This document shows, in pieces, positions 1 to 64,000 of a stretch of DNA of 64,000 bases; the first letter of the stretch is position 1; each line of letters starts with the position of its first letter. This DNA comes from a virus. Its lineage: Duplodnaviria; Caudoviricetes. The notes under the pieces are model-generated. The model searched no databases. It worked only from the letters and a program-made list of their open reading frames with translations, and was not told the origin of the DNA. The translations under genes were made by a program, and so were the position numbers. The DNA lies in IMG/VR virus record IMGVR_UViG_3300028591_000127, positions 32,001 through 96,000 of that record, one strand, 5' to 3'.

Positions 1-1190
1 TTGCCTTCCCACGCTTCAATCAAGGCGTTAGCATCGAGCTTAGAGAAAGAGTTGATATAGTCTGGATCATTAATATCAACAAATACTAATTCTTGCTTAA
101 AGTCATTAATAGATACAGCTGCCTTCTTGACATAAACGTAATAGTATAGACCCTGTTCTTCAAAATAAATCTCTGAACAAATATAATCATCAATATAATC
201 CATACTATTATCATCAAGAATATGCAGAAGACTACCAAAATATTTAGGGGTAGCAAATACAACAGCTTGATTAGTAAGATCTTTATGTTCCCAGGCGAAA
301 TTTCTATCTTTTACACAGAGGGACTTTTCAAGATTGCCAAGGAGAGATTCTGTTGGGTTAGACCAATTATCAAGATCTTCCTCTCCCACTAAACCATAGT
401 AAATATAGTCACCGAACCAAATAGTGCAAGATCCTTCAGAAACAGCCTTAAACGTTGTTCCCGGGAGAGTATGACTAGCCTTTATTGTTATCTCCTGCGT
501 TTCTGAAATATTCTCGATAGTCCAAGTATTTCCCTCTATTACTGTGTCGTTGTGAGTAAGTACAACCTCATTTGTAACATCCTCTCCGTCTCTAGTAGTG
601 ACTGTTATACTTAGAGGGACATTAGTCAAAGTTCTAGCAGAATAAAGATATACACCGTCAGTTGGGGCTACATTTACTTCTAAGTTGCTATATTTGATTA
701 GAAATTCTACTGTATCCTCTACGAAATTTTGATTAAAGAAATCATCCTCACGTTTCAAGGATCCATTATTATAGAACCATCTATAACCAGTTCCAAGGTC
801 AACAAAAGTTATTGACTCTGTTTCAGTAATCTCCTCAATGACTCTTTCTGTCCCTGTCTCATCAATATAAACGTAGTTCCAAACACCATTAACTTTTGTA
901 ATATATCTCTCACCGTGTATTAAGACAGAAACGTCAGGAAGAAGTTCTGTTATTCCTGTTACAGTAACTTCATTGCCTACAGTCAATACTCTATAGTATT
1001 CTTCACCAATACCGTCCCCAATACCAAGAGCTACAATTATTCCTATCGTGCCTCTAAAATCAGGAACTTCTTTAGTGTATTTTACCATTACGACCTCACC
1101 TTTATGAAACTCATATTCATTCAGTCTAAGGATCGCAACTCTTCTACTTGATTCGGTATACTGACTGCGTGATATTTGAATAGTACTCAT
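1..1190 (-). CDS. Virion structural protein, beta-rich (partial, runs off the left edge)
   Basis: Not in the ORF track because no stop lies in the window. ATG at 1190 reads MSTIQISRSQYTESSRRVAILRLNEYEFHKGEVVMVK; Thr/Val/Ile-rich; begins 9 nt after the holin stop. Confidence 0.6.
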   Translation of the reverse strand, partial: MSTIQISRSQYTESSRRVAILRLNEYEFHKGEVVMVKYTKEVPDFRGTIGIIVALGIGDGIGEEYYRVLTVGNEVTVTGITELLPDVSVLIHGERYITKVNGVWNYVYIDETGTERVIEEITETESITFVDLGTGYRWFYNNGSLKREDDFFNQNFVEDTVEFLIKYSNLEVNVAPTDGVYLYSARTLTNVPLSITVTTRDGEDVTNEVVLTHNDTVIEGNTWTIENISETQEITIKASHTLPGTTFKAVSEGSCTIWFGDYIYYGLVGEEDLDNWSNPTESLLGNLEKSLCVKDRNFAWEHKDLTNQAVVFATPKYFGSLLHILDDNSMDYIDDYICSEIYFEEQGLYYYVYVKKAAVSINDFKQELVFVDINDPDYINSFSKLDANALIEAWEG

Positions 1191-1199
1191 TCTTTTTAA

Positions 1200-1916
1200 T
1201 TACTTTTTACCCGCAGAAGAGATAGCTGTTATTCTGGGGATAAAGGTATTATGAATTAAATCCTCATCATACACTATCGCCTTCTCTGTACTATCGTTCG
1301 TCCACTCAATTACTATGAATCCAATAGGTCTTCTTACGCCGGGAACACTAATAAAAGATTGTTTTCTAGACTTATCAGTTTCAGAGACTAATTCATAAAT
1401 TCCACGATATTTACGTCTAAAATCAACATCTCTTGCCCCGTTGCAGTTGAGGACTTCTCCGTCTTGAAGTTTAGAGAAGAATTCAGTGTACATTGAGGTA
1501 TTTACATTCTGATAATATCTTCCTGGGATTTCAGGAATACCGTATCGAGGTATACACTTCATCAAGTCAAAGAACTTAAATGGCATACCTTCTAGGTTTT
1601 CTTCAGAATTATGATATTCAAAATAAAGTATTCTATCAGCTCCAACTGTAGCCCTAAGCTCAGATAAGATTGGAGTAAGTTCGGTCATATAGACTTCTTG
1701 CCAATGCATCTTTTCATTATGAATATCTTCACAAATAGCATTAACAAATTCTATGACCCCTTTAGTAACAGATCTTATGTTGATAATACCAATAAATAGT
1801 ATAATCATGATTAACCACAGTATAGCCCGTCGAATACCTACCTTTTCATCAAGTTCCAAGATAAAGTTTTTCAACGAGACTAATGCTGTAGTTAGAGAGT
1901 GCAAAAACAATTCCAT
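1200..1916 (-). CDS. Putative holin, T4 gpT-like (one TM helix plus GAF-like domain)
   Basis: Hydrophobic helix AILWLIMIILFIGIINI followed by a soluble domain with ELRATVGADRILYFEYHN...PIGFIVIEW, the pattern of T-type holin GAF-like domains. Confidence 0.55.
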   Translation of the reverse strand: MELFLHSLTTALVSLKNFILELDEKVGIRRAILWLIMIILFIGIINIRSVTKGVIEFVNAICEDIHNEKMHWQEVYMTELTPILSELRATVGADRILYFEYHNSEENLEGMPFKFFDLMKCIPRYGIPEIPGRYYQNVNTSMYTEFFSKLQDGEVLNCNGARDVDFRRKYRGIYELVSETDKSRKQSFISVPGVRRPIGFIVIEWTNDSTEKAIVYDEDLIHNTFIPRITAISSAGKK

Positions 1917-1920
1917 TTCA

Positions 1921-4900
1921 TTAATTAATTAATGCTGTTATATTAGGTGAAGGGCTAGTATAACGATTATTACCAGATGCTGACACATATCCTGCCGTTC
2001 CTGCTGTGGCTGCATAAGAAGCACCACTAGATCCTCCTCCTGTAACCCTAGACATAATGCCCGCAGCAGATTCAGCAAAAACATTTTTCGGTGTGGTATT
2101 TACGTCAGGTTCCTCATCCTGATAAACAGCGCTTTCTTCGGTTGATAAGATTTGATTAACTTCTTCTAAAACATCGCCAGAATACACATAAGAATATCCA
2201 ACTGCTGCTGGATCTGCACCAAGCTCACTTCTAACTGTTGTCATATTAAGTGGTGTAGTTCCGTCTTGAATCAGCGAATATACGCTTTTACCGCTATTAA
2301 ATCCTCCCTTCCAGGTATTACCGCCGAGGTTATTCCATTTTGTCCAATCAGAGTTTTCATTAGAGGATGCCCCCGCAGTCGTACTAGAGTTTACGCTATT
2401 TTTCTGTTTCAAAGCTATGTATCCTACGTATGTTTTTGCCGGTCTAAATATATTAAAACATACACGGCTTACTATATTACTATCTTTTACTTGTTTTAAT
2501 GATTTTCCCCAAGTTTCTCTAAAATAATAATCTTTCTTTAATTTGAAGTCAACTATAACAGATCCAACTAAGAAGCCTCCTTTTGAGTTGTCAACAACAT
2601 AGCCTGTTGGAATTGTATCAACAATTAGATCTTGACCTTCAGGTTCATCGCCTTCATAGATTAAGATACGTCCAACCTGTGTATGAGCAGAGTCAGGATT
2701 CCTGATAGCCCGGAGCGGATATCCAGGAATATTATTGACTATTTTTATCTTACTAATATCTATGATTTCTTCAAAGTTATACGGTGTGTTATCAGCCTTT
2801 AATGGAATATCACTACTAAATAAATCTTCTACCCCCTCCCAATCTATCACACTAATTGGAATAAGACCGTACTGTTGGAATAAGTACACAACTTGACATC
2901 CAGCATTCTTATGGGTTCCACTAAAATATAAGTCATAATAAACATCATATGCACCTTGACCATTTGTCTTAGATCTTCTATAATAGCACTCATTATTATT
3001 CCAAGTCGAAGTGTCTGTTGCTCCAGAGCTAGTTACGGGCCATGGTTTAAGTGCATATAAAAAGGATGACGGTGCATTATTATTATTAGCATAGCCGAAT
3101 TTAGCTGGCAGTTTAAGTTCTTTACCTTTCGTACTAAGTTGTCTGTAGATATTCATTTGTTTAGAATTACCTAATCCATCTCGAACACTTAAAGACAGGG
3201 GGCTTAGTGGAAATTTAGTAGAGAATCCATTAAGAGTTAAGCTACTATTATTATAGCCGTTATCTTTTCTTCTACCCTCAAAGCTTACATCAATACTATT
3301 ATTGGTTATTGTACTATCGTTAGTAGTATATTTAGTATCAATTCCGCTGTAGATATCAATGACGTCACCATTCAGCAAGACAGAATTATCATCAATATAA
3401 CTAGCAATCTTGTTATTATTGACAATAGCGATATTATTATTAACATCAAGTTTCTTAAGTCTGATAGGCAACGTTTTAGAAGTACCTGATCCACTTAAGG
3501 ACCTAATTATTAATTCAGCACCAGTATTTTCAAGATCCTCAGCAGTATCGTTCTTTTCTACAATATCCCCCGGAGCATAGAGTAATGAGATGATAACTGG
3601 CTCTCCATTAATTTTATGGCAATAGAATCTTTCATTTTTGTTTGTAGTGTCAAGCTCGTCAGGCTTTGTATTATCATAAAGACTAAATAGACCTCTTTTA
3701 TCCTTTAAAACAATCTGATAAGTTTCTTCAGAATTTGAACTATCAACCAAAAATCCATACAACCCAATATGACTAACATCAATATAATCTATTGGTTCCT
3801 CAGAGTCATTTTCTTTGTAAACTTTAATATCACTAATGGTGTTATTTTCTGGTTCTACAGATAGTAAGAGAGACTGCATTTTATCCCTGAAAAGCCAGGT
3901 TCTCCAGTCATCATTTTCAGTATCTCTTGAGTCGGTAAATCCTCTAAAGAAATCGAATTGATAAGTGAAGTATTCATCTTTTCTTCTAACTTTCTTATCT
4001 GCACTAATTAGAATACCGTCAGAGAGTGTAAATTCCTCTGAATAATAGTACCCGTTTGGGGATAGTATTGGGTCCGGAAGAATCTTATTAGAGCCTATAA
4101 TTTTTAAGTTGGGATCGTTATTGTTTCCTGGCAACCAATATGGTGTTTCTCTATCGTCTGAAGTTATAAAGATTCTCTTACTGGTATAATTATTTTCGTC
4201 ATTTCTTGTTAAGTACTCAAGACCATTAACTTTTCGATAAGTTTGGATAACTTTACCCTCATCATTCTCGACTAGCTCATCTTCAATAAATACGTTTAAT
4301 GGATTGATAGTTTTTTTACCTGCCAGATTAATTGTAAGAGTATCAAAATCCCTTTCTGTTACTCTAACCCAGCCTTTTTCTTGGTCTTCCGGAGCTGATA
4401 CTGTTAGTTTTATCTTTATATAAACATCCCCTAGTTTTTCAGGCCACCAAGCAGGCTCTGCACTAATTCTCCTCTTTATAGTTACTAAAAGGCCGGTTAG
4501 GGAGACAAGTCCCTGCGTTTGGTAGAATTCAAAACTTTTTCTCTGAGCAGTAACTAAGAGGTTATTTTTTATTGTATCACTACTATATTCAATCTCAATA
4601 GTAGGAAAGCCAGCAACACTATCTTGTCCTGTACTAGTATTTATGCCCACCTTTGCAAAACAGAGAGGCATAAATCCAATATTAAGATTAGTTATCTCGC
4701 CAATAGTATCAATAGGAATAGCAAAACTAGGAACAGCGACCCCATTAACAAAATTACCTAAGGTTCCGTCTTTAGGATTACAAGATACAACAGCAGCTTC
4801 ACCCGAACCAATAGAGCTATCTCCTAAAGTGTGTTGGATAGAAACAAGTCTTCTTACACTATCTTCTCCTGTAAGCTCTATAGGTACATCAGCGTAATAG

Positions 4901-7320
4901 TCTCCAGCAATACTATCAGGGAGAGTAAAACCAAGGCTTAGAATTTTTGTGACTTTATATTGATTATCAGTCATAGTAAGACCGTTGTTAGCCACTGTTT
5001 CCCAATCTGTAACGTCAGGATCTCCTCCCTCTGTTGTCCTAGCTACTGTAAATTTATATTTATTAGACTGAAAATAAGGATTAATGACCTTTATCGTGAA
5101 ATATTTTTCAGTATCAATACCATTATTTGATATTGTGGGATTTCCAGTACCACCGTATTTAAACAAAATTCTAGGATCCTGGGCAGTTATTCTATAGTTA
5201 TTATAGTTATCTACATTACTACCTTCAACAAAGATTATTTTCTCCAAACTATCAAGAGCATTGTCCATCTCTTCGTTACTACCACTAAAGCCAGTAAAAA
5301 CATTAGAAGGGTCAATTTCCTCTGCAACATCATTATAGAGAATAATAGGGTTAGTAGATTCTACAACACGTCTATAAATCAGATAGAAAGATAAGATATG
5401 GTCATTCAGATTAATTTTTACTAATCTCTTATAGGAACTACCATTTTCATCAATTGGTCCCCACTTCTCAGTAATCTCATTTGGTATCTCACTATCAACC
5501 TCTGTTATTGATCTAGCTTCAATAGTAAAATCATATTTATAGACATTGTTACTATCTAGCCACAAATTAGATGTAGTCTTACTAACTAATTCTCTTCTTT
5601 TTGTTACTTTACTAGATTCAATGAAGTATTTAGTATTAGGATTAGCTTTAATAGTGTTTGCCTCAGCTACAGAGATTTTCTTTAAACCAGTACTATCATT
5701 GACAAGCCACTTAGTATTTTTTATACCATCAACAGCACTCTCACAAGGAATATCTGAGGGAGTTATATAGGTCTTGTTGAGATCAGCTACTTTTTCCTGA
5801 GATAAGTTATAACCCTTGAATCCTTTATCCAGCACCCAATCAGCAGTGGAGGCGGGACTGTCAAATTTCACATAGCTCTTTGATGGGCTGGGTGTGACAT
5901 CTTTAGTCTTCTTATATTCCACAAAGGTTACGTCTTGTGCATGGTCCGTATTGGTATATGTAGATTTCTCATACCAACCTTCTTTAAGTGGATTTTTTCC
6001 AGCGGTGTCAACAATTGCAACAACAGAGTCTACTACTTTCTTTTCAAGAGCAACCATCTTTTTTGGAACTTCTTCAAAATAGTCATAACTTGGTGATTTA
6101 GTAATAATCAAACTGAAATATTTATCAAATTCATCGGTTGAGTAGTCTGTTGTTATGACATTCTTTGTATTATCTGATACAGAAGTTTCATTAAGGGACT
6201 TAAGAGTGTATTTCGTTCCACTTACAAAAGGTTTATTTTTATCTGAAACAGATGTAGTAAATTTTTTATTATCACTATAAATAGTTACTGTTACGTAGTT
6301 ATTCTGTGGATCGGAACTATCTAGAACTATAGTTGGATATATATCATCAACATTATTAGTTCCAATTCCAGAGAAAGTATATGTTCCCTTAGTAATAACA
6401 GGTTTAATAAAAGTTATTCTATTTGTGTTGAGAGAAGATGGATTACCTTCATAGTCCGTATAGCTTAAGACTCCCTCTAAATCACATCGCCCAATACCAC
6501 CTGTTACGTCAAGAGTTCCAGCCGTTTTATTTATTGTCCAGAGAGCCGCGCCAGTAGATGAAGTCTTATACTTTATACCAGTACCTTTCTCTATTAGGTT
6601 CTCTTTTAAGACTGTTATAGTAGCTCCTGTTTTTCTACAAATATCGTAAGTAATAGTACAGTTGATGGGGACACTATCATTACCTTGATATAAATAATAG
6701 TAAGTTATTCCTGTATCTCGGTTCGTTAGTCCTGGAAGATCATTGGCGAAGATTTCAACAGACTTATAGACTTTTATTATTCTACTATCATGAATAGCTT
6801 CACCTTGAGTATTAATATAAGGCGAAGTAAGTCCCACATCACTATTGAATTGGCCTTGGATATACTCTTCAAAAGAGTTTTTATCGACATATTCCTCATC
6901 AATAGACTCATCATCACCTACTAAATAAGCATTTACAGAAGGAGTATTTGTTGGACTCTCAAGATATTCAGTAGTTTGGAATGGGTAATCTTCAGTTTCA
7001 ATATTAGCTACTGTTTCTGAAGGAAAGACTATTCTAATATGATTTTGTCCCCCATCCACCCATTCATCTTGATCTATATTCTGAACTACGATACCAAGAA
7101 TTGGGTCTCCCAACAAGTCGCTCATATAATATAAGCAAACGTCACCGAGAGTTTCTCCCTCTATACAAACATCAAGGGTCTTATCCTGTTCCTTCCAAAC
7201 AGCATTTAAATCCTTTATTTCTCCTTCTTCGCCGATGGAATAGTTACAAAACTTAATAACTTCACCAAAGACTGTTGCATTGTCGTAAAACTCTCTTAAA
7301 AATTTAGCAATCATAAACAA
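1921..7320 (-). CDS. Large tail fibre/baseplate-associated protein (1799 aa)
   Basis: Very long, beta-rich, T/N/S/D-rich ORF downstream of the baseplate genes; contains an NPLKEGWYE...TKD module shared with other virion proteins. Confidence 0.55.
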   Translation of the reverse strand: MFMIAKFLREFYDNATVFGEVIKFCNYSIGEEGEIKDLNAVWKEQDKTLDVCIEGETLGDVCLYYMSDLLGDPILGIVVQNIDQDEWVDGGQNHIRIVFPSETVANIETEDYPFQTTEYLESPTNTPSVNAYLVGDDESIDEEYVDKNSFEEYIQGQFNSDVGLTSPYINTQGEAIHDSRIIKVYKSVEIFANDLPGLTNRDTGITYYYLYQGNDSVPINCTITYDICRKTGATITVLKENLIEKGTGIKYKTSSTGAALWTINKTAGTLDVTGGIGRCDLEGVLSYTDYEGNPSSLNTNRITFIKPVITKGTYTFSGIGTNNVDDIYPTIVLDSSDPQNNYVTVTIYSDNKKFTTSVSDKNKPFVSGTKYTLKSLNETSVSDNTKNVITTDYSTDEFDKYFSLIITKSPSYDYFEEVPKKMVALEKKVVDSVVAIVDTAGKNPLKEGWYEKSTYTNTDHAQDVTFVEYKKTKDVTPSPSKSYVKFDSPASTADWVLDKGFKGYNLSQEKVADLNKTYITPSDIPCESAVDGIKNTKWLVNDSTGLKKISVAEANTIKANPNTKYFIESSKVTKRRELVSKTTSNLWLDSNNVYKYDFTIEARSITEVDSEIPNEITEKWGPIDENGSSYKRLVKINLNDHILSFYLIYRRVVESTNPIILYNDVAEEIDPSNVFTGFSGSNEEMDNALDSLEKIIFVEGSNVDNYNNYRITAQDPRILFKYGGTGNPTISNNGIDTEKYFTIKVINPYFQSNKYKFTVARTTEGGDPDVTDWETVANNGLTMTDNQYKVTKILSLGFTLPDSIAGDYYADVPIELTGEDSVRRLVSIQHTLGDSSIGSGEAAVVSCNPKDGTLGNFVNGVAVPSFAIPIDTIGEITNLNIGFMPLCFAKVGINTSTGQDSVAGFPTIEIEYSSDTIKNNLLVTAQRKSFEFYQTQGLVSLTGLLVTIKRRISAEPAWWPEKLGDVYIKIKLTVSAPEDQEKGWVRVTERDFDTLTINLAGKKTINPLNVFIEDELVENDEGKVIQTYRKVNGLEYLTRNDENNYTSKRIFITSDDRETPYWLPGNNNDPNLKIIGSNKILPDPILSPNGYYYSEEFTLSDGILISADKKVRRKDEYFTYQFDFFRGFTDSRDTENDDWRTWLFRDKMQSLLLSVEPENNTISDIKVYKENDSEEPIDYIDVSHIGLYGFLVDSSNSEETYQIVLKDKRGLFSLYDNTKPDELDTTNKNERFYCHKINGEPVIISLLYAPGDIVEKNDTAEDLENTGAELIIRSLSGSGTSKTLPIRLKKLDVNNNIAIVNNNKIASYIDDNSVLLNGDVIDIYSGIDTKYTTNDSTITNNSIDVSFEGRRKDNGYNNSSLTLNGFSTKFPLSPLSLSVRDGLGNSKQMNIYRQLSTKGKELKLPAKFGYANNNNAPSSFLYALKPWPVTSSGATDTSTWNNNECYYRRSKTNGQGAYDVYYDLYFSGTHKNAGCQVVYLFQQYGLIPISVIDWEGVEDLFSSDIPLKADNTPYNFEEIIDISKIKIVNNIPGYPLRAIRNPDSAHTQVGRILIYEGDEPEGQDLIVDTIPTGYVVDNSKGGFLVGSVIVDFKLKKDYYFRETWGKSLKQVKDSNIVSRVCFNIFRPAKTYVGYIALKQKNSVNSSTTAGASSNENSDWTKWNNLGGNTWKGGFNSGKSVYSLIQDGTTPLNMTTVRSELGADPAAVGYSYVYSGDVLEEVNQILSTEESAVYQDEEPDVNTTPKNVFAESAAGIMSRVTGGGSSGASYAATAGTAGYVSASGNNRYTSPSPNITALIN

Positions 7321-8951
7321 TTAATGATGTTGTTCTCCTTATAAAACACTAGGCCTCCAACAGCGCCGATAATATTAAAGTTACCTTCTGGAAGATTACT
7401 AGACTTTCTCAAGTTATTTAAGAAAGAGTTCGTCACATATTTTCCATTTTGGTAAGAATAGTCAGGAATTTCAGATACTCCCCTCAACCCTTTCTTGATT
7501 ACAGTGGGAGAACCGAATTTTCCAGCTCTATTTAGATAATAGACTTTTTCTGTCTTAGGATCCTTAAGAATGGCTGTCTTATCATTTACAAAGATAACAT
7601 TGTTCAGTTCTTCAGGTAATATCCATAGACATCTTGAGGAATTAAGGACCATTAAGTATTCGGGATTAAGAATTTTTGATTTGTCCATATCTCTTGATAA
7701 TACAAACCAGCTTCCGTACTTCTTAATTACCTTTAATCCTCTTCCATCTCTCAGGTCAGTTAGTGTATTGCTTATTCCAGGTATTTTCTGAATCATTTCT
7801 GCCCTATCAAAGAATACTGACTCTGATCCAAGATCTACTATTTTGTTCTTTGGTTTTCCAGGGTCTAGCAAGTAATTATGCCCCTCACCCTCTTTACAGA
7901 CTATGGAGTTCTTATCTAGATTGACTATCCAATTATCAGTTCCATCATTCACCCTAACATACTTACCACAAAACTCAATGATCTCTAGATTTCCACCAAA
8001 GAGTTCAGGCAGTGTTTGATATTCTCTGTCATAGTAGTAGGCGTGTTTCCAATAATCTTTTTTGGTTAGTGATGCAATATAGTAAGCTCCGGTATTATTC
8101 CAAGAGTATATTACTAAGTCTCCCTTATAATACCCTACTTGATATCTAGCCACATTACCAAATCCATGAAGATTGTCTGATATTGAGTTTTCTCTTTCTA
8201 ATCTTACCTCTTCAATAGTTCCAGTAGAGTTATTAACTAGGATTGAAGTATTATCAAAATAGAAGATCTTATCACTTCCACCAGAGAAAATATCAGTCAC
8301 ATTATCCGTACACCTTGACTGAATAGAAACTTGTCCCTTAGCTCCTCTAATATCTTTTACTTTTAGGAATCCAACGTTTGACCAGTCTCTATTTACTAAT
8401 TTAATCTCTTTAACATTTTCATTAAAGGGATTGTTATTAGGGTTATTAGCAACTGAATTAACCGTACTGAAAGTTAAAGTCAGATTATTGAGCTTATATG
8501 ATTTGAAGTATTGGGCACTTTCATCAACTCTTTTTCCCATTGGTCCGTCAAGGATAGTATAGGCTAAGATTCTGTTATCCTCTAAGAATATTAAAGTATC
8601 TATGCCATCGTCCTTAATTACCTCGTGCATTAGGTCGAAGTTAAGTAAGAAGTTAAGGTTACTAAGGTCAGGATCCTCACTATCTATATCAGTCGTACAA
8701 TCAACCTCCCTATAAATCTTATTCTCCTGATAATCCTCAAGCAATAAGAGGTTACTTTTAATCTCGTCAATACTGCTAGGTATAGGGGTGCTTGAGAGGA
8801 GGTCTTCTATTTTAGTTCCCTCTATTGATACCTGACTTATGAAGAATTTACCCGGATGAAGCTTAAAAGATTCCCTAGAGTAGGCAATGACAGAGGTACA
8901 GGTACTTAAGTTTGCCAACCACAGAAGGGTTGTCTTATGAGCAATTTCCAT
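7311..8951 (-). CDS. Hypothetical tail/baseplate protein (546 aa)
   Basis: Long ORF overlapping both neighbours in the fibre operon; beta-rich C-terminal half. Confidence 0.5.
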   Translation of the reverse strand: MEIAHKTTLLWLANLSTCTSVIAYSRESFKLHPGKFFISQVSIEGTKIEDLLSSTPIPSSIDEIKSNLLLLEDYQENKIYREVDCTTDIDSEDPDLSNLNFLLNFDLMHEVIKDDGIDTLIFLEDNRILAYTILDGPMGKRVDESAQYFKSYKLNNLTLTFSTVNSVANNPNNNPFNENVKEIKLVNRDWSNVGFLKVKDIRGAKGQVSIQSRCTDNVTDIFSGGSDKIFYFDNTSILVNNSTGTIEEVRLERENSISDNLHGFGNVARYQVGYYKGDLVIYSWNNTGAYYIASLTKKDYWKHAYYYDREYQTLPELFGGNLEIIEFCGKYVRVNDGTDNWIVNLDKNSIVCKEGEGHNYLLDPGKPKNKIVDLGSESVFFDRAEMIQKIPGISNTLTDLRDGRGLKVIKKYGSWFVLSRDMDKSKILNPEYLMVLNSSRCLWILPEELNNVIFVNDKTAILKDPKTEKVYYLNRAGKFGSPTVIKKGLRGVSEIPDYSYQNGKYVTNSFLNNLRKSSNLPEGNFNIIGAVGGLVFYKENNIINCL

Positions 8952-9696
8952 ATGTTATATAACAAGATTTAATGAAACACTCTTTAATATCATCATTGGT
9001 TGGAGTGATTTTAAGGAGGTTATCCTGATAATCAAGTCTAATTCCATCAGTGATAGGAGTACTGAGTGTTTCTTTCACGATTGAGTATGTAGTTTCTGTT
9101 TCCCCGGTATAAGTAAATGCCTCAAACACAAAGTCTTGAATCATAGGATAGATTACAGCATTTGTCGTATATTGAATAACAAGGCTTACTCTACAGGTGA
9201 CATTTATACCTGCATAATACTCAGCAATTTTATTGAGGTTTAAAGTCCTAGTATATTGTCCAGGCCTTATGAGGTTGAAAGTTACAGTTCCATTGAGAAT
9301 ATCAATACTCATGGTCTCTGAATTGTACAAAGATGTTTCACTAGTCTTCATTCTGTCAAGCTCTTCACTATAATATGACTTAATTATATCCAATAGATTA
9401 TTTGTTACGGAAGAATCATCATTACTGCTAACTAGAACATAACTGTCCATAAAGGTAGGATCCTTCATATACAAAAGACCCGTACCTCTATCGACATATT
9501 TATTCATAGTTACGTGATTACTTCTTTCACTAGTCATAGCCTTAACCTCACTAATTCTAGCAGCTCTTTGGAAAGAACCTTGATTGTCTACTACACTAGC
9601 AAAACCATCAGGCCTGTCCTTATGAAAGATTAGACCGTCAGCAGTAAAGATTTTATTGCTTTTGTCTGAATCCGTTACTATTTTAAGTTTCTGCAT
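8935..9696 (-). CDS. Hypothetical tail-associated protein (253 aa)
   Basis: ORF tightly packed in the fibre operon. Confidence 0.5.
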   Translation of the reverse strand: MQKLKIVTDSDKSNKIFTADGLIFHKDRPDGFASVVDNQGSFQRAARISEVKAMTSERSNHVTMNKYVDRGTGLLYMKDPTFMDSYVLVSSNDDSSVTNNLLDIIKSYYSEELDRMKTSETSLYNSETMSIDILNGTVTFNLIRPGQYTRTLNLNKIAEYYAGINVTCRVSLVIQYTTNAVIYPMIQDFVFEAFTYTGETETTYSIVKETLSTPITDGIRLDYQDNLLKITPTNDDIKECFIKSCYITYGNCS

Positions 9697-9700
9697 ACCA

Positions 9701-12700
9701 TCAAACGTAATAAATATGATTAACCTCCTCTATCTCTACTTTTTCACCCTCCAAACCATAAGAAGGATTTTTAGTATATCCACTGAGGAAAATCTTAAGA
9801 ACTCCTTGCTCTCCAGTATTTCCAGTAGTAGGACAAGGAACACATTTTAAGAAATCAAGTCTTATTCCATACAAATCACCGAACGTATAAGGTTCATAAT
9901 GAGTGAAAGGAGTTACTGTCCAAGTCTTATCAATTTTAGGATAGAAGAAAATTCTACTATTCCAACCTGTCCCTTCGACATATCTAAATCTCTTGGAAAC
10001 TACTGTCGTGGTGTCTCCCGTTGGCTCATCTGGTTCATCCGGCTCGTCTGGATCGTCTGGATCATCATCCCCTGAAGTATTAGTGGCTTCAAGCCCAACA
10101 CACCATTTCCATCTCATTCTATTATAAAACAGAGATGCAATGGAATATCCAATACAGATCTTTGGGATAATATCGATAGTAGGAATCCAGTTCTCTAGAT
10201 CAGAAGGCTCCCAGAAATATTCTTCATCTCTTAGATTCTTATAGGTAAACTCGATCTGTTGAATTTCGTAGTACCATTTGAATCTTGGAGTGCCTACATT
10301 GTCAGAGTTGTTATGGTTAACATTAGTACCTCTATAGATATCAAGCATATCAGCTCTAGAGTCATTTGTGGCTGTTAAGACATGATCACTATATTTTTCA
10401 TACAATCCTTGATCATTTGGACTAAGTACATAGAGGCTATTGACTGGTTTACCAACATAGTATTTTTTCTTTTCATCAATGCTAGTATCAGCAGGTCTCT
10501 CGTAGTTATGACTGCTAGAGTTATAAACGTACCAATAAGTTCTTTTAACTGTGGCATAACCTGTTTTACCTGGGCCGTAGTCATTTTCGTCCAGACTTAG
10601 ATATGTAGAGCTAGTTCCAGTTGCAGAAGGATTTCTTTCAAAACTTACAATCTTTATCTTGATAAATTGATCTCCATCCTCACAAACATAATAATCCTTA
10701 TCTTCCTGAACAGTAGTATCATTGGAAAGAGAGTATTGTTTAATATACATCTCTCCAAGATCCCCATCAGTATATTCATCTCCTGGTTGGTAGTTTGATA
10801 AATCTAATAGAGTATAGTTATCTCCTTCCTTTTCATAGTAGGAGTACTTATCACTAATCAAGTAATTGTCCTGATCATCGACGGGGTTATCTACGCCCTC
10901 AGAACTAACTTGAATATAACCACTTACCTCAAACCAACCTTCAGTAGAGGGGGAATGTTCTCTCAGCTTACTATCATCTAGAATATGATACTTGTTGCTA
11001 AAGTATTCAATTCCTCTATATGGTCTTCTCTCAGCTGCATTCTTATAATTATAGATGGCATTAGCAATACCCTTATAGAGCTGACCAACCTTATGACAGA
11101 GTCCATACTTCTTTGGGCTAATATACTCATCAACCAATAAGACAGGGGTGCAGATCTTACCTTCTGGATTTAATGATGTAGGAATAGTTTCTCCAATATA
11201 ATAATTTGTATTGGGATTAAACAATACATCATAGGATCTTACGTAAGGAGTTAATACATCATTAGTTGGATTCTTAACAAAATAGCCTTCTTCAATTGGA
11301 GACACAAGAGTATTAGAAATATAAAGAGGTGTAGTATCTGCTTTTGTTTTTGCATATGTCTTAAACCCATCTCTAATATTACCAATAATTGTATCAGCAG
11401 TCTTTACGACAACTTTCTCAAATAGATTGGCTAGAGGATATGTTACCAATGACCAAGTGTTTAATCTCTTATAGTAAGTTCTTCCACCTACCGCTGTTTC
11501 ATCTGTTGTCTTAATCCAGTTATAGGTTCCAACACCATCACCAGGCACTCTTTCGAACAACTCATCGTTAGCAGGGGCTGTTGTGGTAGTGGCTTCATAG
11601 AGGTTAGAACCATCAGTAGCGCCTTCAACAAGTATATAACGATCTAAACCATCCTCACACTTAACCAGAGCATAGTAGTCTTTACCATCTGCTCTTACTG
11701 TATCGGCTGTCTTCACAAATTTAGTTTCGTACCACTCATCTTCACTAGGAGACTTAAGAAGACTATCTTTGCTTGAAGTTATATAAGAGGTTTGAGCATC
11801 TGTTTGAACTTTATAGTAAGTTTCGCTGTCATCCCAAGTAGTCTCAGTAGCTCTCTCCATCTTATAATTACCAAGGGCTGAATCGAAACCTGTCTTCTTG
11901 AAAAGACCGTGTTTATAGGGATTCAAAACAAGAGGATTACTTACCTTCTCATACCAATTCTGTGATACAGGACTATAGCTACTTCTTTTCCTATAATATG
12001 TTTTCCAGAGTCTTTTAATAATATCAAGAGACTTTTTGTATCTTCCGTCAACTAACTCATAGCAGTTATGCAGCAGTGGACTATCAATAAAGTCAGAGTA
12101 TTCGATATATTCCGGAACCTCCTCAAAGGCAGTACCCCTAACAGCTCCTGGACTAGGAGGGGTAGTTCTAATGATTCTATAGTATGTCTTAGTCAGTTGA
12201 TAAATAATATCATCTGTTGGAACATAGGTAGGCTCCTCATAGGTGCTTTTATCAACTGTAGAGAAAGATACACATTCTTCAATGCCATCGAAATCTCCAG
12301 TATTAGTGATGACTTTGAAAATCTTATTCTTCCAAGATCCAGGTTTAGCAAAGGATGATTGAACTTTAGGATTAACTACTTCATCATGCCTAATACCATA
12401 AATAATTCTCCTAACGTCGGTAAGTTTATCAAGATCAATTCTAGTTAGTTTAACTCCTTTCTTGTTTCCACTATCATCGTCATCACCTCCACCACCACCT
12501 TCATCAGTAGTAGTTACCTCTTCTTCATATCCTCCAACATATCCCTTATTGTTTTCCGAATAGACAACAACATCATTCTCGTTAAACTTTTTATCAAGTT
12601 GGCCTAAATCAACAATATAGGTTCTTGTATCAGTATTACCGTTCTTATCTCTCATCAGTACTTTAATCTCGACTTCTGTTCCATCAAGATTTATACTTTT

Positions 12701-14551
12701 GAAATCATAAGTTTTGTTTACGTCAATATCGCCAGTTGGGTATAAGAAGGATCTATCAATAATTTCTCCACTATTATCCTTTGAATATATTCTTTCAGTG
12801 TCTTCGGGAAGATAATTATTTACGTCTCTAGTTAGGATCTCTTTAACATAGTCCCCACAATATTTAGGAGGATTGTCTGTGCTAATTAGTCTATAATAGA
12901 CTACACCTGGCTCCATTTCATCATTACTGGCCAATTCATCTCCATAATCCTCATCAAAGGCAGGGACATAACCAAAGCCGTCAGGATCTGCTAAGAATAT
13001 TTCAGACTTCTTAATTCCTTCAATAGTTTCAATAGTGAAGAAATTAGTATTATAGTAGAAGAGTTTATATTCCTCAGACTGATCAACCAAACTATCAATA
13101 TCTATCTCACTCTTTACAGTCAGTTCTTTCGTTAATGTGTGAATAAAACTAATCTTACCTGCAAAATGATTATAGGTGTTATCTGAAAAATTACGTCTTG
13201 GTACTATAACTTGTTGAGTAACACTATAGTATGTTACCCCTGCCACAGGAGATTGATCAGTGGCGGGTTTATAAATTCCATCAAGAGAGTCAAAGTAATA
13301 GAGACCTAACTCAGCTGGATTGCTGTAAGCATTAGTACTATATTCTGTAAACTCGTTATAGAATAATGTAAAAGTAACCTTACCAGCATACAAATTGTTA
13401 GTTTTTGTAATACCACTTAGCTCAACTTTTAAGAAACAGCCATTAGGATAACCTTTAACCGGCTTTTTTATACAGTAGATGACGGGCTCTGTATAATATT
13501 CGTTTACTGTTGGGTCGAGATTAGCATCGGCCAAATTAACAGTTAGATTGTGATATGTCTTAGTGTCCGCATAAATCCAGTCGCCATCAAAGTATTCATC
13601 AAACTCCTCATAGATTCCCAGAGTTATAGGACAGAAAGATTCTCCCGGTTTAAAGTAGATATCATCCTCCTCTTCTCCAATAGTAAAAGAATATTTCTGA
13701 AGTTGAGTATCAGTATTCTCTCCGATTGGTAGTCTTTTAATTCTATAATTGTTTCTAATAAGTTCAGCTTCTGCATTGAGTCTTTGAAGCTCTTTCTTAT
13801 AAAACTCTTTAACTGAATCTAGCTCTTGAAGGATTGAACTACTTGCTGAATGTGAAGTCCTCCATTCACTAGCTTCGGTAGATTCAAAGACTGTCCCACT
13901 AGTACTCTCTACATAACGATACATAGTGGTTCCATAAGTAGGATCGACTAATTCTTGAACTCTGACATACTTCTTATCGGTGTCAGCTATATAAGTAAAT
14001 TGTCTAAGAATTACTTCTCCAAGCTCTTGAACCCAATCAGAATTATTTTCATTCTTAGTGATAAAGAAATTTGCTACAACATCTCTATCTACTCTAAAAA
14101 TGGCATTATTTAAGTCGGAGGTTTCAAGGACAGTATCGAGAGGGGTTAGTGTAGTTGAGACGATTTTGTCTTCTTGTTCAGACTCATCACCATTAAAGAA
14201 CTCACTAAGAATAATTTCTCTATCCTTTGTTATCTTATTGCTAATTAGTCCTTTGCTATTAAATCCACTCATATAAAGCTGAAGGATTCTACTCAAAGTT
14301 AGAAGTGATACCTCTTTATCTTCATCTTTATTAGGATCAAAATTCAGATATTCTTCTATTGAGGCAACATTATTACCAAGATATAGCTTGTAATAAAGAC
14401 TATTAGCCGGGAGTGAAGGATCTTTACCTGTTACGGTGGCTAAGACGTTGTATATTTCACCACCTTTCACAACAAAATCACCCTTCTCAAAAGTAGTATC
14501 TGGAGCATAGGCAAAAATACCCTTTATACTCTTTTCACTATTAATTATCAT
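9701..14551 (-). CDS. Large tail fibre/adhesin-like protein (1616 aa) with Tyr-rich repeats
   Basis: N-terminal CBM5/12-like motif (YAPDTTFEKGDFVVKGGEIY); many NP/SP-x-GWYE...T-D...KTYY modules; acidic linkers DEGGGGGDDDD and DDPDDPDEPDEPDEP. Confidence 0.6.
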   Translation of the reverse strand: MIINSEKSIKGIFAYAPDTTFEKGDFVVKGGEIYNVLATVTGKDPSLPANSLYYKLYLGNNVASIEEYLNFDPNKDEDKEVSLLTLSRILQLYMSGFNSKGLISNKITKDREIILSEFFNGDESEQEDKIVSTTLTPLDTVLETSDLNNAIFRVDRDVVANFFITKNENNSDWVQELGEVILRQFTYIADTDKKYVRVQELVDPTYGTTMYRYVESTSGTVFESTEASEWRTSHSASSSILQELDSVKEFYKKELQRLNAEAELIRNNYRIKRLPIGENTDTQLQKYSFTIGEEEDDIYFKPGESFCPITLGIYEEFDEYFDGDWIYADTKTYHNLTVNLADANLDPTVNEYYTEPVIYCIKKPVKGYPNGCFLKVELSGITKTNNLYAGKVTFTLFYNEFTEYSTNAYSNPAELGLYYFDSLDGIYKPATDQSPVAGVTYYSVTQQVIVPRRNFSDNTYNHFAGKISFIHTLTKELTVKSEIDIDSLVDQSEEYKLFYYNTNFFTIETIEGIKKSEIFLADPDGFGYVPAFDEDYGDELASNDEMEPGVVYYRLISTDNPPKYCGDYVKEILTRDVNNYLPEDTERIYSKDNSGEIIDRSFLYPTGDIDVNKTYDFKSINLDGTEVEIKVLMRDKNGNTDTRTYIVDLGQLDKKFNENDVVVYSENNKGYVGGYEEEVTTTDEGGGGGDDDDSGNKKGVKLTRIDLDKLTDVRRIIYGIRHDEVVNPKVQSSFAKPGSWKNKIFKVITNTGDFDGIEECVSFSTVDKSTYEEPTYVPTDDIIYQLTKTYYRIIRTTPPSPGAVRGTAFEEVPEYIEYSDFIDSPLLHNCYELVDGRYKKSLDIIKRLWKTYYRKRSSYSPVSQNWYEKVSNPLVLNPYKHGLFKKTGFDSALGNYKMERATETTWDDSETYYKVQTDAQTSYITSSKDSLLKSPSEDEWYETKFVKTADTVRADGKDYYALVKCEDGLDRYILVEGATDGSNLYEATTTTAPANDELFERVPGDGVGTYNWIKTTDETAVGGRTYYKRLNTWSLVTYPLANLFEKVVVKTADTIIGNIRDGFKTYAKTKADTTPLYISNTLVSPIEEGYFVKNPTNDVLTPYVRSYDVLFNPNTNYYIGETIPTSLNPEGKICTPVLLVDEYISPKKYGLCHKVGQLYKGIANAIYNYKNAAERRPYRGIEYFSNKYHILDDSKLREHSPSTEGWFEVSGYIQVSSEGVDNPVDDQDNYLISDKYSYYEKEGDNYTLLDLSNYQPGDEYTDGDLGEMYIKQYSLSNDTTVQEDKDYYVCEDGDQFIKIKIVSFERNPSATGTSSTYLSLDENDYGPGKTGYATVKRTYWYVYNSSSHNYERPADTSIDEKKKYYVGKPVNSLYVLSPNDQGLYEKYSDHVLTATNDSRADMLDIYRGTNVNHNNSDNVGTPRFKWYYEIQQIEFTYKNLRDEEYFWEPSDLENWIPTIDIIPKICIGYSIASLFYNRMRWKWCVGLEATNTSGDDDPDDPDEPDEPDEPTGDTTTVVSKRFRYVEGTGWNSRIFFYPKIDKTWTVTPFTHYEPYTFGDLYGIRLDFLKCVPCPTTGNTGEQGVLKIFLSGYTKNPSYGLEGEKVEIEEVNHIYYV

Positions 14552-17500
14552 TGTGTATCTTAAACTCTATTTCACTTAAATTACTTGTAAAACTTCCCTT
14601 GCCTACGTTAAAGATTCTAACAATGTAAACGCCAGGATTACCTGAAGCACCATATAAGCTAGTTTCTTCAACAGGTCCAAAGACAGTCATATCTCTGAGA
14701 GTACCAAAAACCTGAACCTCTTCATTTCCTTCATAGGGCCCAAACCACGTACTTGTTCCAGCAGGTCTGAACGAGATTTTAGGAGTTATATTGAGATCCT
14801 GAGTATAGATTTTAAACTCAGCCTTACTCAGGTTAGCTCTATAAGTATCTGGGTCAGCGACATCGACAGGTACAGCTATTTCACTATACTTTGGAACTGT
14901 AAAATATGGAGTCTTCACATCAAAGCCTTCATTGAAGATGCACCTAAATGTCATTTCAACAGTGTAGGTCTTCTCAAAGTAAAGTTTATATACTGGGGCA
15001 GCATTAAGATAAAGTTTGTCTGTTATTATGACATTACCATTACTAGTCTGCTCAAAACCAAGTAGAGTGTCTTCTTCGTCTCTTACATTAATATTAGAAA
15101 CGTACTCTCTGGTGACATTAACGAGGTTTATTCTATAGGTCAATATAGATCTACCTTCTAAACTTGAGATTGTGATAGCGTAAGACCTTCCAGCAACTAT
15201 TCTATCAGAGGCCTCACTATAAGAGGTACTGAAATTAACAGTTTCTTGTCTTTTTCCCCCATCAATATAGACCTGGAACGTAGGAGCCATTTCATAAGGA
15301 CCAAATTCTACATAAACAGTTCTATCCTCTCTAATGGTATCCCAAAGATCATATTCTCTACTTTTTACTACCAGGTTATCAGTACTTTGGTTGGTTGATC
15401 TAGTCTCAATAAACTCTTTCAGTGTTATAGTGCCCTCTTCATATTTTGTTCCAGACACTCTATAATCATAATTATTTAAAGTGGCTGCTGTATACTGAGT
15501 TTTATCTGTTACTCTATTGACTATTAAGATCTTATCATCCTGTTTTAGTACTTCAGCTTTATCCCACAACACTGCTCTTTTCGCAACTTTAATGCTGCTG
15601 GCCACATTGGATGCAGTAGCTATAACAATACCGTTAAATTTACTATAGAGCTTACTAAAATTTGCAGAGCTAGCATTTAGGATAGTGCTGTTAGGCAGAA
15701 CGTTAGTTTCTTTAGTGGAGGCTTTATTAATAATCTTATATTGAGCTGAATCAAGATAAGATTTATCGACGGTAAATCTACTCTTATTAGCGAGTGTTGC
15801 AACGCTCTTCTCCATTGATACACTAGCTTTTACATTAGCAACCGACGAAACTACTGAACTTTTCTTAACATCAAAGGCAATAGTATTAAGTAGGGCCTCA
15901 TTACTTTTTGTGTAAGGTTCAAGTTTCAATATTCTAATTGGATCTTCCTTAAACTCTCTTGACTCTGTATAGACTCTCTTCAGTATATAACCAGGCGCAG
16001 CTCTAAATCCTATAGATGTTTGGGTAGTATCGCTATTAACAGTCAATTTCTTTGGTGTTAGGATCTCGCCACCCTCTGAAACAACAATATTTATGGTATC
16101 TGTTTTCCAAGCTCTCATATTATCTAAGCCTGACCACTTTGGTGAAATATCGGGAAAGCTATTGACATTATTATTATCAACACTAATATAATACTTTCCT
16201 TTATATCTAACAAGCTCACCAGAAGAATAAACTCTAGAAACTAGCCAAGTATCATAAAGTTCAACCCAATAGTAGAGATAGTCTGTATAAGTGATTCCGT
16301 AATTATGACTATAGTTTATAGTTCTTGATAGCTCAACTTCAGGCTTTTCTCCGGGCCTATGAAGGTATGAATCTTCTCTTGTTGCAATATAAGACTTATC
16401 ACCTATTAGAACCTCGTCACCTTTCCTAATTACACCAGTTTTATTATTCAGTACTATTCCCTCTCGGGCAACACCTAAATCAGTTTCAGGGTGTACATTA
16501 AGAGATGCATTAATCCACTCAAAGATTATATTTCCTGTTGTTGTAGTTGTCCAATCAGAGCTTCCTACATACCTGATATAAGAGGTTTGAGTAGAAACTT
16601 TACCAGATTCATATACAACAGCCTTATATTTTCCGTTTATTTCTACTATTTGTCCTAATAAGAATCGTTCTTTTTCGCTCTTAGGGACAAAAGTCTGAAG
16701 TCCGGCATAATTCCTAATTAACTCTCTAAGGCCAGGATAATCTTCGTAGGTTCTTGTAAATCTTTTATTGCCAAGTAAAGTTCCAGAATTACCATCAAAG
16801 GTATATTGACCATCTCGTTTTAGATACTCTCCAGAACCTTTTCCGATTTTATGAAAGTCATCTTCTCTTAAGAGGTAAGTATTTTTATTTCTTTCTGGAT
16901 TATTTGAGCTAAGCCAGTTTTGATAAGAAATATTAATACTAACCACTTCACCCTCTGGAGAAATTATAAACCAGAGTACTTTTCTAGCGTGGATATTATT
17001 AAGGATCTCAATTTCGTATTCAAATTGACCAGGTATGTCTTCAACTAAGTCTTCTTTGCCGATAATTTCATTGACGAGATATACCTTATTATAGTTTTCA
17101 GGGACATCAATCATAACTAATCTCTGATCACCTATATTTGTCAGACTAAAGAATTGAGCCTCTAATCTTTCAAACCCACCATAGTTACCACAACAATATA
17201 CGCCTTCTAATGAACAGCCGTGAAATTCATAGAGTCTAAAGAAATTTGAATTTTCTCTTTTTATTTTTCTAAGTCTTTCACAGATTATTTCATCTATGAG
17301 GATTGTATAAACTTCTTTATCAGATACTTTCTCTTTACCTATAGTAACGCTTGACATCCCCATTCTAGGATTCTCAGAAAGAATCTCCTTACTGACATGG
17401 GCCTGTATGGCATCTGTTTCAAAAGTATAATCCCAGGTGTTCAAAAAGTCGTTATCTTTCTTAACAATAATTTTTATATAATCACCAATCTTAAAGTCAG

Positions 17501-17861
17501 GTAATGAAGCCCCTAGGATATACTTTTCATCCTCATAAAGAGCTGTAGAATCTAGGGTCACCATCCTAATTTCATCGACGGTATTAGTGGGAAAGAAGGT
17601 TTTAGAAATCTTGTCTATTTCCCAAGGATCCTTAAATTCTTCACTTGCGTTCTCTAAATACTCGAGATTAAAGGTATCGTTGTAGTTATCTTTTTGTAGG
17701 AGATTCTCTAAATTATATTCACCAAGATCAGCTACTCGCCCCAGTAACTTCTCATCACTTCCTCGATATTGAAGAATAGTAGAGCTTCCCCCTGTTATAG
17801 CAACAGTTTTAATGTCACTTATATGAGATCCAGAGGCAGTAATATTTAAGTTATTAGTCAT
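14541..17861 (-). CDS. Baseplate/fibre protein (1106 aa) with CBM5/12-like and InlB-B-repeat-like segments
   Basis: WLVSRVYSSGELVRYKGKYY...PDISPKW resembles a ChtBD3/CBM12 module, followed by VSEGGEI...AAPGYILKRV; lies after the wedge genes. Confidence 0.5.
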   Translation of the reverse strand: MTNNLNITASGSHISDIKTVAITGGSSTILQYRGSDEKLLGRVADLGEYNLENLLQKDNYNDTFNLEYLENASEEFKDPWEIDKISKTFFPTNTVDEIRMVTLDSTALYEDEKYILGASLPDFKIGDYIKIIVKKDNDFLNTWDYTFETDAIQAHVSKEILSENPRMGMSSVTIGKEKVSDKEVYTILIDEIICERLRKIKRENSNFFRLYEFHGCSLEGVYCCGNYGGFERLEAQFFSLTNIGDQRLVMIDVPENYNKVYLVNEIIGKEDLVEDIPGQFEYEIEILNNIHARKVLWFIISPEGEVVSINISYQNWLSSNNPERNKNTYLLREDDFHKIGKGSGEYLKRDGQYTFDGNSGTLLGNKRFTRTYEDYPGLRELIRNYAGLQTFVPKSEKERFLLGQIVEINGKYKAVVYESGKVSTQTSYIRYVGSSDWTTTTTGNIIFEWINASLNVHPETDLGVAREGIVLNNKTGVIRKGDEVLIGDKSYIATREDSYLHRPGEKPEVELSRTINYSHNYGITYTDYLYYWVELYDTWLVSRVYSSGELVRYKGKYYISVDNNNVNSFPDISPKWSGLDNMRAWKTDTINIVVSEGGEILTPKKLTVNSDTTQTSIGFRAAPGYILKRVYTESREFKEDPIRILKLEPYTKSNEALLNTIAFDVKKSSVVSSVANVKASVSMEKSVATLANKSRFTVDKSYLDSAQYKIINKASTKETNVLPNSTILNASSANFSKLYSKFNGIVIATASNVASSIKVAKRAVLWDKAEVLKQDDKILIVNRVTDKTQYTAATLNNYDYRVSGTKYEEGTITLKEFIETRSTNQSTDNLVVKSREYDLWDTIREDRTVYVEFGPYEMAPTFQVYIDGGKRQETVNFSTSYSEASDRIVAGRSYAITISSLEGRSILTYRINLVNVTREYVSNINVRDEEDTLLGFEQTSNGNVIITDKLYLNAAPVYKLYFEKTYTVEMTFRCIFNEGFDVKTPYFTVPKYSEIAVPVDVADPDTYRANLSKAEFKIYTQDLNITPKISFRPAGTSTWFGPYEGNEEVQVFGTLRDMTVFGPVEETSLYGASGNPGVYIVRIFNVGKGSFTSNLSEIEFKIHNDN

Positions 17862-18408
17862 AGAAGCTGGTTGTATCTACGGTTAATGTTCGTGTAGTAT
17901 AGGCTGTTCCTCCAAAAGTAAGTTGTCCTGAAAAATTGTCAAGAAACTTAAAGGAAGATTCATCTATATTAATATTGATTTGAAGGAAGTATAGAAGAGC
18001 CCCAAGGAATTCTTCAAAATATTTACAGAACCTATCTCTATCAATTCCCTCTGGAGTGCTTGTTAATCTAATAGTACAAACACCTCCGTTATAAAATAGG
18101 GGTTCTTCTAAGCTTCCTAGATTTATAATATTGTATTGTGTTAAGAGATTGAAGACTGTAAAAGTTCCCTTGACTGTATAGAAAGAGTGAGCCAGGTAAT
18201 TTATGTTTCCCTCTCTTGTTTTCTCATTCTCATTAGGGATAGCGTAATCTAAAAATCTATATACGGGATCATTCTTCACTCTCCATTCATACAGAGAATC
18301 AAGGTCGTTGAGGTCTGATGAATAGGTTGTGTTGTAAGCCCCCAATAGATTGACTAGCTGCTTTACTATTGGTATTTCCCTAAGATTTTTCTTTATATAG
18401 ATTTTCAT
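17854..18408 (-). CDS. Baseplate wedge protein (gp7/P2 gpI-like)
   Basis: Immediately downstream of the gp6-like gene; FYTVKGT resembles the conserved Y-x-x-KGT wedge motif. Confidence 0.45.
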   Translation of the reverse strand: MKIYIKKNLREIPIVKQLVNLLGAYNTTYSSDLNDLDSLYEWRVKNDPVYRFLDYAIPNENEKTREGNINYLAHSFYTVKGTFTVFNLLTQYNIINLGSLEEPLFYNGGVCTIRLTSTPEGIDRDRFCKYFEEFLGALLYFLQININIDESSFKFLDNFSGQLTFGGTAYTTRTLTVDTTSFYD

Positions 18409-20246
18409 TTCACAACGCTAGTAGTTATTGTGTAATTTATAGAGTAATAGGCATCAATCCCATGAGTATTAAGAATCGACTCTTCATCCACGGACCTACC
18501 CTCTGGAGTCTTATAGGTTATTGAAATCCTCTTAATCTTCTTAACATTTTCAAGCTTTCCAATATAAGCTTCAATTTCTTTTATTGTAGACTCATCAAAC
18601 TTAATACCAAACTTTTGCTGATAATATTTCTTGAGGATATTTGTTCCAATCAAGTCTTCATAATTCTCAGCCTCATTTCTAAACAATTCAACGTGGATAT
18701 CGAAGTTAGCAATATAGGCCTGTCCTTGATTAATATTAATATCATCAATAACGTAATAAGCTAAGTTATTCTGCTTAAAGGTATTAATCTCTTCGTCTGT
18801 CAAAAGTTGTGAACCTTTTGGAATATAATAGATGCTGATTACACTTGGTCTCGTACTATTACTGTTACTCTCAAAGCTGTAGATTGTTCCTCCAGCCATA
18901 ATTTTCTCTGGGTAAATTTCCTCTAATACAGTACCAATATCACTATTACTTCTTAGAATACTATTAACGAATCTATCACGAGAAGCTTTATAGTGAATAG
19001 TATTAAGGTCATCTGGATCTACTCCATCAACAAAACACATACCAGTAGTCCCTTCAAACGGAGTCAAACACTCTGTTCTAAGAAAGGGATTTTGATGTAT
19101 TGTTCCTAATGAGTCAGTAATATTCCCATAATCTAAATACTCAGCACCTTGAAGATTAAGTCTTCTCAGCTCATTGTTATTGTATTGTTCCAGCTTAGAG
19201 AAACCGAAGAACTTAGCGTAAACCCTTGTCGATGTGGCAGTAGGATCAAAGTTGGAATCTCTGTTTGCTTTGTTAGAATTATAATAATTAGCAATATAAA
19301 GTCTAGAACCAAAAGATGGTAAGGTCAGATCAAAGACATTACCTGTTAAGATATGCTCTGAAAATATTCTTGTTACATTGGCGGGCTTCATATCACTGAG
19401 AAGAGCTGATTTATTACCACTTTCTACAACTTGGCCAAGCTTTACAAAAACATCTGACGAAAGATTATCAGATATACAGTCAACATAGTAAGTATTACTT
19501 ATATCTACGTCAACATTATCAATTTCCAGAGACTCGCCCGTTCTTTTAGGGGCTATTAGGCACTTAATAAGCTGAATTCCTGATACTGACTCATCTTCTT
19601 CCTCTGTATTTTCATCATCAGTAAGAAGAGTTGGATAAAAGGTAGCAGTATTATAATTCCAATCTCCAGAAAATCTATAGTCAAGAGTTAGTTGATCTAT
19701 TGATACTTTGCCTGGCTTACTATATTTATAAATAGTTCCAGCAGCATTATCAACAATCATATTCTGGCTGGCATCATCAATACAAATAATACTATAGCCT
19801 TTTTTCCTCATTTCGTTTTCGTATGAGATCTCCTGTGAACTACTACTTGAGGATCCCATAGTTGTTGTTCCCCCTCTCACAATCTCGTCGTTCAGAATAT
19901 TCTTGATTTGATAATAACCAAGATAATAAACTTTGAAATTTTGAGATTCAATAAGGGTATCATAAGGATTTAAAGTCAGATATTTAGTGGGTCTGATTTT
20001 AAGAAAAACTCTTGGACAACTTCCTCTAAAAACTGAGTACATATTATCCATGCAGTGTTGGATCTTAGAGTTTATCAAAGCTGCCTTTTCAATTGAAGAT
20101 TCTTTAAGATAGGATATATTTTCTACTTCATTTATATAGGTAGCATTACTTAGCAACTGTACAAGGAGCTCAACTGATTCACCCTTTAAGCCAATATTTT
20201 TAGCAACCTGATTATACCTATCTATATAATCTTGTACTGTTCTCAT
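18405..20246 (-). CDS. Baseplate wedge subunit (T4 gp6/BaseplateJ-like)
   Basis: N-terminus LLVQLLSNATY...YLKESSIEKAALINSKIQH matches the gp6 pattern; follows the gp25-like gene. Confidence 0.65.
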   Translation of the reverse strand: MRTVQDYIDRYNQVAKNIGLKGESVELLVQLLSNATYINEVENISYLKESSIEKAALINSKIQHCMDNMYSVFRGSCPRVFLKIRPTKYLTLNPYDTLIESQNFKVYYLGYYQIKNILNDEIVRGGTTTMGSSSSSSQEISYENEMRKKGYSIICIDDASQNMIVDNAAGTIYKYSKPGKVSIDQLTLDYRFSGDWNYNTATFYPTLLTDDENTEEEDESVSGIQLIKCLIAPKRTGESLEIDNVDVDISNTYYVDCISDNLSSDVFVKLGQVVESGNKSALLSDMKPANVTRIFSEHILTGNVFDLTLPSFGSRLYIANYYNSNKANRDSNFDPTATSTRVYAKFFGFSKLEQYNNNELRRLNLQGAEYLDYGNITDSLGTIHQNPFLRTECLTPFEGTTGMCFVDGVDPDDLNTIHYKASRDRFVNSILRSNSDIGTVLEEIYPEKIMAGGTIYSFESNSNSTRPSVISIYYIPKGSQLLTDEEINTFKQNNLAYYVIDDININQGQAYIANFDIHVELFRNEAENYEDLIGTNILKKYYQQKFGIKFDESTIKEIEAYIGKLENVKKIKRISITYKTPEGRSVDEESILNTHGIDAYYSINYTITTSVVK

Positions 20247-20578
20247 AATTCGATAGTAAAGGTCTCTATTGTTTCATTAACGGAGACTGTCAACCTAGCT
20301 TTCTCCGCGTCAAGTAGTTCAATGCTGTCTAAAGTTAAGGTAACGTTATCGTTATCAGCAAACTTACTATTGATTGTTCTAACTAAAGAATCAATCCTGT
20401 TGCTTATTTCATTTTTCAAGTCACCTTTTTTAGTGTCTGTTAAGATAAAATCAAATCCCATATTAGACCCAGGGATATCCTTTGGGTAAATACTGAGATA
20501 GAGTTTAAACAAGTCTAAGATATACAGCTCTACTCTTTCAGTACTTCCTCCAGTACTAAGTAAATATTTAGTTTTCAT
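20243..20578 (-). CDS. Baseplate/sheath initiator (gp25-like)
   Basis: 111 aa with DIPGSNMGFD and C-terminal beta strands; precedes the gp6-like gene. Confidence 0.55.
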   Translation of the reverse strand: MKTKYLLSTGGSTERVELYILDLFKLYLSIYPKDIPGSNMGFDFILTDTKKGDLKNEISNRIDSLVRTINSKFADNDNVTLTLDSIELLDAEKARLTVSVNETIETFTIEL

Positions 20579-21075
20579 TCTATTGATACAAATGTAGCTG
20601 CCCCTGAATAGGTAGCATGAGATCCTGGAACTGTGTCTGTAGCTTTCTTAATTCCTGCTATAATTTCTTTACAGACAGATACCATGGCATCTTGCTGGTT
20701 ATCTGCCTTACTTGCTGTAATGTTGATTGTGGGAATTACGTAAGCAGGGGGTAGTGCAAATCCAGTCGGCCATACAACTTCCCAAGTTTTAGCATTATCA
20801 TTTAAGTCTGAACTAAATTTAGCTAAAGCACTGGAACAATCTGAAGCACCACTAGGACTTAAGGATCCAGCTGTTTTCAGATTAGTAATAATTTCGACCA
20901 TTGGATCTGGAGTAGCTTCAGGGTCAACAGCTGACCAAGCATAAGTTACTACAGCATTACCCTCTACATATTCACAAAGAGCTGCATAGAATTTGTTGTT
21001 AGCATCAGAGGCATCAGTACTCTTATTGATTCGACTAATTATAGCGTTAGCCATCGCTTCTGCTGTCATAGCCAT
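20575..21075 (-). CDS. Hypothetical baseplate-associated protein (166 aa)
   Basis: Ala-rich ORF between the spike/endonuclease and gp25-like genes. Confidence 0.5.
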   Translation of the reverse strand: MAMTAEAMANAIISRINKSTDASDANNKFYAALCEYVEGNAVVTYAWSAVDPEATPDPMVEIITNLKTAGSLSPSGASDCSSALAKFSSDLNDNAKTWEVVWPTGFALPPAYVIPTINITASKADNQQDAMVSVCKEIIAGIKKATDTVPGSHATYSGAATFVSIE

Positions 21076-21082
21076 AGTACTA

Positions 21083-22399
21083 TCAATTACCTCCTTTCTT
21101 AGCTAATCTATCTTTTTCTGTTAGTCCACCAAAAATAGTTTCATATTCTGGTTTCCAATTATCATTTAACCTTAGTTTTGGGAGAAATTCTATTAATTTA
21201 TTTAAATGATTTTTCCCTTTGGTTATAGAACAATATGACTTAAGCACTAAATTTTTGTAATCTTCCCAGTTTGATATTTTTTCTTGAGACCTCAAGTTAG
21301 TTTTTATAGATCTAATGATAGATAAAACAGTAGTTTTCTCAGAATTATTTGAAATGGAAAGTTTCTTCTTTGCCTCTTCTTTTCTCTGTTTTTTACTGAT
21401 TTCAAATTTTTTATCAATAAATTCTATAGTTAGACCTCCAAAAAGAAGTTCCAGTTGTGGTGTCCATCGACTATCTTCTTTTAATTTAGGAAGTATTTTC
21501 ATTAATCGATAAAAATGTCTTTCTGCGCCAGATATATCACTATAAGCTGATAATATTATCTCGTAGTATTCATCAAAAGATTTTATATCTTTTTTGGATT
21601 TAGACATATTTTTTTCGAGCTGATTAAATGTTTTAGTTATCGTAAGGTTATTAACAGCTTTCTCCCTATTCTCTGGGGTATTGCATACTCCCATAGGGTC
21701 TCCGTACTCTTCTATATTTTTGTTTACCATCCTTTGAATTGCTTCTTTAGATGCATTTGGTCCATGAAGAGTACCATATTTTTCTAAGTTAGTTTGTCTT
21801 CGTTTTTCATTAGCTTCTGGAGTGAATGCATTAATAAAACCTCCATGACCATATCGTTCTTCTTTAGTTTTGTTTCCTTTTGCAAAAGCTTCTGGTGTAT
21901 GGCAGTTAACAAAAGTTTCTCCATATAGTCTTCTACGAGTTTCGAGCGATCTTTCAATAGATTCTCGACAACTTACGCTCATATCATCGGCGCCCCATGT
22001 TAGGTTATATCCGAAGCAGTCTGGATCTTTGACACAAGTATGCAGAGTTTTTATCCAGTAAACTTCTTTTTCATTTAGTTCTTCTCGATTTTTTCCTACA
22101 TCTATTATATATACGATAAACGACTCGAGACCATATTTTTTCCAAGCCCTATATAAAGCTCGTGTCTCATTTAATTCTTCAGAAACAAATCTGTTGTAGT
22201 CTCTGAAATGTCCTACATAGGTTTTACTAAATCTGTTTCTTACTTGGACAGTTTGACCTATATAATTTTTACCATTTACGTTGTTATGTACACAGTATAT
22301 AACATTTTCCATCAAAAAACCTTCTGGAAATTTGTTATCATAGGCATCAAGAAGGCTCATTGTTGATAAAATGTTTACTTCTATATTATTTAGTATCAT
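21083..22399 (-). mobile_element. Free-standing GIY-YIG homing endonuclease (Seg-like)
   Basis: VIYCVHNNVNGKNYIGQT GIY-YIG motif, ALYRAWKKYG, ELNEKEVYWI, GYNLT; RRQTNLEKYG-type repeats; more AT-rich than flanks; inserted in the baseplate operon. Confidence 0.85.
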
Positions 22400-22403
22400 A
22401 GTC

Positions 22404-23168
22404 CTAGTTATTTAGTGATTTGGATGATGATTGCGCCGCACCTGTAAAGCAGCAGAAAGGAATTCCACACCAAGCTCCACGTCCTTCTGGAGTTGGGGTT
22501 CCGGCTACTGTTACTGAAGCTCCAGTAATTTTAACATCAGGTGAATCTATTGTACATGATCCACTTACTTTAGCACTCAAAGATTTTCCAACCTTAGCGT
22601 CAACATTACCATCAACTTTTATCGTTGTGTTTCCATTTACCGTTATGTCAGAGTTACCTTTAACTACGGCTGTAAAGTTTCCATCGATATTAACTTCGTG
22701 GTCCTTAGTTATATGCACTTTTCCAGCGCCTTCCATCTCTACCTCTAAGTTACCTTCCTTGTCTATTTTAATCCAGGAAGTACAATCTGGTGTTGGTTTT
22801 GAGTCTTCTTTATCGTCATACCACTCTCCCTTATCTGTATCTGGGAAAATTAAATCCTTGCCATTATTTGAATTATTGGCATCGACAGGGATAATACCAA
22901 TCTGAATAAAATCCTCTTTTATCCAAATCTTCTTACCCCTTGATCGAATACCTATAAAATCGTTCTCTTTTAGCTTTTTATATAAATAGTATGAATGATA
23001 AATTGGGTCTACTTCCAACAACATTACATTATCCCCTACTCTTGGCTCATCTACCTCTCCTCTAAAAGGAAAAGCATTGAGTTTCTGATTTTTACCAGGG
23101 ATATCTACCTCAATCGTATAAAGATCGGGGTCTAATACTTGTGAAATAACACCAAAATAAGTTTCCAT
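22404..23168 (-). CDS. Baseplate central spike (gp5/VgrG/gpV-like)
   Basis: Likely start METYFG at 23168; N-terminal OB-fold-like region (EPRVGDNVMLL), 8-residue beta-helix repeats (VKGNSDIT VNGNTTIK VDGNVDAK) and a Cys-containing tip (WCGIPFCCFTG). Confidence 0.8.
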   Translation of the reverse strand: METYFGVISQVLDPDLYTIEVDIPGKNQKLNAFPFRGEVDEPRVGDNVMLLEVDPIYHSYYLYKKLKENDFIGIRSRGKKIWIKEDFIQIGIIPVDANNSNNGKDLIFPDTDKGEWYDDKEDSKPTPDCTSWIKIDKEGNLEVEMEGAGKVHITKDHEVNIDGNFTAVVKGNSDITVNGNTTIKVDGNVDAKVGKSLSAKVSGSCTIDSPDVKITGASVTVAGTPTPEGRGAWCGIPFCCFTGAAQSSSKSLNN

Positions 23169-23172
23169 ATTA

Positions 23173-24336
23173 TTAAATTGAAACGCCCCTTGTAATATCA
23201 TCATCAGTACCCACATTATAGCCGCTTTTATCCTCAAGGCCAACGAGTACTGAATAATAGTCAAATTCTCCTTCACCAACCTCATTAGCTCCCCAAGAGA
23301 TTTCTAGTGAGTTTTCTTTGATGAGGTAAAGTCTCTGAATCACAGTCTTTGTTTTTCCATCTGCATAATCTTCCTCGATTGCAGGTTCATATATTGTTAC
23401 TACATCTCCAATCTCATACTTAGGAAAGAGTTTATTAACAATAGTCATGTGATGGAAGTAATTTGAGGACTGATATTTTCTATTAAAGACACCATTCTGA
23501 TAGAGTGGTTCATAGTCTTTTTGGAAGTAGTAATAATTCTTATATTTCTGATAGACTTTCAAATTTTTACTTTCCCAATTAGAATAATCAAGAACAGCCT
23601 CAGTATTTTCTGTGTCATTCCAGAGGTCAATTTCTTGGGCGTAGAGATCAGGTTTACTTGTATCCTCCTCTCTATAAAGATCTTTATCAATTTTATAGAG
23701 TGTTGGAGTTCCTAAGCTTAACGTTATCTTGTCTTTTTCATCTTTTTCACCTCTAGAATTAAATTCACCCATAGTATCTTTCAACAATAGGCCTTCCATT
23801 CCATAAGCGAATATACAGTCTCTCTTAAAGGAGTAGCAGAGTTTAGTACAAAAATCTGCATTAGTTTCATTATTCTGAAAATATCTAGGATCCTTAGAGA
23901 TATCAGACTTTATCTTTATTGATTTTTTCCAGGGATATAAGCTGTTAATGACATCAGCTATTGGGTCGTCGTAGTATAAAGTGATCTTCTCGTTATAGAA
24001 GTCTAACTTATTTATACAACAAAATTTAGCCTCAAAGTAGTTATTACTAAACTGGACATAGGAGTAGACACATAGTTTAATGATTCTTTTCATACCACTC
24101 TCTACGTGTCTAATCTCCAAATCTCCAGTTTTATATTTTTCTTTAAAGAACTCTATACTAGTGCCATCACCAACGTAAGTTAATCCCATTCTTCCCGTTG
24201 CCGGCTTTCCACCAAGCTCCTCATGAATCTTTATCCAATCTAGTTTAAAAGAGTTTTGAAACCAAGGTTGAAGATTGACCAATAAGTCTCTTGAATCATG
24301 AAAGCCTGAGGTCCATAGCTGTGAGTTATCTAGCAT
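23173..24336 (-). CDS. Baseplate hub (gp27/gpD-like)
   Basis: Between gp53-like and spike genes; FQNNETNADFCTKL and YEIGDVVTI motifs typical of hub proteins. Confidence 0.55.
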   Translation of the reverse strand: MLDNSQLWTSGFHDSRDLLVNLQPWFQNSFKLDWIKIHEELGGKPATGRMGLTYVGDGTSIEFFKEKYKTGDLEIRHVESGMKRIIKLCVYSYVQFSNNYFEAKFCCINKLDFYNEKITLYYDDPIADVINSLYPWKKSIKIKSDISKDPRYFQNNETNADFCTKLCYSFKRDCIFAYGMEGLLLKDTMGEFNSRGEKDEKDKITLSLGTPTLYKIDKDLYREEDTSKPDLYAQEIDLWNDTENTEAVLDYSNWESKNLKVYQKYKNYYYFQKDYEPLYQNGVFNRKYQSSNYFHHMTIVNKLFPKYEIGDVVTIYEPAIEEDYADGKTKTVIQRLYLIKENSLEISWGANEVGEGEFDYYSVLVGLEDKSGYNVGTDDDITRGVSI

Positions 24337-24638
24337 TCTTTCAAAATTCTTATTAATACATCTCTTGGTAATACCTGAATAATAGCACCCTTCTTAAGAT
24401 CGCTCAGACTTACTCCACAAGAAAGCATAAAGAGGCCGAGAAGGTCGACATCATTATATAATTCCTCACAGATTAGGTCTGGGCGATACTCAAAGGTTCT
24501 AATTTCATAAGGTACTCTTTCTGAATGGGCATCACGAATCTTATCTAGAAGAACAGAGTTGAAGACATCGACACCATCAATATAAGTTGATAAGTCATCA
24601 TCCTTAGAGATGAAATTTTCCTTATTTCTCGTAAACAT
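24330..24638 (-). CDS. Baseplate wedge gp53/LysM-like protein
   Basis: YEIRTFEYRPDLICEELYND matches the gp53 RPD-x-I-x-x-x-x-Y motif. Confidence 0.7.
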   Translation of the reverse strand: MFTRNKENFISKDDDLSTYIDGVDVFNSVLLDKIRDAHSERVPYEIRTFEYRPDLICEELYNDVDLLGLFMLSCGVSLSDLKKGAIIQVLPRDVLIRILKEC

Positions 24639-24644
24639 AGTATA

Positions 24645-25844
24645 TTATTGATTAGAAATCTTACTAGAGGCTTCCTTAACCGCACCCTTAACTTCCTGAT
24701 AAGATCCTTTAATTGCATCATCAATCTCTTTGATTTTAGTCTTAAGATTAGTACCATCAACGAAGTCCCAAAGCAATGAATTACTTACCTCAGTTGCAGG
24801 TTCAAGATTAAGAATAACATCGCAAGATAAAGGAGCTCTCAGTTTATCACCATCTGGACACTTACACATTGTTTTAGAGTAGTTAAAGGCTGCACTACGT
24901 ATTACTAAGTTATCAATACAGTAATAACCACCAACAACAAGTCTTAAGGATCCAAAGTTACAAGTATCGATATCTACAATACCTGTTCTGTATCCCCCAG
25001 GAGGTAGCTGCCAAAAAGCAAACTGTTGACCTTGAGCCTCTCCAGCTTTGATAGCAACATGAGGTCCTGCAGCATAGTTCTTTAGTTCCTTGATATAGGT
25101 ATGAACATCCTTCCACTTACCAGAAGCATCATATCCAGAAAATACAGTATACTTCATTACCAAGTTACCGAAAGTAGTCTTAGTCCCCTTAAAATAACTA
25201 AACTGAGTTCCTGTAAGATGAAGAGCTGAGTTAAGATAAGTTAAGGCTTCATCTCTCATACCATTATCATTATTCACGAAACCATTAGCATATTGCTTAA
25301 CTTTACCAAAATATTCGTCAGCTAATCTTCCCGCAGCGTCTGTTATTGGGGAGAAAAACTCGCTAACACTATCCATAGTTTCCTCACCAAAGATTCTATT
25401 GGCAAACCCTTTGACACTCTCTGTAGCTTTATTAACTAGTCTTTGCGTATTGCTTGTTAATTCACCGAGCATCCTAGCATTTTCTTTTGTACTAAAATAG
25501 CCAATATAACCAGATAAAGACCCAGTAACATCAGTAATTAAACTCCCTAAAGGGTCACCTCCTCTACCACTAAAGTCATTGTTTATTGAGATATTGAAAT
25601 CTTCACCAAGGACTGCTCTAGCAATAGGCTCTTCTTGATACCCAAGACCTTTACTACCTGTGTCTGCCATCTTAGGTTTTGAAGTCTCTACAAATTTACT
25701 ACCATCATACTCGCTACTTGGATGGAGCGTTACTGATAGGAGTGGATTATTTAGCTGGTTGTCGTAGTAGAAGCCATTAATACTAAAGGGATTTTTTTCT
25801 GGAGCCTTAGAACCATAATTTAGTTTTATATTGTGCTCTGTCAT
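24645..25844 (-). CDS. Baseplate/tube-initiator-like protein (gp48/gp54-like)
   Basis: Directly after the tape measure; C-terminal LVIRSAAFNYSK...PLSCDVILNLEP resembles tube-initiator folds. Confidence 0.5.
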   Translation of the reverse strand: MTEHNIKLNYGSKAPEKNPFSINGFYYDNQLNNPLLSVTLHPSSEYDGSKFVETSKPKMADTGSKGLGYQEEPIARAVLGEDFNISINNDFSGRGGDPLGSLITDVTGSLSGYIGYFSTKENARMLGELTSNTQRLVNKATESVKGFANRIFGEETMDSVSEFFSPITDAAGRLADEYFGKVKQYANGFVNNDNGMRDEALTYLNSALHLTGTQFSYFKGTKTTFGNLVMKYTVFSGYDASGKWKDVHTYIKELKNYAAGPHVAIKAGEAQGQQFAFWQLPPGGYRTGIVDIDTCNFGSLRLVVGGYYCIDNLVIRSAAFNYSKTMCKCPDGDKLRAPLSCDVILNLEPATEVSNSLLWDFVDGTNLKTKIKEIDDAIKGSYQEVKGAVKEASSKISNQ

Positions 25845-25847
25845 GAA

Positions 25848-28800
25848 TTATCCTCCTTTATACATCGATTTAGGTTGAACTTGTTGAGGCGTAGGAATAG
25901 GTGCAGAAGATTTTACTGCACTAATAATCCTATCATTTCCAGAACCCGTTATAGTACCGAGGGCTGCCATGTCTTTATTATTCTGAACGCCCACTGCTAC
26001 GATAGTCTGTTGAACATTCTGAACTACTGAAATTAAGTTAGCTAAGATTTGTTCCGTCTTACCGCTTTTATCATTCATCTTCATATTATTTAGAGTGTCA
26101 GTTCTAAATCCTTCCAATACACTACTGAGGGGCTCATCACTCATCCAATTAGGAATAACGTACTCACCACCATGGACAGTAGCATGTTGAGAATGATTTG
26201 GATTACCCTTAATTCTTCCACCAACAGCTTTAGTGACAGTAGTACCAGAACTTCCCCACCCGCTCGAACCAGATAGTGACACTAACGGAGTTTCTTTCGC
26301 TGTCTCTGAATAAGATTTCTTAGAGGTATTAAAGATACTTTTAAGTTTTCCAGATTTTTTATCGACAACGTTTTCTGATTTTACAACAAGATTATCCTCC
26401 CATCCTTCTTTGGCAACCTCACGTATTTCACCCTTAAGGTCAGAGCTTAAATTCTTTGATTTTATATATGATACAGCAGACTTCTTCTTGCTACTACTAG
26501 TGTTTTTCCATTCTTCACTTGCGAATACTTCTCTAAGCAGTCGGTTATATTCTTCTGGGTTGTCCTTGAATTTACCGTTCCTGAAGTCGTTTTCAATAGC
26601 AGCAAGTTTCTCCAAGGCAGAAAGTTTACTATATAAGACATCCCTAGTTTCTAGATATGTCTCCGTAATATCATTCCAAGAGTAGTTTAGAGCTTTAACA
26701 ACCCCATTTCCGTACTTCTTGATCATTTCTGCCATACCACCACAGAAACTACCAGCACTTTCAATGCACTTTGTCAATTCAGCATCAAGATCTTCTGTCT
26801 TAGTATTTTTTAACTTCTCAGCCTTCTCTTTTCTTACTCTTGCTTCCTTTACGGCATTTTCTAGTTCTTTGACCTCTTTTTCGTTAAGATCTCCAAAAGA
26901 CTTAAGTTCTTCTATGATGTTAGTATATTCATCTTCAACGGCATCTCTCATTTTGACATACTTAAGAGCAAGTTCTTGATCAGTAAGACCTTCATTGCTT
27001 TCAAGAGAATCAAAGTACTCATCAAAATGGGATCTTTTATACTCAATATCACTTAATTTGCCAATCTTTTCATTATATCCTTTATTAACACCAATAAGTC
27101 TACCTTTATCTTCTGCACTCTTTCCAGAACTGAGAGATACCTGTCTTTCTCCCATCCTTGCTCTTTGATTCTTCAAGAGTTTCCATTGGAAATATAGCTC
27201 ATCTTTTCTTTCTTTAGGAGTCTCCTGAGCCTTCATTTCAGCCTCGACCTTTCTAATTTCCTCAAGATTTTTAGCCATTTCTTCCTGGTTATAAATAGAA
27301 GACTCAAAATCTGCTTTAGTTACTCCTTTCTTAGCAAAATTATAATCATTACCTGCCAAAACCTTTTTATAAAGCCCTTTTACTAGGTCACTGTTGGCAA
27401 CGGCTTCTCTAACCTTCCCTGAAGAAGAGGAGATTTCTGGAAAAAATTGTCGGAGTTCTTCATCAGACATAGATCCTAACCACTCATTAAATCTCTCGTC
27501 TACGTTAGATGTATTATAATCAACATAATCTCTTAGATATTTTTGAGCTTTGGGGTCTAACTCTTGATAGTACTTTCTGAAGTTCTGCCTTTCAGCTTTA
27601 TGGTCTCTATATTTATAGTCTTGCCGAAATGAAGTTCCAAGAGTAGTAGTGGAGGTATCAGTTTTTGATCTATAAACTCTATTTTCAGGACTTAATAAGT
27701 TGTCTAATAGCTCATCAGAAATATTATGTGTAATATCGCGAGATACAAAAACATCATTAAGTTTTTTCTTAATGTGTTCTCTGCTATAGGATCCTGCCTT
27801 ATTTGTATACCAATCATTGAAATCATCGAAGTTCTTAAAGGCCGTACCATCACTCCTGTGTAATGCTATTTTATTCTCATAGGCTTTATTCCAGATTTCA
27901 CCGGCTTCGTATTTTATCTGTGATTCCTTAACTTTTTCTTGAGGAACCCTAGTATCACCGATAGTAGCTGGCTCTCCTGCAATGAAATCAGCAACGTCAG
28001 ATGCAACTTCCCCTAGACCAGTTTCTACACATTCCTCTCTATGGCCGCCACCAACGCGCTCACTGGTTTCTCCACTAGCTTCCTGAGGTGCGTTAGAAAC
28101 TTGTTCCGGAATAGAATCGACCTCTTGTCCTGTATATCCTCCGCTTGATATCGCTGTATCTATAGTGCCTTCTTCTCCAGCGGCTTGATTATAGGTTTCA
28201 TAAGCCCCATTAGCAAGTTTTATTCGACTCTCATGTTCCTGATTTACTCTTCTCTGGCTCCATCCTGCCTGTCTTGCGGTTCTCGTTGTTCCATCATAAC
28301 CTGCGTATCTCTCATAGTATGCCCAAGCTTCCGAGGCTTCTTGTGGAGTTTTTGCAGAACTTAATCGTCTTTGTACATCTCTAGTATCAGTTCCTGTATA
28401 TGGTACTGATCCATCTAAAGTACCCAGAAGAAAATCTAATTGAGTTCCAAGATCACTCCATTTCTTTCCTTTCTTTGAAGCATACTGATTAAGACTCCTC
28501 AAGTTACTTCCATTCCACATAGCAATACCACCAGAGTATAAGCCATTACTATCTTTTACAACTCTTCCTGGATTTACAGCTGATTCTGCACGTAAATTAC
28601 CGACAATACCTGCTGCCTGCTCTTTAGTCAAACCTTTCTTAGTAAGATAGTCCATAGCAAAAATTACATTGGATCTTTCTTGAGCCTTAGTAATTTTAGT
28701 TGATTTTGTAATACCAAGAAGATTAGCTGTTGATCTAATACCCTCACCAATCAAGTCACCAGCCTTATCGAACACATACCCACTCCTTTCTTTCATTCCT

Positions 28801-31085
28801 TCTATTTGCTGAACGAATGGGTGGTTTTCTTGCTGTTGTTCGTAAGCCTTTCTTTGACTAATAATATCAGTGATTTTGTCTGTATATTTAGAGTAATCAG
28901 CGAATTGACTTTTAAACCATTGACTCTTGGAACCTTTATTTTTCCAGGCTCTTCTTACTCCAGTCTGACCACCACTCTCCTTAACAATATTATTTTCGAT
29001 ACCGCTAAGAACTAGAGCTACATCATCCTCATCTTCCTGTTTATATAAAGTTCTTTCAAGGATCTTTAGGTCGTTCTCAGAGAGTTTATAGTAATTATAG
29101 GTGCCCGTGCCTTGACCCCTAATATTAGCCGCTGGTCTAGGATCTGTTGCTGGAACAAGAGTTAGTCTATAGTCTTCAGTTTCAGCCCAATCTACTAATG
29201 AAGTGAGTCCACTTTTTACAACCTGTCTTGTAGCATATCCTGCACCCAAGGCCGAAAAATTGGCTGTTCCACCAGTAGCTAAAAATATACCACCTCCAAC
29301 AGCAGCACCCGCAACGTCGCCTACTACTCTTCCTACCTGGTCACCCCAAGATTCACCATTAAGACCCATGGGTAGTTTCTCGGAGCCGTCAACGTTATGA
29401 TTGTTAGAATACTGTAGAAGTTGTTGATCAGCAGTATATTCTTCTCGAACATACTTCATCTTAACTGGGTGTGCTAAGAGTCTCGTTCTATCGGCGGGAT
29501 TTTTGAAGAATCTTATTATAAATTCTCTATCTACATAAACCGAACCATTCTTTTTAGCAGCCTTCTTAAGACGACTAAGACCTGCCAGAACTCTACCAGC
29601 ATCTACGTGACCATATTCTTCGGCATCTACGTAGGCGCCCATGATGTCACGACCCTGAGCAACAGTACTTGCAACAGATCCTGTCAATTGACCACTGCCA
29701 TCTAGAGCTGTACTATGAAGAGCATAAGCATACCGGCCTTTATCGTTTTTCGTTTCAAGAACATAGTCACCACGAGAAGTATTTGTTCCAACACCTAAAC
29801 TCTCAAACTCGCTATTACCTCGTCTTCCAATACCCTCTTTAATTTGATTTATATTTTTATTAGCAAGAGTACTTTTTTCAATATTCTGTTTAGCTGCAAT
29901 ACTAGCACCCTTAACAGGATCAACGAGCGTAGTTAAGACAGTTCCTAGATAAGAGCTGATGTTACTGAACGTGGAGGAAATTATATTACTAAATCCTGTC
30001 AGAACACCTTTTAGTTGGTTTCCTAAGAGTCCATAATCTTGATTAGCAATATTATTTCCTATATCACCCATTGATGGGAAAGGAATGCTCTTGATTGCCT
30101 CTCCACGAATAGCCATCTGCTTTTCAAACCAAAGCCTAATATAATCTCCGAAATTAATGAAAAGATTTTTAAATTCTCCGGCTAGTGATGTTTTCGGATT
30201 TTTAGCTTTGGACATATCACCGGTAAGGAACCAGATTAGGGATCCTCTAAGGTCTTTACCGGCAGCTCTTAATTGTGAGGCTTTCCTTCCAAGCCCAAAG
30301 AAACCAAGAAAATCAGTAATACGGTCATAAATTTGATTTCCGAGATTGATGACCTTATCCCAGTTCTTAGCGAGGAATTGAACACCGAAAATTAAGAGTA
30401 GAGTTCTTATCTGACTACCAATAGTTGTGCCAATCATTCTAGGATCTGAAGCTTTAGCAAGTCTAGTTGTTGTGGCTTCCATCTTTTGAAGCATCTTATT
30501 AATAGACTTACTCAAGCTCCACTCTTTTCTATCATATTCCCTTATCCTTTTATCATTGGCAGCTTTCTGGTGGGAGAACATATTTTCAAGCCAAGTTTTA
30601 AATCTAGCTTGACTCTTTCCTTCCGTATTGTCTGCTGCCTTAAATTGTATAGGTCTACCTTGAATTGGACCTCCAGCGTTAGCAGGGACAGGGACGCTAT
30701 TATTGGTAGTTACATTATTATAGTTATTGTTTATTGTTATGTTGGGTGGCTTAACCTGTACTTCCCTTCTCTGGCTTCTCTGTACTTGTGGCGCACTAAC
30801 ACCGTACTTTCCAAGTATAGCCGCTGTCTGAGGAGATACTTGCTGACCACCACCACCTTCGTTCATTGCCGCCATAGCTCCAGCAGTTCCTAGGGCGTTC
30901 ATTAGCTGTCCTTGATTAGTAGCTTCTTGTTTCTCAACAGCAAGATTCTTAGCCCTTTCTCCTTGAAGTGCAGTTATTTGATTCATATACTGTTCTCTTA
31001 AGGCGGCATCTTGTGAAGGATCCTCAGCTCTATTAGTAGCTAATTTATTCGTCCTCTTATTCAATTCATCTGTAATTGCTGACAT
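25848..31085 (-). CDS. Tape measure protein with phage-tail lysozyme domain
   Basis: 1745 aa, helical; GLTKEQAAGIVGNLRAES...GIAMWNG...QLDFLL (about 28200-28670) is a Phage_lysozyme2-type domain; C-terminal AVGG...VHGGEYVIP motif. Confidence 0.8.
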   Translation of the reverse strand: MSAITDELNKRTNKLATNRAEDPSQDAALREQYMNQITALQGERAKNLAVEKQEATNQGQLMNALGTAGAMAAMNEGGGGQQVSPQTAAILGKYGVSAPQVQRSQRREVQVKPPNITINNNYNNVTTNNSVPVPANAGGPIQGRPIQFKAADNTEGKSQARFKTWLENMFSHQKAANDKRIREYDRKEWSLSKSINKMLQKMEATTTRLAKASDPRMIGTTIGSQIRTLLLIFGVQFLAKNWDKVINLGNQIYDRITDFLGFFGLGRKASQLRAAGKDLRGSLIWFLTGDMSKAKNPKTSLAGEFKNLFINFGDYIRLWFEKQMAIRGEAIKSIPFPSMGDIGNNIANQDYGLLGNQLKGVLTGFSNIISSTFSNISSYLGTVLTTLVDPVKGASIAAKQNIEKSTLANKNINQIKEGIGRRGNSEFESLGVGTNTSRGDYVLETKNDKGRYAYALHSTALDGSGQLTGSVASTVAQGRDIMGAYVDAEEYGHVDAGRVLAGLSRLKKAAKKNGSVYVDREFIIRFFKNPADRTRLLAHPVKMKYVREEYTADQQLLQYSNNHNVDGSEKLPMGLNGESWGDQVGRVVGDVAGAAVGGGIFLATGGTANFSALGAGYATRQVVKSGLTSLVDWAETEDYRLTLVPATDPRPAANIRGQGTGTYNYYKLSENDLKILERTLYKQEDEDDVALVLSGIENNIVKESGGQTGVRRAWKNKGSKSQWFKSQFADYSKYTDKITDIISQRKAYEQQQENHPFVQQIEGMKERSGYVFDKAGDLIGEGIRSTANLLGITKSTKITKAQERSNVIFAMDYLTKKGLTKEQAAGIVGNLRAESAVNPGRVVKDSNGLYSGGIAMWNGSNLRSLNQYASKKGKKWSDLGTQLDFLLGTLDGSVPYTGTDTRDVQRRLSSAKTPQEASEAWAYYERYAGYDGTTRTARQAGWSQRRVNQEHESRIKLANGAYETYNQAAGEEGTIDTAISSGGYTGQEVDSIPEQVSNAPQEASGETSERVGGGHREECVETGLGEVASDVADFIAGEPATIGDTRVPQEKVKESQIKYEAGEIWNKAYENKIALHRSDGTAFKNFDDFNDWYTNKAGSYSREHIKKKLNDVFVSRDITHNISDELLDNLLSPENRVYRSKTDTSTTTLGTSFRQDYKYRDHKAERQNFRKYYQELDPKAQKYLRDYVDYNTSNVDERFNEWLGSMSDEELRQFFPEISSSSGKVREAVANSDLVKGLYKKVLAGNDYNFAKKGVTKADFESSIYNQEEMAKNLEEIRKVEAEMKAQETPKERKDELYFQWKLLKNQRARMGERQVSLSSGKSAEDKGRLIGVNKGYNEKIGKLSDIEYKRSHFDEYFDSLESNEGLTDQELALKYVKMRDAVEDEYTNIIEELKSFGDLNEKEVKELENAVKEARVRKEKAEKLKNTKTEDLDAELTKCIESAGSFCGGMAEMIKKYGNGVVKALNYSWNDITETYLETRDVLYSKLSALEKLAAIENDFRNGKFKDNPEEYNRLLREVFASEEWKNTSSSKKKSAVSYIKSKNLSSDLKGEIREVAKEGWEDNLVVKSENVVDKKSGKLKSIFNTSKKSYSETAKETPLVSLSGSSGWGSSGTTVTKAVGGRIKGNPNHSQHATVHGGEYVIPNWMSDEPLSSVLEGFRTDTLNNMKMNDKSGKTEQILANLISVVQNVQQTIVAVGVQNNKDMAALGTITGSGNDRIISAVKSSAPIPTPQQVQPKSMYKGG

Positions 31086-31366
31086 TATTTAAAGATATTA
31101 TCCTCAACAAAGTCATCTGGTTCTTGATGATTTATAGTTATCCTCATATTTCCACTACTTCCCTGTTTATCTCCAAAAGTCATTAATGGGAAGTCAGGAT
31201 CAGTACCTTTACTTTCGTCGAGGAAATTATTATAAGCCTTTTTAAGTTCATTTAAGAACTCCATTGTATACCCCTCAATATTGTCAACTTTCAGGAACTT
31301 ATTTAAATAGAATTTTAGATCCATCAATCGGGCAATTGACATAGAGGTCTCGAAAGAAATCGACAA
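31085..31366 (-). CDS. Tail assembly chaperone, second part (gp51/gpT-like; possibly a frameshift extension)
   Basis: Short ORF overlapping the upstream chaperone in the +1 frame and abutting the tape measure start. Confidence 0.5.
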   Translation of the reverse strand: MSISFETSMSIARLMDLKFYLNKFLKVDNIEGYTMEFLNELKKAYNNFLDESKGTDPDFPLMTFGDKQGSSGNMRITINHQEPDDFVEDNIFK

Positions 31367-32060
31367 TAAGCGATTCTACACTTACTGTCACTCCCCTCCT
31401 TTCTGATTTATCTAATCCCTTATTACACTCTGGACAATATAGGGTTATTGGTTCGAGTTGATCATAATAAAGATCTCTTAAAGCTAATAGGAGGGTAATG
31501 TCATTATGCGTTGCCCCTAAGACATCCTCTTCAACCTGATTAGCTCTCGTTTCAAAATCCTTAATGAGTGCTATAGTTTTAATCATCTTAAGGTCAGTTA
31601 CTTTTCTGTAGGTCAAATACTTACTAAAAACTCTACCAAACTCCCTAACTGTTGGTACTATGGTTTCATAAGAATGCCCTCCCAATTCTATCTTGGCCCC
31701 ATTCATAATCTTAGGGTCAATCTGTTTAAAATGAATATCGTGCTCAAACGATACCGTCTTTTTGATCTTTCTACCACATTCTGGACACTTAACTTCAATT
31801 TGATAACTCAGATCTTCACTAACTGTTATGAGTTTTTTGTAGAAGATCAAGAAATCAACATCCATAATATAACAATTCAGAATGTTAGGATCTTCAGACT
31901 TTAACATATCAATGTCAAACAGGTATTTTCCTAAGTTATCATCTTTTGGAACTCTAGCCATATAATCACAAATACCACTAAAGGTCATAGGATTGATGTT
32001 GACTGAAGGAAAATTATAGCCTATACCTCCACTAGGGAGAAGTTTAACGTCAATGTTCAT
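31299..32060 (-). CDS. Baseplate hub/tail assembly chaperone (T4 gp26-like)
   Basis: LLPSGG N-terminus, DVDFLIF, two CPEC motifs and a DFF near the C-terminus; upstream of the tape measure. Confidence 0.7.
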   Translation of the reverse strand: MNIDVKLLPSGGIGYNFPSVNINPMTFSGICDYMARVPKDDNLGKYLFDIDMLKSEDPNILNCYIMDVDFLIFYKKLITVSEDLSYQIEVKCPECGRKIKKTVSFEHDIHFKQIDPKIMNGAKIELGGHSYETIVPTVREFGRVFSKYLTYRKVTDLKMIKTIALIKDFETRANQVEEDVLGATHNDITLLLALRDLYYDQLEPITLYCPECNKGLDKSERRGVTVSVESLIVDFFRDLYVNCPIDGSKILFK

Positions 32061-32084
32061 ATTTTATTAAAATCATTAAAAAAT

Positions 32085-32122
32085 AGTAGTCTACAGTAAT
32101 ATCAAAATCACTATAGACTACT
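32085..32122 (-). terminator. 16-bp RNA hairpin followed by a U-tract
   Basis: Minus-strand RNA AGUAGUCUAUAGUGAU/AUUACUGUAGACUACU pairs fully with 2 G-U pairs and is followed by AUUUUUU. Confidence 0.55.
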
Positions 32123-32169
32123 TCTATATTCTATACTTAAGGTTCTAGAGGTCTCTGAACAGTAAAATT

Positions 32170-32631
32170 TCACTTAATGGTAATATTAATCTTTTCACCC
32201 TTCTTACTAGCGGCGTCAAGGAGAGGCCAAAGCTTTTTAAGAGTGTTCATAGAGTTAGTGACTTTACCAACTTCCGTATTTTTTCCAACTAAAATACAGC
32301 CTGCAGAATCAGCCGCCGTATTACCTGCGTGAATTAATACACCAGACCAAGCTTTAATGTTGAGAAGTCTGGGTAATCTTGCTCCACACCACTTATAAGC
32401 TAATTTCTTTGAGTACTTAGGAGAAACAACATTCATAGTGATGGGATAGGTACCAGTCGGAATAGCAGTTTGGCTATATACCTTCTTTTTTTGTATCTCC
32501 TCTTCGGGCATATCACTACTGAGCCCTCTATCACAATCCTCTACTGTATCACAAAAATATTCCCCGTTGATGTAGAGTTTCCCAATCGTATAAGTCGCCT
32601 TCTTAGCAACTCTTCTTAATGTTAGTTCCAT
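32170..32631 (-). CDS. DUF5675-family protein, putative endolysin/peptidoglycan peptidase
   Basis: MELTLRR...YTIGKLYING..FCDTVED, TAIPTGTY, GVLIHAGN..DSAGCILVG are hallmark motifs of this Bacteroidota-phage family. Confidence 0.8.
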   Translation of the reverse strand: MELTLRRVAKKATYTIGKLYINGEYFCDTVEDCDRGLSSDMPEEEIQKKKVYSQTAIPTGTYPITMNVVSPKYSKKLAYKWCGARLPRLLNIKAWSGVLIHAGNTAADSAGCILVGKNTEVGKVTNSMNTLKKLWPLLDAASKKGEKINITIK

Positions 32632-32634
32632 AAA

Positions 32635-32802
32635 TTAAAGTCTCTTTTTGCTACCCCTCTTTACAACTAATTTGCCATTAGCTCCCATCTTAGCATCAGC
32701 AACATACATACCCTCAGAATCTTGACCTACTTTCTTATACTGATATTCGTCGGTAGGGTCTTCCTCTGAAAAATAACGTGGTCTCGAAATTCTTATCTTC
32801 AT
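32635..32802 (-). CDS. Small 55-aa protein with RYFS leader (not in ORF track)
   Basis: Translated by hand: MKIRISRPRYFSEEDPTDEYQYKKVGQDSEGMYVADAKMGANGKLVVKRGSKKRL; fills the gap between neighbours exactly. Confidence 0.7.
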   Translation of the reverse strand: MKIRISRPRYFSEEDPTDEYQYKKVGQDSEGMYVADAKMGANGKLVVKRGSKKRL

Positions 32803-32805
32803 ATT

Positions 32806-33111
32806 CTAAATATAATTAGTCCAAGCCCACAAAGTTCTATATCCAAGATAGTAGGGATTATTTTCGTAACCCCTTGCTTCTATCTCAAAGGAAAGTTTAT
32901 TATAGGCTTCAAAAGGATCTTGAAACATCCAAAACTTATAGATGTATTCTAGTACATACCAAATATACCAACCAACTACAAGCAATTCTATTTGTTGTCT
33001 CCAGTGTATCTCCCCATGTCTAATCGTATGTTCTGCAATTTCCTTACCTCCAGTAAAGACAAAAGGACCTACTATAATCTGAGGAAAAAACTCATTTTCA
33101 ATTCTTATCAT
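32806..33111 (-). CDS. Small membrane-associated protein with HExxH-like motif
   Basis: IRHGEIHWRQQIEL...WYIWYVLEY...SFEIEA resembles a conserved Bacteroidota/phage family; the motif is degenerate here. Confidence 0.55.
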   Translation of the reverse strand: MIRIENEFFPQIIVGPFVFTGGKEIAEHTIRHGEIHWRQQIELLVVGWYIWYVLEYIYKFWMFQDPFEAYNKLSFEIEARGYENNPYYLGYRTLWAWTNYI

Positions 33112-33523
33112 AATCGTTACTGCAAAGAGAGAAGAGGTAACGATACTTATAGCAGTTGTTAATGAAAGTTTCTGTCTCGCTTGTTAGGCCTTTGAACTCC
33201 GTGCCAGGGGGGATATCTTCATAAAAATCTTTAGTTTCTTTAATAGCATCCTCAATAAAACTTATAGCATCCGTGGCATTATTAGCGTAGAAAGGTACTT
33301 CTCCTGGCTTCATTTTACCAAGAATTCCCATATAACCTTCAGCAATGGTATCTTGAATATCACCCAAGATTTCATGAAACTCATCGAGGTAGACATGAAT
33401 ATTCTTCTTAGGAGCAGCCCAATGAAGCTCCTTACACTTAACTAAGAGGCCACTAAGAATACCCAAGAAACGGAGAAACTTTTCTTTTTCCTCTCTCGAA
33501 TAATATTTCTGAGTAAAGTTCAT
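33098..33523 (-). CDS. Dps/ferritin-like four-helix protein (DUF5856-like)
   Basis: KELHW...IHVYLDEFHE...DTIAEGYMG matches the Dps-like HW..H..D..E pattern; N-terminal KYYS. Confidence 0.65.
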   Translation of the reverse strand: MNFTQKYYSREEKEKFLRFLGILSGLLVKCKELHWAAPKKNIHVYLDEFHEILGDIQDTIAEGYMGILGKMKPGEVPFYANNATDAISFIEDAIKETKDFYEDIPPGTEFKGLTSETETFINNCYKYRYLFSLCSNDYDKN

Positions 33524-33541
33524 AACTTACTTTGTATAAGA

Positions 33542-33575
33542 TCTGAGGACTAAGGAATAAACCCTAATCCTCAGA
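33542..33575 (-). terminator. 14-bp RNA hairpin downstream of the tail tube gene
   Basis: Minus-strand UCUGAGGAUUAGGG/CCUUAGUCCUCAGA pairs with 2 G-U pairs; weak U-tract. Confidence 0.45.
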
Positions 33576-33590
33576 AGAAGTTTATTATAA

Positions 33591-34190
33591 TTATGTGAGA
33601 TTATCAAAAGTTCTGCTGTAGTGCTCAAACTTCATGCTCAGAACAACATCAGCACGATCGGTCTCAGACTCAGTAGCACCGTTCTCATCAATCTGTGCGT
33701 CGGTGATTACGCAGTTGAAGAATTCCAAAGATCTAACTGTAATACGAGAAGAGTTGGTCAGAACCAATTTAACATTAGCTACCAAGTCATCCTTACGGAA
33801 GCTATATCTCGTATCACGATCAGCAATCTTCTGTCTCCAGTCATCCAACCAATAAGTAATAGCTTGGTCTTCACGATCTACAAACTGAAGGCTAAGAGTA
33901 CCGTTGGTATTCTGACTAGTTTGCTGGTAGATATCCCAACCACCTCTCATACGCTTGGTAATACCGTTCGAAGAGGTGTCAATACCTACATTAACAGCAT
34001 TCAGACGACCATTGAGGATTTCGTCACCCGGATAATAAACAATTTTGGGAGCCTGCGTAAAAGACAGCTTCCACATATCGCCACGAAGGAACTCACGGTT
34101 ATTATCTTTATAGGTCTTTTCCCAGTCAATAAAGTTAATACCACTAAGAGCCTCACCACCTGGACGTACAAGTTCAGCAACTGTTGCCAT
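33591..34190 (-). CDS. Tail tube protein (gp19-like)
   Basis: 199 aa; GTLSLQFVDREDQAITYWLDDWRQ and terminal VVLSMKFEHY fit the tube fold; high-expression codon bias. Confidence 0.75.
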   Translation of the reverse strand: MATVAELVRPGGEALSGINFIDWEKTYKDNNREFLRGDMWKLSFTQAPKIVYYPGDEILNGRLNAVNVGIDTSSNGITKRMRGGWDIYQQTSQNTNGTLSLQFVDREDQAITYWLDDWRQKIADRDTRYSFRKDDLVANVKLVLTNSSRITVRSLEFFNCVITDAQIDENGATESETDRADVVLSMKFEHYSRTFDNLT

Positions 34191-34198
34191 AGTATTAA

Positions 34199-36370
34199 TT
34201 AATTTTTATAATTTATTATGATGTCTAACTTCACATTGCTTTCTACCAAATCATTAACTCCTATCCAAAGTGTAAAGGAGATTTCATTTTCAGAGAGATT
34301 AGTATTATAATTCTCCATCTTGATCTGCTTAATTATTGTGAAGCGGTTTTTTATTCCATCTAGGATCCCTAAGATTGAGCCCTGAATATCAACAGTATAG
34401 GTTTGTCCTAAGAATTTCCATCTATTTTTGATTAATTCCCTTGTTATCTTGGCTTGTGAAAATCTCATCAAGGCAGTACAAGTTGGATTTGGACCACTGA
34501 AATACTCTCGGTAGTAATATTTCTGGTTGTTATCAATCAGATAGTTACACTTATAAGTTCTGTAATCGGTGTCATCAAAATTATATGGATCTCTATCAAT
34601 ACCATCAACAGGGCTGGGATAAAATACAGTATTTGTTGAAACTGAGTAGATATCCCTTAAGATCCCAGTTAAGAATAGATAGTATCCTGGTCGGCTAATG
34701 TCATTGATTGTTATATTGGAATAAAAGTAGACTAGTTTATTTTCTGAATCTAAGATATAATTTCTTTTGAACCATTTGGCTCCACTATTACTGTCTCCAT
34801 TTTCAATCAAAAACTGACATCCGCAGGCATTGGAGATATTGAGGAAAGTTCTATAGATGCTTAGAGGTTCGGGATCCTCACTATTATTCACTGTAATAAA
34901 CTGATTAACGTCTGGTACAAGGTGAAAATCGGGTCTTATGAAATCCTCTTCATCTTTATACATCATCGACAAAGCATAGTTTGTAGCTTTAGGAGTACAA
35001 ACATTTTCTTTTGCTCCTGCCAATTTCCAAGTTCCTACCGGCAATCTCTCAACAATACCATCAAGGACATAATCACATCCTACCAGGTTTGACCTAGAGT
35101 TAATATCAAGATCTAATCTCACTAAGCCTTCTTTCTCAACTAACCATCCCTCAAATACTTCAATATAATCATACCTTCTGAGTGTGATTCTATACTCATA
35201 TCCAACAGAATCAGAATTAATTTCTTCTACTTGGACTGTTATATAGTTATCATCATCACTCCTATCACACCCTATCGTCTTACTCCAGAATTTAAGTGCT
35301 GGTACAGGAAGGGTTTCTGTATCTACTTTCGTTCCGTTAGTATAAGTCATCGTGGTAGGATTATATACAAAGTCTTCATTTTCAGCAACCTCCTCAAGAA
35401 GCGTATAAGAATCTTGTGCTGAAGGAGCCATTGTGAAGTTAGGAATAGTACTGAAGTAATTTACCTCAGTTGGAAAGTTAGTATAAAGTTTATTCTTATC
35501 ACGGTCATAGAAATAAGTATATGATCCAGACGTCGTGAAGGATTGAAATATATCGCCAACACAGTTAACACCTATTGCTCCTCCTGTCTTAAACTTAGAG
35601 GGTATTCCATTAATAGTATCAATGTCTGTGCTTGGATAATAAACTTTATATACCATCTTAGTGCCATTCCAAAACGGTAATACTAAATATTCCCCAGGAT
35701 TTAGTACTTGCTGACCATCGAAAGAGACATCAAAAGCAAGTGTCTGATATCCCTTATCTATTCTCTCAGTACTTAAGCCCTTCAAAGAGAAATAGAATGA
35801 TGATTGTGAATTTATAATGCTTAACGGACTATTCTGAGGGCGATACTCTGGATTAGTATATTCAATCTGAGATCCCAACCTGAATAGCGTTAAAGTGTCT
35901 CTATTATATATACCAGGATTTTGAATATTTTGGGGTAAGTCTTTTATATTGACAAAAATCCACCCATTAGAAGTAGAGTCATAATACCAGATGAATCTCT
36001 CAATAGAATCTTCACCTATTACCTGGTAAATTGTTTTTATTCCCTCATCTGTAAATTCTGGTTCCTCGGTATAAATCTTACTCTCATCCAACGTATATTC
36101 TGAAAGATTTATGTAATCAGTTGTATCAGAGTATTGATCTAAATCTACAGGTCCCATCAACCAGAGAGAGTTATTTGTATCTATGAGTTCGTGAAGGAAA
36201 GAATATGATTTAAAATTCCTACCAAACCAGATGTCTAAAGCTGATGTAGTCCTTATGATAATAGGTTTCTCGTAAGTCATTGGAGATTCGGGAACCTGGG
36301 CAAATATCATAAGATCAGAAGAACCTGAACTACCATAGACTGTTGATATTTTTCCTAACTTAATATACAT
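34199..36370 (-). CDS. Second, divergent tail-sheath-like protein (723 aa)
   Basis: N-terminal KPIIIRTTSALDIWFG and C-terminal ILDGIKNRF...NEISFTLWIGV resemble sheath terminal domains; directly upstream of the tube gene. Confidence 0.55.
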   Translation of the reverse strand: MYIKLGKISTVYGSSGSSDLMIFAQVPESPMTYEKPIIIRTTSALDIWFGRNFKSYSFLHELIDTNNSLWLMGPVDLDQYSDTTDYINLSEYTLDESKIYTEEPEFTDEGIKTIYQVIGEDSIERFIWYYDSTSNGWIFVNIKDLPQNIQNPGIYNRDTLTLFRLGSQIEYTNPEYRPQNSPLSIINSQSSFYFSLKGLSTERIDKGYQTLAFDVSFDGQQVLNPGEYLVLPFWNGTKMVYKVYYPSTDIDTINGIPSKFKTGGAIGVNCVGDIFQSFTTSGSYTYFYDRDKNKLYTNFPTEVNYFSTIPNFTMAPSAQDSYTLLEEVAENEDFVYNPTTMTYTNGTKVDTETLPVPALKFWSKTIGCDRSDDDNYITVQVEEINSDSVGYEYRITLRRYDYIEVFEGWLVEKEGLVRLDLDINSRSNLVGCDYVLDGIVERLPVGTWKLAGAKENVCTPKATNYALSMMYKDEEDFIRPDFHLVPDVNQFITVNNSEDPEPLSIYRTFLNISNACGCQFLIENGDSNSGAKWFKRNYILDSENKLVYFYSNITINDISRPGYYLFLTGILRDIYSVSTNTVFYPSPVDGIDRDPYNFDDTDYRTYKCNYLIDNNQKYYYREYFSGPNPTCTALMRFSQAKITRELIKNRWKFLGQTYTVDIQGSILGILDGIKNRFTIIKQIKMENYNTNLSENEISFTLWIGVNDLVESNVKLDIIINYKN

Positions 36371-36375
36371 AATGA

Positions 36376-39300
36376 CTAAAACAATAAATCAAGACCTTCT
36401 GAGGCTAACTTAGCAGTGGTCATAATTTTACTAGCCTTTTTCCTATCCGCTGCCATCTTAGCTTCAAAGTCATTGTTCTTAGCTTTCAAGGAAGTTTTTT
36501 CCGGATCGTATATAGTCTCTTCCGATTTAGGATTCTCACCTACAATACTAAAGTTAACACTAAGATCTCCGCCGTCTCCCTCAATATCTCCAGACCTTTC
36601 TTCAACAAAATCTCTAAGAACTAGCAAGAGATCATATTTACTGATAGTTGAAAGCTGAGGAGTCATAGAATAAATTCTACACCTGAAAGTTACATTTTTA
36701 TATGGGGCAACAAGCTGGTATCTTTTATCTACAGCAGTAAGAGTGTTATCCTCATATGGATTAATATTTGTTACCTCATCTTTCTTCTTGGGTTCACTAT
36801 AATAGATCATAGAATCAAGACATCTTTCAAAATAAGTTCTTAATGATTTAAATTGGTCATCAACAAAAGTCAATTTAAACTCATTTGTAAACTCCATAGA
36901 TGTTGGATAAGCAATTTCACCATCAAAAAGTTGGAGGTTCTTAGTAGTAAGCTTTCCCTTTGCTAATTCAAAAGAAGTAATAGGTAAGTAAGTTGTATAG
37001 CCAGTTCTAACGTTATGATAGTACTTATTCCAGACATTAATTTCGTGTATTAATGGTAAATAAGTCTTTTCATTATTCTCAGCTCCCATAAAAGGTTCAA
37101 GAATGATCTCCCAATACATATTAGAATCTAAGGTTATTACCTTGACCGAATTAAATTCGCTGGAAGTAAACTTATTGGCTGAAGTCATATAAGGACTCTC
37201 TTTAATACTATCAAACATATCTTCGACAGTATTTATTTCATTGACTCTACTAACTTTAACTAAATCAACAAAGGTCTGTTTAATGCCTTCCCCTTTCAGG
37301 TACCTATTAGTAAACTTAACTTTATTACCAGGATCAACATCTTTTTCATCTGTCCCAAGCTGCTTATTACTCATAGCATACCAAGTAGTTTTACCACTAA
37401 GTAATTCGGTGGGATTATTAGAATCTTCATCCGGTCTATTGTGAGGCCTTACAGTATCAGGGAGAAGACATTTTGCGGCAGAAATTACAGCCGACTTAGC
37501 CAGGTCTTGAAGATCGTTGCTATTATAAAGAGCTGCAGAGGCTACTTCTCGGAGTTTACTTTTAGCTTTACCAGTTAAGAATTCATCTGATTCTCCAGGA
37601 AGTCTATCTCTGTTTAAACCAGCCTTAACCTCAGCAAGTTCTCTAGCAAGTACCATACCTGCCAAAGCCTCTTCAATCAGCTTAGCTTTAACCTTTGCAT
37701 TGCCAACCTTTAATGCACTGACTGCCTGATGTGCTAGAACACCGAAGTCTAGAATACCTGTATGATACTGATTTTGGACATGTTTCGCGGTGGGAATAGA
37801 CTCTTCACCTTGTTTAAGATCCTCAGTTTCAAAATCCTCTACTTTATTAGGATTACCATCTCCACCATAAAGAATCTTACTGCCATATTCAGCGAGGTCT
37901 AGCTTATCAACTTTCTTTTGGCCTGGATCATCACTGGCAACGTAAGTCATTTTATAGACATCACCATTCTCCAATATAACCTTGTAAAGCTTTTCTTCTA
38001 AGGCCATATCTCTGGCTGAATCTAGGGTATTTTCAATGACTTCTCCTTTCTCATTAGTCCCTTCTACACTCTTAGCAACTTCAGTAACAACACTAACTAT
38101 CTGCTCTACCCATTTAGATCTAGGATCCTTCGAGGGGTCTCCTGTTAGCTTAAGGATATTGTGAATTTTACCAGCCAACTTATAAACTCTATTTACTAGC
38201 TTATATCTTAGGTTCTTGTCAAGCTCTTCAGGATTTAAGAAAGGTTGGAAATTTGAGCCAGGTTCAGGTACCAGGACATTATTTGGATAAAGTTCTTGAT
38301 CAGGGGCTTTATCTTTTTTATCAATGAAGTCTGATAGGTCTTGATCCTCTCCCTTATTCCCCTTCTCAACAAAGGTAGATAGTTCTTTATCCTCAGCCTT
38401 ATCTTTTTTATCGACGAACTTTGATAGGTCTTGATCTTCAGGTTTATCCCTTTTCTCAACAAAGGTAGATAACTCCTTGTCCTCAGCTTTATCTTTTTTA
38501 TCAATGAAGTCTGATAGGCTTTGATCCTCCCCCTTCTCCCCTTTCTCAATAAAGGTAGAGAGTTCTTTATCTTCCGCCTTGTCTCTCTTGTCAATAAAAT
38601 CTTCTAAGGTTTCATCAGAATTATCACTAATTTTATCCTGATAGTCGACTAGTTCTTTATCTTCAGCTTTATCTTTTTTGTCGATAAAATCTTCTAAGGT
38701 TTCGTCAAGATTATCACTAATTTTATCCTGATAATCAACTAGTTCTTTATCTTCAGCTTTATCTTTTTTATCAATGAAGTCCTCTAGGGTTTCATCAAGA
38801 GAATCACTAATTTTATCTTGATAATCAACTAGTTCTTTATCGGAAGCACCTTGAATCTGGTCTTTATAATCTTCAAGATCTTTATCAGTGGTTCCCTCTA
38901 TTTCATCCTTATAGTCTTCAAGAGTTTCGTCTGTGTTATCTGTGAGGTCATCCCTATAATCAACAAGACTCTCTTCAGAGTCATAACTAAGACTTTCGAT
39001 ATAGTCACTTAGATTTGATCCATCCCAAGAGAAAGGATTAAAGTTCTCAGCACCCTTTTCAGAGTCAGAGGGAAGGCTATCTACATCAGAGTTATCACTG
39101 GCACTAGGAATAACACCTTCTTTATAGGTTCCAAGTTGTATGTCTGTTTGATTTCCTGTTATTGTATCTAAGAAATCACCCAGCTCTTGATCTTCATTCC
39201 CATTAATTTCTTCTCTGTGATCCTCAAGGGTCTCGTCAAGAGAATCTTTAATCGTTTCCTTATGATCCTCTAAAGTTTCATTAAGTGAATCCTTAAGACT

Positions 39301-41001
39301 CTCCCTATAATCCTCCAGTTTCTCCTCCTGGTTATCAGACAGTTCCTCCTTATGGCTTTCTAGTTTTTCATCAAGAGAATCTTTTATTTCCTCCTTATGC
39401 TTATCAAGACTTTCGTCAAGTGAATCCTTAATTACCTCTTTATGGTCTTCTAAAGCTTCATCCTGACTATCCTTAATAAGTTCTTGATGATTTTCTAGTT
39501 CTGGGTCCTCATTCCCCTGAATATTTTCCTTATGGTTCTCAAGCTCTTCATCAGAACTATCACTTATTCTCTCTTTATGATCTTCCAAGTTTTCATCAAG
39601 AGAATTACTAAGCTTTTCTTTATAGTCTTCTAGATTCTCATCAAGGCTATCAGACAAGCCTTCTTTATAATCCTCAAGGTTTTCATCTTGGTTTTCTGTA
39701 AGATTTTCTTTATGATCTTCTAGGACCTGATCTTCATTTCCTTGGATCTTTTCTTGGTAATCTTCTAACTTTTCATTAGTGGAATCTTTGATTACCTCTT
39801 TATGGTCCTCTAGTCTTTCGTCTGGGGAATCTGTTAGTTCTTCCCTGTGGTTCTCTAGAGTTTTATTAGGATCATCACTTAATCCCTCTTTATGGTCCTC
39901 TAGGCTTTCATCTTGGTTATCATTTATTTTTTCTTGATAGTCCTCTAGAGTTTCATTAGGATTATCACTTAACCCTTCTTTATGGTCTTCTAGGTTTTCA
40001 TCTGGGGAATCCGTTAGTTCTTCCTTATGATCCTCTAGAGTTTCATTAGGATTATCACTTAACCCTTCTTTATGGTCTTCTAGGTTTTCATCTGGGGTAT
40101 CATTTATTTTTTCTTGATAGTCCTCTAGAGTTTCATTAGGATTATCACTTAACCCTTCTTTATGGTCTTCTAGGTTTTCATCTGGGGAATCCGTTAGTTC
40201 TTCCTTATGATCCTCTAGAGTTTCATTAAGTGAATCCTTAAGACCTTCCCTATAATCCTCTAGGCTTTCGTCTTGGCTATCACTTATTCTTTCTTTGTAA
40301 TCCTCAAGTTCCTGACTTTCATTCCCCTTTATCTCCTCTTTGTGATCCTCTAAGGTTTCATCTTGATTATCCTCAATCACCTCTTTGTGGTTTTCAAGAC
40401 TTTCATCAAGTGAATCCTTAATTACTTCTTTGTGATCTTCTAGTACCCGATCTTCGTTCCCTTGAATCTCTTCACGGTAATCTTCAAGTGATTCTAAGGC
40501 TTCTCCAGACTCAAGCTGATCAATAATACTAGAAAGCTCTCCTTCCCGAGTATCTTCAATTAGCTCTTTGTTGTCCTCAAGTTCAATATTCTCTCTTGTA
40601 TCTACTAGTTCTTCCCTTAACTCACTTAATGCTGTTTCTAGCTCGTTTGTTAAAGTGTCAAGATCTTCAGGAAGTTCAATATCTCCTGCCGATTCAATAG
40701 TCTCTAGGTTGGTTCTTAATTCTAAATCACCCACTCTTTCTATTGTCTCAACTTGGTCAGGTAGAGTATTTTTTCTATCATCAATCAATCCCTCTACCCT
40801 GGTTGGAAGTTCAGGATCTTTCAAAAAACGGGCTCCCTGTACTTCTATATTGTCTTTATTCAGACTTTCAGTAAGGGAGTCGTAGTAGTCTTTTCTTTTC
40901 TTTAAGTACTTTGAAAGGGCTTTAATCTCTTCTGGTCTGGTGTAAGTATCACATCCACTACCCGGGACCATATTTTCCCTCTTAATATCAGTATCGAGCA
41001 T
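36376..41001 (-). CDS. 1541-aa protein: long acidic 15-aa repeat region plus C-terminal tail-tube-like domain
   Basis: Repeats such as LEDHKEGLSDNPNET; C-terminus FKLTFVDDQFKSLRTYFERCLD...LSVNFSIVGE resembles the tube fold. Confidence 0.65.
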   Translation of the reverse strand: MLDTDIKRENMVPGSGCDTYTRPEEIKALSKYLKKRKDYYDSLTESLNKDNIEVQGARFLKDPELPTRVEGLIDDRKNTLPDQVETIERVGDLELRTNLETIESAGDIELPEDLDTLTNELETALSELREELVDTRENIELEDNKELIEDTREGELSSIIDQLESGEALESLEDYREEIQGNEDRVLEDHKEVIKDSLDESLENHKEVIEDNQDETLEDHKEEIKGNESQELEDYKERISDSQDESLEDYREGLKDSLNETLEDHKEELTDSPDENLEDHKEGLSDNPNETLEDYQEKINDTPDENLEDHKEGLSDNPNETLEDHKEELTDSPDENLEDHKEGLSDNPNETLEDYQEKINDNQDESLEDHKEGLSDDPNKTLENHREELTDSPDERLEDHKEVIKDSTNEKLEDYQEKIQGNEDQVLEDHKENLTENQDENLEDYKEGLSDSLDENLEDYKEKLSNSLDENLEDHKERISDSSDEELENHKENIQGNEDPELENHQELIKDSQDEALEDHKEVIKDSLDESLDKHKEEIKDSLDEKLESHKEELSDNQEEKLEDYRESLKDSLNETLEDHKETIKDSLDETLEDHREEINGNEDQELGDFLDTITGNQTDIQLGTYKEGVIPSASDNSDVDSLPSDSEKGAENFNPFSWDGSNLSDYIESLSYDSEESLVDYRDDLTDNTDETLEDYKDEIEGTTDKDLEDYKDQIQGASDKELVDYQDKISDSLDETLEDFIDKKDKAEDKELVDYQDKISDNLDETLEDFIDKKDKAEDKELVDYQDKISDNSDETLEDFIDKRDKAEDKELSTFIEKGEKGEDQSLSDFIDKKDKAEDKELSTFVEKRDKPEDQDLSKFVDKKDKAEDKELSTFVEKGNKGEDQDLSDFIDKKDKAPDQELYPNNVLVPEPGSNFQPFLNPEELDKNLRYKLVNRVYKLAGKIHNILKLTGDPSKDPRSKWVEQIVSVVTEVAKSVEGTNEKGEVIENTLDSARDMALEEKLYKVILENGDVYKMTYVASDDPGQKKVDKLDLAEYGSKILYGGDGNPNKVEDFETEDLKQGEESIPTAKHVQNQYHTGILDFGVLAHQAVSALKVGNAKVKAKLIEEALAGMVLARELAEVKAGLNRDRLPGESDEFLTGKAKSKLREVASAALYNSNDLQDLAKSAVISAAKCLLPDTVRPHNRPDEDSNNPTELLSGKTTWYAMSNKQLGTDEKDVDPGNKVKFTNRYLKGEGIKQTFVDLVKVSRVNEINTVEDMFDSIKESPYMTSANKFTSSEFNSVKVITLDSNMYWEIILEPFMGAENNEKTYLPLIHEINVWNKYYHNVRTGYTTYLPITSFELAKGKLTTKNLQLFDGEIAYPTSMEFTNEFKLTFVDDQFKSLRTYFERCLDSMIYYSEPKKKDEVTNINPYEDNTLTAVDKRYQLVAPYKNVTFRCRIYSMTPQLSTISKYDLLLVLRDFVEERSGDIEGDGGDLSVNFSIVGENPKSEETIYDPEKTSLKAKNNDFEAKMAADRKKASKIMTTAKLASEGLDLLF
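38290..40510 (-). repeat. 45-nt (15-aa) tandem coding repeat, roughly 45 units in two sub-families
   Basis: Units LEDHKEELTDSPDEN / LEDYQEKINDTPDEN and LEDFIDKKDKAEDKE / LVDYQDKISDNLDET; near-exact DNA duplication with 180-nt offset starting at 39941 and 40121. Confidence 0.9.
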
Positions 41002-41003
41002 AA

Positions 41004-41441
41004 TTAGGTATCAAGTGTTTCAATAATACTCATTAAGGCATAATAAAAGAGAGAGTCAGCGGTTTCAGTAAGCCCCATCTTTTGTGAGATCTTAAATCTG
41101 TATGTTCTTCCCTCTTTTGTAAATTGTAACTCATCACCAAGCTGAAGAGTCCCGTCGTTAGACCAAGCATCCAAAGTGTCACGGTTTCTATTCCAAACAT
41201 CCCTCATATCACTCATATTAATTACTAGGGTGCAGGATAGTTGTTCATAGTCGTTTTCGAGGATGCTGCTAGAAGAGTATGAACCCCCAAATACGTTCTT
41301 CCACTTTGAATTATCCTTTGGTCTTAGGACAACAAACTGGGTGCCGTTCAATTTTAACTGCAGATTAATATTTTTTAATCCTATCTTATAAAATTTCTGG
41401 GCCTTATCTAGTAATTTAGAGGCCATATTCTCATTAGCCAT
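41004..41441 (-). CDS. Putative head-closure/neck protein (gp14/stopper-like)
   Basis: 145 aa, beta-rich, LQLGDELQF...YRFKI; close to the gp13-like gene. Confidence 0.4.
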   Translation of the reverse strand: MANENMASKLLDKAQKFYKIGLKNINLQLKLNGTQFVVLRPKDNSKWKNVFGGSYSSSSILENDYEQLSCTLVINMSDMRDVWNRNRDTLDAWSNDGTLQLGDELQFTKEGRTYRFKISQKMGLTETADSLFYYALMSIIETLDT

Positions 41442-41444
41442 AGT

Positions 41445-43043
41445 TTAGTCGTTTGTTAAGAAAGTACAGAACCCTTGATTCTTAATGATACTTTTCACTA
41501 GCTTATAATATTGCTGGAAAGTAAGAGGCCCTGATAACTTCATTACATTAATTCCTCTTTCGTAGTTAGTATTGGTTCTTATAAATTTAGAAATCAATCT
41601 AACTTCGTCGTCAATATCGTACTGGCAATAATCTAAACTTCTGGGAATATAGATTCTAACATTAGTAGGATCTGCTGTAATGCTAATTACATCCTTCGGA
41701 ATTTTACTACTAATCTCATAATCTTCCTCCCCATCTCGGTCTAGCTTATCGACAATCATATCTATCATATTATTGTTTGAAAATGTTGAATTTCTTAAGG
41801 CAGGTTTATCATAGAGATTTGGCTTCAAACCAAGATCCATAAATCTTTTTAGGATCTCATCGAAAGCATTAACATTCTTTAAGGGGTAAGTATAGACAAT
41901 AACCTCACCAGTATCACTTCGGTTGATTTCATCTGAGTACTTTCCATACCATCCCTTATCAATCTTAGTAGCCTCTTTCTTTGTGGAGGTTACAATAAAT
42001 AAACCAGAGTTCATAGAGAAATTAACCGGATTCTTATCAGAACCAACAGTGAAGTGGAAGGATTCGACATAACGGTTCTTACTTAATGCAGCCTCAAGAA
42101 ATCTATTACTATACTCAGACTTGGCCATACCAGGAGCAGCAAGAGACTCACGCTCCCTATTAGTCAACTCATTAATACCTTGAAGAATAGAATCGATCAT
42201 AATAGCGGGGAGTGCAGAAGGTCCTCTACCAACAAGACGAATGACCTTAGCTCCGCTAGTACCCAACATCTTAATTAAATCATACTTACTGAAAGCCGAT
42301 ACAGAAAACTCTTTCTCCTCTTCCTCAGTAACTTCATCCATCTTATTTGTTGCCTCAAGAATTCTTCCCTCAATAGAAGCGAAGTGGTCTAAGAGATTAA
42401 TAGGTGTATTAAGAACCTCACTAAGCTCTACAATAAACGAACAAATAACCTGGGTGTTAGTGAATGTTATATTAACGGCATAAGAATTTAGCTTGAGATT
42501 AACTGCTCTCGCTGTATATTCCATACCATAATACTTCTTACAATAATAATCTAGAGTCTTAGAGGTTTTATCTAATTCCTCTCGTGTCATTCCAAAAGTA
42601 TATAGTGTTAGTTGACCTCTATGAACGGCAACAGTAACTTTATACTTCGTTACTTCTCTGTCATTAGTGGAGAATTTTTCATCAAACTTAGCCCTATGTT
42701 TAAGAGAATCTCCAATAATCACACCCCCCAGGTTATACATGCTAAACTGTCTTCTAATACCTCTGTCTATGTCTTGGAATTTAGCCGATGACATAGGCTT
42801 GTGAATATAGTTCAAGAATAATTTAGTAGCAATACCTGTTAAAATGCCAGCACCTGCACCCTTAAAAGCACCCTCAATTATAGAGGAATCTTTCATATAG
42901 TGGCCAGCTACTGCACCAATTAAGGATCCTGCAACAGTGGTTTTTGATACTGTCTCAAGTGTTCCTGGAAGGCTAACTACGTCCTTTGGGCCTGTATAAT
43001 GTCCCTCAGGAATAGTAAAATCTTTTCTTTTAAATTTAATCAT
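41445..43043 (-). CDS. Multi-module head-associated protein with KDFT leader and glycine zipper
   Basis: MIKFKRKDFT; VAGSLIGAVAG / GAGAGILTGIA; internal KEFS and STFS at apparent module boundaries. Confidence 0.6.
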   Translation of the reverse strand: MIKFKRKDFTIPEGHYTGPKDVVSLPGTLETVSKTTVAGSLIGAVAGHYMKDSSIIEGAFKGAGAGILTGIATKLFLNYIHKPMSSAKFQDIDRGIRRQFSMYNLGGVIIGDSLKHRAKFDEKFSTNDREVTKYKVTVAVHRGQLTLYTFGMTREELDKTSKTLDYYCKKYYGMEYTARAVNLKLNSYAVNITFTNTQVICSFIVELSEVLNTPINLLDHFASIEGRILEATNKMDEVTEEEEKEFSVSAFSKYDLIKMLGTSGAKVIRLVGRGPSALPAIMIDSILQGINELTNRERESLAAPGMAKSEYSNRFLEAALSKNRYVESFHFTVGSDKNPVNFSMNSGLFIVTSTKKEATKIDKGWYGKYSDEINRSDTGEVIVYTYPLKNVNAFDEILKRFMDLGLKPNLYDKPALRNSTFSNNNMIDMIVDKLDRDGEEDYEISSKIPKDVISITADPTNVRIYIPRSLDYCQYDIDDEVRLISKFIRTNTNYERGINVMKLSGPLTFQQYYKLVKSIIKNQGFCTFLTND

Positions 43044-43870
43044 ATTGTCGCAGGGATAAATCCAGTTGATGTCATTAAGGGACTTTGAGTCATATTCTGA
43101 AGGCCTTTCTTAATTGATCTTTGTCTTATATCTCTACTAAACCCAGAACCAGCATACATCTCCCCGGCTTTCTTAGTAGCACTTTGATAAGGTCTTCTAA
43201 CAAGCTTATTTAAGAGGCTAGCTGTTTCAGCAGGTCTTTGTAAATACATCTCCGCAGCAATACCCGCCTTACCAACCATCAATTCTGGGTGTTGAAGAAC
43301 AAAGAACGGATGAAAACTAGCAGCTTGGGCAACTCCAGATACTGGGTGTTGCGCTACGTAATGGATAACATTATCAGCTACTTCACCTGTATTTTCATAA
43401 GCCATTCTAGCCCCCTCTTTACCTTTCTGTACAGCCTCTTCAGCTACTTTTCTTGATTTAGCTCTCGGAACTCTAACCACTCTCCTATTGGCGGTTGTTG
43501 GAACTCCTGCTAAGATCTCAGCCTGGTTTCTTATTCCTTGGCCCACATTTTGAACAACCTCACTAGCTCTCGATCCAGTAATTAGGTGATGGCCTTCCTC
43601 TATAGCTTTGGTGACCGGATTACGCACAATATCTGAGGTTACTTCCCTAATTGTCCTAGAAGGAATTCTTTGAGGTCTAAAAGACCTTTGAGCAATAGGA
43701 TTAGTAGGATGACCAAGTGTTGAGAGAATAGAATCACCAACTTTTAAACCAGCTTGATTAACTTGGGTCATTACCTGGTCTGCTCCACTAACTAAGCCTC
43801 TTAATGCTCCCCTTGCTTTAACTAAGGATCTTTCTTTTATTCCAAAGTCTTTTTCTTTAAATTTAACCAT
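43040..43870 (-). CDS. Basic head-associated protein with KDFG leader
   Basis: Likely start MVKFKEKDFG at 43870, after the upstream stop; Arg/Lys/Ala-rich. Confidence 0.55.
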   Translation of the reverse strand: MVKFKEKDFGIKERSLVKARGALRGLVSGADQVMTQVNQAGLKVGDSILSTLGHPTNPIAQRSFRPQRIPSRTIREVTSDIVRNPVTKAIEEGHHLITGSRASEVVQNVGQGIRNQAEILAGVPTTANRRVVRVPRAKSRKVAEEAVQKGKEGARMAYENTGEVADNVIHYVAQHPVSGVAQAASFHPFFVLQHPELMVGKAGIAAEMYLQRPAETASLLNKLVRRPYQSATKKAGEMYAGSGFSRDIRQRSIKKGLQNMTQSPLMTSTGFIPATI

Positions 43871-43874
43871 AGCT

Positions 43875-44678
43875 TTATAGTAATAGATCTCCATACCATC
43901 CAGACTGCATAGCATATTGATCACATCTTTGTTTCAACTCTTGATAAGCTGAGTCAACATTATTAAATACTTGAACAGCCCCGTTAGGAAGTGATAAGGA
44001 AGCATTAAGTTGTCGAATATAGTCAAGAAGGTAGACAAGGACAAGATCCATAAAGAACTTACCTCTTGCACCACCAGTCTCTACGTCCATCCAATAGATA
44101 GCACAACTCTCATCATTCTCATCAAATTTTTTATCAGAGGTCCAGCAAGGTACTATAGGTCTTGCAACACAACCCTTAATATAAATGCTTCTTTGATTTG
44201 TTGTATCTCCGTTGAAAATTCCTAAATCTCCAGTATAAAGATAGGGTGCTTGATAATCTGAAAATGGTTGATAAGATCCGAAAGTAGGCGTGACTCCAAG
44301 TGTAGCGCCATAATATCCTCCTGTATAATTACCATAACCATCCCCTAATCTCCAGTAAGGTAAAGAAGTAGGAAGTAAGACGATATCATTCTCTCCAATT
44401 AGACACTTAAGAAACAGTGTAAAATTTGGTTTTATTTCAGACCAACCAGGCCTTCCATAACAAGTAGCTAATGATGCGCCAGTATTAAGTCTCATCTCTA
44501 GTACTAGAGGCTCCGTCAGCTCAAATTCTCTTAGGGCATTCTTAAAAATTTCGAGTAGAATTTCATCCGCTGAGATACCATCATTTAGCCCTAAGATTTC
44601 ATCTAACCCAGAGATGCCAATTAGTGTAGATCTTATAAAAACCTTCTTTTTCAGATCAACAAGTTTAGTCTTCTGCAT
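43875..44678 (-). CDS. Neck/head-tail adaptor (T4 gp13-like)
   Basis: C-terminal LSLPNGAVQVFNNVDSAYQELKQ resembles the gp13 LPGGV..NG motif; next to the sheath gene. Confidence 0.55.
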   Translation of the reverse strand: MQKTKLVDLKKKVFIRSTLIGISGLDEILGLNDGISADEILLEIFKNALREFELTEPLVLEMRLNTGASLATCYGRPGWSEIKPNFTLFLKCLIGENDIVLLPTSLPYWRLGDGYGNYTGGYYGATLGVTPTFGSYQPFSDYQAPYLYTGDLGIFNGDTTNQRSIYIKGCVARPIVPCWTSDKKFDENDESCAIYWMDVETGGARGKFFMDLVLVYLLDYIRQLNASLSLPNGAVQVFNNVDSAYQELKQRCDQYAMQSGWYGDLLL

Positions 44679-44694
44679 TCTACTTATATTAAAG

Positions 44695-44739
44695 AAGTAG
44701 AGAATACTACTGAACTCATGTCAATAATACTCTCTACTT
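44695..44739 (-). terminator. 19-bp RNA hairpin after the sheath gene
   Basis: Minus-strand stem of 19 bp with 3 G-U pairs and a 7-nt loop, followed by CUUUAAU. Confidence 0.55.
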
Positions 44740-44751
44740 AAAGTTGTTTAT

Positions 44752-47310
44752 TTAGACCTGACCGTCAAACTCCATACCCATATCAAAGGCATTACTATAA
44801 ACCTTGATATACTTAAGAGCACGGTTGAATCTGATTTCTACCAGTACATTAACGCGATTTGCTCTAGCATCCTCGTCTGTGTTGTTGGTTTCGTCAATAG
44901 TAATACGATAAGCATTGATGGTATAAGTCATCGGGATAATCGTACTTTTAAACCAATAATCAATAACGCTAGTCATATCAGCCCATACAGCAGGACCAAT
45001 ATGGCGACCAATAAACTGACGAAGCAGCAAAGGGATAGCTTTATTGATACGAATCCACAAACGGCTGTTAGCTTCATCACTCATAATGTCCTTGCTGGTA
45101 TACTTGGTGTAGTTATCATTCCAAGTCCAAGCACTAATCTGAGTATCCCACTTAACAGTATTGATTTTCTTAGTAAGAAGCAACTGACGAGTCTTCTTAT
45201 TAAACTCAGCAACCGGACGCTGGAACTGTGCAAGACCGTTAGTCTGACCCAGCATAGGAGCAAACTCACGACCAAGACGACGGTTACGACCTACGGTCTC
45301 CCAGTACATAGTGCCAGGAGATACATAGTACTTCCAACCTACGGTACCAGTATCAATATCCCAAGGAGCAGATGCATACAACTTATAAGAATCCTGACTT
45401 ACTCTAGCAATTGAATTACCAATAGCCAGATAGTTAGTACTATTAATTGTTGAAATGGGGTAGAAGTAATTCTCATTGTTAGCAAGATTAGCCATATAAG
45501 ACTGAACCATTGGGCTAGTACAACCAAGGTCAGCAAGACCCTCGGTGGTATAGACTTCATCAAGAGCAATCTGATCGAAGGCCTTGAGAATATCAGTATC
45601 AGTGACGTTCAGGATAGCACAGTCAGTGGGATCAATGCTCAAGTTAACAAAGATCTCTTCAGGATCCAGGTCAGATACGGTCATACCATCAACATACTCA
45701 TAGTAAGTACCCTCGACGTCCTCACCAATCTTAGCGATTTCATTGGCAGCGGGAGCAATAATATGAGCATTCAGGAATTGCAGAGACTTCTCAACGTACT
45801 TTACGCTAAGAGAACCAGTATTCTCAATCTCAGTCCAAGCAGCGGTCTCAGTTTCATCAACTGTAGTGACAATATACTTGTAGTACTTAGCAGTCTCTTT
45901 ACCAACAACAGCTACATTACCAACGCTGGGAGTAGCAATATTAGCAAGATCAGCCTTAGACTCCAAAGGATTGCTGTCATCATCAGTCGTAATAGCATTC
46001 TCCTTCTGAGTTGAAGTAAGATCCTCAGCCTTTCTAAGAGCCCAACCTCTAGTTTGAGTGCTGGGAAGATAACCATAATAACCAAGACCAAGCTCAGTCA
46101 GGTCATCAGGCATCGTCAGACTGATCATGTTCAGAAGATTGTTGACTTCTGTAACAGTCATGTCACCACGACCCAGGATATTACCAACATTGAAGTAAAC
46201 AGTCTCACCATTTACACTAGGATCCAGAATAGCAATCTCATAGAAGTCACGATACAGATTATCCTCTGAGGGAGTAGCAGTACCGCCGTTTGTGAAAGTA
46301 TCCAGAACAGAGCTGAGAACTGTGTAGGGAGACTGACCACCTGCATAAGAGTCAGGAGCACTGAGTTCCTTTGTTACTACTGCATCATGGTTGAAACGAC
46401 GAATTCTTGCGCGAAGAGGCGTAGAAGAATTGTAAGAGTTAGAAGCATAGAATGCAGGAGCATCAAATCCAGAGAACGTTGTGCCATTGAGGTCCAAAAT
46501 TTTCTGAGAAGGATTAGCTGGGGTCCAGTCAGGCTCACAAGTAACTACATAAGCCAGTCCATTTGGACATCTAGAATCAGTAGTATCAATCAGGTTAGCA
46601 CCAATATACAGCTCCTCGAATACAACAGAGACAGCATTCTTATACTCGCTCTTAGTCGTAATCAACTGGGAACCTCTCTCATCTGAATAGAATTTATAGT
46701 CGGGGCTGAAGAACATAGAAGACTCATTAAGAGTATCAACAAGAGTCTCCAGATCATCAACATAGACGTCATATTGAGCACCAGCATCGGTAGTTCTATT
46801 ACCAAGAATACCAATTCCACTAATATTAATGCTCCAACCATCAGAAGAGTGCTCTGCGCTATCCTTGTCCATATCAATAACGATCTTTACAGGGGCAGAG
46901 ATCTTCTTAAGAAGCTGACCATCTCTCAACAGATAAGTATTGGTTTTGTCAGTCTTGGACAGTGCCTTAGAGAAGAAAATATCCTTAGCCTTTGAAGCTC
47001 TAACACAAAGGAGAGTATTAGAGCCAGCCAGACGGTAAGCATTCAGCCACATCGTCTCAGCCATATCACTAATATCACCATCGTACAGACCATTCAGAGA
47101 CTTGATATAATCCTTCGTGAGATCCTTAGAAGAATAAGTAGAAAGGAACTCAGACTGACTAGAAATCAAGGTAGGAATACCGGGACCTGCATCACTAATG
47201 AGAACACAACCAATAATCAGGCTCTCACCAGCAGTAGGATTGACCGGCATCGACTTAATTTTTTCTTGAACTTTTATATACGGTTCAAGAGTTTCGGTCC
47301 ATTGTGCCAT
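44752..47310 (-). CDS. Tail sheath protein (gp18-like)
   Basis: PTLISSQSEFLSTY, LLCVRA, FAPMLG, LLTKKINTV, NSRLWIRI and ITIDETNNT...NRVNVLVEIRFNRALKYI sheath motifs; high-expression codon bias. Confidence 0.9.
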   Translation of the reverse strand: MAQWTETLEPYIKVQEKIKSMPVNPTAGESLIIGCVLISDAGPGIPTLISSQSEFLSTYSSKDLTKDYIKSLNGLYDGDISDMAETMWLNAYRLAGSNTLLCVRASKAKDIFFSKALSKTDKTNTYLLRDGQLLKKISAPVKIVIDMDKDSAEHSSDGWSINISGIGILGNRTTDAGAQYDVYVDDLETLVDTLNESSMFFSPDYKFYSDERGSQLITTKSEYKNAVSVVFEELYIGANLIDTTDSRCPNGLAYVVTCEPDWTPANPSQKILDLNGTTFSGFDAPAFYASNSYNSSTPLRARIRRFNHDAVVTKELSAPDSYAGGQSPYTVLSSVLDTFTNGGTATPSEDNLYRDFYEIAILDPSVNGETVYFNVGNILGRGDMTVTEVNNLLNMISLTMPDDLTELGLGYYGYLPSTQTRGWALRKAEDLTSTQKENAITTDDDSNPLESKADLANIATPSVGNVAVVGKETAKYYKYIVTTVDETETAAWTEIENTGSLSVKYVEKSLQFLNAHIIAPAANEIAKIGEDVEGTYYEYVDGMTVSDLDPEEIFVNLSIDPTDCAILNVTDTDILKAFDQIALDEVYTTEGLADLGCTSPMVQSYMANLANNENYFYPISTINSTNYLAIGNSIARVSQDSYKLYASAPWDIDTGTVGWKYYVSPGTMYWETVGRNRRLGREFAPMLGQTNGLAQFQRPVAEFNKKTRQLLLTKKINTVKWDTQISAWTWNDNYTKYTSKDIMSDEANSRLWIRINKAIPLLLRQFIGRHIGPAVWADMTSVIDYWFKSTIIPMTYTINAYRITIDETNNTDEDARANRVNVLVEIRFNRALKYIKVYSNAFDMGMEFDGQV

Positions 47311-47343
47311 TTAAGTTATGTGTTTTTTTTTAATTATATTTTA

Positions 47344-48090
47344 TTATCCAACTTCAACAAGATAAACAGGGTAACCCTCTTTGAGGAATCCAGTGGCAAT
47401 TTCCACAATTGTTCTCCTATTTTGATTTGCGTTGGAAATAGTGGATATGTTAATATCGTTATATTTGTTAGATGCGTTGTTCGATCTGATTTGATATTTA
47501 CCAGACAAGCCCTTCAAGATCCTATCAGTCAATCTTTGTAGCTTCGGATTTTTAATAGTATTCACAAGCATATTGAAGTCGGCACCATTTTTAGTGACAA
47601 CAATACAGACAGTACATTTCATTATGTTAGCCCTCTTAGGATCTCTAGTATAGTCAAGATCTTCGACATAACCAGCATTAGAGAGATCACTAATAACGCC
47701 TTTCATTAAGCGATTATCTGCATCAGACTGTGAAATCTTTTTATTAATATCTTTAACAGCACCAACAAGAGCACCAAGAGCAGCACCAATTATAGTACTA
47801 GTCCCAACAAAGGCCATATTTTGAAGAGCAGAAGTTTTATATGTAGTCTCTTGTTCTTCTTTCCTATCCTTTCCAGAACCTGAAATCTTTGTTCTTGTTT
47901 CGGTGTTAGCCAGATCATTATATTTTTCAATACCCTTCTTAAAGAAGGCGGGACCAGATTTGGGAACTTTCAGATTAGATGGCAGATTTAATCCACCAGC
48001 ACCAAGAGTTCCCAATGTTGCACCAACAGTGGCCCCCTTTAACGCACTAGACGCAATATAACTACTAAAACTTTTATACTTGAACTTCAT
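47344..48090 (-). CDS. Glycine-zipper protein with KSFS leader
   Basis: MKFKYKSFS; GATVGATLGTLGAGG and IIGAALGALVGAV. Confidence 0.65.
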   Translation of the reverse strand: MKFKYKSFSSYIASSALKGATVGATLGTLGAGGLNLPSNLKVPKSGPAFFKKGIEKYNDLANTETRTKISGSGKDRKEEQETTYKTSALQNMAFVGTSTIIGAALGALVGAVKDINKKISQSDADNRLMKGVISDLSNAGYVEDLDYTRDPKRANIMKCTVCIVVTKNGADFNMLVNTIKNPKLQRLTDRILKGLSGKYQIRSNNASNKYNDINISTISNANQNRRTIVEIATGFLKEGYPVYLVEVG

Positions 48091-48107
48091 ATTGCGTCAG
48101 AATTGAA

Positions 48108-48518
48108 TTAGTCAACAATCTCCTGAATGTAGTAGTTCTTTTGTTCTGTAACCGTCTCATCCTCAGTCGGAACATAAGTACCCTCAGACTCACCTTCCTC
48201 GTACCAACCGTTATTCTTGGGATTAGTACCCTCGACAGCCAGGTCATCAGCAGAAACAGCAGTATACTTATACTCAATCTCAGTCTTATACTCAGCATCA
48301 CCATTATAGATAACACTCTGAGCGTCTTGAGACAGGAGAGTACGATCACCGACCAGATCCTTGTTAACCAGAACAGTGAAATCCGGATCAGCTACTACCT
48401 TCTCACGAAAAACGTCAGTAGATGCAGGATTAGTCATGATGCTGTTACCAGTATAAATATTATTCTCACCAAGAACCTCCCAATCGGTAGAGGTAATAAA
48501 ATCATTCGTAATAGGCAT
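48108..48518 (-). CDS. Putative decoration protein (136 aa) with GWYE...YY module
   Basis: Acidic; NPKNNGWYEE...YVPTEDETVTEQKNYY; codon bias like the capsid and sheath genes. Confidence 0.55.
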   Translation of the reverse strand: MPITNDFITSTDWEVLGENNIYTGNSIMTNPASTDVFREKVVADPDFTVLVNKDLVGDRTLLSQDAQSVIYNGDAEYKTEIEYKYTAVSADDLAVEGTNPKNNGWYEEGESEGTYVPTEDETVTEQKNYYIQEIVD

Positions 48519-48544
48519 AATTTTATAAAATTATTGTTTATTTG

Positions 48545-48880
48545 TTAGTTAAAAAGCCGACTTATTAATAATAGTCTCTTCTTTTGTTGTTTATTTTTTA
48601 GAGAATCTCTTTCAAGTTTTCTAAATTTAACTCGATCTTCAAGATCCTCTCTTCTTAATCGTTGTTCCTCGATCAAAGAATCATTAACTTCTGCCATAGC
48701 GTCAGTTAATTTACCCATTGCGTCGAGTTGTTTCTTCTGATATTCAGTCGCAGCCTTATGTCTCTTAGAATTAACTGCCAAATTAGTAGCACTAACACCA
48801 AGAGTAGCTAAGGAAATTGGGATAGTTGGGTGCTTCTTTAAGACGTCAGCTGCTGAGAATCGTTTAATCCGTATAATCAT
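48545..48880 (-). CDS. Small protein with KRFS leader, hydrophobic helix and coiled coil
   Basis: MIIRIKRFS; IPISLATLGVSATNLAV. Confidence 0.6.
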   Translation of the reverse strand: MIIRIKRFSAADVLKKHPTIPISLATLGVSATNLAVNSKRHKAATEYQKKQLDAMGKLTDAMAEVNDSLIEEQRLRREDLEDRVKFRKLERDSLKNKQQKKRLLLISRLFN

Positions 48881-49328
48881 CTGTTCTTGAAGTTTTATCG
48901 ATAAATGATCTTCTGAGTCTTCGTCTAGCCCCAGTCTTTGCCGTTTCTAAACTCTCATTATACTTTTTATTTATCTTAGCTTGTTTTCTACCAACAAGAT
49001 AAGCTATCCCGGAACCTAACCCAGCACCAATAAGGGACCCTCTTAAAGCTCCTCGTCCAAACCCTCTTCCTGCTGATTTAAGTCTAGATATTTTTGTTTC
49101 GCCTTTTTTAAGATAAGCACCTTTCTTAATAGCCCCTTTAATAAGACCACGAAGAGATTCATAACCTCCAATACCTAGTGCACCAAGAGTTCCAGAGAGG
49201 GCAATATCACCACCCCTGACTTCTGTTCTGGGCTCTTCGGCAAGAACATCAGAATCTTTCATTTCCATCAGTTCACTAAGATCATCACTCTCAGTGAACC
49301 ATTTTCTTCTTAGTTTAATGCTTGCCAT
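48864..49328 (-). CDS. Glycine-zipper protein with KWFT leader (paralogue of 59600-60088)
   Basis: MASIKLRRKWFT; MKDSDVLAE; GSLIGAGLGSGIAYLVG. Confidence 0.65.
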   Translation of the reverse strand: MASIKLRRKWFTESDDLSELMEMKDSDVLAEEPRTEVRGGDIALSGTLGALGIGGYESLRGLIKGAIKKGAYLKKGETKISRLKSAGRGFGRGALRGSLIGAGLGSGIAYLVGRKQAKINKKYNESLETAKTGARRRLRRSFIDKTSRTDDYTD

Positions 49329-49330
49329 AA

Positions 49331-50335
49331 TTATTGAACTTGCCCAGCTTTTGCGTTTTCATATTGATAGGCGTTCTTATCTACTGTATTAAAGACTTTC
49401 TTCGCAGTATTTTCAGCACCAGACCAAGCAAGAGTACTAACACCCATCAAAGGAACAGCAGTAATAAGGTTTGCCGCTGTCTTATTCTCGGCTAAATATT
49501 TACCACGACCAGCTAACCAGGTACTACCGTTTTCCTCACCAAATTTCTGTAATCCTTGAGCGAACTTATTAACTCTCTCCGTTCCACCAAGTCCTAATGA
49601 AGCGAGGTTATTAACGGTTCCTGAAATCGTTTGCCCAGGAGTTTTGAAAATTTGCCATTCTTTTGGTTTGGTAGCCATCTTAGCAAATTTACCTATACCA
49701 GACAGAATGGAGTAGGATCTCTGCTCTCCACCAGTAGCGGCCATCTGATCCTTTAAATTATTCTTCTCGGCATAGTAACCAGCAAGAGTTGGAGCAGCAA
49801 AGAGAGTCGGCATAACTGCATTACCTGCTAATTTGCCCCCCACTTTCTTTAGGACAGATTCTCCACCTTGTTTTCCCGCTGCAGTAGCTGAAACAGGGAC
49901 GTCGGCATACTGTTGTTCCTTCATTATCAAGTTGCCTGCCTCATCAAACTGCATACCACTCTTTTTCATATCGTGTTGGATGAATTTATTGACCCCATAA
50001 CCTGCGGCAGCCAATGAACCACCCATAATAGCAGTATTTGTAATCTCCTTACCAAAAGCTGATTTACCTGCCTGAAATAGTGTCTTTCCTGCCGCTAAGA
50101 GACCTCCACTATAAGACCTTTGACTGAAGTTCGTGGCGGCGGCAGGATGAGCATTGATAGCTTTATTGATCTTCTCAAGTCTTTTGTTTTGTTCCCTCAT
50201 AAGTTCTTGTGTTTTTTCATCTCTTTCTTCCTGTTCAGAAGCATTTACAGAGGAATTAATCAAATCCGCCCCAGTTACCACCGTTCCAGCCACGCCAATA
50301 GCTGGCCAGAAGAAGTTTTTTTGTTTGAACTTCAT
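49331..50335 (-). CDS. Putative polyprotein of amphipathic peptides
   Basis: MKFKQKNF leader; two QRSYS sites plus QQYA separating Gly/Ala/Lys-rich amphipathic segments. Confidence 0.65.
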   Translation of the reverse strand: MKFKQKNFFWPAIGVAGTVVTGADLINSSVNASEQEERDEKTQELMREQNKRLEKINKAINAHPAAATNFSQRSYSGGLLAAGKTLFQAGKSAFGKEITNTAIMGGSLAAAGYGVNKFIQHDMKKSGMQFDEAGNLIMKEQQYADVPVSATAAGKQGGESVLKKVGGKLAGNAVMPTLFAAPTLAGYYAEKNNLKDQMAATGGEQRSYSILSGIGKFAKMATKPKEWQIFKTPGQTISGTVNNLASLGLGGTERVNKFAQGLQKFGEENGSTWLAGRGKYLAENKTAANLITAVPLMGVSTLAWSGAENTAKKVFNTVDKNAYQYENAKAGQVQ

Positions 50336-50352
50336 AGCAGTTTATTTTTATT

Positions 50353-50649
50353 TTACATCCCAGCGTCTTTAAGTCCTTGGCCTAGTCCCTTTGTTAGCTT
50401 AGATCCTGCAGCATATCCTAATGCTGGACCAAGAATTGGAGCTACCGCTACACCAATGGGACCACCCAAAGCTGCCACAGCACCACCGATAGCAGAACCC
50501 ATAGTACCTGCACCAATCAAACCGCCGGTAACTCTACCAGGGAGAGAGTCCAATGCCTGACCGGTACCAGAAGCTATACCCTTAGCTGTATCTGTAACAC
50601 CATCCATCAGGCTGAAATATTTCTTTCTTTCTATCTTAATACTTGCCAT
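50353..50649 (-). CDS. Small glycine-zipper protein with KYFS leader
   Basis: MASIKIERKKYFS; GGLIGAGTMGSAIGGAVAALGGPIGVAVAPILGPALGYAAG. Confidence 0.7.
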   Translation of the reverse strand: MASIKIERKKYFSLMDGVTDTAKGIASGTGQALDSLPGRVTGGLIGAGTMGSAIGGAVAALGGPIGVAVAPILGPALGYAAGSKLTKGLGQGLKDAGM

Positions 50650-50652
50650 ATC

Positions 50653-50883
50653 TCAATCCTTCATAATATCTTGAACGTTAATACCTCTACGTAATTCTGA
50701 ATTCATTTCTTTCTGCTCTTTTCTTATGTCTCCTACTCGATGTAATTCTCTTTGAGCAGTTGACATTCTACCAAGACGATCAAAATCTTCATCATACTTC
50801 CTTCCCCTTGTAAAACCAAGATTTGTAGCGGCATTAGTATTTAATGTTCCAATTCTAGAATAATTTTTTCTTAAGAGGATCAT
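50653..50883 (-). CDS. Small basic protein with KNYS leader
   Basis: MILLRKNYS; abuts both neighbours. Confidence 0.6.
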   Translation of the reverse strand: MILLRKNYSRIGTLNTNAATNLGFTRGRKYDEDFDRLGRMSTAQRELHRVGDIRKEQKEMNSELRRGINVQDIMKD

Positions 50884-51446
50884 TAAGCGTCAAGTAAGTA
50901 AATCTTATAGTCTATACCAAAGGGAAGAATACTTAAGGCTCGTATAGCATCGTTCATATTTTTAAACTCCAGAACAAGCTGTCTGGACTTCTTATCGTAC
51001 TTAATAGCCTCGCCCAATAAGCGACCGACCTCTCTCTTAATCTCTACTTCCTCTGGGTAGGCGAGGGCAGACATCAAGGGATCAGGTCCTTTACCCTTGC
51101 CCTCTCCGTTATCCTTCCTATCCTTACCAAATACTCCGGCTCCAATAATAAGTTTCAATTTTCCAAATCTTTCGTCATGATACTCACTCGGAAGTCTGAC
51201 ATCATCGGGTAGTTTAGCCTTTGCACCAATCTTAATATACATTCGATAAGTATCCTTTCCAAAGATAGAAGAAGAGATAACAAAACGTTCGATCACTACG
51301 TTATTTCCTTTGAGAATAGGCAAGAGAGCGCTAGTATTAATGACGGGAAATCTGCTCCTATCATTATTAGTACGTTTCATCAGCTCGATATAAAGACTTC
51401 TCATTGCATCATACTCAGAGAACGTCTTTTGCCTAAATTTTACCAT
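50883..51446 (-). CDS. Hypothetical protein with KTFS leader
   Basis: MVKFRQKTFS; 187 aa. Confidence 0.6.
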   Translation of the reverse strand: MVKFRQKTFSEYDAMRSLYIELMKRTNNDRSRFPVINTSALLPILKGNNVVIERFVISSSIFGKDTYRMYIKIGAKAKLPDDVRLPSEYHDERFGKLKLIIGAGVFGKDRKDNGEGKGKGPDPLMSALAYPEEVEIKREVGRLLGEAIKYDKKSRQLVLEFKNMNDAIRALSILPFGIDYKIYLLDA

Positions 51447-51816
51447 TGTCTTTTACAATTGATAGATTATATTTTAATCCAAGTACTTCAATAAGATCTA
51501 AAGCAATACCTAGATGATTAGTTTCACCAGTGAACGTTCTATCTTTTTTATTTTCCTCGATGATCTTAAGACCTAAATACTCACCAAGTAATTTTCTTGT
51601 ATAAGTATAGAACTCCTTGTCCTTAACTGTTATCTGGTAAACCCCTCTTTCATTCTTAATAAAACTCATTAAGACCATTGCTTTAGAATTAACCTTACTA
51701 ACTTTGTCTGCATCCTTGGAAGATATAATATTAAAATCAATCCCTTCTGACTTGAGATGATCAATGGCGTCATCAATCAAGTCACTAGTTAAGGTCTTTT
51801 TTCTAAAAGTAACCAT
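51433..51816 (-). CDS. Hypothetical protein (127 aa) with degenerate leader
   Basis: MVTFRKKTLT; DLIDDAIDHLKSEGIDFNIISSK resembles the last module of 41445-43043. Confidence 0.6.
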   Translation of the reverse strand: MVTFRKKTLTSDLIDDAIDHLKSEGIDFNIISSKDADKVSKVNSKAMVLMSFIKNERGVYQITVKDKEFYTYTRKLLGEYLGLKIIEENKKDRTFTGETNHLGIALDLIEVLGLKYNLSIVKDNGKI

Positions 51817-51817
51817 A

Positions 51818-52906
51818 TTATGTGTTCTCTTGTTCGCCTAGTCTGGTTACTATTTCCTGGATAAATTCAAATCTGCGATCAAGAACCTCATAGAAGAACA
51901 GTTCACACCTAAATTGACATTGAAGAGAATAGTTTGAATTATCATCTTGACCGTATGTATGATTGAAATCCTCAGTTATAGGACCCCATTTAACAGCAGC
52001 AGTATATCTCTCTCCTAGTTTGTCTGGTGTTGTAAACTGAGTAAAATTAGTTACTAAGTCTACATTATTATACTTCGTTTTGAAATCGTGATATAAGACC
52101 ATATCAGTAGTGTGAAGAGAAAAATCTATTGGTTGTCTGTGTTTTACAATATTTCTTTCTATATCACCATGCATAGGAGGAGCATAGTTGGTCGGAGTCT
52201 GGTTGAATTGATAAGTGACATAGGAGGTACTAAGCAAAGTTCTCTCTCTATTTTGTCTTGTAAATTCAATACCATAATCTTCAAAAATCCTTCCAAGCTC
52301 TGCTATAAACTGATCTTGATAGTCAATTTCACGTATTAAGTAATCATTATATCTTCTTCTAAGCGAGTAAAAAACCTCATTATCAGAAGTTAGGTCCTTG
52401 CTCTCCGTACTTATCAGGATCTTAGGAAAATTTCTGATTTCGTAACCACAGATCCTAGTCCCTACCGGTCTTAAGTAGAGTAAGTTTCCAGAATAGAACA
52501 AGTAATTTATGAAATCTGGATTCTTGTAGTCATCTTTAGAAACTACAAATATAGTACTATCGTAATTTTGAACAACTCTAGATTCAGAATCATCCACAAT
52601 TACGACGTTTATTATATGAGAATCGTATGTTAATTTCTCCAGCGTAAGCCCATTTAAAGAAACAGTTACGGTTTTGAATCTTTGAGGACTTAACATTGAG
52701 GTTAGTTTAAGACCTCCTGAACCGATTAGTGGAATTCCTAGAGATTCAGACAAGGACTTAGGCGAGCTTCCTGGAGAATAAGTAAGTGTAAGAACTGACG
52801 TAATAGGATCCTCAACTATAGAATTAGTGGTACCCTCCTTAACCTGAAAATATCTACACTTATTTGTTACTAAGCGAAGGCCCTTGTATATAATCTCGTT
52901 ACGCAT
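51818..52906 (-). CDS. Hypothetical structural protein, possibly tail terminator/completion (gp15-like C-terminal half)
   Basis: 362 aa; C-terminal QPIDFSLHT...YSLQCQFRCELFFYE resembles tail-terminator folds; function uncertain. Confidence 0.35.
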   Translation of the reverse strand: MRNEIIYKGLRLVTNKCRYFQVKEGTTNSIVEDPITSVLTLTYSPGSSPKSLSESLGIPLIGSGGLKLTSMLSPQRFKTVTVSLNGLTLEKLTYDSHIINVVIVDDSESRVVQNYDSTIFVVSKDDYKNPDFINYLFYSGNLLYLRPVGTRICGYEIRNFPKILISTESKDLTSDNEVFYSLRRRYNDYLIREIDYQDQFIAELGRIFEDYGIEFTRQNRERTLLSTSYVTYQFNQTPTNYAPPMHGDIERNIVKHRQPIDFSLHTTDMVLYHDFKTKYNNVDLVTNFTQFTTPDKLGERYTAAVKWGPITEDFNHTYGQDDNSNYSLQCQFRCELFFYEVLDRRFEFIQEIVTRLGEQENT

Positions 52907-52911
52907 TAAAA

Positions 52912-53451
52912 TTATGAATAAAAATTCCCAAACGAATTTAACCTCTGCGAATCAACACGATTTTGAAGAACATTACGCTGCTTATTGGTAAGACTAAGGT
53001 TGTCATCAGCTAATTTCTTCATTGCATCCGTCTTTAGATCCTGGGCAGTTTTATAAGCATTCTCATTTTTAACAACCTGCTTATTAACCAACTGCTCCCT
53101 TGTCTCTTGGGAAAGATCCTTAAAGTTTTGTCCTCCAAATCCATGCTTATTCTTCCAGGCCTCGTTCTTAAAGTTTTGTCTTAATTGACCTTCTGCATAA
53201 CCCTTAGCACCAGACTGTTGCATTGCCTTAGAACCTACAGTCTTACCTATTCCAGCATAAGCACTATTAATACTCTTCTGAATACCGCCACCGAGCATAC
53301 CTTTCTTACCTGCCACGAGACCTCCAATAGTTGCAGCAGTACCAAGAGCACCAATAGCTAGGTTTCTACCAGTATGAGACTCATTAGACTGTCTCTGTTG
53401 GTTTGGGTTTAGATTTGGATCTGAGTAATATCTACTTCTTATTATAATCAT
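52912..53451 (-). CDS. Glycine-zipper protein with RYYS leader
   Basis: Likely start MIIIRSRYYS at 53451 (the longer track start runs through a hairpin); LAIGALGTAATIGGLVAG. Confidence 0.65.
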   Translation of the reverse strand: MIIIRSRYYSDPNLNPNQQRQSNESHTGRNLAIGALGTAATIGGLVAGKKGMLGGGIQKSINSAYAGIGKTVGSKAMQQSGAKGYAEGQLRQNFKNEAWKNKHGFGGQNFKDLSQETREQLVNKQVVKNENAYKTAQDLKTDAMKKLADDNLSLTNKQRNVLQNRVDSQRLNSFGNFYS

Positions 53452-53473
53452 AATCTTGATAATATAATAAAGT

Positions 53474-53512
53474 GGAGAGGAAATCATCATATAACACAAT
53501 GAAATCCTCTCC
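53474..53512 (-). terminator. RNA hairpin downstream of the major capsid gene
   Basis: GGAGAGGA/UCCUCUCC outer stem, 2x2 U-U internal loop, inner stem with G-U pairs; followed by ACUUUAUUAU. Confidence 0.5.
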
Positions 53513-53557
53513 TAAATTTATTTAATCCTGTTTCTTAAGGGAAGATTATTCCAAGGA

Positions 53558-55000
53558 TTAGAAGCCAACCTTAAAGGTGACGCGCTGAACCAGCTCGGGA
53601 GCCATGTAACGAAGACCCTCCTGATAGTAGATACCGCTCGTCATCTGAGTCGGATTATTGTAGTTACCTACAGTAGGAGTATCGGTCAGAGGCATATAAA
53701 TACCACGAGCCAGAGGAGCCATTTGACCATCAGCAGTCTTGTGGATAGCATAGAAAGTACCCTCACCAGCAGCCTCGACTACGTCAGTCGAACGCAGAAC
53801 GGGGACACCATTATACCAACCAAGCAGGTCACTGATATAGCTCATCTTGTCATTGCGCTCCCACTTGCCAATAATACCGGCCTTCTGGAACTGATTAGCA
53901 GCCTGATTACCAGCAATATAAGCAGTGGTCGTAACACCCTTAACAACCTTGCTAGCCAGAGCGGTCTCAACATTAATCAGGTAGCTATCAAACAAATCAA
54001 CTCTTGAACGATAGTCCATGAAGTGAGAGCTCAGACCAGTAGAAGTGCTGCTCAGGTCGAGATCTTGCATAGTATCTCCAACATAGCCATTCTCCAGAGT
54101 CTTAACCATAGCGCCGTTAATGCACTTGGTATACAGCTCGCGCAGCTTGTTGAACAGGAACGTAGCCATGTCAGAACCAGTAGCCTTCTTCATTGCACCC
54201 AGAGCAGCGATGTCATACTCAGCCATCAGCATATCGGGAACAGTGTTCAGACCAATCTGTTGCATCTTAGCGAGGAAACGCTTGTCATTTGCATGGCTAT
54301 TGTCAGCACCAGTCGTACAGCTGGGAGTACCAACTGCATCCTCCTTACCAACAATCGTAATCTTACCACTGGCAGATACGGCATTAGTCAGAGTAAAGTC
54401 AACCTTACCGTTCAGGTAGTTCAAAGTACCGGCGGTAATAACACCAGCAACAGACAGGAAATGACCCTGACCATCATCAACCAGCTCATACTTAACGTTA
54501 CCAGCATCCTGGATCTTAACACGTACAGTACCAGGGATCAGCTTACGACCAATCAGATAAGAATAGGCAGTCGTAGTGCCATCAACGGTCAGGTCAGACT
54601 CAAAGTGACCCATAGTCTGAACATCGTTATAGTTATCCGGACCGAGGTTGGGGATAACAGGACGCAAATCACTAACGCCCAGAACGTCAAACCAATAGAA
54701 CAGACCGTTCGGCTGATCAAAGTCACGCTCAATCGACATGTAACCAGCGAAAGAGCTAACATAAGAAGCAACAGAAGCGTTGAAATACTGAGTGCTCAGC
54801 AGCGGGGTCTCTGCATAACCAGAGAAGTTCTTCTGAAGCAGGTTACCGTTCATAATGTTGTTGCCAAACATGTCAGCAGCACGCGAGAACGTCTTAGCAT
54901 ACTCCATACCACGGAGTCTAGCATCCTCTGCAGAAACAGAGCTATTACGAAGAGCAACACTCATCTCGGGTGTGCTCATGAAATTCGAAAACTGATTCAT
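53558..55000 (-). CDS. Major capsid protein (T4 gp23-like HK97 fold)
   Basis: Follows protease and scaffold; DQPNGLFYWFD, LLGWYNGVPV and GIYMPL motifs; strongest codon bias in the window. Confidence 0.85.
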   Translation of the reverse strand: MNQFSNFMSTPEMSVALRNSSVSAEDARLRGMEYAKTFSRAADMFGNNIMNGNLLQKNFSGYAETPLLSTQYFNASVASYVSSFAGYMSIERDFDQPNGLFYWFDVLGVSDLRPVIPNLGPDNYNDVQTMGHFESDLTVDGTTTAYSYLIGRKLIPGTVRVKIQDAGNVKYELVDDGQGHFLSVAGVITAGTLNYLNGKVDFTLTNAVSASGKITIVGKEDAVGTPSCTTGADNSHANDKRFLAKMQQIGLNTVPDMLMAEYDIAALGAMKKATGSDMATFLFNKLRELYTKCINGAMVKTLENGYVGDTMQDLDLSSTSTGLSSHFMDYRSRVDLFDSYLINVETALASKVVKGVTTTAYIAGNQAANQFQKAGIIGKWERNDKMSYISDLLGWYNGVPVLRSTDVVEAAGEGTFYAIHKTADGQMAPLARGIYMPLTDTPTVGNYNNPTQMTSGIYYQEGLRYMAPELVQRVTFKVGF

Positions 55001-55025
55001 TTTATAATATTATGTATGTTAATGT

Positions 55026-57446
55026 TTATTTATATTGAAGCCAAGAGATCAATGTATCATCTTGGGCACTCTGACTAAATGTTCTCTCGGAGAACTGAGC
55101 CTCTTTAATATCGGGCTCCATATTGGGAGCGGGCTGAGCCTTAGCATCCATAACTTGAGCAACAGCTTCAGCAGCTGCGGCATTGATACTCTGAACAGCA
55201 GCAAGAGCCTTATCCTCAATCTCCTCAACAGTATGAGATTCCTCCTCTACGGGAGCTTCTGCAACTACCGGCTGGGCAGCAGGAGCAGTGGCAGCAGGCT
55301 GGGGAGCAATTTCTTGACCTGTAGCAGACTGTGGAGATGCTGCGGCAGGAATAACTTGCTCAGTGAAGAACTTGGCAATAGGATCGCAAGAACTGTAACC
55401 CTTCTCCTCAATCTCCTCTTCACGAGTCTTCTCAACCTTCAGGTCCTTAGTAAGCTCATCAGCCTCTTCCTCCGAGATAGGATTAATGTCGAGAACCTCA
55501 TCCTTAATCTCAGCCTTATGGAAATCGCCAGTCTCCTTATCCTCAATTACTGCGGTAGTATCATCGATAGGAGTAATGATCTCATTGTCGTTCTCAATCT
55601 GCTGACCATCTTCGATAGCATCCTCAATTTCGTCCTCACTAGCCTCATCACTGAACAGACGAGCCATATAATTGGTCATCTCTTCACTCTCAGAGAAGAA
55701 CTTAGTCCCCTTGTCATTTACATAAGAGTAGTTCTTAATCTCACCCTCTTCCTCAGCAAGAGCATTTTCAGACTCCTTATTGGGAGCTACAACTACATCC
55801 TCAAACTGGTCATCAGCATCATCTTCGTCAATCGGATGAACAACAATCATATCATCATTGAGAATAGTAACCTTAGACAGCTCACCAGTCTCCTTATCCT
55901 CAACAATAGCGCTCTTAGCATCTACCGGAGTAATGATTTCATTGTCATTCTCAATCTCGGTGCCCTCTTCAATAGCTTCCTCGATGTCACTCTGCTCTGC
56001 CTCATCACTGAACAGACGAGCCATATAGTCGGTCATCTCTTCATTCTCAGAGAAGAACTTAGTTCCATCTTCGTTTGAATAGTCGAAATAATCAGAGAAT
56101 TCCTTCTCTTCATCCTCGTCCTCATCAACAGGTGCCTCATCCTCATAATCATCGGCCTCTTCAATAGCCTCATTCATATCAGAATCAACAACGATAAGAT
56201 CCTCACCATCAAGAACTTCCTTAGCATCCTCAGGATCCATCTCTTCAAGAATAACATCCTCACCAGAAATCTTAGCCTTGGTAAATTCTACACCATCCTG
56301 AACAATAGCAGTAAGAGCATCGATCGGGGTTACAACACCACCTTCAAACTCAACCTCATGACCACCACGAATAGCATCATAGACGGCATCAACAGTATCA
56401 GTAGTACCGGCCTCTGTCTCTGAGAACATACGAGACATCATAACAGTATTGTCCGTATAGTAACGTGCAGTATAGAAACAAGGACAATCATAGTAAGCAG
56501 AGAACTCCTTCTGCTCCTGAGACTCTTCAACCTCACCCTCCTCAGGATTAGCGCCAAGGCTAACCAACAGATGATAAGCGTAGTCACGAGCAGCTTCGGG
56601 GTCGTCACAAATCTTAATAGCCTCAACACCATCAGCCTCAAGACGGGCCTGAAGTGCCTGAGCAGACTCAAGATCATACTCCTGTGCCTCTACAATGACG
56701 TGATCATAAGGCTGAACACCAACAATAATATAGGGAAGATACTGGCCCTCACAGAAAGCCTTGCTATCCAACTCAGTAACTTCCATATCGTTATCGTCCA
56801 GCTTAACCTTAACCTGATCACCAGTAGCTTCACTGGTAACAACAACGGCATTATCTTCATCGGCCAACTTCTCAACCTTCAGATCGCCAACCTTTGCAGT
56901 CTCCTCACTCTCAATAACTTCAGAGAAGAGATAATCAACAAACTCCTGAGGCATGGAGAAAATTTTCTGCCAAGCGTCATTCTCAGAGCTAATGCTGAAC
57001 TGCTTACCCTCATCCTCACATTGACAGGGAGATGCACCACAATTAGGACACTTCTCACCGAAAGCTTGATCAGCTACGGTCTCAGCTTTTACACCGAGCT
57101 TACTATCATCAAAATGATCACTAGCCTTCTCATCAGGAGCACCAGTAGCGGAGCCAGGAGTAACACCATCATCAGACGGGTGGGCAAATCTCTCAAGCTG
57201 TCCATCCGGAACGGCAATCAGGTCATAAGTCTCAGCTTCCTCAGGATTACGTGATGCGACTGTGATCTCACCAGTTTCTTTATCGGTAATAGCTACATCA
57301 CCATTACCTTGCTTTTCATACTTAACCTCTTCGGTATCAACAACACCATCCTTCTCAGCGGCTTTGATGTCGTTACCTACCTGTTCCTTGAGCTCAGCAG
57401 GTGTCTCCTCAGAAAACATGAGCTCCATCAATCTTGTATTCTTCAT
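55026..57446 (-). CDS. Prohead scaffold/core protein (acidic, repeated modules)
   Basis: Highly acidic 806 aa just upstream of the capsid gene; duplicated GTKFFSE.EEMT.YMARLFSDEA...IENDNEIITP modules; 12 K/R-x-F/Y-S sites. Confidence 0.75.
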   Translation of the reverse strand: MKNTRLMELMFSEETPAELKEQVGNDIKAAEKDGVVDTEEVKYEKQGNGDVAITDKETGEITVASRNPEEAETYDLIAVPDGQLERFAHPSDDGVTPGSATGAPDEKASDHFDDSKLGVKAETVADQAFGEKCPNCGASPCQCEDEGKQFSISSENDAWQKIFSMPQEFVDYLFSEVIESEETAKVGDLKVEKLADEDNAVVVTSEATGDQVKVKLDDNDMEVTELDSKAFCEGQYLPYIIVGVQPYDHVIVEAQEYDLESAQALQARLEADGVEAIKICDDPEAARDYAYHLLVSLGANPEEGEVEESQEQKEFSAYYDCPCFYTARYYTDNTVMMSRMFSETEAGTTDTVDAVYDAIRGGHEVEFEGGVVTPIDALTAIVQDGVEFTKAKISGEDVILEEMDPEDAKEVLDGEDLIVVDSDMNEAIEEADDYEDEAPVDEDEDEEKEFSDYFDYSNEDGTKFFSENEEMTDYMARLFSDEAEQSDIEEAIEEGTEIENDNEIITPVDAKSAIVEDKETGELSKVTILNDDMIVVHPIDEDDADDQFEDVVVAPNKESENALAEEEGEIKNYSYVNDKGTKFFSESEEMTNYMARLFSDEASEDEIEDAIEDGQQIENDNEIITPIDDTTAVIEDKETGDFHKAEIKDEVLDINPISEEEADELTKDLKVEKTREEEIEEKGYSSCDPIAKFFTEQVIPAAASPQSATGQEIAPQPAATAPAAQPVVAEAPVEEESHTVEEIEDKALAAVQSINAAAAEAVAQVMDAKAQPAPNMEPDIKEAQFSERTFSQSAQDDTLISWLQYK

Positions 57447-57463
57447 TTGTTTAATTATGTATT

Positions 57464-58258
57464 TTAGTTCTGAATAGTAACTTGACTACCAGATAGCTTG
57501 ATTACGCCCTCCTTTGCTAAGAGATCAATAATGTCCTCTGGGGCATCAGGATAGCGCTCTCTAATTATTTTGATAAACTCTTCAATACCAAAGCAGTTAT
57601 TATTGGGATACTCAAGTCTCAAGTCATCACAAATATGAGAATCCTCTAGCCAATTCTCTTCTTCGCTAAAAACTCTCGTATTAGGATTAGGCATAATACC
57701 ATGAGCCTTCTTGATAATCATAATACCCTTCTCAGGAAGAGCACCACGATTTTCTAAACCTTCAATAACTTCCTCCGGACAAACCTCGTGATTCATGATT
57801 TCGGGGTCCAACTCTAAGGTCTTGGTAACTGAAATAGTTATTTTTGAGAATAAACGCTCTGTGGCATAAGCGATTGGACTAATACTGACCTGGTTGTTAT
57901 CACTAATCCTAGCATAACCGCGCTCGATCATTTCCTCTCCCTTATCAGAGAAAATCTTCTCAAATTCATCACACTCCAATACTTCACCAGAGAATTGCTT
58001 CAAATTCATCTCATATTCATTCTTTGGAATATCAAATAAAGATTCTCTAGTTTCAGTTTCTTGCTTCTTATCTGCTTTAGGGAATAAGGCAAGATTAAAT
58101 CTCTTACCACCACACTCAGGACAAATAATACTACTTGTCGATTCTGCAGTCTCTAAAACACATCCGCAATCTTTACAAATGACTTTTCTCAGACTATTAT
58201 CAGAAGTGGAAGAGAAAAGCTTCTTTCGTGGGAACAATTTGATTCTACTACTTAACAT
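57464..58258 (-). CDS. Zn-ribbon prohead core-associated protein
   Basis: CKDC...CPEC; five K/R-x-F-S sites; between protease and scaffold. Confidence 0.6.
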   Translation of the reverse strand: MLSSRIKLFPRKKLFSSTSDNSLRKVICKDCGCVLETAESTSSIICPECGGKRFNLALFPKADKKQETETRESLFDIPKNEYEMNLKQFSGEVLECDEFEKIFSDKGEEMIERGYARISDNNQVSISPIAYATERLFSKITISVTKTLELDPEIMNHEVCPEEVIEGLENRGALPEKGIMIIKKAHGIMPNPNTRVFSEEENWLEDSHICDDLRLEYPNNNCFGIEEFIKIIRERYPDAPEDIIDLLAKEGVIKLSGSQVTIQN

Positions 58259-59495
58259 TCTTCTCCTCCTCCATAATAGACTGTTCTAGGCCCTCTGGAA
58301 GTTCATTTGGTCCAAAAACCTCTTCCTCCATTGCCTTAGTAAATTCAATATAAGCTTCCTGAAGATTTTTTAGTCGCATCGGAGTTAAAGTGCCTCGTTT
58401 GGACATCTCCATATAAGCCAGGCGGGCCGGTTGTTGTAATTTCTGACTGGCTACACGAACAGATTTTCCAAGAGATCCTGCACCAGTCAAAGTAGCAATG
58501 GTCTTACCCGCCAGGATCTCGGGAGTAAGCACCTCGAAAATATCAAGAAGATCCGTCATAAAAAGAGACTTCATAATTTTCAAAGTCTCAGGATCAATCT
58601 TTTCTGCGCCACCTGCTTGCTTAATTGCTTGTTTGTACTCTAAAAACAGACGACGCATTCTCATTCTGGGAGAGAACTTAGCATATCTAACACGCTCTCT
58701 AATAGTAGCAACAGAATATGTTCTCTCAGTATCCTCTTCGATCTGAACTGTATCGGCCAACATAGAGTACTCTTTAGCTTTCAGGATACAGTACTTACCA
58801 TCAATCTTTGAGGATCTTGCTATCTCAGGATCTACGCCTACTTCATCGACACTAGAGAAGGTCTTTACTCGAATATCTGAATCCTTAATCGAAAAAGTCT
58901 TCTCACCTCTCTTAGTATCTTCATCGTCATAGTAAACATCAGTGATTCGAGCTAAAGGACCGAATGAGGGATTTTTTGTGAAATCAACACCCTTCAAAAG
59001 TTTAATTCTCTTGCACTCATCAATACCATTTCCATTCGATTCCCAATAAGCGAGAACAACCATAGAACAAGGCACCTGAACACCAGATTTAATTAAACCC
59101 TTCAATCTCTTTATATTCTCGGCAGCAAGACTATCAAAATCCTTCTCATCTAGAATATGAATCAAGGCACAAAGAAAAGGACCTTCTCCCGGAACATTCT
59201 CAATGTAAAACTCCTTGACGTAATGAGTATATGTGGGGACATTTTCACCAACACACAAACCCGCATCATCAACTCCAATCTGCTTGCGAAGAAGCTCGGG
59301 TTTGCCTATAGAATCAGGAAGTGCAGTAAGACCCCTACCACGATGAGTAAGATATCCAAGACACTCCCTCGTCTCCATAGAACGCTCATATTCCTCAGAG
59401 TTAAGATAGTTTCTTACTACAGTTTCACCAATATGAGATCCATCTGCAGCAAAATGATTGGGACCTAACCCACAACATCTTACTCTTACATCCAT
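58248..59495 (-). CDS. Prohead maturation protease (gp21/HK97-type serine protease) with C-terminal extension
   Basis: CLGYLTH (cf. ALGELNH), GVQVPCS (cf. GVSS) and GVDFTKNPSF (cf. D-x-V-x-x-PS); canonical protease-scaffold-capsid order. Confidence 0.8.
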   Translation of the reverse strand: MDVRVRCCGLGPNHFAADGSHIGETVVRNYLNSEEYERSMETRECLGYLTHRGRGLTALPDSIGKPELLRKQIGVDDAGLCVGENVPTYTHYVKEFYIENVPGEGPFLCALIHILDEKDFDSLAAENIKRLKGLIKSGVQVPCSMVVLAYWESNGNGIDECKRIKLLKGVDFTKNPSFGPLARITDVYYDDEDTKRGEKTFSIKDSDIRVKTFSSVDEVGVDPEIARSSKIDGKYCILKAKEYSMLADTVQIEEDTERTYSVATIRERVRYAKFSPRMRMRRLFLEYKQAIKQAGGAEKIDPETLKIMKSLFMTDLLDIFEVLTPEILAGKTIATLTGAGSLGKSVRVASQKLQQPARLAYMEMSKRGTLTPMRLKNLQEAYIEFTKAMEEEVFGPNELPEGLEQSIMEEEKNVK

Positions 59496-59599
59496 AATTT
59501 TAATATTTTTTAGTTAGTTAGCTCTCATACTTAGATCGAACTATAGAACCTTGGATGTTCGGTATGAGAGTGCGCGATATACAACCACTGCTAGCTAGA

Positions 59600-60088
59600 T
59601 TAATAAGAATAGCCTTCTCTATTAGTATTATTGCTAACAAAATCCTTGCGCTCACGTCTGTTTGCCTGTCTCTGAGCATACCCAAGGCGCTGATTGTAAA
59701 ATTTATTATCCTTGATCTTATTACGATTGGCAAGATATGTACTACCTGCACCAATCAAACCACCAGCAGCGGCACCCAATCCTAATGCGCCTTTGCCACC
59801 ACCGAGATAGCCAAGATTCTGAGCAATCTTTGCAGCACCTAAGCCGATACCGGCGCCGGCAGCAGTACCAACACCCACCTTAGCATAGTTACCAGCATTA
59901 CTGCGCTTCTTTTCAGCCAGAATATCAGAATCCTTCATCTTTTTCAGATTATCAGTATCATCCCACTTAGTATATTGACGCAACTCCTCAAGATACTGCT
60001 CCTCAGTCAGATATTCAGAGTAAGAATACAATCTCTCCTCACCATTCTCATCAATATCAGAGAAAAATCTATCAACTTTAATAATCAT
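59600..60088 (-). CDS. Glycine-zipper protein with RFFS leader
   Basis: MIIKVDRFFS, RLYS, RQYT; VGVGTAAGAGIGLGAA and GLGAAAGGLIGAG. Confidence 0.7.
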   Translation of the reverse strand: MIIKVDRFFSDIDENGEERLYSYSEYLTEEQYLEELRQYTKWDDTDNLKKMKDSDILAEKKRSNAGNYAKVGVGTAAGAGIGLGAAKIAQNLGYLGGGKGALGLGAAAGGLIGAGSTYLANRNKIKDNKFYNQRLGYAQRQANRRERKDFVSNNTNREGYSY

Positions 60089-60105
60089 AGTTAAATTTAA
60101 TACCT

Positions 60106-60150
60106 CCTAACACCGGAAAATTATAATTATTCCCCCCCCCCGGTATTAGG
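60106..60150 (-). other. Intergenic RNA hairpin containing a G10 run
   Basis: CCUAAUACCGG/CCGGUGUUAGG stem; C10 on the + strand at 60132-60141. Confidence 0.45.
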
Positions 60151-60181
60151 CCTAGTGTTACTTAGGAGAGGGATGTGTACA

Positions 60182-60880
60182 TTACTTTGTAAACTCTTTG
60201 TTAAACAACTGCATAAAAGAGTCTATTGTTTCTTTAGTCTCCTCGCTTTCAAAATCTATATCACTATTTTCTTCAGCTAGTTTCTTTAATTCGAGATCTG
60301 AATTCTTAATTTCAATATCATCCTTCATCTCATTAAGCTGGTCCATCATGTTCATAATCTGTTGACATGCTACCCAGATATCCGGGATAGACATCTCATT
60401 TTTATTAAACATCATTTCAGGACTAAGGAGATAGTTAATACAAACCGTTAAACGTTCCAGCATGTGAAGAATCATCAGCGGTTTTAAGGATGCAAACATT
60501 TCAGACACATAGAGCTGAAGTATCTTTCTCTTCTCAGGTGTACTAACAGCTACTAATGATCTTGATAGGTTACTAAGATCTAATTGTAAGTCAGTACCAT
60601 ATTTTTCATTATAGTCAGAGAATATCTTATTGATACTAAGTTGCATCTGTTTAACATTCTCTTCCCTTTCATTTTTAGCTAGGAGATTAGCATCAAGTAT
60701 TATATTTGATGCCTGTTTTGGAAGTTTCGGAGATCCTTGGATAATCTCTTTTAAACCAGCCTTATCATCATTCTCATCTCCCAGCAAGACATAATCATCG
60801 GTATCCTCTAGTGATCTCCCTTCCTTTTTAAGAAGTTCCTTCTTAAACTCAGGATCCGAGAATGGATTTACTGTTTTCAT
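60182..60880 (-). CDS. Hypothetical helical protein (possibly terminase small subunit)
   Basis: ATG at 60880 (MKTVNPFSD); all-helical, acidic. The functional guess is from composition and location only. Confidence 0.4.
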   Translation of the reverse strand: MKTVNPFSDPEFKKELLKKEGRSLEDTDDYVLLGDENDDKAGLKEIIQGSPKLPKQASNIILDANLLAKNEREENVKQMQLSINKIFSDYNEKYGTDLQLDLSNLSRSLVAVSTPEKRKILQLYVSEMFASLKPLMILHMLERLTVCINYLLSPEMMFNKNEMSIPDIWVACQQIMNMMDQLNEMKDDIEIKNSDLELKKLAEENSDIDFESEETKETIDSFMQLFNKEFTK

Positions 60881-61183
60881 TTTACTTACCCCCACTATTA
60901 TAACCCTCCTTGGACATTTTTTTCTAAATAGACAGAATCTTTATCCAAGTTCTTATTAACAAATTTATTCTTTATCAGAGCTTTCATGACAGGATTATAC
61001 TTTATTCGGACCTGGTATTTCTTCTAACCTAAGAGTCACCGCATAAAGCATAATTGGCCCCGTCTTTTAAACTAAAGTCTGAATAATATCGTCTTAATAA
61101 TATCACATTCCTTATAACGAGAGGGAGAGTTACCCTAGCGTTTCTAGGCTCCCTCATTTACGTCTTTTGTAATTACTCTGAGA

Positions 61184-61321
61184 TTACATGTAAAACTTTA
61201 TATTCTTAAAGTCTTTACCGTACATAATCTCAAAATTTCTTGCAGACATCTCAAAATACTTCTTAATCGGCCATGCAAGATAGTGGCCTGTCTTCTTAGC
61301 AAAATTACAAATCTTAATCAT
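61184..61321 (-). CDS. Small 45-aa protein (not in ORF track)
   Basis: MIKICNFAKKTGHYLAWPIKKYFEMSARNFEIMYGKDFKNIKFYM with an AT-rich leader, flanked by hairpins. Confidence 0.45.
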   Translation of the reverse strand: MIKICNFAKKTGHYLAWPIKKYFEMSARNFEIMYGKDFKNIKFYM

Positions 61322-61476
61322 AATCGTTATATTTAAATGTTAATACTAGATCTCCTCTGAGAAGTTGAATCTCAATAATAAACCGTTAGGAGACAACGAT
61401 ATGATACTAAGAGTGAGATCCCAAACCCTAATCGAATAGTAACTACCAAAATGTAGCAGTTTGGGATTTTATATCT

Positions 61477-61737
61477 TTACAGTACTATAGCAGAAAGAAT
61501 TAGCGCAACAATTACACCAACTCCAGCACTAATAAAGTAAGATTTCTTATTAAAATCATCCTTGCCAATAATGATACCTAAAAGCTCGCCAAGTAAGGCT
61601 GCACCCAAAGAAGCAAAGATAGAAATACCAGTAGTACCAAGAATAGTGGCACCATCAATAGTCGACTCCTGCCATACTACACCACCAACAGCAAGAATGA
61701 CCAAAATAATGTTTAAAACAAGTCTCCAAATTTTCAT
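61477..61737 (-). CDS. Small membrane protein (about 3 TM helices)
   Basis: Three hydrophobic segments. Confidence 0.6.
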   Translation of the reverse strand: MKIWRLVLNIILVILAVGGVVWQESTIDGATILGTTGISIFASLGAALLGELLGIIIGKDDFNKKSYFISAGVGVIVALILSAIVL

Positions 61738-61740
61738 AAT

Positions 61741-61992
61741 TTATACTAAACTAAATCCAAAAATTAGTCCCCTAATAGTGTAACCAATGGCCACACTAAC
61801 CAGAGTTATTGTAAAGTCTACCCAATCCCATAGACCTCCCCATAGCTTATCCTTTAATTCAGAGGTAATACTAATACCTATGCCAACATAAGCAGCACAA
61901 TATACAGAGTTTGATCCAAAACCCACTAACAAGCCAATGAGAATATGAAGCCAATGATGACTTTCTGTAAACCATTTAATTATTTTCCCCAT
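61741..61992 (-). CDS. Small membrane protein
   Basis: ESHHWLH...ELKDKLWGGLWDWVDF with hydrophobic helices, a pattern seen in Bacteroidota phage membrane proteins. Confidence 0.6.
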   Translation of the reverse strand: MGKIIKWFTESHHWLHILIGLLVGFGSNSVYCAAYVGIGISITSELKDKLWGGLWDWVDFTITLVSVAIGYTIRGLIFGFSLV

Positions 61993-61995
61993 AGA

Positions 61996-62433
61996 TTAAT
62001 CCTCCTGAAGATTCTTAAGGGCTTTTTTATGCCGTTTTACTTTCATACCAGCCTTAGTTGCCTCTACACCATGATAAGCTGTATTCAAACCAGTAATACC
62101 TAATCCAACAGCATTAAAACCTTTATTACTACCTTTTTTCAGTCCTCTACCAAAAGAACCAGCTAAAATACCATTAAGGGTTGCTACAGTTCCGTGTCCT
62201 AATGCCTTCCTCTTCTCAGAGGCAATAGCATTCTCATAGGCTTTAGCAAGGTCCTCTTCTGCCTTAGAGAAATTCTTATGGTACTCGTAAGAACTACTTT
62301 CACTCCTTACCTTACTGGTCGGAGTAGAGTCTGAATATTTATGGTTGACCTCTTTTGACACTCCACCATCGTCATAAACCTTAATAGATTCTGAATCAAA
62401 AGTCTTAGGTCTTTGTACCTTTATTTTAGCCAT
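61996..62433 (-). CDS. Basic glycine-rich protein with KTF leader and internal KNFS
   Basis: MAKIKVQRPKTFD...HKNFS; GTVATLNGILAG and GLGITGLNTAYHG. Confidence 0.6.
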   Translation of the reverse strand: MAKIKVQRPKTFDSESIKVYDDGGVSKEVNHKYSDSTPTSKVRSESSSYEYHKNFSKAEEDLAKAYENAIASEKRKALGHGTVATLNGILAGSFGRGLKKGSNKGFNAVGLGITGLNTAYHGVEATKAGMKVKRHKKALKNLQED

Positions 62434-62516
62434 AATTTTGATATTTTAGTTAATTAGTCTTCCCGGTCTAATCAAATAGGTAGAACTTAATAATGTTCTC
62501 CGGGAAGTGTTATTGT

Positions 62517-63734
62517 TTAAAGCATATTTTTTAAACCATTAAGGTAATCCCCTGTCTCCTTATAGTTACTAATGATAGTGTCTATATCCTTTTCAGACGT
62601 TATCCCTCGTAATGATTTTCCTGTAGACATATAGTTCTTACCTAGATCTAGTTTATTTCCATACTTAACAAGAGCTTTATCAGTAATCACCTTACCTCTA
62701 GCCGCATCAATGCCTTTAGATAAACCAGCGCCTAAGAGACCTCCTGTAGCAGCTCCTTTTATCATTCCGGCATTTTTCCGAGATCTTACGAAATTATCAT
62801 ACTCTAAAGATCCCTTTTCCAACCCGTATTTATTAATAGCGGCCTTCTTAGCCTTCTTGCCTTCGACCTCTCTACCAACTAAAGACCCAATCACAGATCC
62901 GCCGCCAGACAAGTATTCAGTCTGATGCTTATTAAAATGAGAGAGCCCACCTAATTCTTTAGTAAGCTTACCCCTTACGTTATAGAGATCGTTTCCTACA
63001 AAGTGTCTAAATTGTTGGGCTAAGATTCTGTCACCCTTGGCAGCAGTAAAAGCAGAGTAATTTCTAGTCCTAGCAGCAGCCTCAACCACACTATCTACAC
63101 GATCTAATACAGGCCTGACTACTCTATTAAAAGTTCCTTCAGAGAACCTATCCGCCTGTGTTGAACTAGCCTTACCGGAAACCATCTCCCTAGCAAAATG
63201 CTCGCAGTTATTATTTCTGAGATTATACTGACCGCGATCTTTTCCGATCCAGGATTCGGCCCTTGATACTACTTCTTCTGGCGTATAAGGACCTTTAGCT
63301 TTCTCTATTCTGAGGGCGCTTCCGTTTGAAAAATGATCTAAGCTTGTATACCCTACATTAGCGGTTCGAGGATCAAACTTTTCAGAGCCATATTCAATAA
63401 TTTTGCCATCTTTACCAACGATACCATAATGTTGATATGCTCCTCGGTCTGCAATAACAATATCACCAGGACTCATTGTTTGTCTAACTTGCTCAATATC
63501 AGCCTTTATAGGTTTTCCAATATAGGCTTTATATCTTTTTTTCGCATACTTACTACCTGCTCCAAGTGTTCCACCAATAGTAGCACCGACAATAGCGCCC
63601 TTTATTGCTCTTGACTTTTGCTTTCCGTCTTTCTCTTTCCTACCACGAATAAGCTGAGTTGTTGCACCAGTAATACCGCCAATTGCAGATCCAGTTAGTA
63701 CGGGTTTTACATAACTAAATCTTTTTACTTTCAT
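62517..63734 (-). CDS. LRAT/NC-domain (permuted NlpC/P60) protein flanked by glycine zippers
   Basis: PGDIVIADRGAYQHYGIV...EEVVSRAESWIG...YNLRNNNCEHFAREM..G...STQ is the LRAT/HRASLS signature; MKVKRFS leader. Confidence 0.85.
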   Translation of the reverse strand: MKVKRFSYVKPVLTGSAIGGITGATTQLIRGRKEKDGKQKSRAIKGAIVGATIGGTLGAGSKYAKKRYKAYIGKPIKADIEQVRQTMSPGDIVIADRGAYQHYGIVGKDGKIIEYGSEKFDPRTANVGYTSLDHFSNGSALRIEKAKGPYTPEEVVSRAESWIGKDRGQYNLRNNNCEHFAREMVSGKASSTQADRFSEGTFNRVVRPVLDRVDSVVEAAARTRNYSAFTAAKGDRILAQQFRHFVGNDLYNVRGKLTKELGGLSHFNKHQTEYLSGGGSVIGSLVGREVEGKKAKKAAINKYGLEKGSLEYDNFVRSRKNAGMIKGAATGGLLGAGLSKGIDAARGKVITDKALVKYGNKLDLGKNYMSTGKSLRGITSEKDIDTIISNYKETGDYLNGLKNML

Positions 63735-63740
63735 CTTTGA

Positions 63741-64000
63741 TTAATATCCGAACATATCACGGGCCTTCAGACCTCTTATCTGCTTTGCAACAGTATTAGC
63801 ATTGGCCTCAGACGTCTTACCTGCCTCACGTATACCCTTACTTAATTTCTTAGCACCACGAGTAACCAAGCTGCTAAGATCTTGTGCAATAGGCTGAGCA
63901 TTTTTAGCACTTTGCTCTGCTGCACCTGCGTAAAGTTCCTGCATTGCTTGCTTATATCTAACAGCATTTCTCTTACCCTCCATTCTCATACGGGCAAGAA
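63741..64000 (-). CDS. Basic Ala/Lys-rich protein (probably 5'-truncated by the window edge)
   Basis: The frame stays open upstream of the track ATG at 63989 up to the edge. Confidence 0.45.
   Translation of the reverse strand, partial: LARMRMEGKRNAVRYKQAMQELYAGAAEQSAKNAQPIAQDLSSLVTRGAKKLSKGIREAGKTSEANANTVAKQIRGLKARDMFGY

Follow-up and report, generated by a model that had tools for sequence, protein, structure and literature searches.

The stretch of DNA analysed here (the window; 64,000 nucleotides, lying within a 109-kb contig) comes from a very large phage of gut type. A start of about ten residues (e.g. MIKFRQKEFS), the last four of which are Lys/Arg-x-Phe/Tyr-Ser, is common to ~27 mostly unrelated proteins of the contig, variants included. 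All of these leaders fall between the terminase and the tape measure genes. A sequence-only reading of the window had described the leader on about 16 head-region proteins; the 16 N-termini that it listed were all found at their starts and the shared leader stands, whereas the number has to be raised to ~27 and the confinement to head genes given up, several leader genes lying between sheath and tube and others between tube and tape measure. The features of the window that bear on this are the following:

25848-31085, minus strand: tape measure protein, no leader (phrog_9570, E 3.3e-9)
32635-32802, minus strand: 55-aa ORF, leader MKIRISRPRYFS (N-terminus read)
33098-33523, minus strand: 141-aa DUF5856 protein, leader MNFTQKYYS (PF19174, E 1.1e-8), between tube and tape measure
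33591-34190, minus strand: tail tube, no leader (phrog_45, E 6.7e-6)
41445-43043, minus strand: 532-aa protein, leader MIKFKRKDFT, further sites at aa 98 and 244
43040-43870, minus strand: protein with leader MVKFKEKDFG (P1' Gly), read from internal ATG 43870, between the sheath and tube genes
44752-47310, minus strand: tail sheath, N-terminus MAQWTETLEPY, no leader (phrog_23, E 6.9e-5)
47344-48090, minus strand: 248-aa glycine-rich protein, leader MKFKYKSFS (N-terminus comparison)
48545-48880, minus strand: 111-aa protein, leader MIIRIKRFS (N-terminus comparison)
48864-49328, minus strand: 154-aa protein, leader MASIKLRRKWFT (N-terminus comparison)
49331-50335, minus strand: 334-aa protein, leader MKFKQKNFF (P1' Phe), extra RSYS sites at aa 73 and 206
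50353-50649, minus strand: 98-aa protein, leader MASIKIERKKYFS; orthologs MA[RTK]Y[RIK]LKRK[TC][FY][GNS]
50653-50883, minus strand: 76-aa protein, leader MILLRKNYS (N-terminus comparison)
50883-51446, minus strand: 187-aa protein, leader MVKFRQKTFS; MI[KT]FRQKxF[ST] kept in 78 loci
51433-51816, minus strand: 127-aa protein, variant leader MVTFRKKTLT, missing from the earlier list
52912-53451, minus strand: ~179-aa protein, leader MIIIRSRYYS, read from internal ATG 53451
53558-55000, minus strand: major capsid protein (MCP) of the T4 gp23 type, 480 aa (weak tblastn matches to annotated MCPs)
55026-57446, minus strand: 806-aa scaffold/core-like protein, 14 motif sites
57464-58258, minus strand: 264-aa acidic protein, leader MLSSRIKLFPRKKLFS and four further motif sites (5 sites versus 0.25 expected)
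58248-59495, minus strand: prohead protease, 415 aa (gp21/assemblin fold in the AF2 model)
59600-60088, minus strand: 162-aa protein, leader MIIKVDRFFS (N-terminus read)
61996-62433, minus strand: 145-aa protein, leader MAKIKVQRPKTFD (variant, P1' Asp)
62517-63734, minus strand: 405-aa protein, leader MKVKRFS, LRAT/NlpC-P60-like domain (PF04970 LRAT, E 4.5e-18)
63741-64000, minus strand: 3' part of a gene with leader MIIKVDRFFS, start at 64175, past the window edge

Positions are numbered here from the F/Y|S bond, which by analogy is most likely the scissile one. Several leaders deviate from the common form, with F, D, G, N, I or A at P1' or L at P1, and those starting at 53451 and 43870 begin at ATGs inside longer mechanical ORFs, the first codon of which is TTG or GTG. 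Some ~10 further leaders follow past the right edge of the window (contig coordinates 96-106 kb), MIILRKKSFS, MIVIRQKYYS and MIILRHKEYS among them. Paralogs of the protein at 59600-60088 lie at 63741-64175 and at contig coordinates 70487-71044, and the protein at 48864-49328 is also related to it. Comparison of the tagged proteins by BLAST after removal of the leaders nevertheless distributed 25 of them over 21 unrelated families, so that paralogy fails to explain the pattern. Their mature parts are mostly basic (pI 9-10), and enzyme-like proteins are included, such as the LRAT protein, which carries glycine-zipper segments and a second motif site at aa 224 (mature pI 9.9), and a GNAT protein in a complete 353-kb relative (G001).

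The strict pattern [KR]x[FY][ST] occurs within residues 1-16 of 18 of the 85 minus-strand proteins of the 109-kb contig, versus 1.35 +/- 1.15 matches in shuffled proteins (maximum 7 in 2000) and 2.5 expected from the internal background rate (binomial p 6e-11), which bears out the N-terminal enrichment claimed earlier. In an unbiased tally of all a.bc and abc patterns, K.FS ranks second on the head side (27 vs 2.7, z 15.7), behind a tandem repeat, and the tail side yields no comparable pattern. Total motif copies amount to 69 versus 17 expected on the head side and to 25 versus 26 expected on the tail side. Sheath and tube serve as negative controls: as the sequence-only reading had stated, the leader is absent from sheath, tube and tape measure, and it was likewise found on none of the large proteins, nor any other protein, further downstream. 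The sheath N-terminus is conserved among homologs without the motif, and the tape measure protein contains one internal copy versus 2.2 expected.

The motif is also dense in the scaffold-like protein (14 copies), the protease tail (four) and the capsid N-terminus (two), again in agreement with that reading. The 806-aa protein is very acidic (pI 4.05, 27% D+E), and its 14 copies compare with 0.46 expected (z 18.5); cutting at all of them would split it into 15 pieces of 10-152 aa. Ten of these sites are kept in at least 36 of 40 homologs at a flank identity of 0.2-0.5. The neighbouring 264-aa protein, which contains Cys pairs (CPECGG), is probably a core or scaffold component; three of its sites are kept in at least 25 of 27 homologs, and relatives open with a doubled motif, e.g. 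MARLKLFS...RRKLFS. In the Atlas clusters nearest to the capsid protein, PF07068 Gp23 is found on 22-75% of members. All 30 homologs have both sites of this protein, EYAK-x-FS (aa 36-39) and LLQK-x-FS (aa 57-60), and are near-invariant from residue 60 onward; the mature N-terminus is predicted to be S60-GYAETPLL. In scaffold, protease and MCP, matches to the T4-, phiKZ- and herpes-type rules ([LIVM]xE, [SAG]xE and [LIV]xAS) are about as frequent as chance predicts. The MCP N-terminus does hold a conserved VSAED that would suit a phiKZ-type S/A-x-E site, so that the MCP, taken alone, leaves a cut after Glu possible.

In the protease, a linker connects the N-terminal domain (aa 1-195) to a helical domain at the C-terminus (aa 262-399). 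Its sequence matched no profile in Pfam, PHROG or the PDB. In VIA-align, the AF2 model (pLDDT 71.7) was superimposed on T4 gp21 (5jbl_A; Z 10.3, rmsd 3.1, 132 aa), VZV protease (Z 8.0) and HCMV protease (Z 7.2), while Foldseek placed gp21 only 8th (E 0.17). The fold call depends on a single aligner and a moderately confident model; on this basis, the N-domain appears to be a distant member of the T4 gp21/herpesvirus assemblin fold. All 76 family representatives share H51, R54, D77 and S144, and this conservation suggests a catalytic role of His51 and Ser144. The linker carries four KxFS-type sites (aa 199, 211, 241 and 258; 0.45 expected), all kept in 19 of 19 homologs. The family comprises 242 members (E<=1e-3) among 1.84 billion representatives, and 45 of its 46 long members have at least two motif copies after the catalytic domain; motif and protease family co-occur far beyond the clade of this phage.

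In ~80 related contigs of 350-400 kb, the motif sites form conserved islands, within which K/R and F/Y swap freely and the flanks of which are 20-50% identical. The codons at the motif are mixed (Ser by TCN and AGY, Lys/Arg by AAA, AAG, AGA and CGT, Phe/Tyr likewise mixed), which indicates selection at the protein level. In G001, the strict matches include 17 full-form leaders, every one of which falls at 251-294 kb; elsewhere there are 8 strict matches versus 8.6 by shuffling, none with the MII-R-K form. The G001 gene in the position of 43040-43870 opens with MIILRQKEYA and the ortholog of 41445-43043 with MIKFKKKEFT; orthologs of 51433-51816 open with MITFKRKTFE or MINFRKKKYL. The relatives look like Jug phages; a search for a cultured relative or a virion proteome returned none.

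Given its occurrence in leaders and scaffold, in the linker of the protease and in the propeptide of the MCP, the motif most likely represents the rule by which the head protease cuts; its accumulation in proteins that T4-type proteases process supports the cleavage reading. We consider it probable that the phage's own prohead protease (58248-59495) recognises and cuts at [K/R]-x-[F/Y]-[S/T] and that the leaders are a tag for capsid cargo. A K/R-x-F/Y|S cleavage code, as proposed in the sequence-only reading, is consistent with all computational tests run, namely the sharing of the motif, the conserved sites, the modelled fold, the family co-occurrence and the chance level of the Glu-type and Ala-Ser-type rules. 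The address-tag part of that proposal is supported indirectly, by leader composition and conservation: P5 is basic in 81% of leaders versus 15% of internal sites, and P6-P9 are hydrophobic in 71-96% versus 17-36%. This hydrophobic-basic segment P9-P5 (M-I-[IK]-[LF]-R-x-K) occurs only in N-terminal leaders, which fits a targeting part, and in 6 of 7 families the leader varies less than the mature part does. Distant contigs carry only minimal leaders such as MTKTFS, seen for example on a DUF5856 protein of one of them (L103), indicating that the upstream layer is not universal.

Less likely, the motif is a short binding peptide that stays uncut and attaches scaffold, protease and cargo to one another or to the inner face of the capsid, in principle like the cargo-loading peptides of encapsulins or the contact motifs between scaffold and coat. 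A docking motif would look alike, with 14 multivalent copies in the scaffold and a terminal tag on unrelated cargo, and the upstream layer of the leaders shows reading beyond a protease subsite. Its positions, however, are typical of processing sites: it lies in the MCP propeptide just ahead of the near-invariant mature part and at domain boundaries of the protease family, where proteins consisting of the C-domain only nearly always have KxFS ~5 residues ahead of that domain. Moreover, a protease of the gp21 fold needs some cleavage rule and the known ones are at chance level; binding and cutting are in any case compatible, since a protease must bind its own site.

In staphylococcal phage 80alpha, capsid and scaffold proteins bear the leader of ribosomal protein L27, MLKLNLQFF|A, which is cut by the host protease Prp. 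The likeness of MIIKVDRFF|S to this leader is superficial but real, both being N-terminal strands of 9-10 alternating hydrophobic and polar residues that end in F-F/x and are followed by a small residue. Removal of the leaders by a different protease, such as an enzyme of the host or a cysteine protease resembling Prp, is nevertheless quite improbable: P3 is K/R here and Gln in 80alpha, neither the contig nor the complete 353-kb relative has a Peptidase_Prp (PF04327) match, and the motif tracks the gp21-like phage protease family and occupies that enzyme's linker. Furthermore, the predicted hosts of Jug phages are Bacteroides/Phocaeicola (PMC12880540), and the bL27 extension is described for Firmicutes and as absent from Gram-negative bacteria (10.64898/2026.08.10.744006).

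A Sec signal peptide, with the leader as its charged n-region, or a membrane anchor is a very improbable reading, under which the tagged set would be membrane-bound or exported. A few tagged proteins do run on into glycine-rich hydrophobic sequence (MKFKQKNFF-WPAIGVAGTVV, MKVKRFS-YVKPVLTGSAIGG), but an h-region-like stretch follows in just 6 of 25, two of them doubtful leaders, most others continue into acidic, polar sequence (EYDAMRS, ESDDLSEL, DIDENGEE), and the internal copies in scaffold, protease and MCP would be left unexplained. The least probable reading, already disfavoured, is a nucleotide signal over the first codons (late promoter, translation enhancer or recombination junction) or common descent; the leaders are AT-rich and stand at gene starts of one co-oriented late block, but codons vary freely at conserved residues, the motif is enriched deep within genes too, and the 25 tagged proteins compared fall into 21 unrelated families.

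Cleavage by the phage's own protease could contribute to head maturation in the following manner: The acidic 806-aa scaffold would be reduced to ~15 pieces, the protease would release itself from its helical C-terminal domain via the four linker sites, the gp23-type capsid protein would lose its 59-residue propeptide, and ~27 otherwise unrelated, mostly basic proteins would have their leader, of 6-13 residues, trimmed off. The leader would consist of two layers, the cut motif and the upstream segment, which probably steers proteins into the core of the assembling prohead, and we infer that the tagged proteins are targeted, cleaved, packaged and ejected.

Our verdict is that of a T4-type capsid-targeting and prohead-protease system with changed specificity. 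The T4 capsid-targeting sequence is bipartite, the residues for targeting being distinct, within its 10 positions, from those for processing, and the MCP of T4 sheds an N-terminal propeptide (PMC9026906); the two-layer leader predicted here resembles the former, and the basic mature cargo resembles the T4 internal proteins. In contrast to the T4-type head protease, which has Glu at P1, the specificity appears to have moved to Phe/Tyr at P1, together with a basic P3.

A leader of about ten residues that ends in the motif [KR]x[FY][ST], for example MIKFRQKEFS, opens a large number of proteins in the window. All 16 N-termini listed in the sequence-only reading are found at their positions, two of them at internal ATGs of longer mechanical ORFs. 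Its figure of about 16 tagged proteins is nevertheless an undercount: a leader variant inside the window that had not been listed (51433-51816) and approximately ten clear leaders just past the right edge, among them MIILRKKSFS, MIVIRQKYYS, MIILRHKEYS and MLVKRNVYFS, bring the contig total to ~27. The motif occurs within residues 1-16 of 18 of 85 proteins, compared to 1.35 ± 1.15 after shuffling (maximum 7 in 2000 trials), and relative to the internal background rate the binomial p is 6e-11. When the leader is stripped off, 25 tagged proteins fall into 21 BLAST-unrelated families, and shared descent therefore does not account for the leaders. The codons at the conserved leader residues vary (TCN or AGY for Ser; AAA, AAG, AGA or CGT for Lys/Arg), which indicates selection on the peptide and not on a DNA signal; this diversity was re-tested on curated leaders, a first and noisy scan having taken in internal ATGs. 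A tiny ORF (61029-61157, minus strand) yields the leader-like start VILLRRYYS if read from a GTG and may be the remnant of a tagged gene.

The source contig (109,071 bp, 29% complete according to CheckV), of which the window covers bases 32001-96000, holds all of its real genes on the minus strand. Its landmarks are the following, in window coordinates unless indicated otherwise:

Contig 106347-108245, minus strand: large terminase (TerL), by tblastn to annotated TerL genes at ~26% identity
58248-59495, minus strand: protease, 415 aa
57464-58258: 264-aa protein
55026-57446: scaffold-like protein, 806 aa
53558-55000, minus strand: major capsid protein (MCP), gp23-type, an identity that rests on weak tblastn matches to MCPs and on the nearest Atlas clusters, which carry PF07068 (Gp23)
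44752-47310, minus strand: tail sheath, phrog_23
33591-34190, minus strand: tail tube, phrog_45
25848-31085, minus strand: tape measure, phrog_9570

Family searches in Pfam and PHROGs were uninformative for the protease, scaffold and MCP, for the 264-aa protein and for the majority of the tagged proteins. As the sequence-only reading had it, the leader is absent from sheath, tube and tape measure, and it is absent as well from every protein downstream of the tape measure. Its description as a feature of the head region needs correcting, since several tagged genes lie outside the head cluster, on either side of the tube gene, towards the sheath or towards the tape measure. The leaders also recur in the complete 353,025-bp relative G001, which has terminal repeats and where 25 of 455 proteins have the exact motif in residues 1-16 versus 8.6 ± 2.8 by shuffling. 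Seventeen of these matches, all of the form MII[LK]RxKxF[ST], lie at 251-294 kb, in a block of terminase, portal-side, head and upstream tail genes that stops just short of the tape measure; the remaining eight look like chance matches.

Some further features of the gene layout may be recorded. Just upstream of the head module of G001 (239.5-245.4 kb, pieces L094/L095), ~12 paralogous genes of ~160 aa each (e.g., MVELCIFKG...) are arranged in tandem. The tail/baseplate block of the window contains a homing endonuclease (21083-22399, minus strand; phrog_7168, E 3e-21, with GIY-YIG-type matches). At the position expected for the portal, in the contig stretch beyond the right edge (L001:1267-2952, i.e., contig 97267-98952, minus strand), a 561-aa protein has no match in Pfam, PHROG or phage tblastn; its residues 9-15 read FFQKIFG, a conserved stretch that may be a variant of the site in which P1' is Gly.

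When IMG/VR was scanned using the MCP as query, 79 related loci emerged (60-78% identity), many of them on contigs of 350-401 kb and many presumably of human-gut origin, as read from the sample numbers. Protease, 264-aa protein, 806-aa acidic protein and MCP follow one another in this order in 78-79 of the related loci, and also in L102, a distant contig; the protease gene is positioned beside the scaffold and MCP genes, as in prohead proteases of the gp21/assemblin fold. The “Jug” jumbo gut phages have genomes of 360-402 kb, Bacteroides/Phocaeicola as predicted hosts and group I introns that split genes; none has been cultured, and they are reported to make up ~1.1% of the reads in metagenomes from the human gut (PMC12880540). 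The relatives share with them the size, the apparent human-gut origin and a split protease ORF: in the largest clade, this ORF is in pieces, in keeping with the group I introns described from Jug phages (PMC12880540). With ~74% MCP identity, the phage of the window looks related to the Jug-like group, as judged from the published Jug description. The literature yielded no cultured relative; by MCP and TerL, the nearest distant cultured phage is Acinetobacter phage Ab1-TPeters, the gene layout of which shows a compact head module without the small-gene array.

The motif at the end of the leader is also abundant inside the head proteins. With a pI of 4.05 and 27% Asp+Glu, the 806-aa protein that precedes the MCP contains 14 copies versus 0.46 expected, the 264-aa protein five versus 0.25 and the protease four versus 0.45, all of them within residues 199-258; the MCP has two, at residues 36 and 57. 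The motif is not equally common in tail genes, and the distinction originally drawn between the two sides is borne out: the head side has 69 copies versus 17 expected, the tail side 25 versus 26. In an unbiased count of a.bc and abc patterns, K.FS ranks second on the head side (27 versus 2.7, z 15.7), surpassed by the tandem repeat of an unrelated protein, and the tail side shows nothing comparable. This repeat, LEDHKEx[IL]xDxxDEx, is the sole head-side pattern enriched above K.FS; ~27 tandem copies of 15 residues occupy approximately residues 180-600 of a 1541-aa protein between sheath and tube (36376-41001, minus strand).

Conservation singles out the same sites. Of the 14 in the scaffold, 10 persist in 36 or more of the 40 sequences compared, where K and R, or F and Y, replace one another and the flanks are only 20-50% identical; all four sites in the protease linker are kept in 19/19 homologs, and both MCP sites in 30/30. 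Directly past its second site (LLQK-x-FS, followed by GYAETPLLSTQYF...) the MCP is near-invariant, while the preceding 59 residues drift. This step looks like the pattern of a propeptide boundary; the T4 MCP also sheds an N-terminal propeptide (PMC9026906). According to sequence statistics, [LI]xE, [SAG]xE and [LIV]xA↓S occur at chance in scaffold, protease and MCP, the Glu rules of T4 ([LI]-x-E) and of the phiKZ group ([SAG]-x-E) having z-scores of -0.6 to 1.4, in contrast to 18.5, 9.0 and 4.7 for [KR]x[FY][ST] in the three proteins. Residues 448-610 of the 806-aa protein comprise an internal duplication, GTKFFSE[NS]EEMT[DN]YMARLFSDEA, with two motif sites per copy that are 14 residues apart.

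The kinship of the protease to gp21 and assemblin is visible by predicted fold alone: neither Pfam nor PHROG yields a family for the 415-aa protein at E<=0.01, and searches of PDB profiles with the protease and MCP alignments retrieved no relative. The protease was modeled from an alignment of 18 homologs at moderate quality (pLDDT 71.7, blocks of the N-domain mostly 73-91). When this model was compared to 48,161 chains with VIA-align, T4 gp21 (5jbl_A) was the best match (Z 10.3, rmsd 3.1, 132 aa, model residues 1-175), followed by the proteases of VZV (Z 8.0) and HCMV (Z 7.2); further, unrelated matches concern the helical C-domain. Foldseek with the whole 415-aa model gave none at E<=0.001, with gp21 in eighth place (E 0.17). 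For the MCP, AF2 gave a poor model (pLDDT 49.2), and this protein was therefore left out of the fold search.

A profile search of 1.84 billion representative proteins retrieved 242 relatives of the protease. H51, R54, D77 and S144 are invariant in all 76 representatives that cover the catalytic domain, and the invariant H51 and S144 would fit a His/Ser protease of the gp21/assemblin fold. D77 and the likewise invariant D18 and D171 are candidates for recognition of the Lys/Arg at P3. The family includes (i) long members, 45 of 46 of which have at least two motif copies directly after the catalytic domain; (ii) 64 representatives (in the series P0026-P0148) consisting of the helical C-domain alone, with KxFS nearly always ~5 residues before it, as in ~30 listed N-termini; and (iii) 28 stand-alone protease domains of ~165 aa. 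The C-terminal helical domain (residues 262-399 of the protease) is a separate module; might it serve in core anchoring? In 14 of 74 representatives, the N-terminus of the protease itself resembles a leader strand and closes with the motif, as in MRCKVKLFS. Starts of this type are reminiscent of LIE-9, a site close to the N-terminus in T4 gp21; the protease of the window (MDVRVRCCGL) is without one.

In two distant contigs with the same protease family, L102 and L103, genes near the protease start with minimal leaders, MTKTFS and MGLTKTFS. The loci with such bare leaders are:

L102, 11700-13619
L102, 6744-6899
L103, 5880-7298

One 640-aa MTKTFS protein has ten internal motif copies, and a 472-aa DUF5856 protein of the other contig has six.

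Compared to the internal sites, the leaders of the window's phage possess an additional hydrophobic-basic layer at P9-P5, which the bare MTKTFS of the distant relatives does not have. A basic P5 is found in 81% of leaders versus 15% of internal sites, and hydrophobic residues occupy P6-P9 in 71-96% versus 17-36%, with no acidic residues at these positions of the leaders. In six of seven ortholog families, the leader is more conserved than the mature protein. In the T4 CTS, targeting lies with the upstream residues and processing with the last ones (PMC9026906), a two-part logic that the second layer of the leader appears to mirror. Without their leaders, the tagged proteins are mostly basic (pI 9-10), as are the internal proteins of T4, and include:

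62517-63734, minus strand: LRAT/NlpC-P60-like protein
33098-33523, minus strand: DUF5856 protein
G001 251663-252145 (L095:11663-12145): GNAT acetyltransferase with the leader MFILRIKEFT (PF13508, E 1e-13), a candidate packaged enzyme

These elements probably work together in the following manner: The gp21-fold protease of the phage would recognise [K/R]-x-[F/Y]-[S/T] and probably cut between the aromatic residue and Ser, a bond suggested by the preference of assemblin and SPN3US gp245 for Ser at P1'. Inside the prohead, the acidic scaffold would be diced into ~15 pieces of 10-152 residues, the protease would detach from its own helical C-domain, the MCP would lose 59 residues and the leaders would be trimmed off the tagged proteins, which, by analogy with T4, may be packaged and ejected. 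Based on sequence statistics, conservation and predicted fold, which carry the whole case, we tentatively propose, with a probability somewhat short of even, a small, undescribed branch of the gp21/assemblin proteases in which Glu at P1 is replaced by Phe/Tyr with Lys/Arg at P3; in the clade related to the Jug phages, which are prevalent in human and animal guts, it would be coupled to a two-part tag, M-I-I/K-L/F-R-x-K-x-F↓S, that places 27-35 unrelated proteins in the capsid, destined for Bacteroidota cells. As part of the same proposal, the cargo would comprise basic DNA-associated proteins, glycine-zipper membrane-active proteins and enzymes (LRAT/NlpC-P60-like, GNAT).

Alternatively, the motif could be a docking peptide that is left uncut; this seems unlikely, because the sites are placed at propeptide and domain boundaries, where mere docking fits poorly. 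Considerably less probable is processing of the Prp/L27 type, as in phage 80alpha. In outline, the leaders resemble the L27 type, MLKLNLQFF↓A (hydrophobic-x-L-Q-F-F↓A), but all strict leaders, i.e., those with the exact motif, have Lys or Arg and never Gln at P3 and Ser or Thr at P1'; moreover, neither the contig nor the complete relative G001 has a gene for the Prp cysteine protease (PF04327), and the predicted hosts are Bacteroidota. That the leader is the n-region of a signal peptide is still harder to credit, as 19 of 25 tagged proteins have no h-region in the 40 residues past the leader and many go on acidic, which is not the Sec pattern. Least probable is a signal at the DNA level or paralogy, against which the codon variation, the internal copies and the 21 unrelated families all speak.

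If the leaders are indeed a capsid-loading tag trimmed by the gp21-fold protease, sequence alone would suffice to tell which proteins an uncultured phage group injects, and the ten-residue tag, a candidate loading tag, might be reused to load foreign proteins. Jug-like phages have no cultured member, and a sequence-readable tag is therefore the sole current handle on the virion cargo that enters Bacteroides-type hosts. In T4, it is a textbook principle that a short leader ending in the cut motif of the head protease addresses proteins to the prohead; here, this principle would appear with another chemical rule, basic-x-aromatic↓Ser, and on unusually many and diverse proteins. To our knowledge, the known members of the gp21/assemblin fold cut after Glu (phages) or Ala (herpesviruses), which raises the enzymological question of which changes in the pocket make a Glu-specific prohead protease aromatic-specific. 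In the literature, no paper was found on a basic-x-aromatic (aromatic-P1) prohead protease or on this leader and motif, and the paper on Jug phages (PMC12880540) does not mention leaders or motifs. Novelty lies in the proposed specificity, in the number of tagged proteins and in the phage group.

Functionally, the system would be that of the T4 CTS and gp21 and of the propeptides of giant phages such as phiKZ and SPN3US; its enzyme belongs by predicted fold with gp21 and assemblin, yet it fails both sequence-profile membership and the Glu rule. Herpesvirus assemblin is a maturational protease that cuts at Ala↓Ser. The phage protease shares with it the predicted fold family (VZV Z 8.0, HCMV Z 7.2) and would also share a non-Glu rule and Ser at P1'; assemblin differs in that P1 is Ala instead of Phe/Tyr, P3 is not basic and N-terminally tagged cargo is lacking. 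In staphylococcal phage 80alpha, leaders of capsid and scaffold proteins are cut by the host cysteine protease Prp (PMC5744158, PMC9405229). Common to both systems is a short N-terminal leader with an aromatic and then a small residue on capsid and scaffold proteins; here, P3 is K/R instead of Gln, the predicted hosts are Bacteroidota, and the protease would be that of the phage and not of the host.

The phages phiKZ, 201phi2-1 and SPN3US are likewise huge myoviruses with a gp21-related protease (gp175/gp245) that processes many of their head proteins, and they have in common with the predicted system redundant multiple propeptide sites, a self-cutting protease and the preference for Ser at P1' (PMC10052503, PMC9026906). 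Their rule is S/A/G-x-E or A-x-E with the cut after Glu, and giant phages mostly remove long propeptides of 20-254 aa, with nine substrates in SPN3US (PMC10052503, PMC9026906). In contrast, the leaders described here measure 6-13 aa, occur on far more proteins and have an aromatic P1. As with the T4 CTS, which is carried by IPI/IPII/IPIII and Alt and removed by gp21 (PMC9026906), a leader of ~10 residues is shared by unrelated, mostly basic proteins, ~27 leaders in 21 families in this case. As in T4, too, the targeting residues would lie upstream and the processing residues at the end of the leader, this end is a motif that is also present in the scaffold, the MCP propeptide and the protease itself, and the gene of the gp21-fold protease adjoins those of the scaffold and a gp23-type MCP. 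The system departs from T4 in its proposed rule, [KR]-x-[FY]↓S instead of [LI]-x-E↓, without similarity to MKTYQEFIAE; in its ~27-35 tagged proteins, read from sequence alone, as opposed to a handful in T4; and in the build of the protease, whose C-terminal helical domain is set apart by a linker with four sites.
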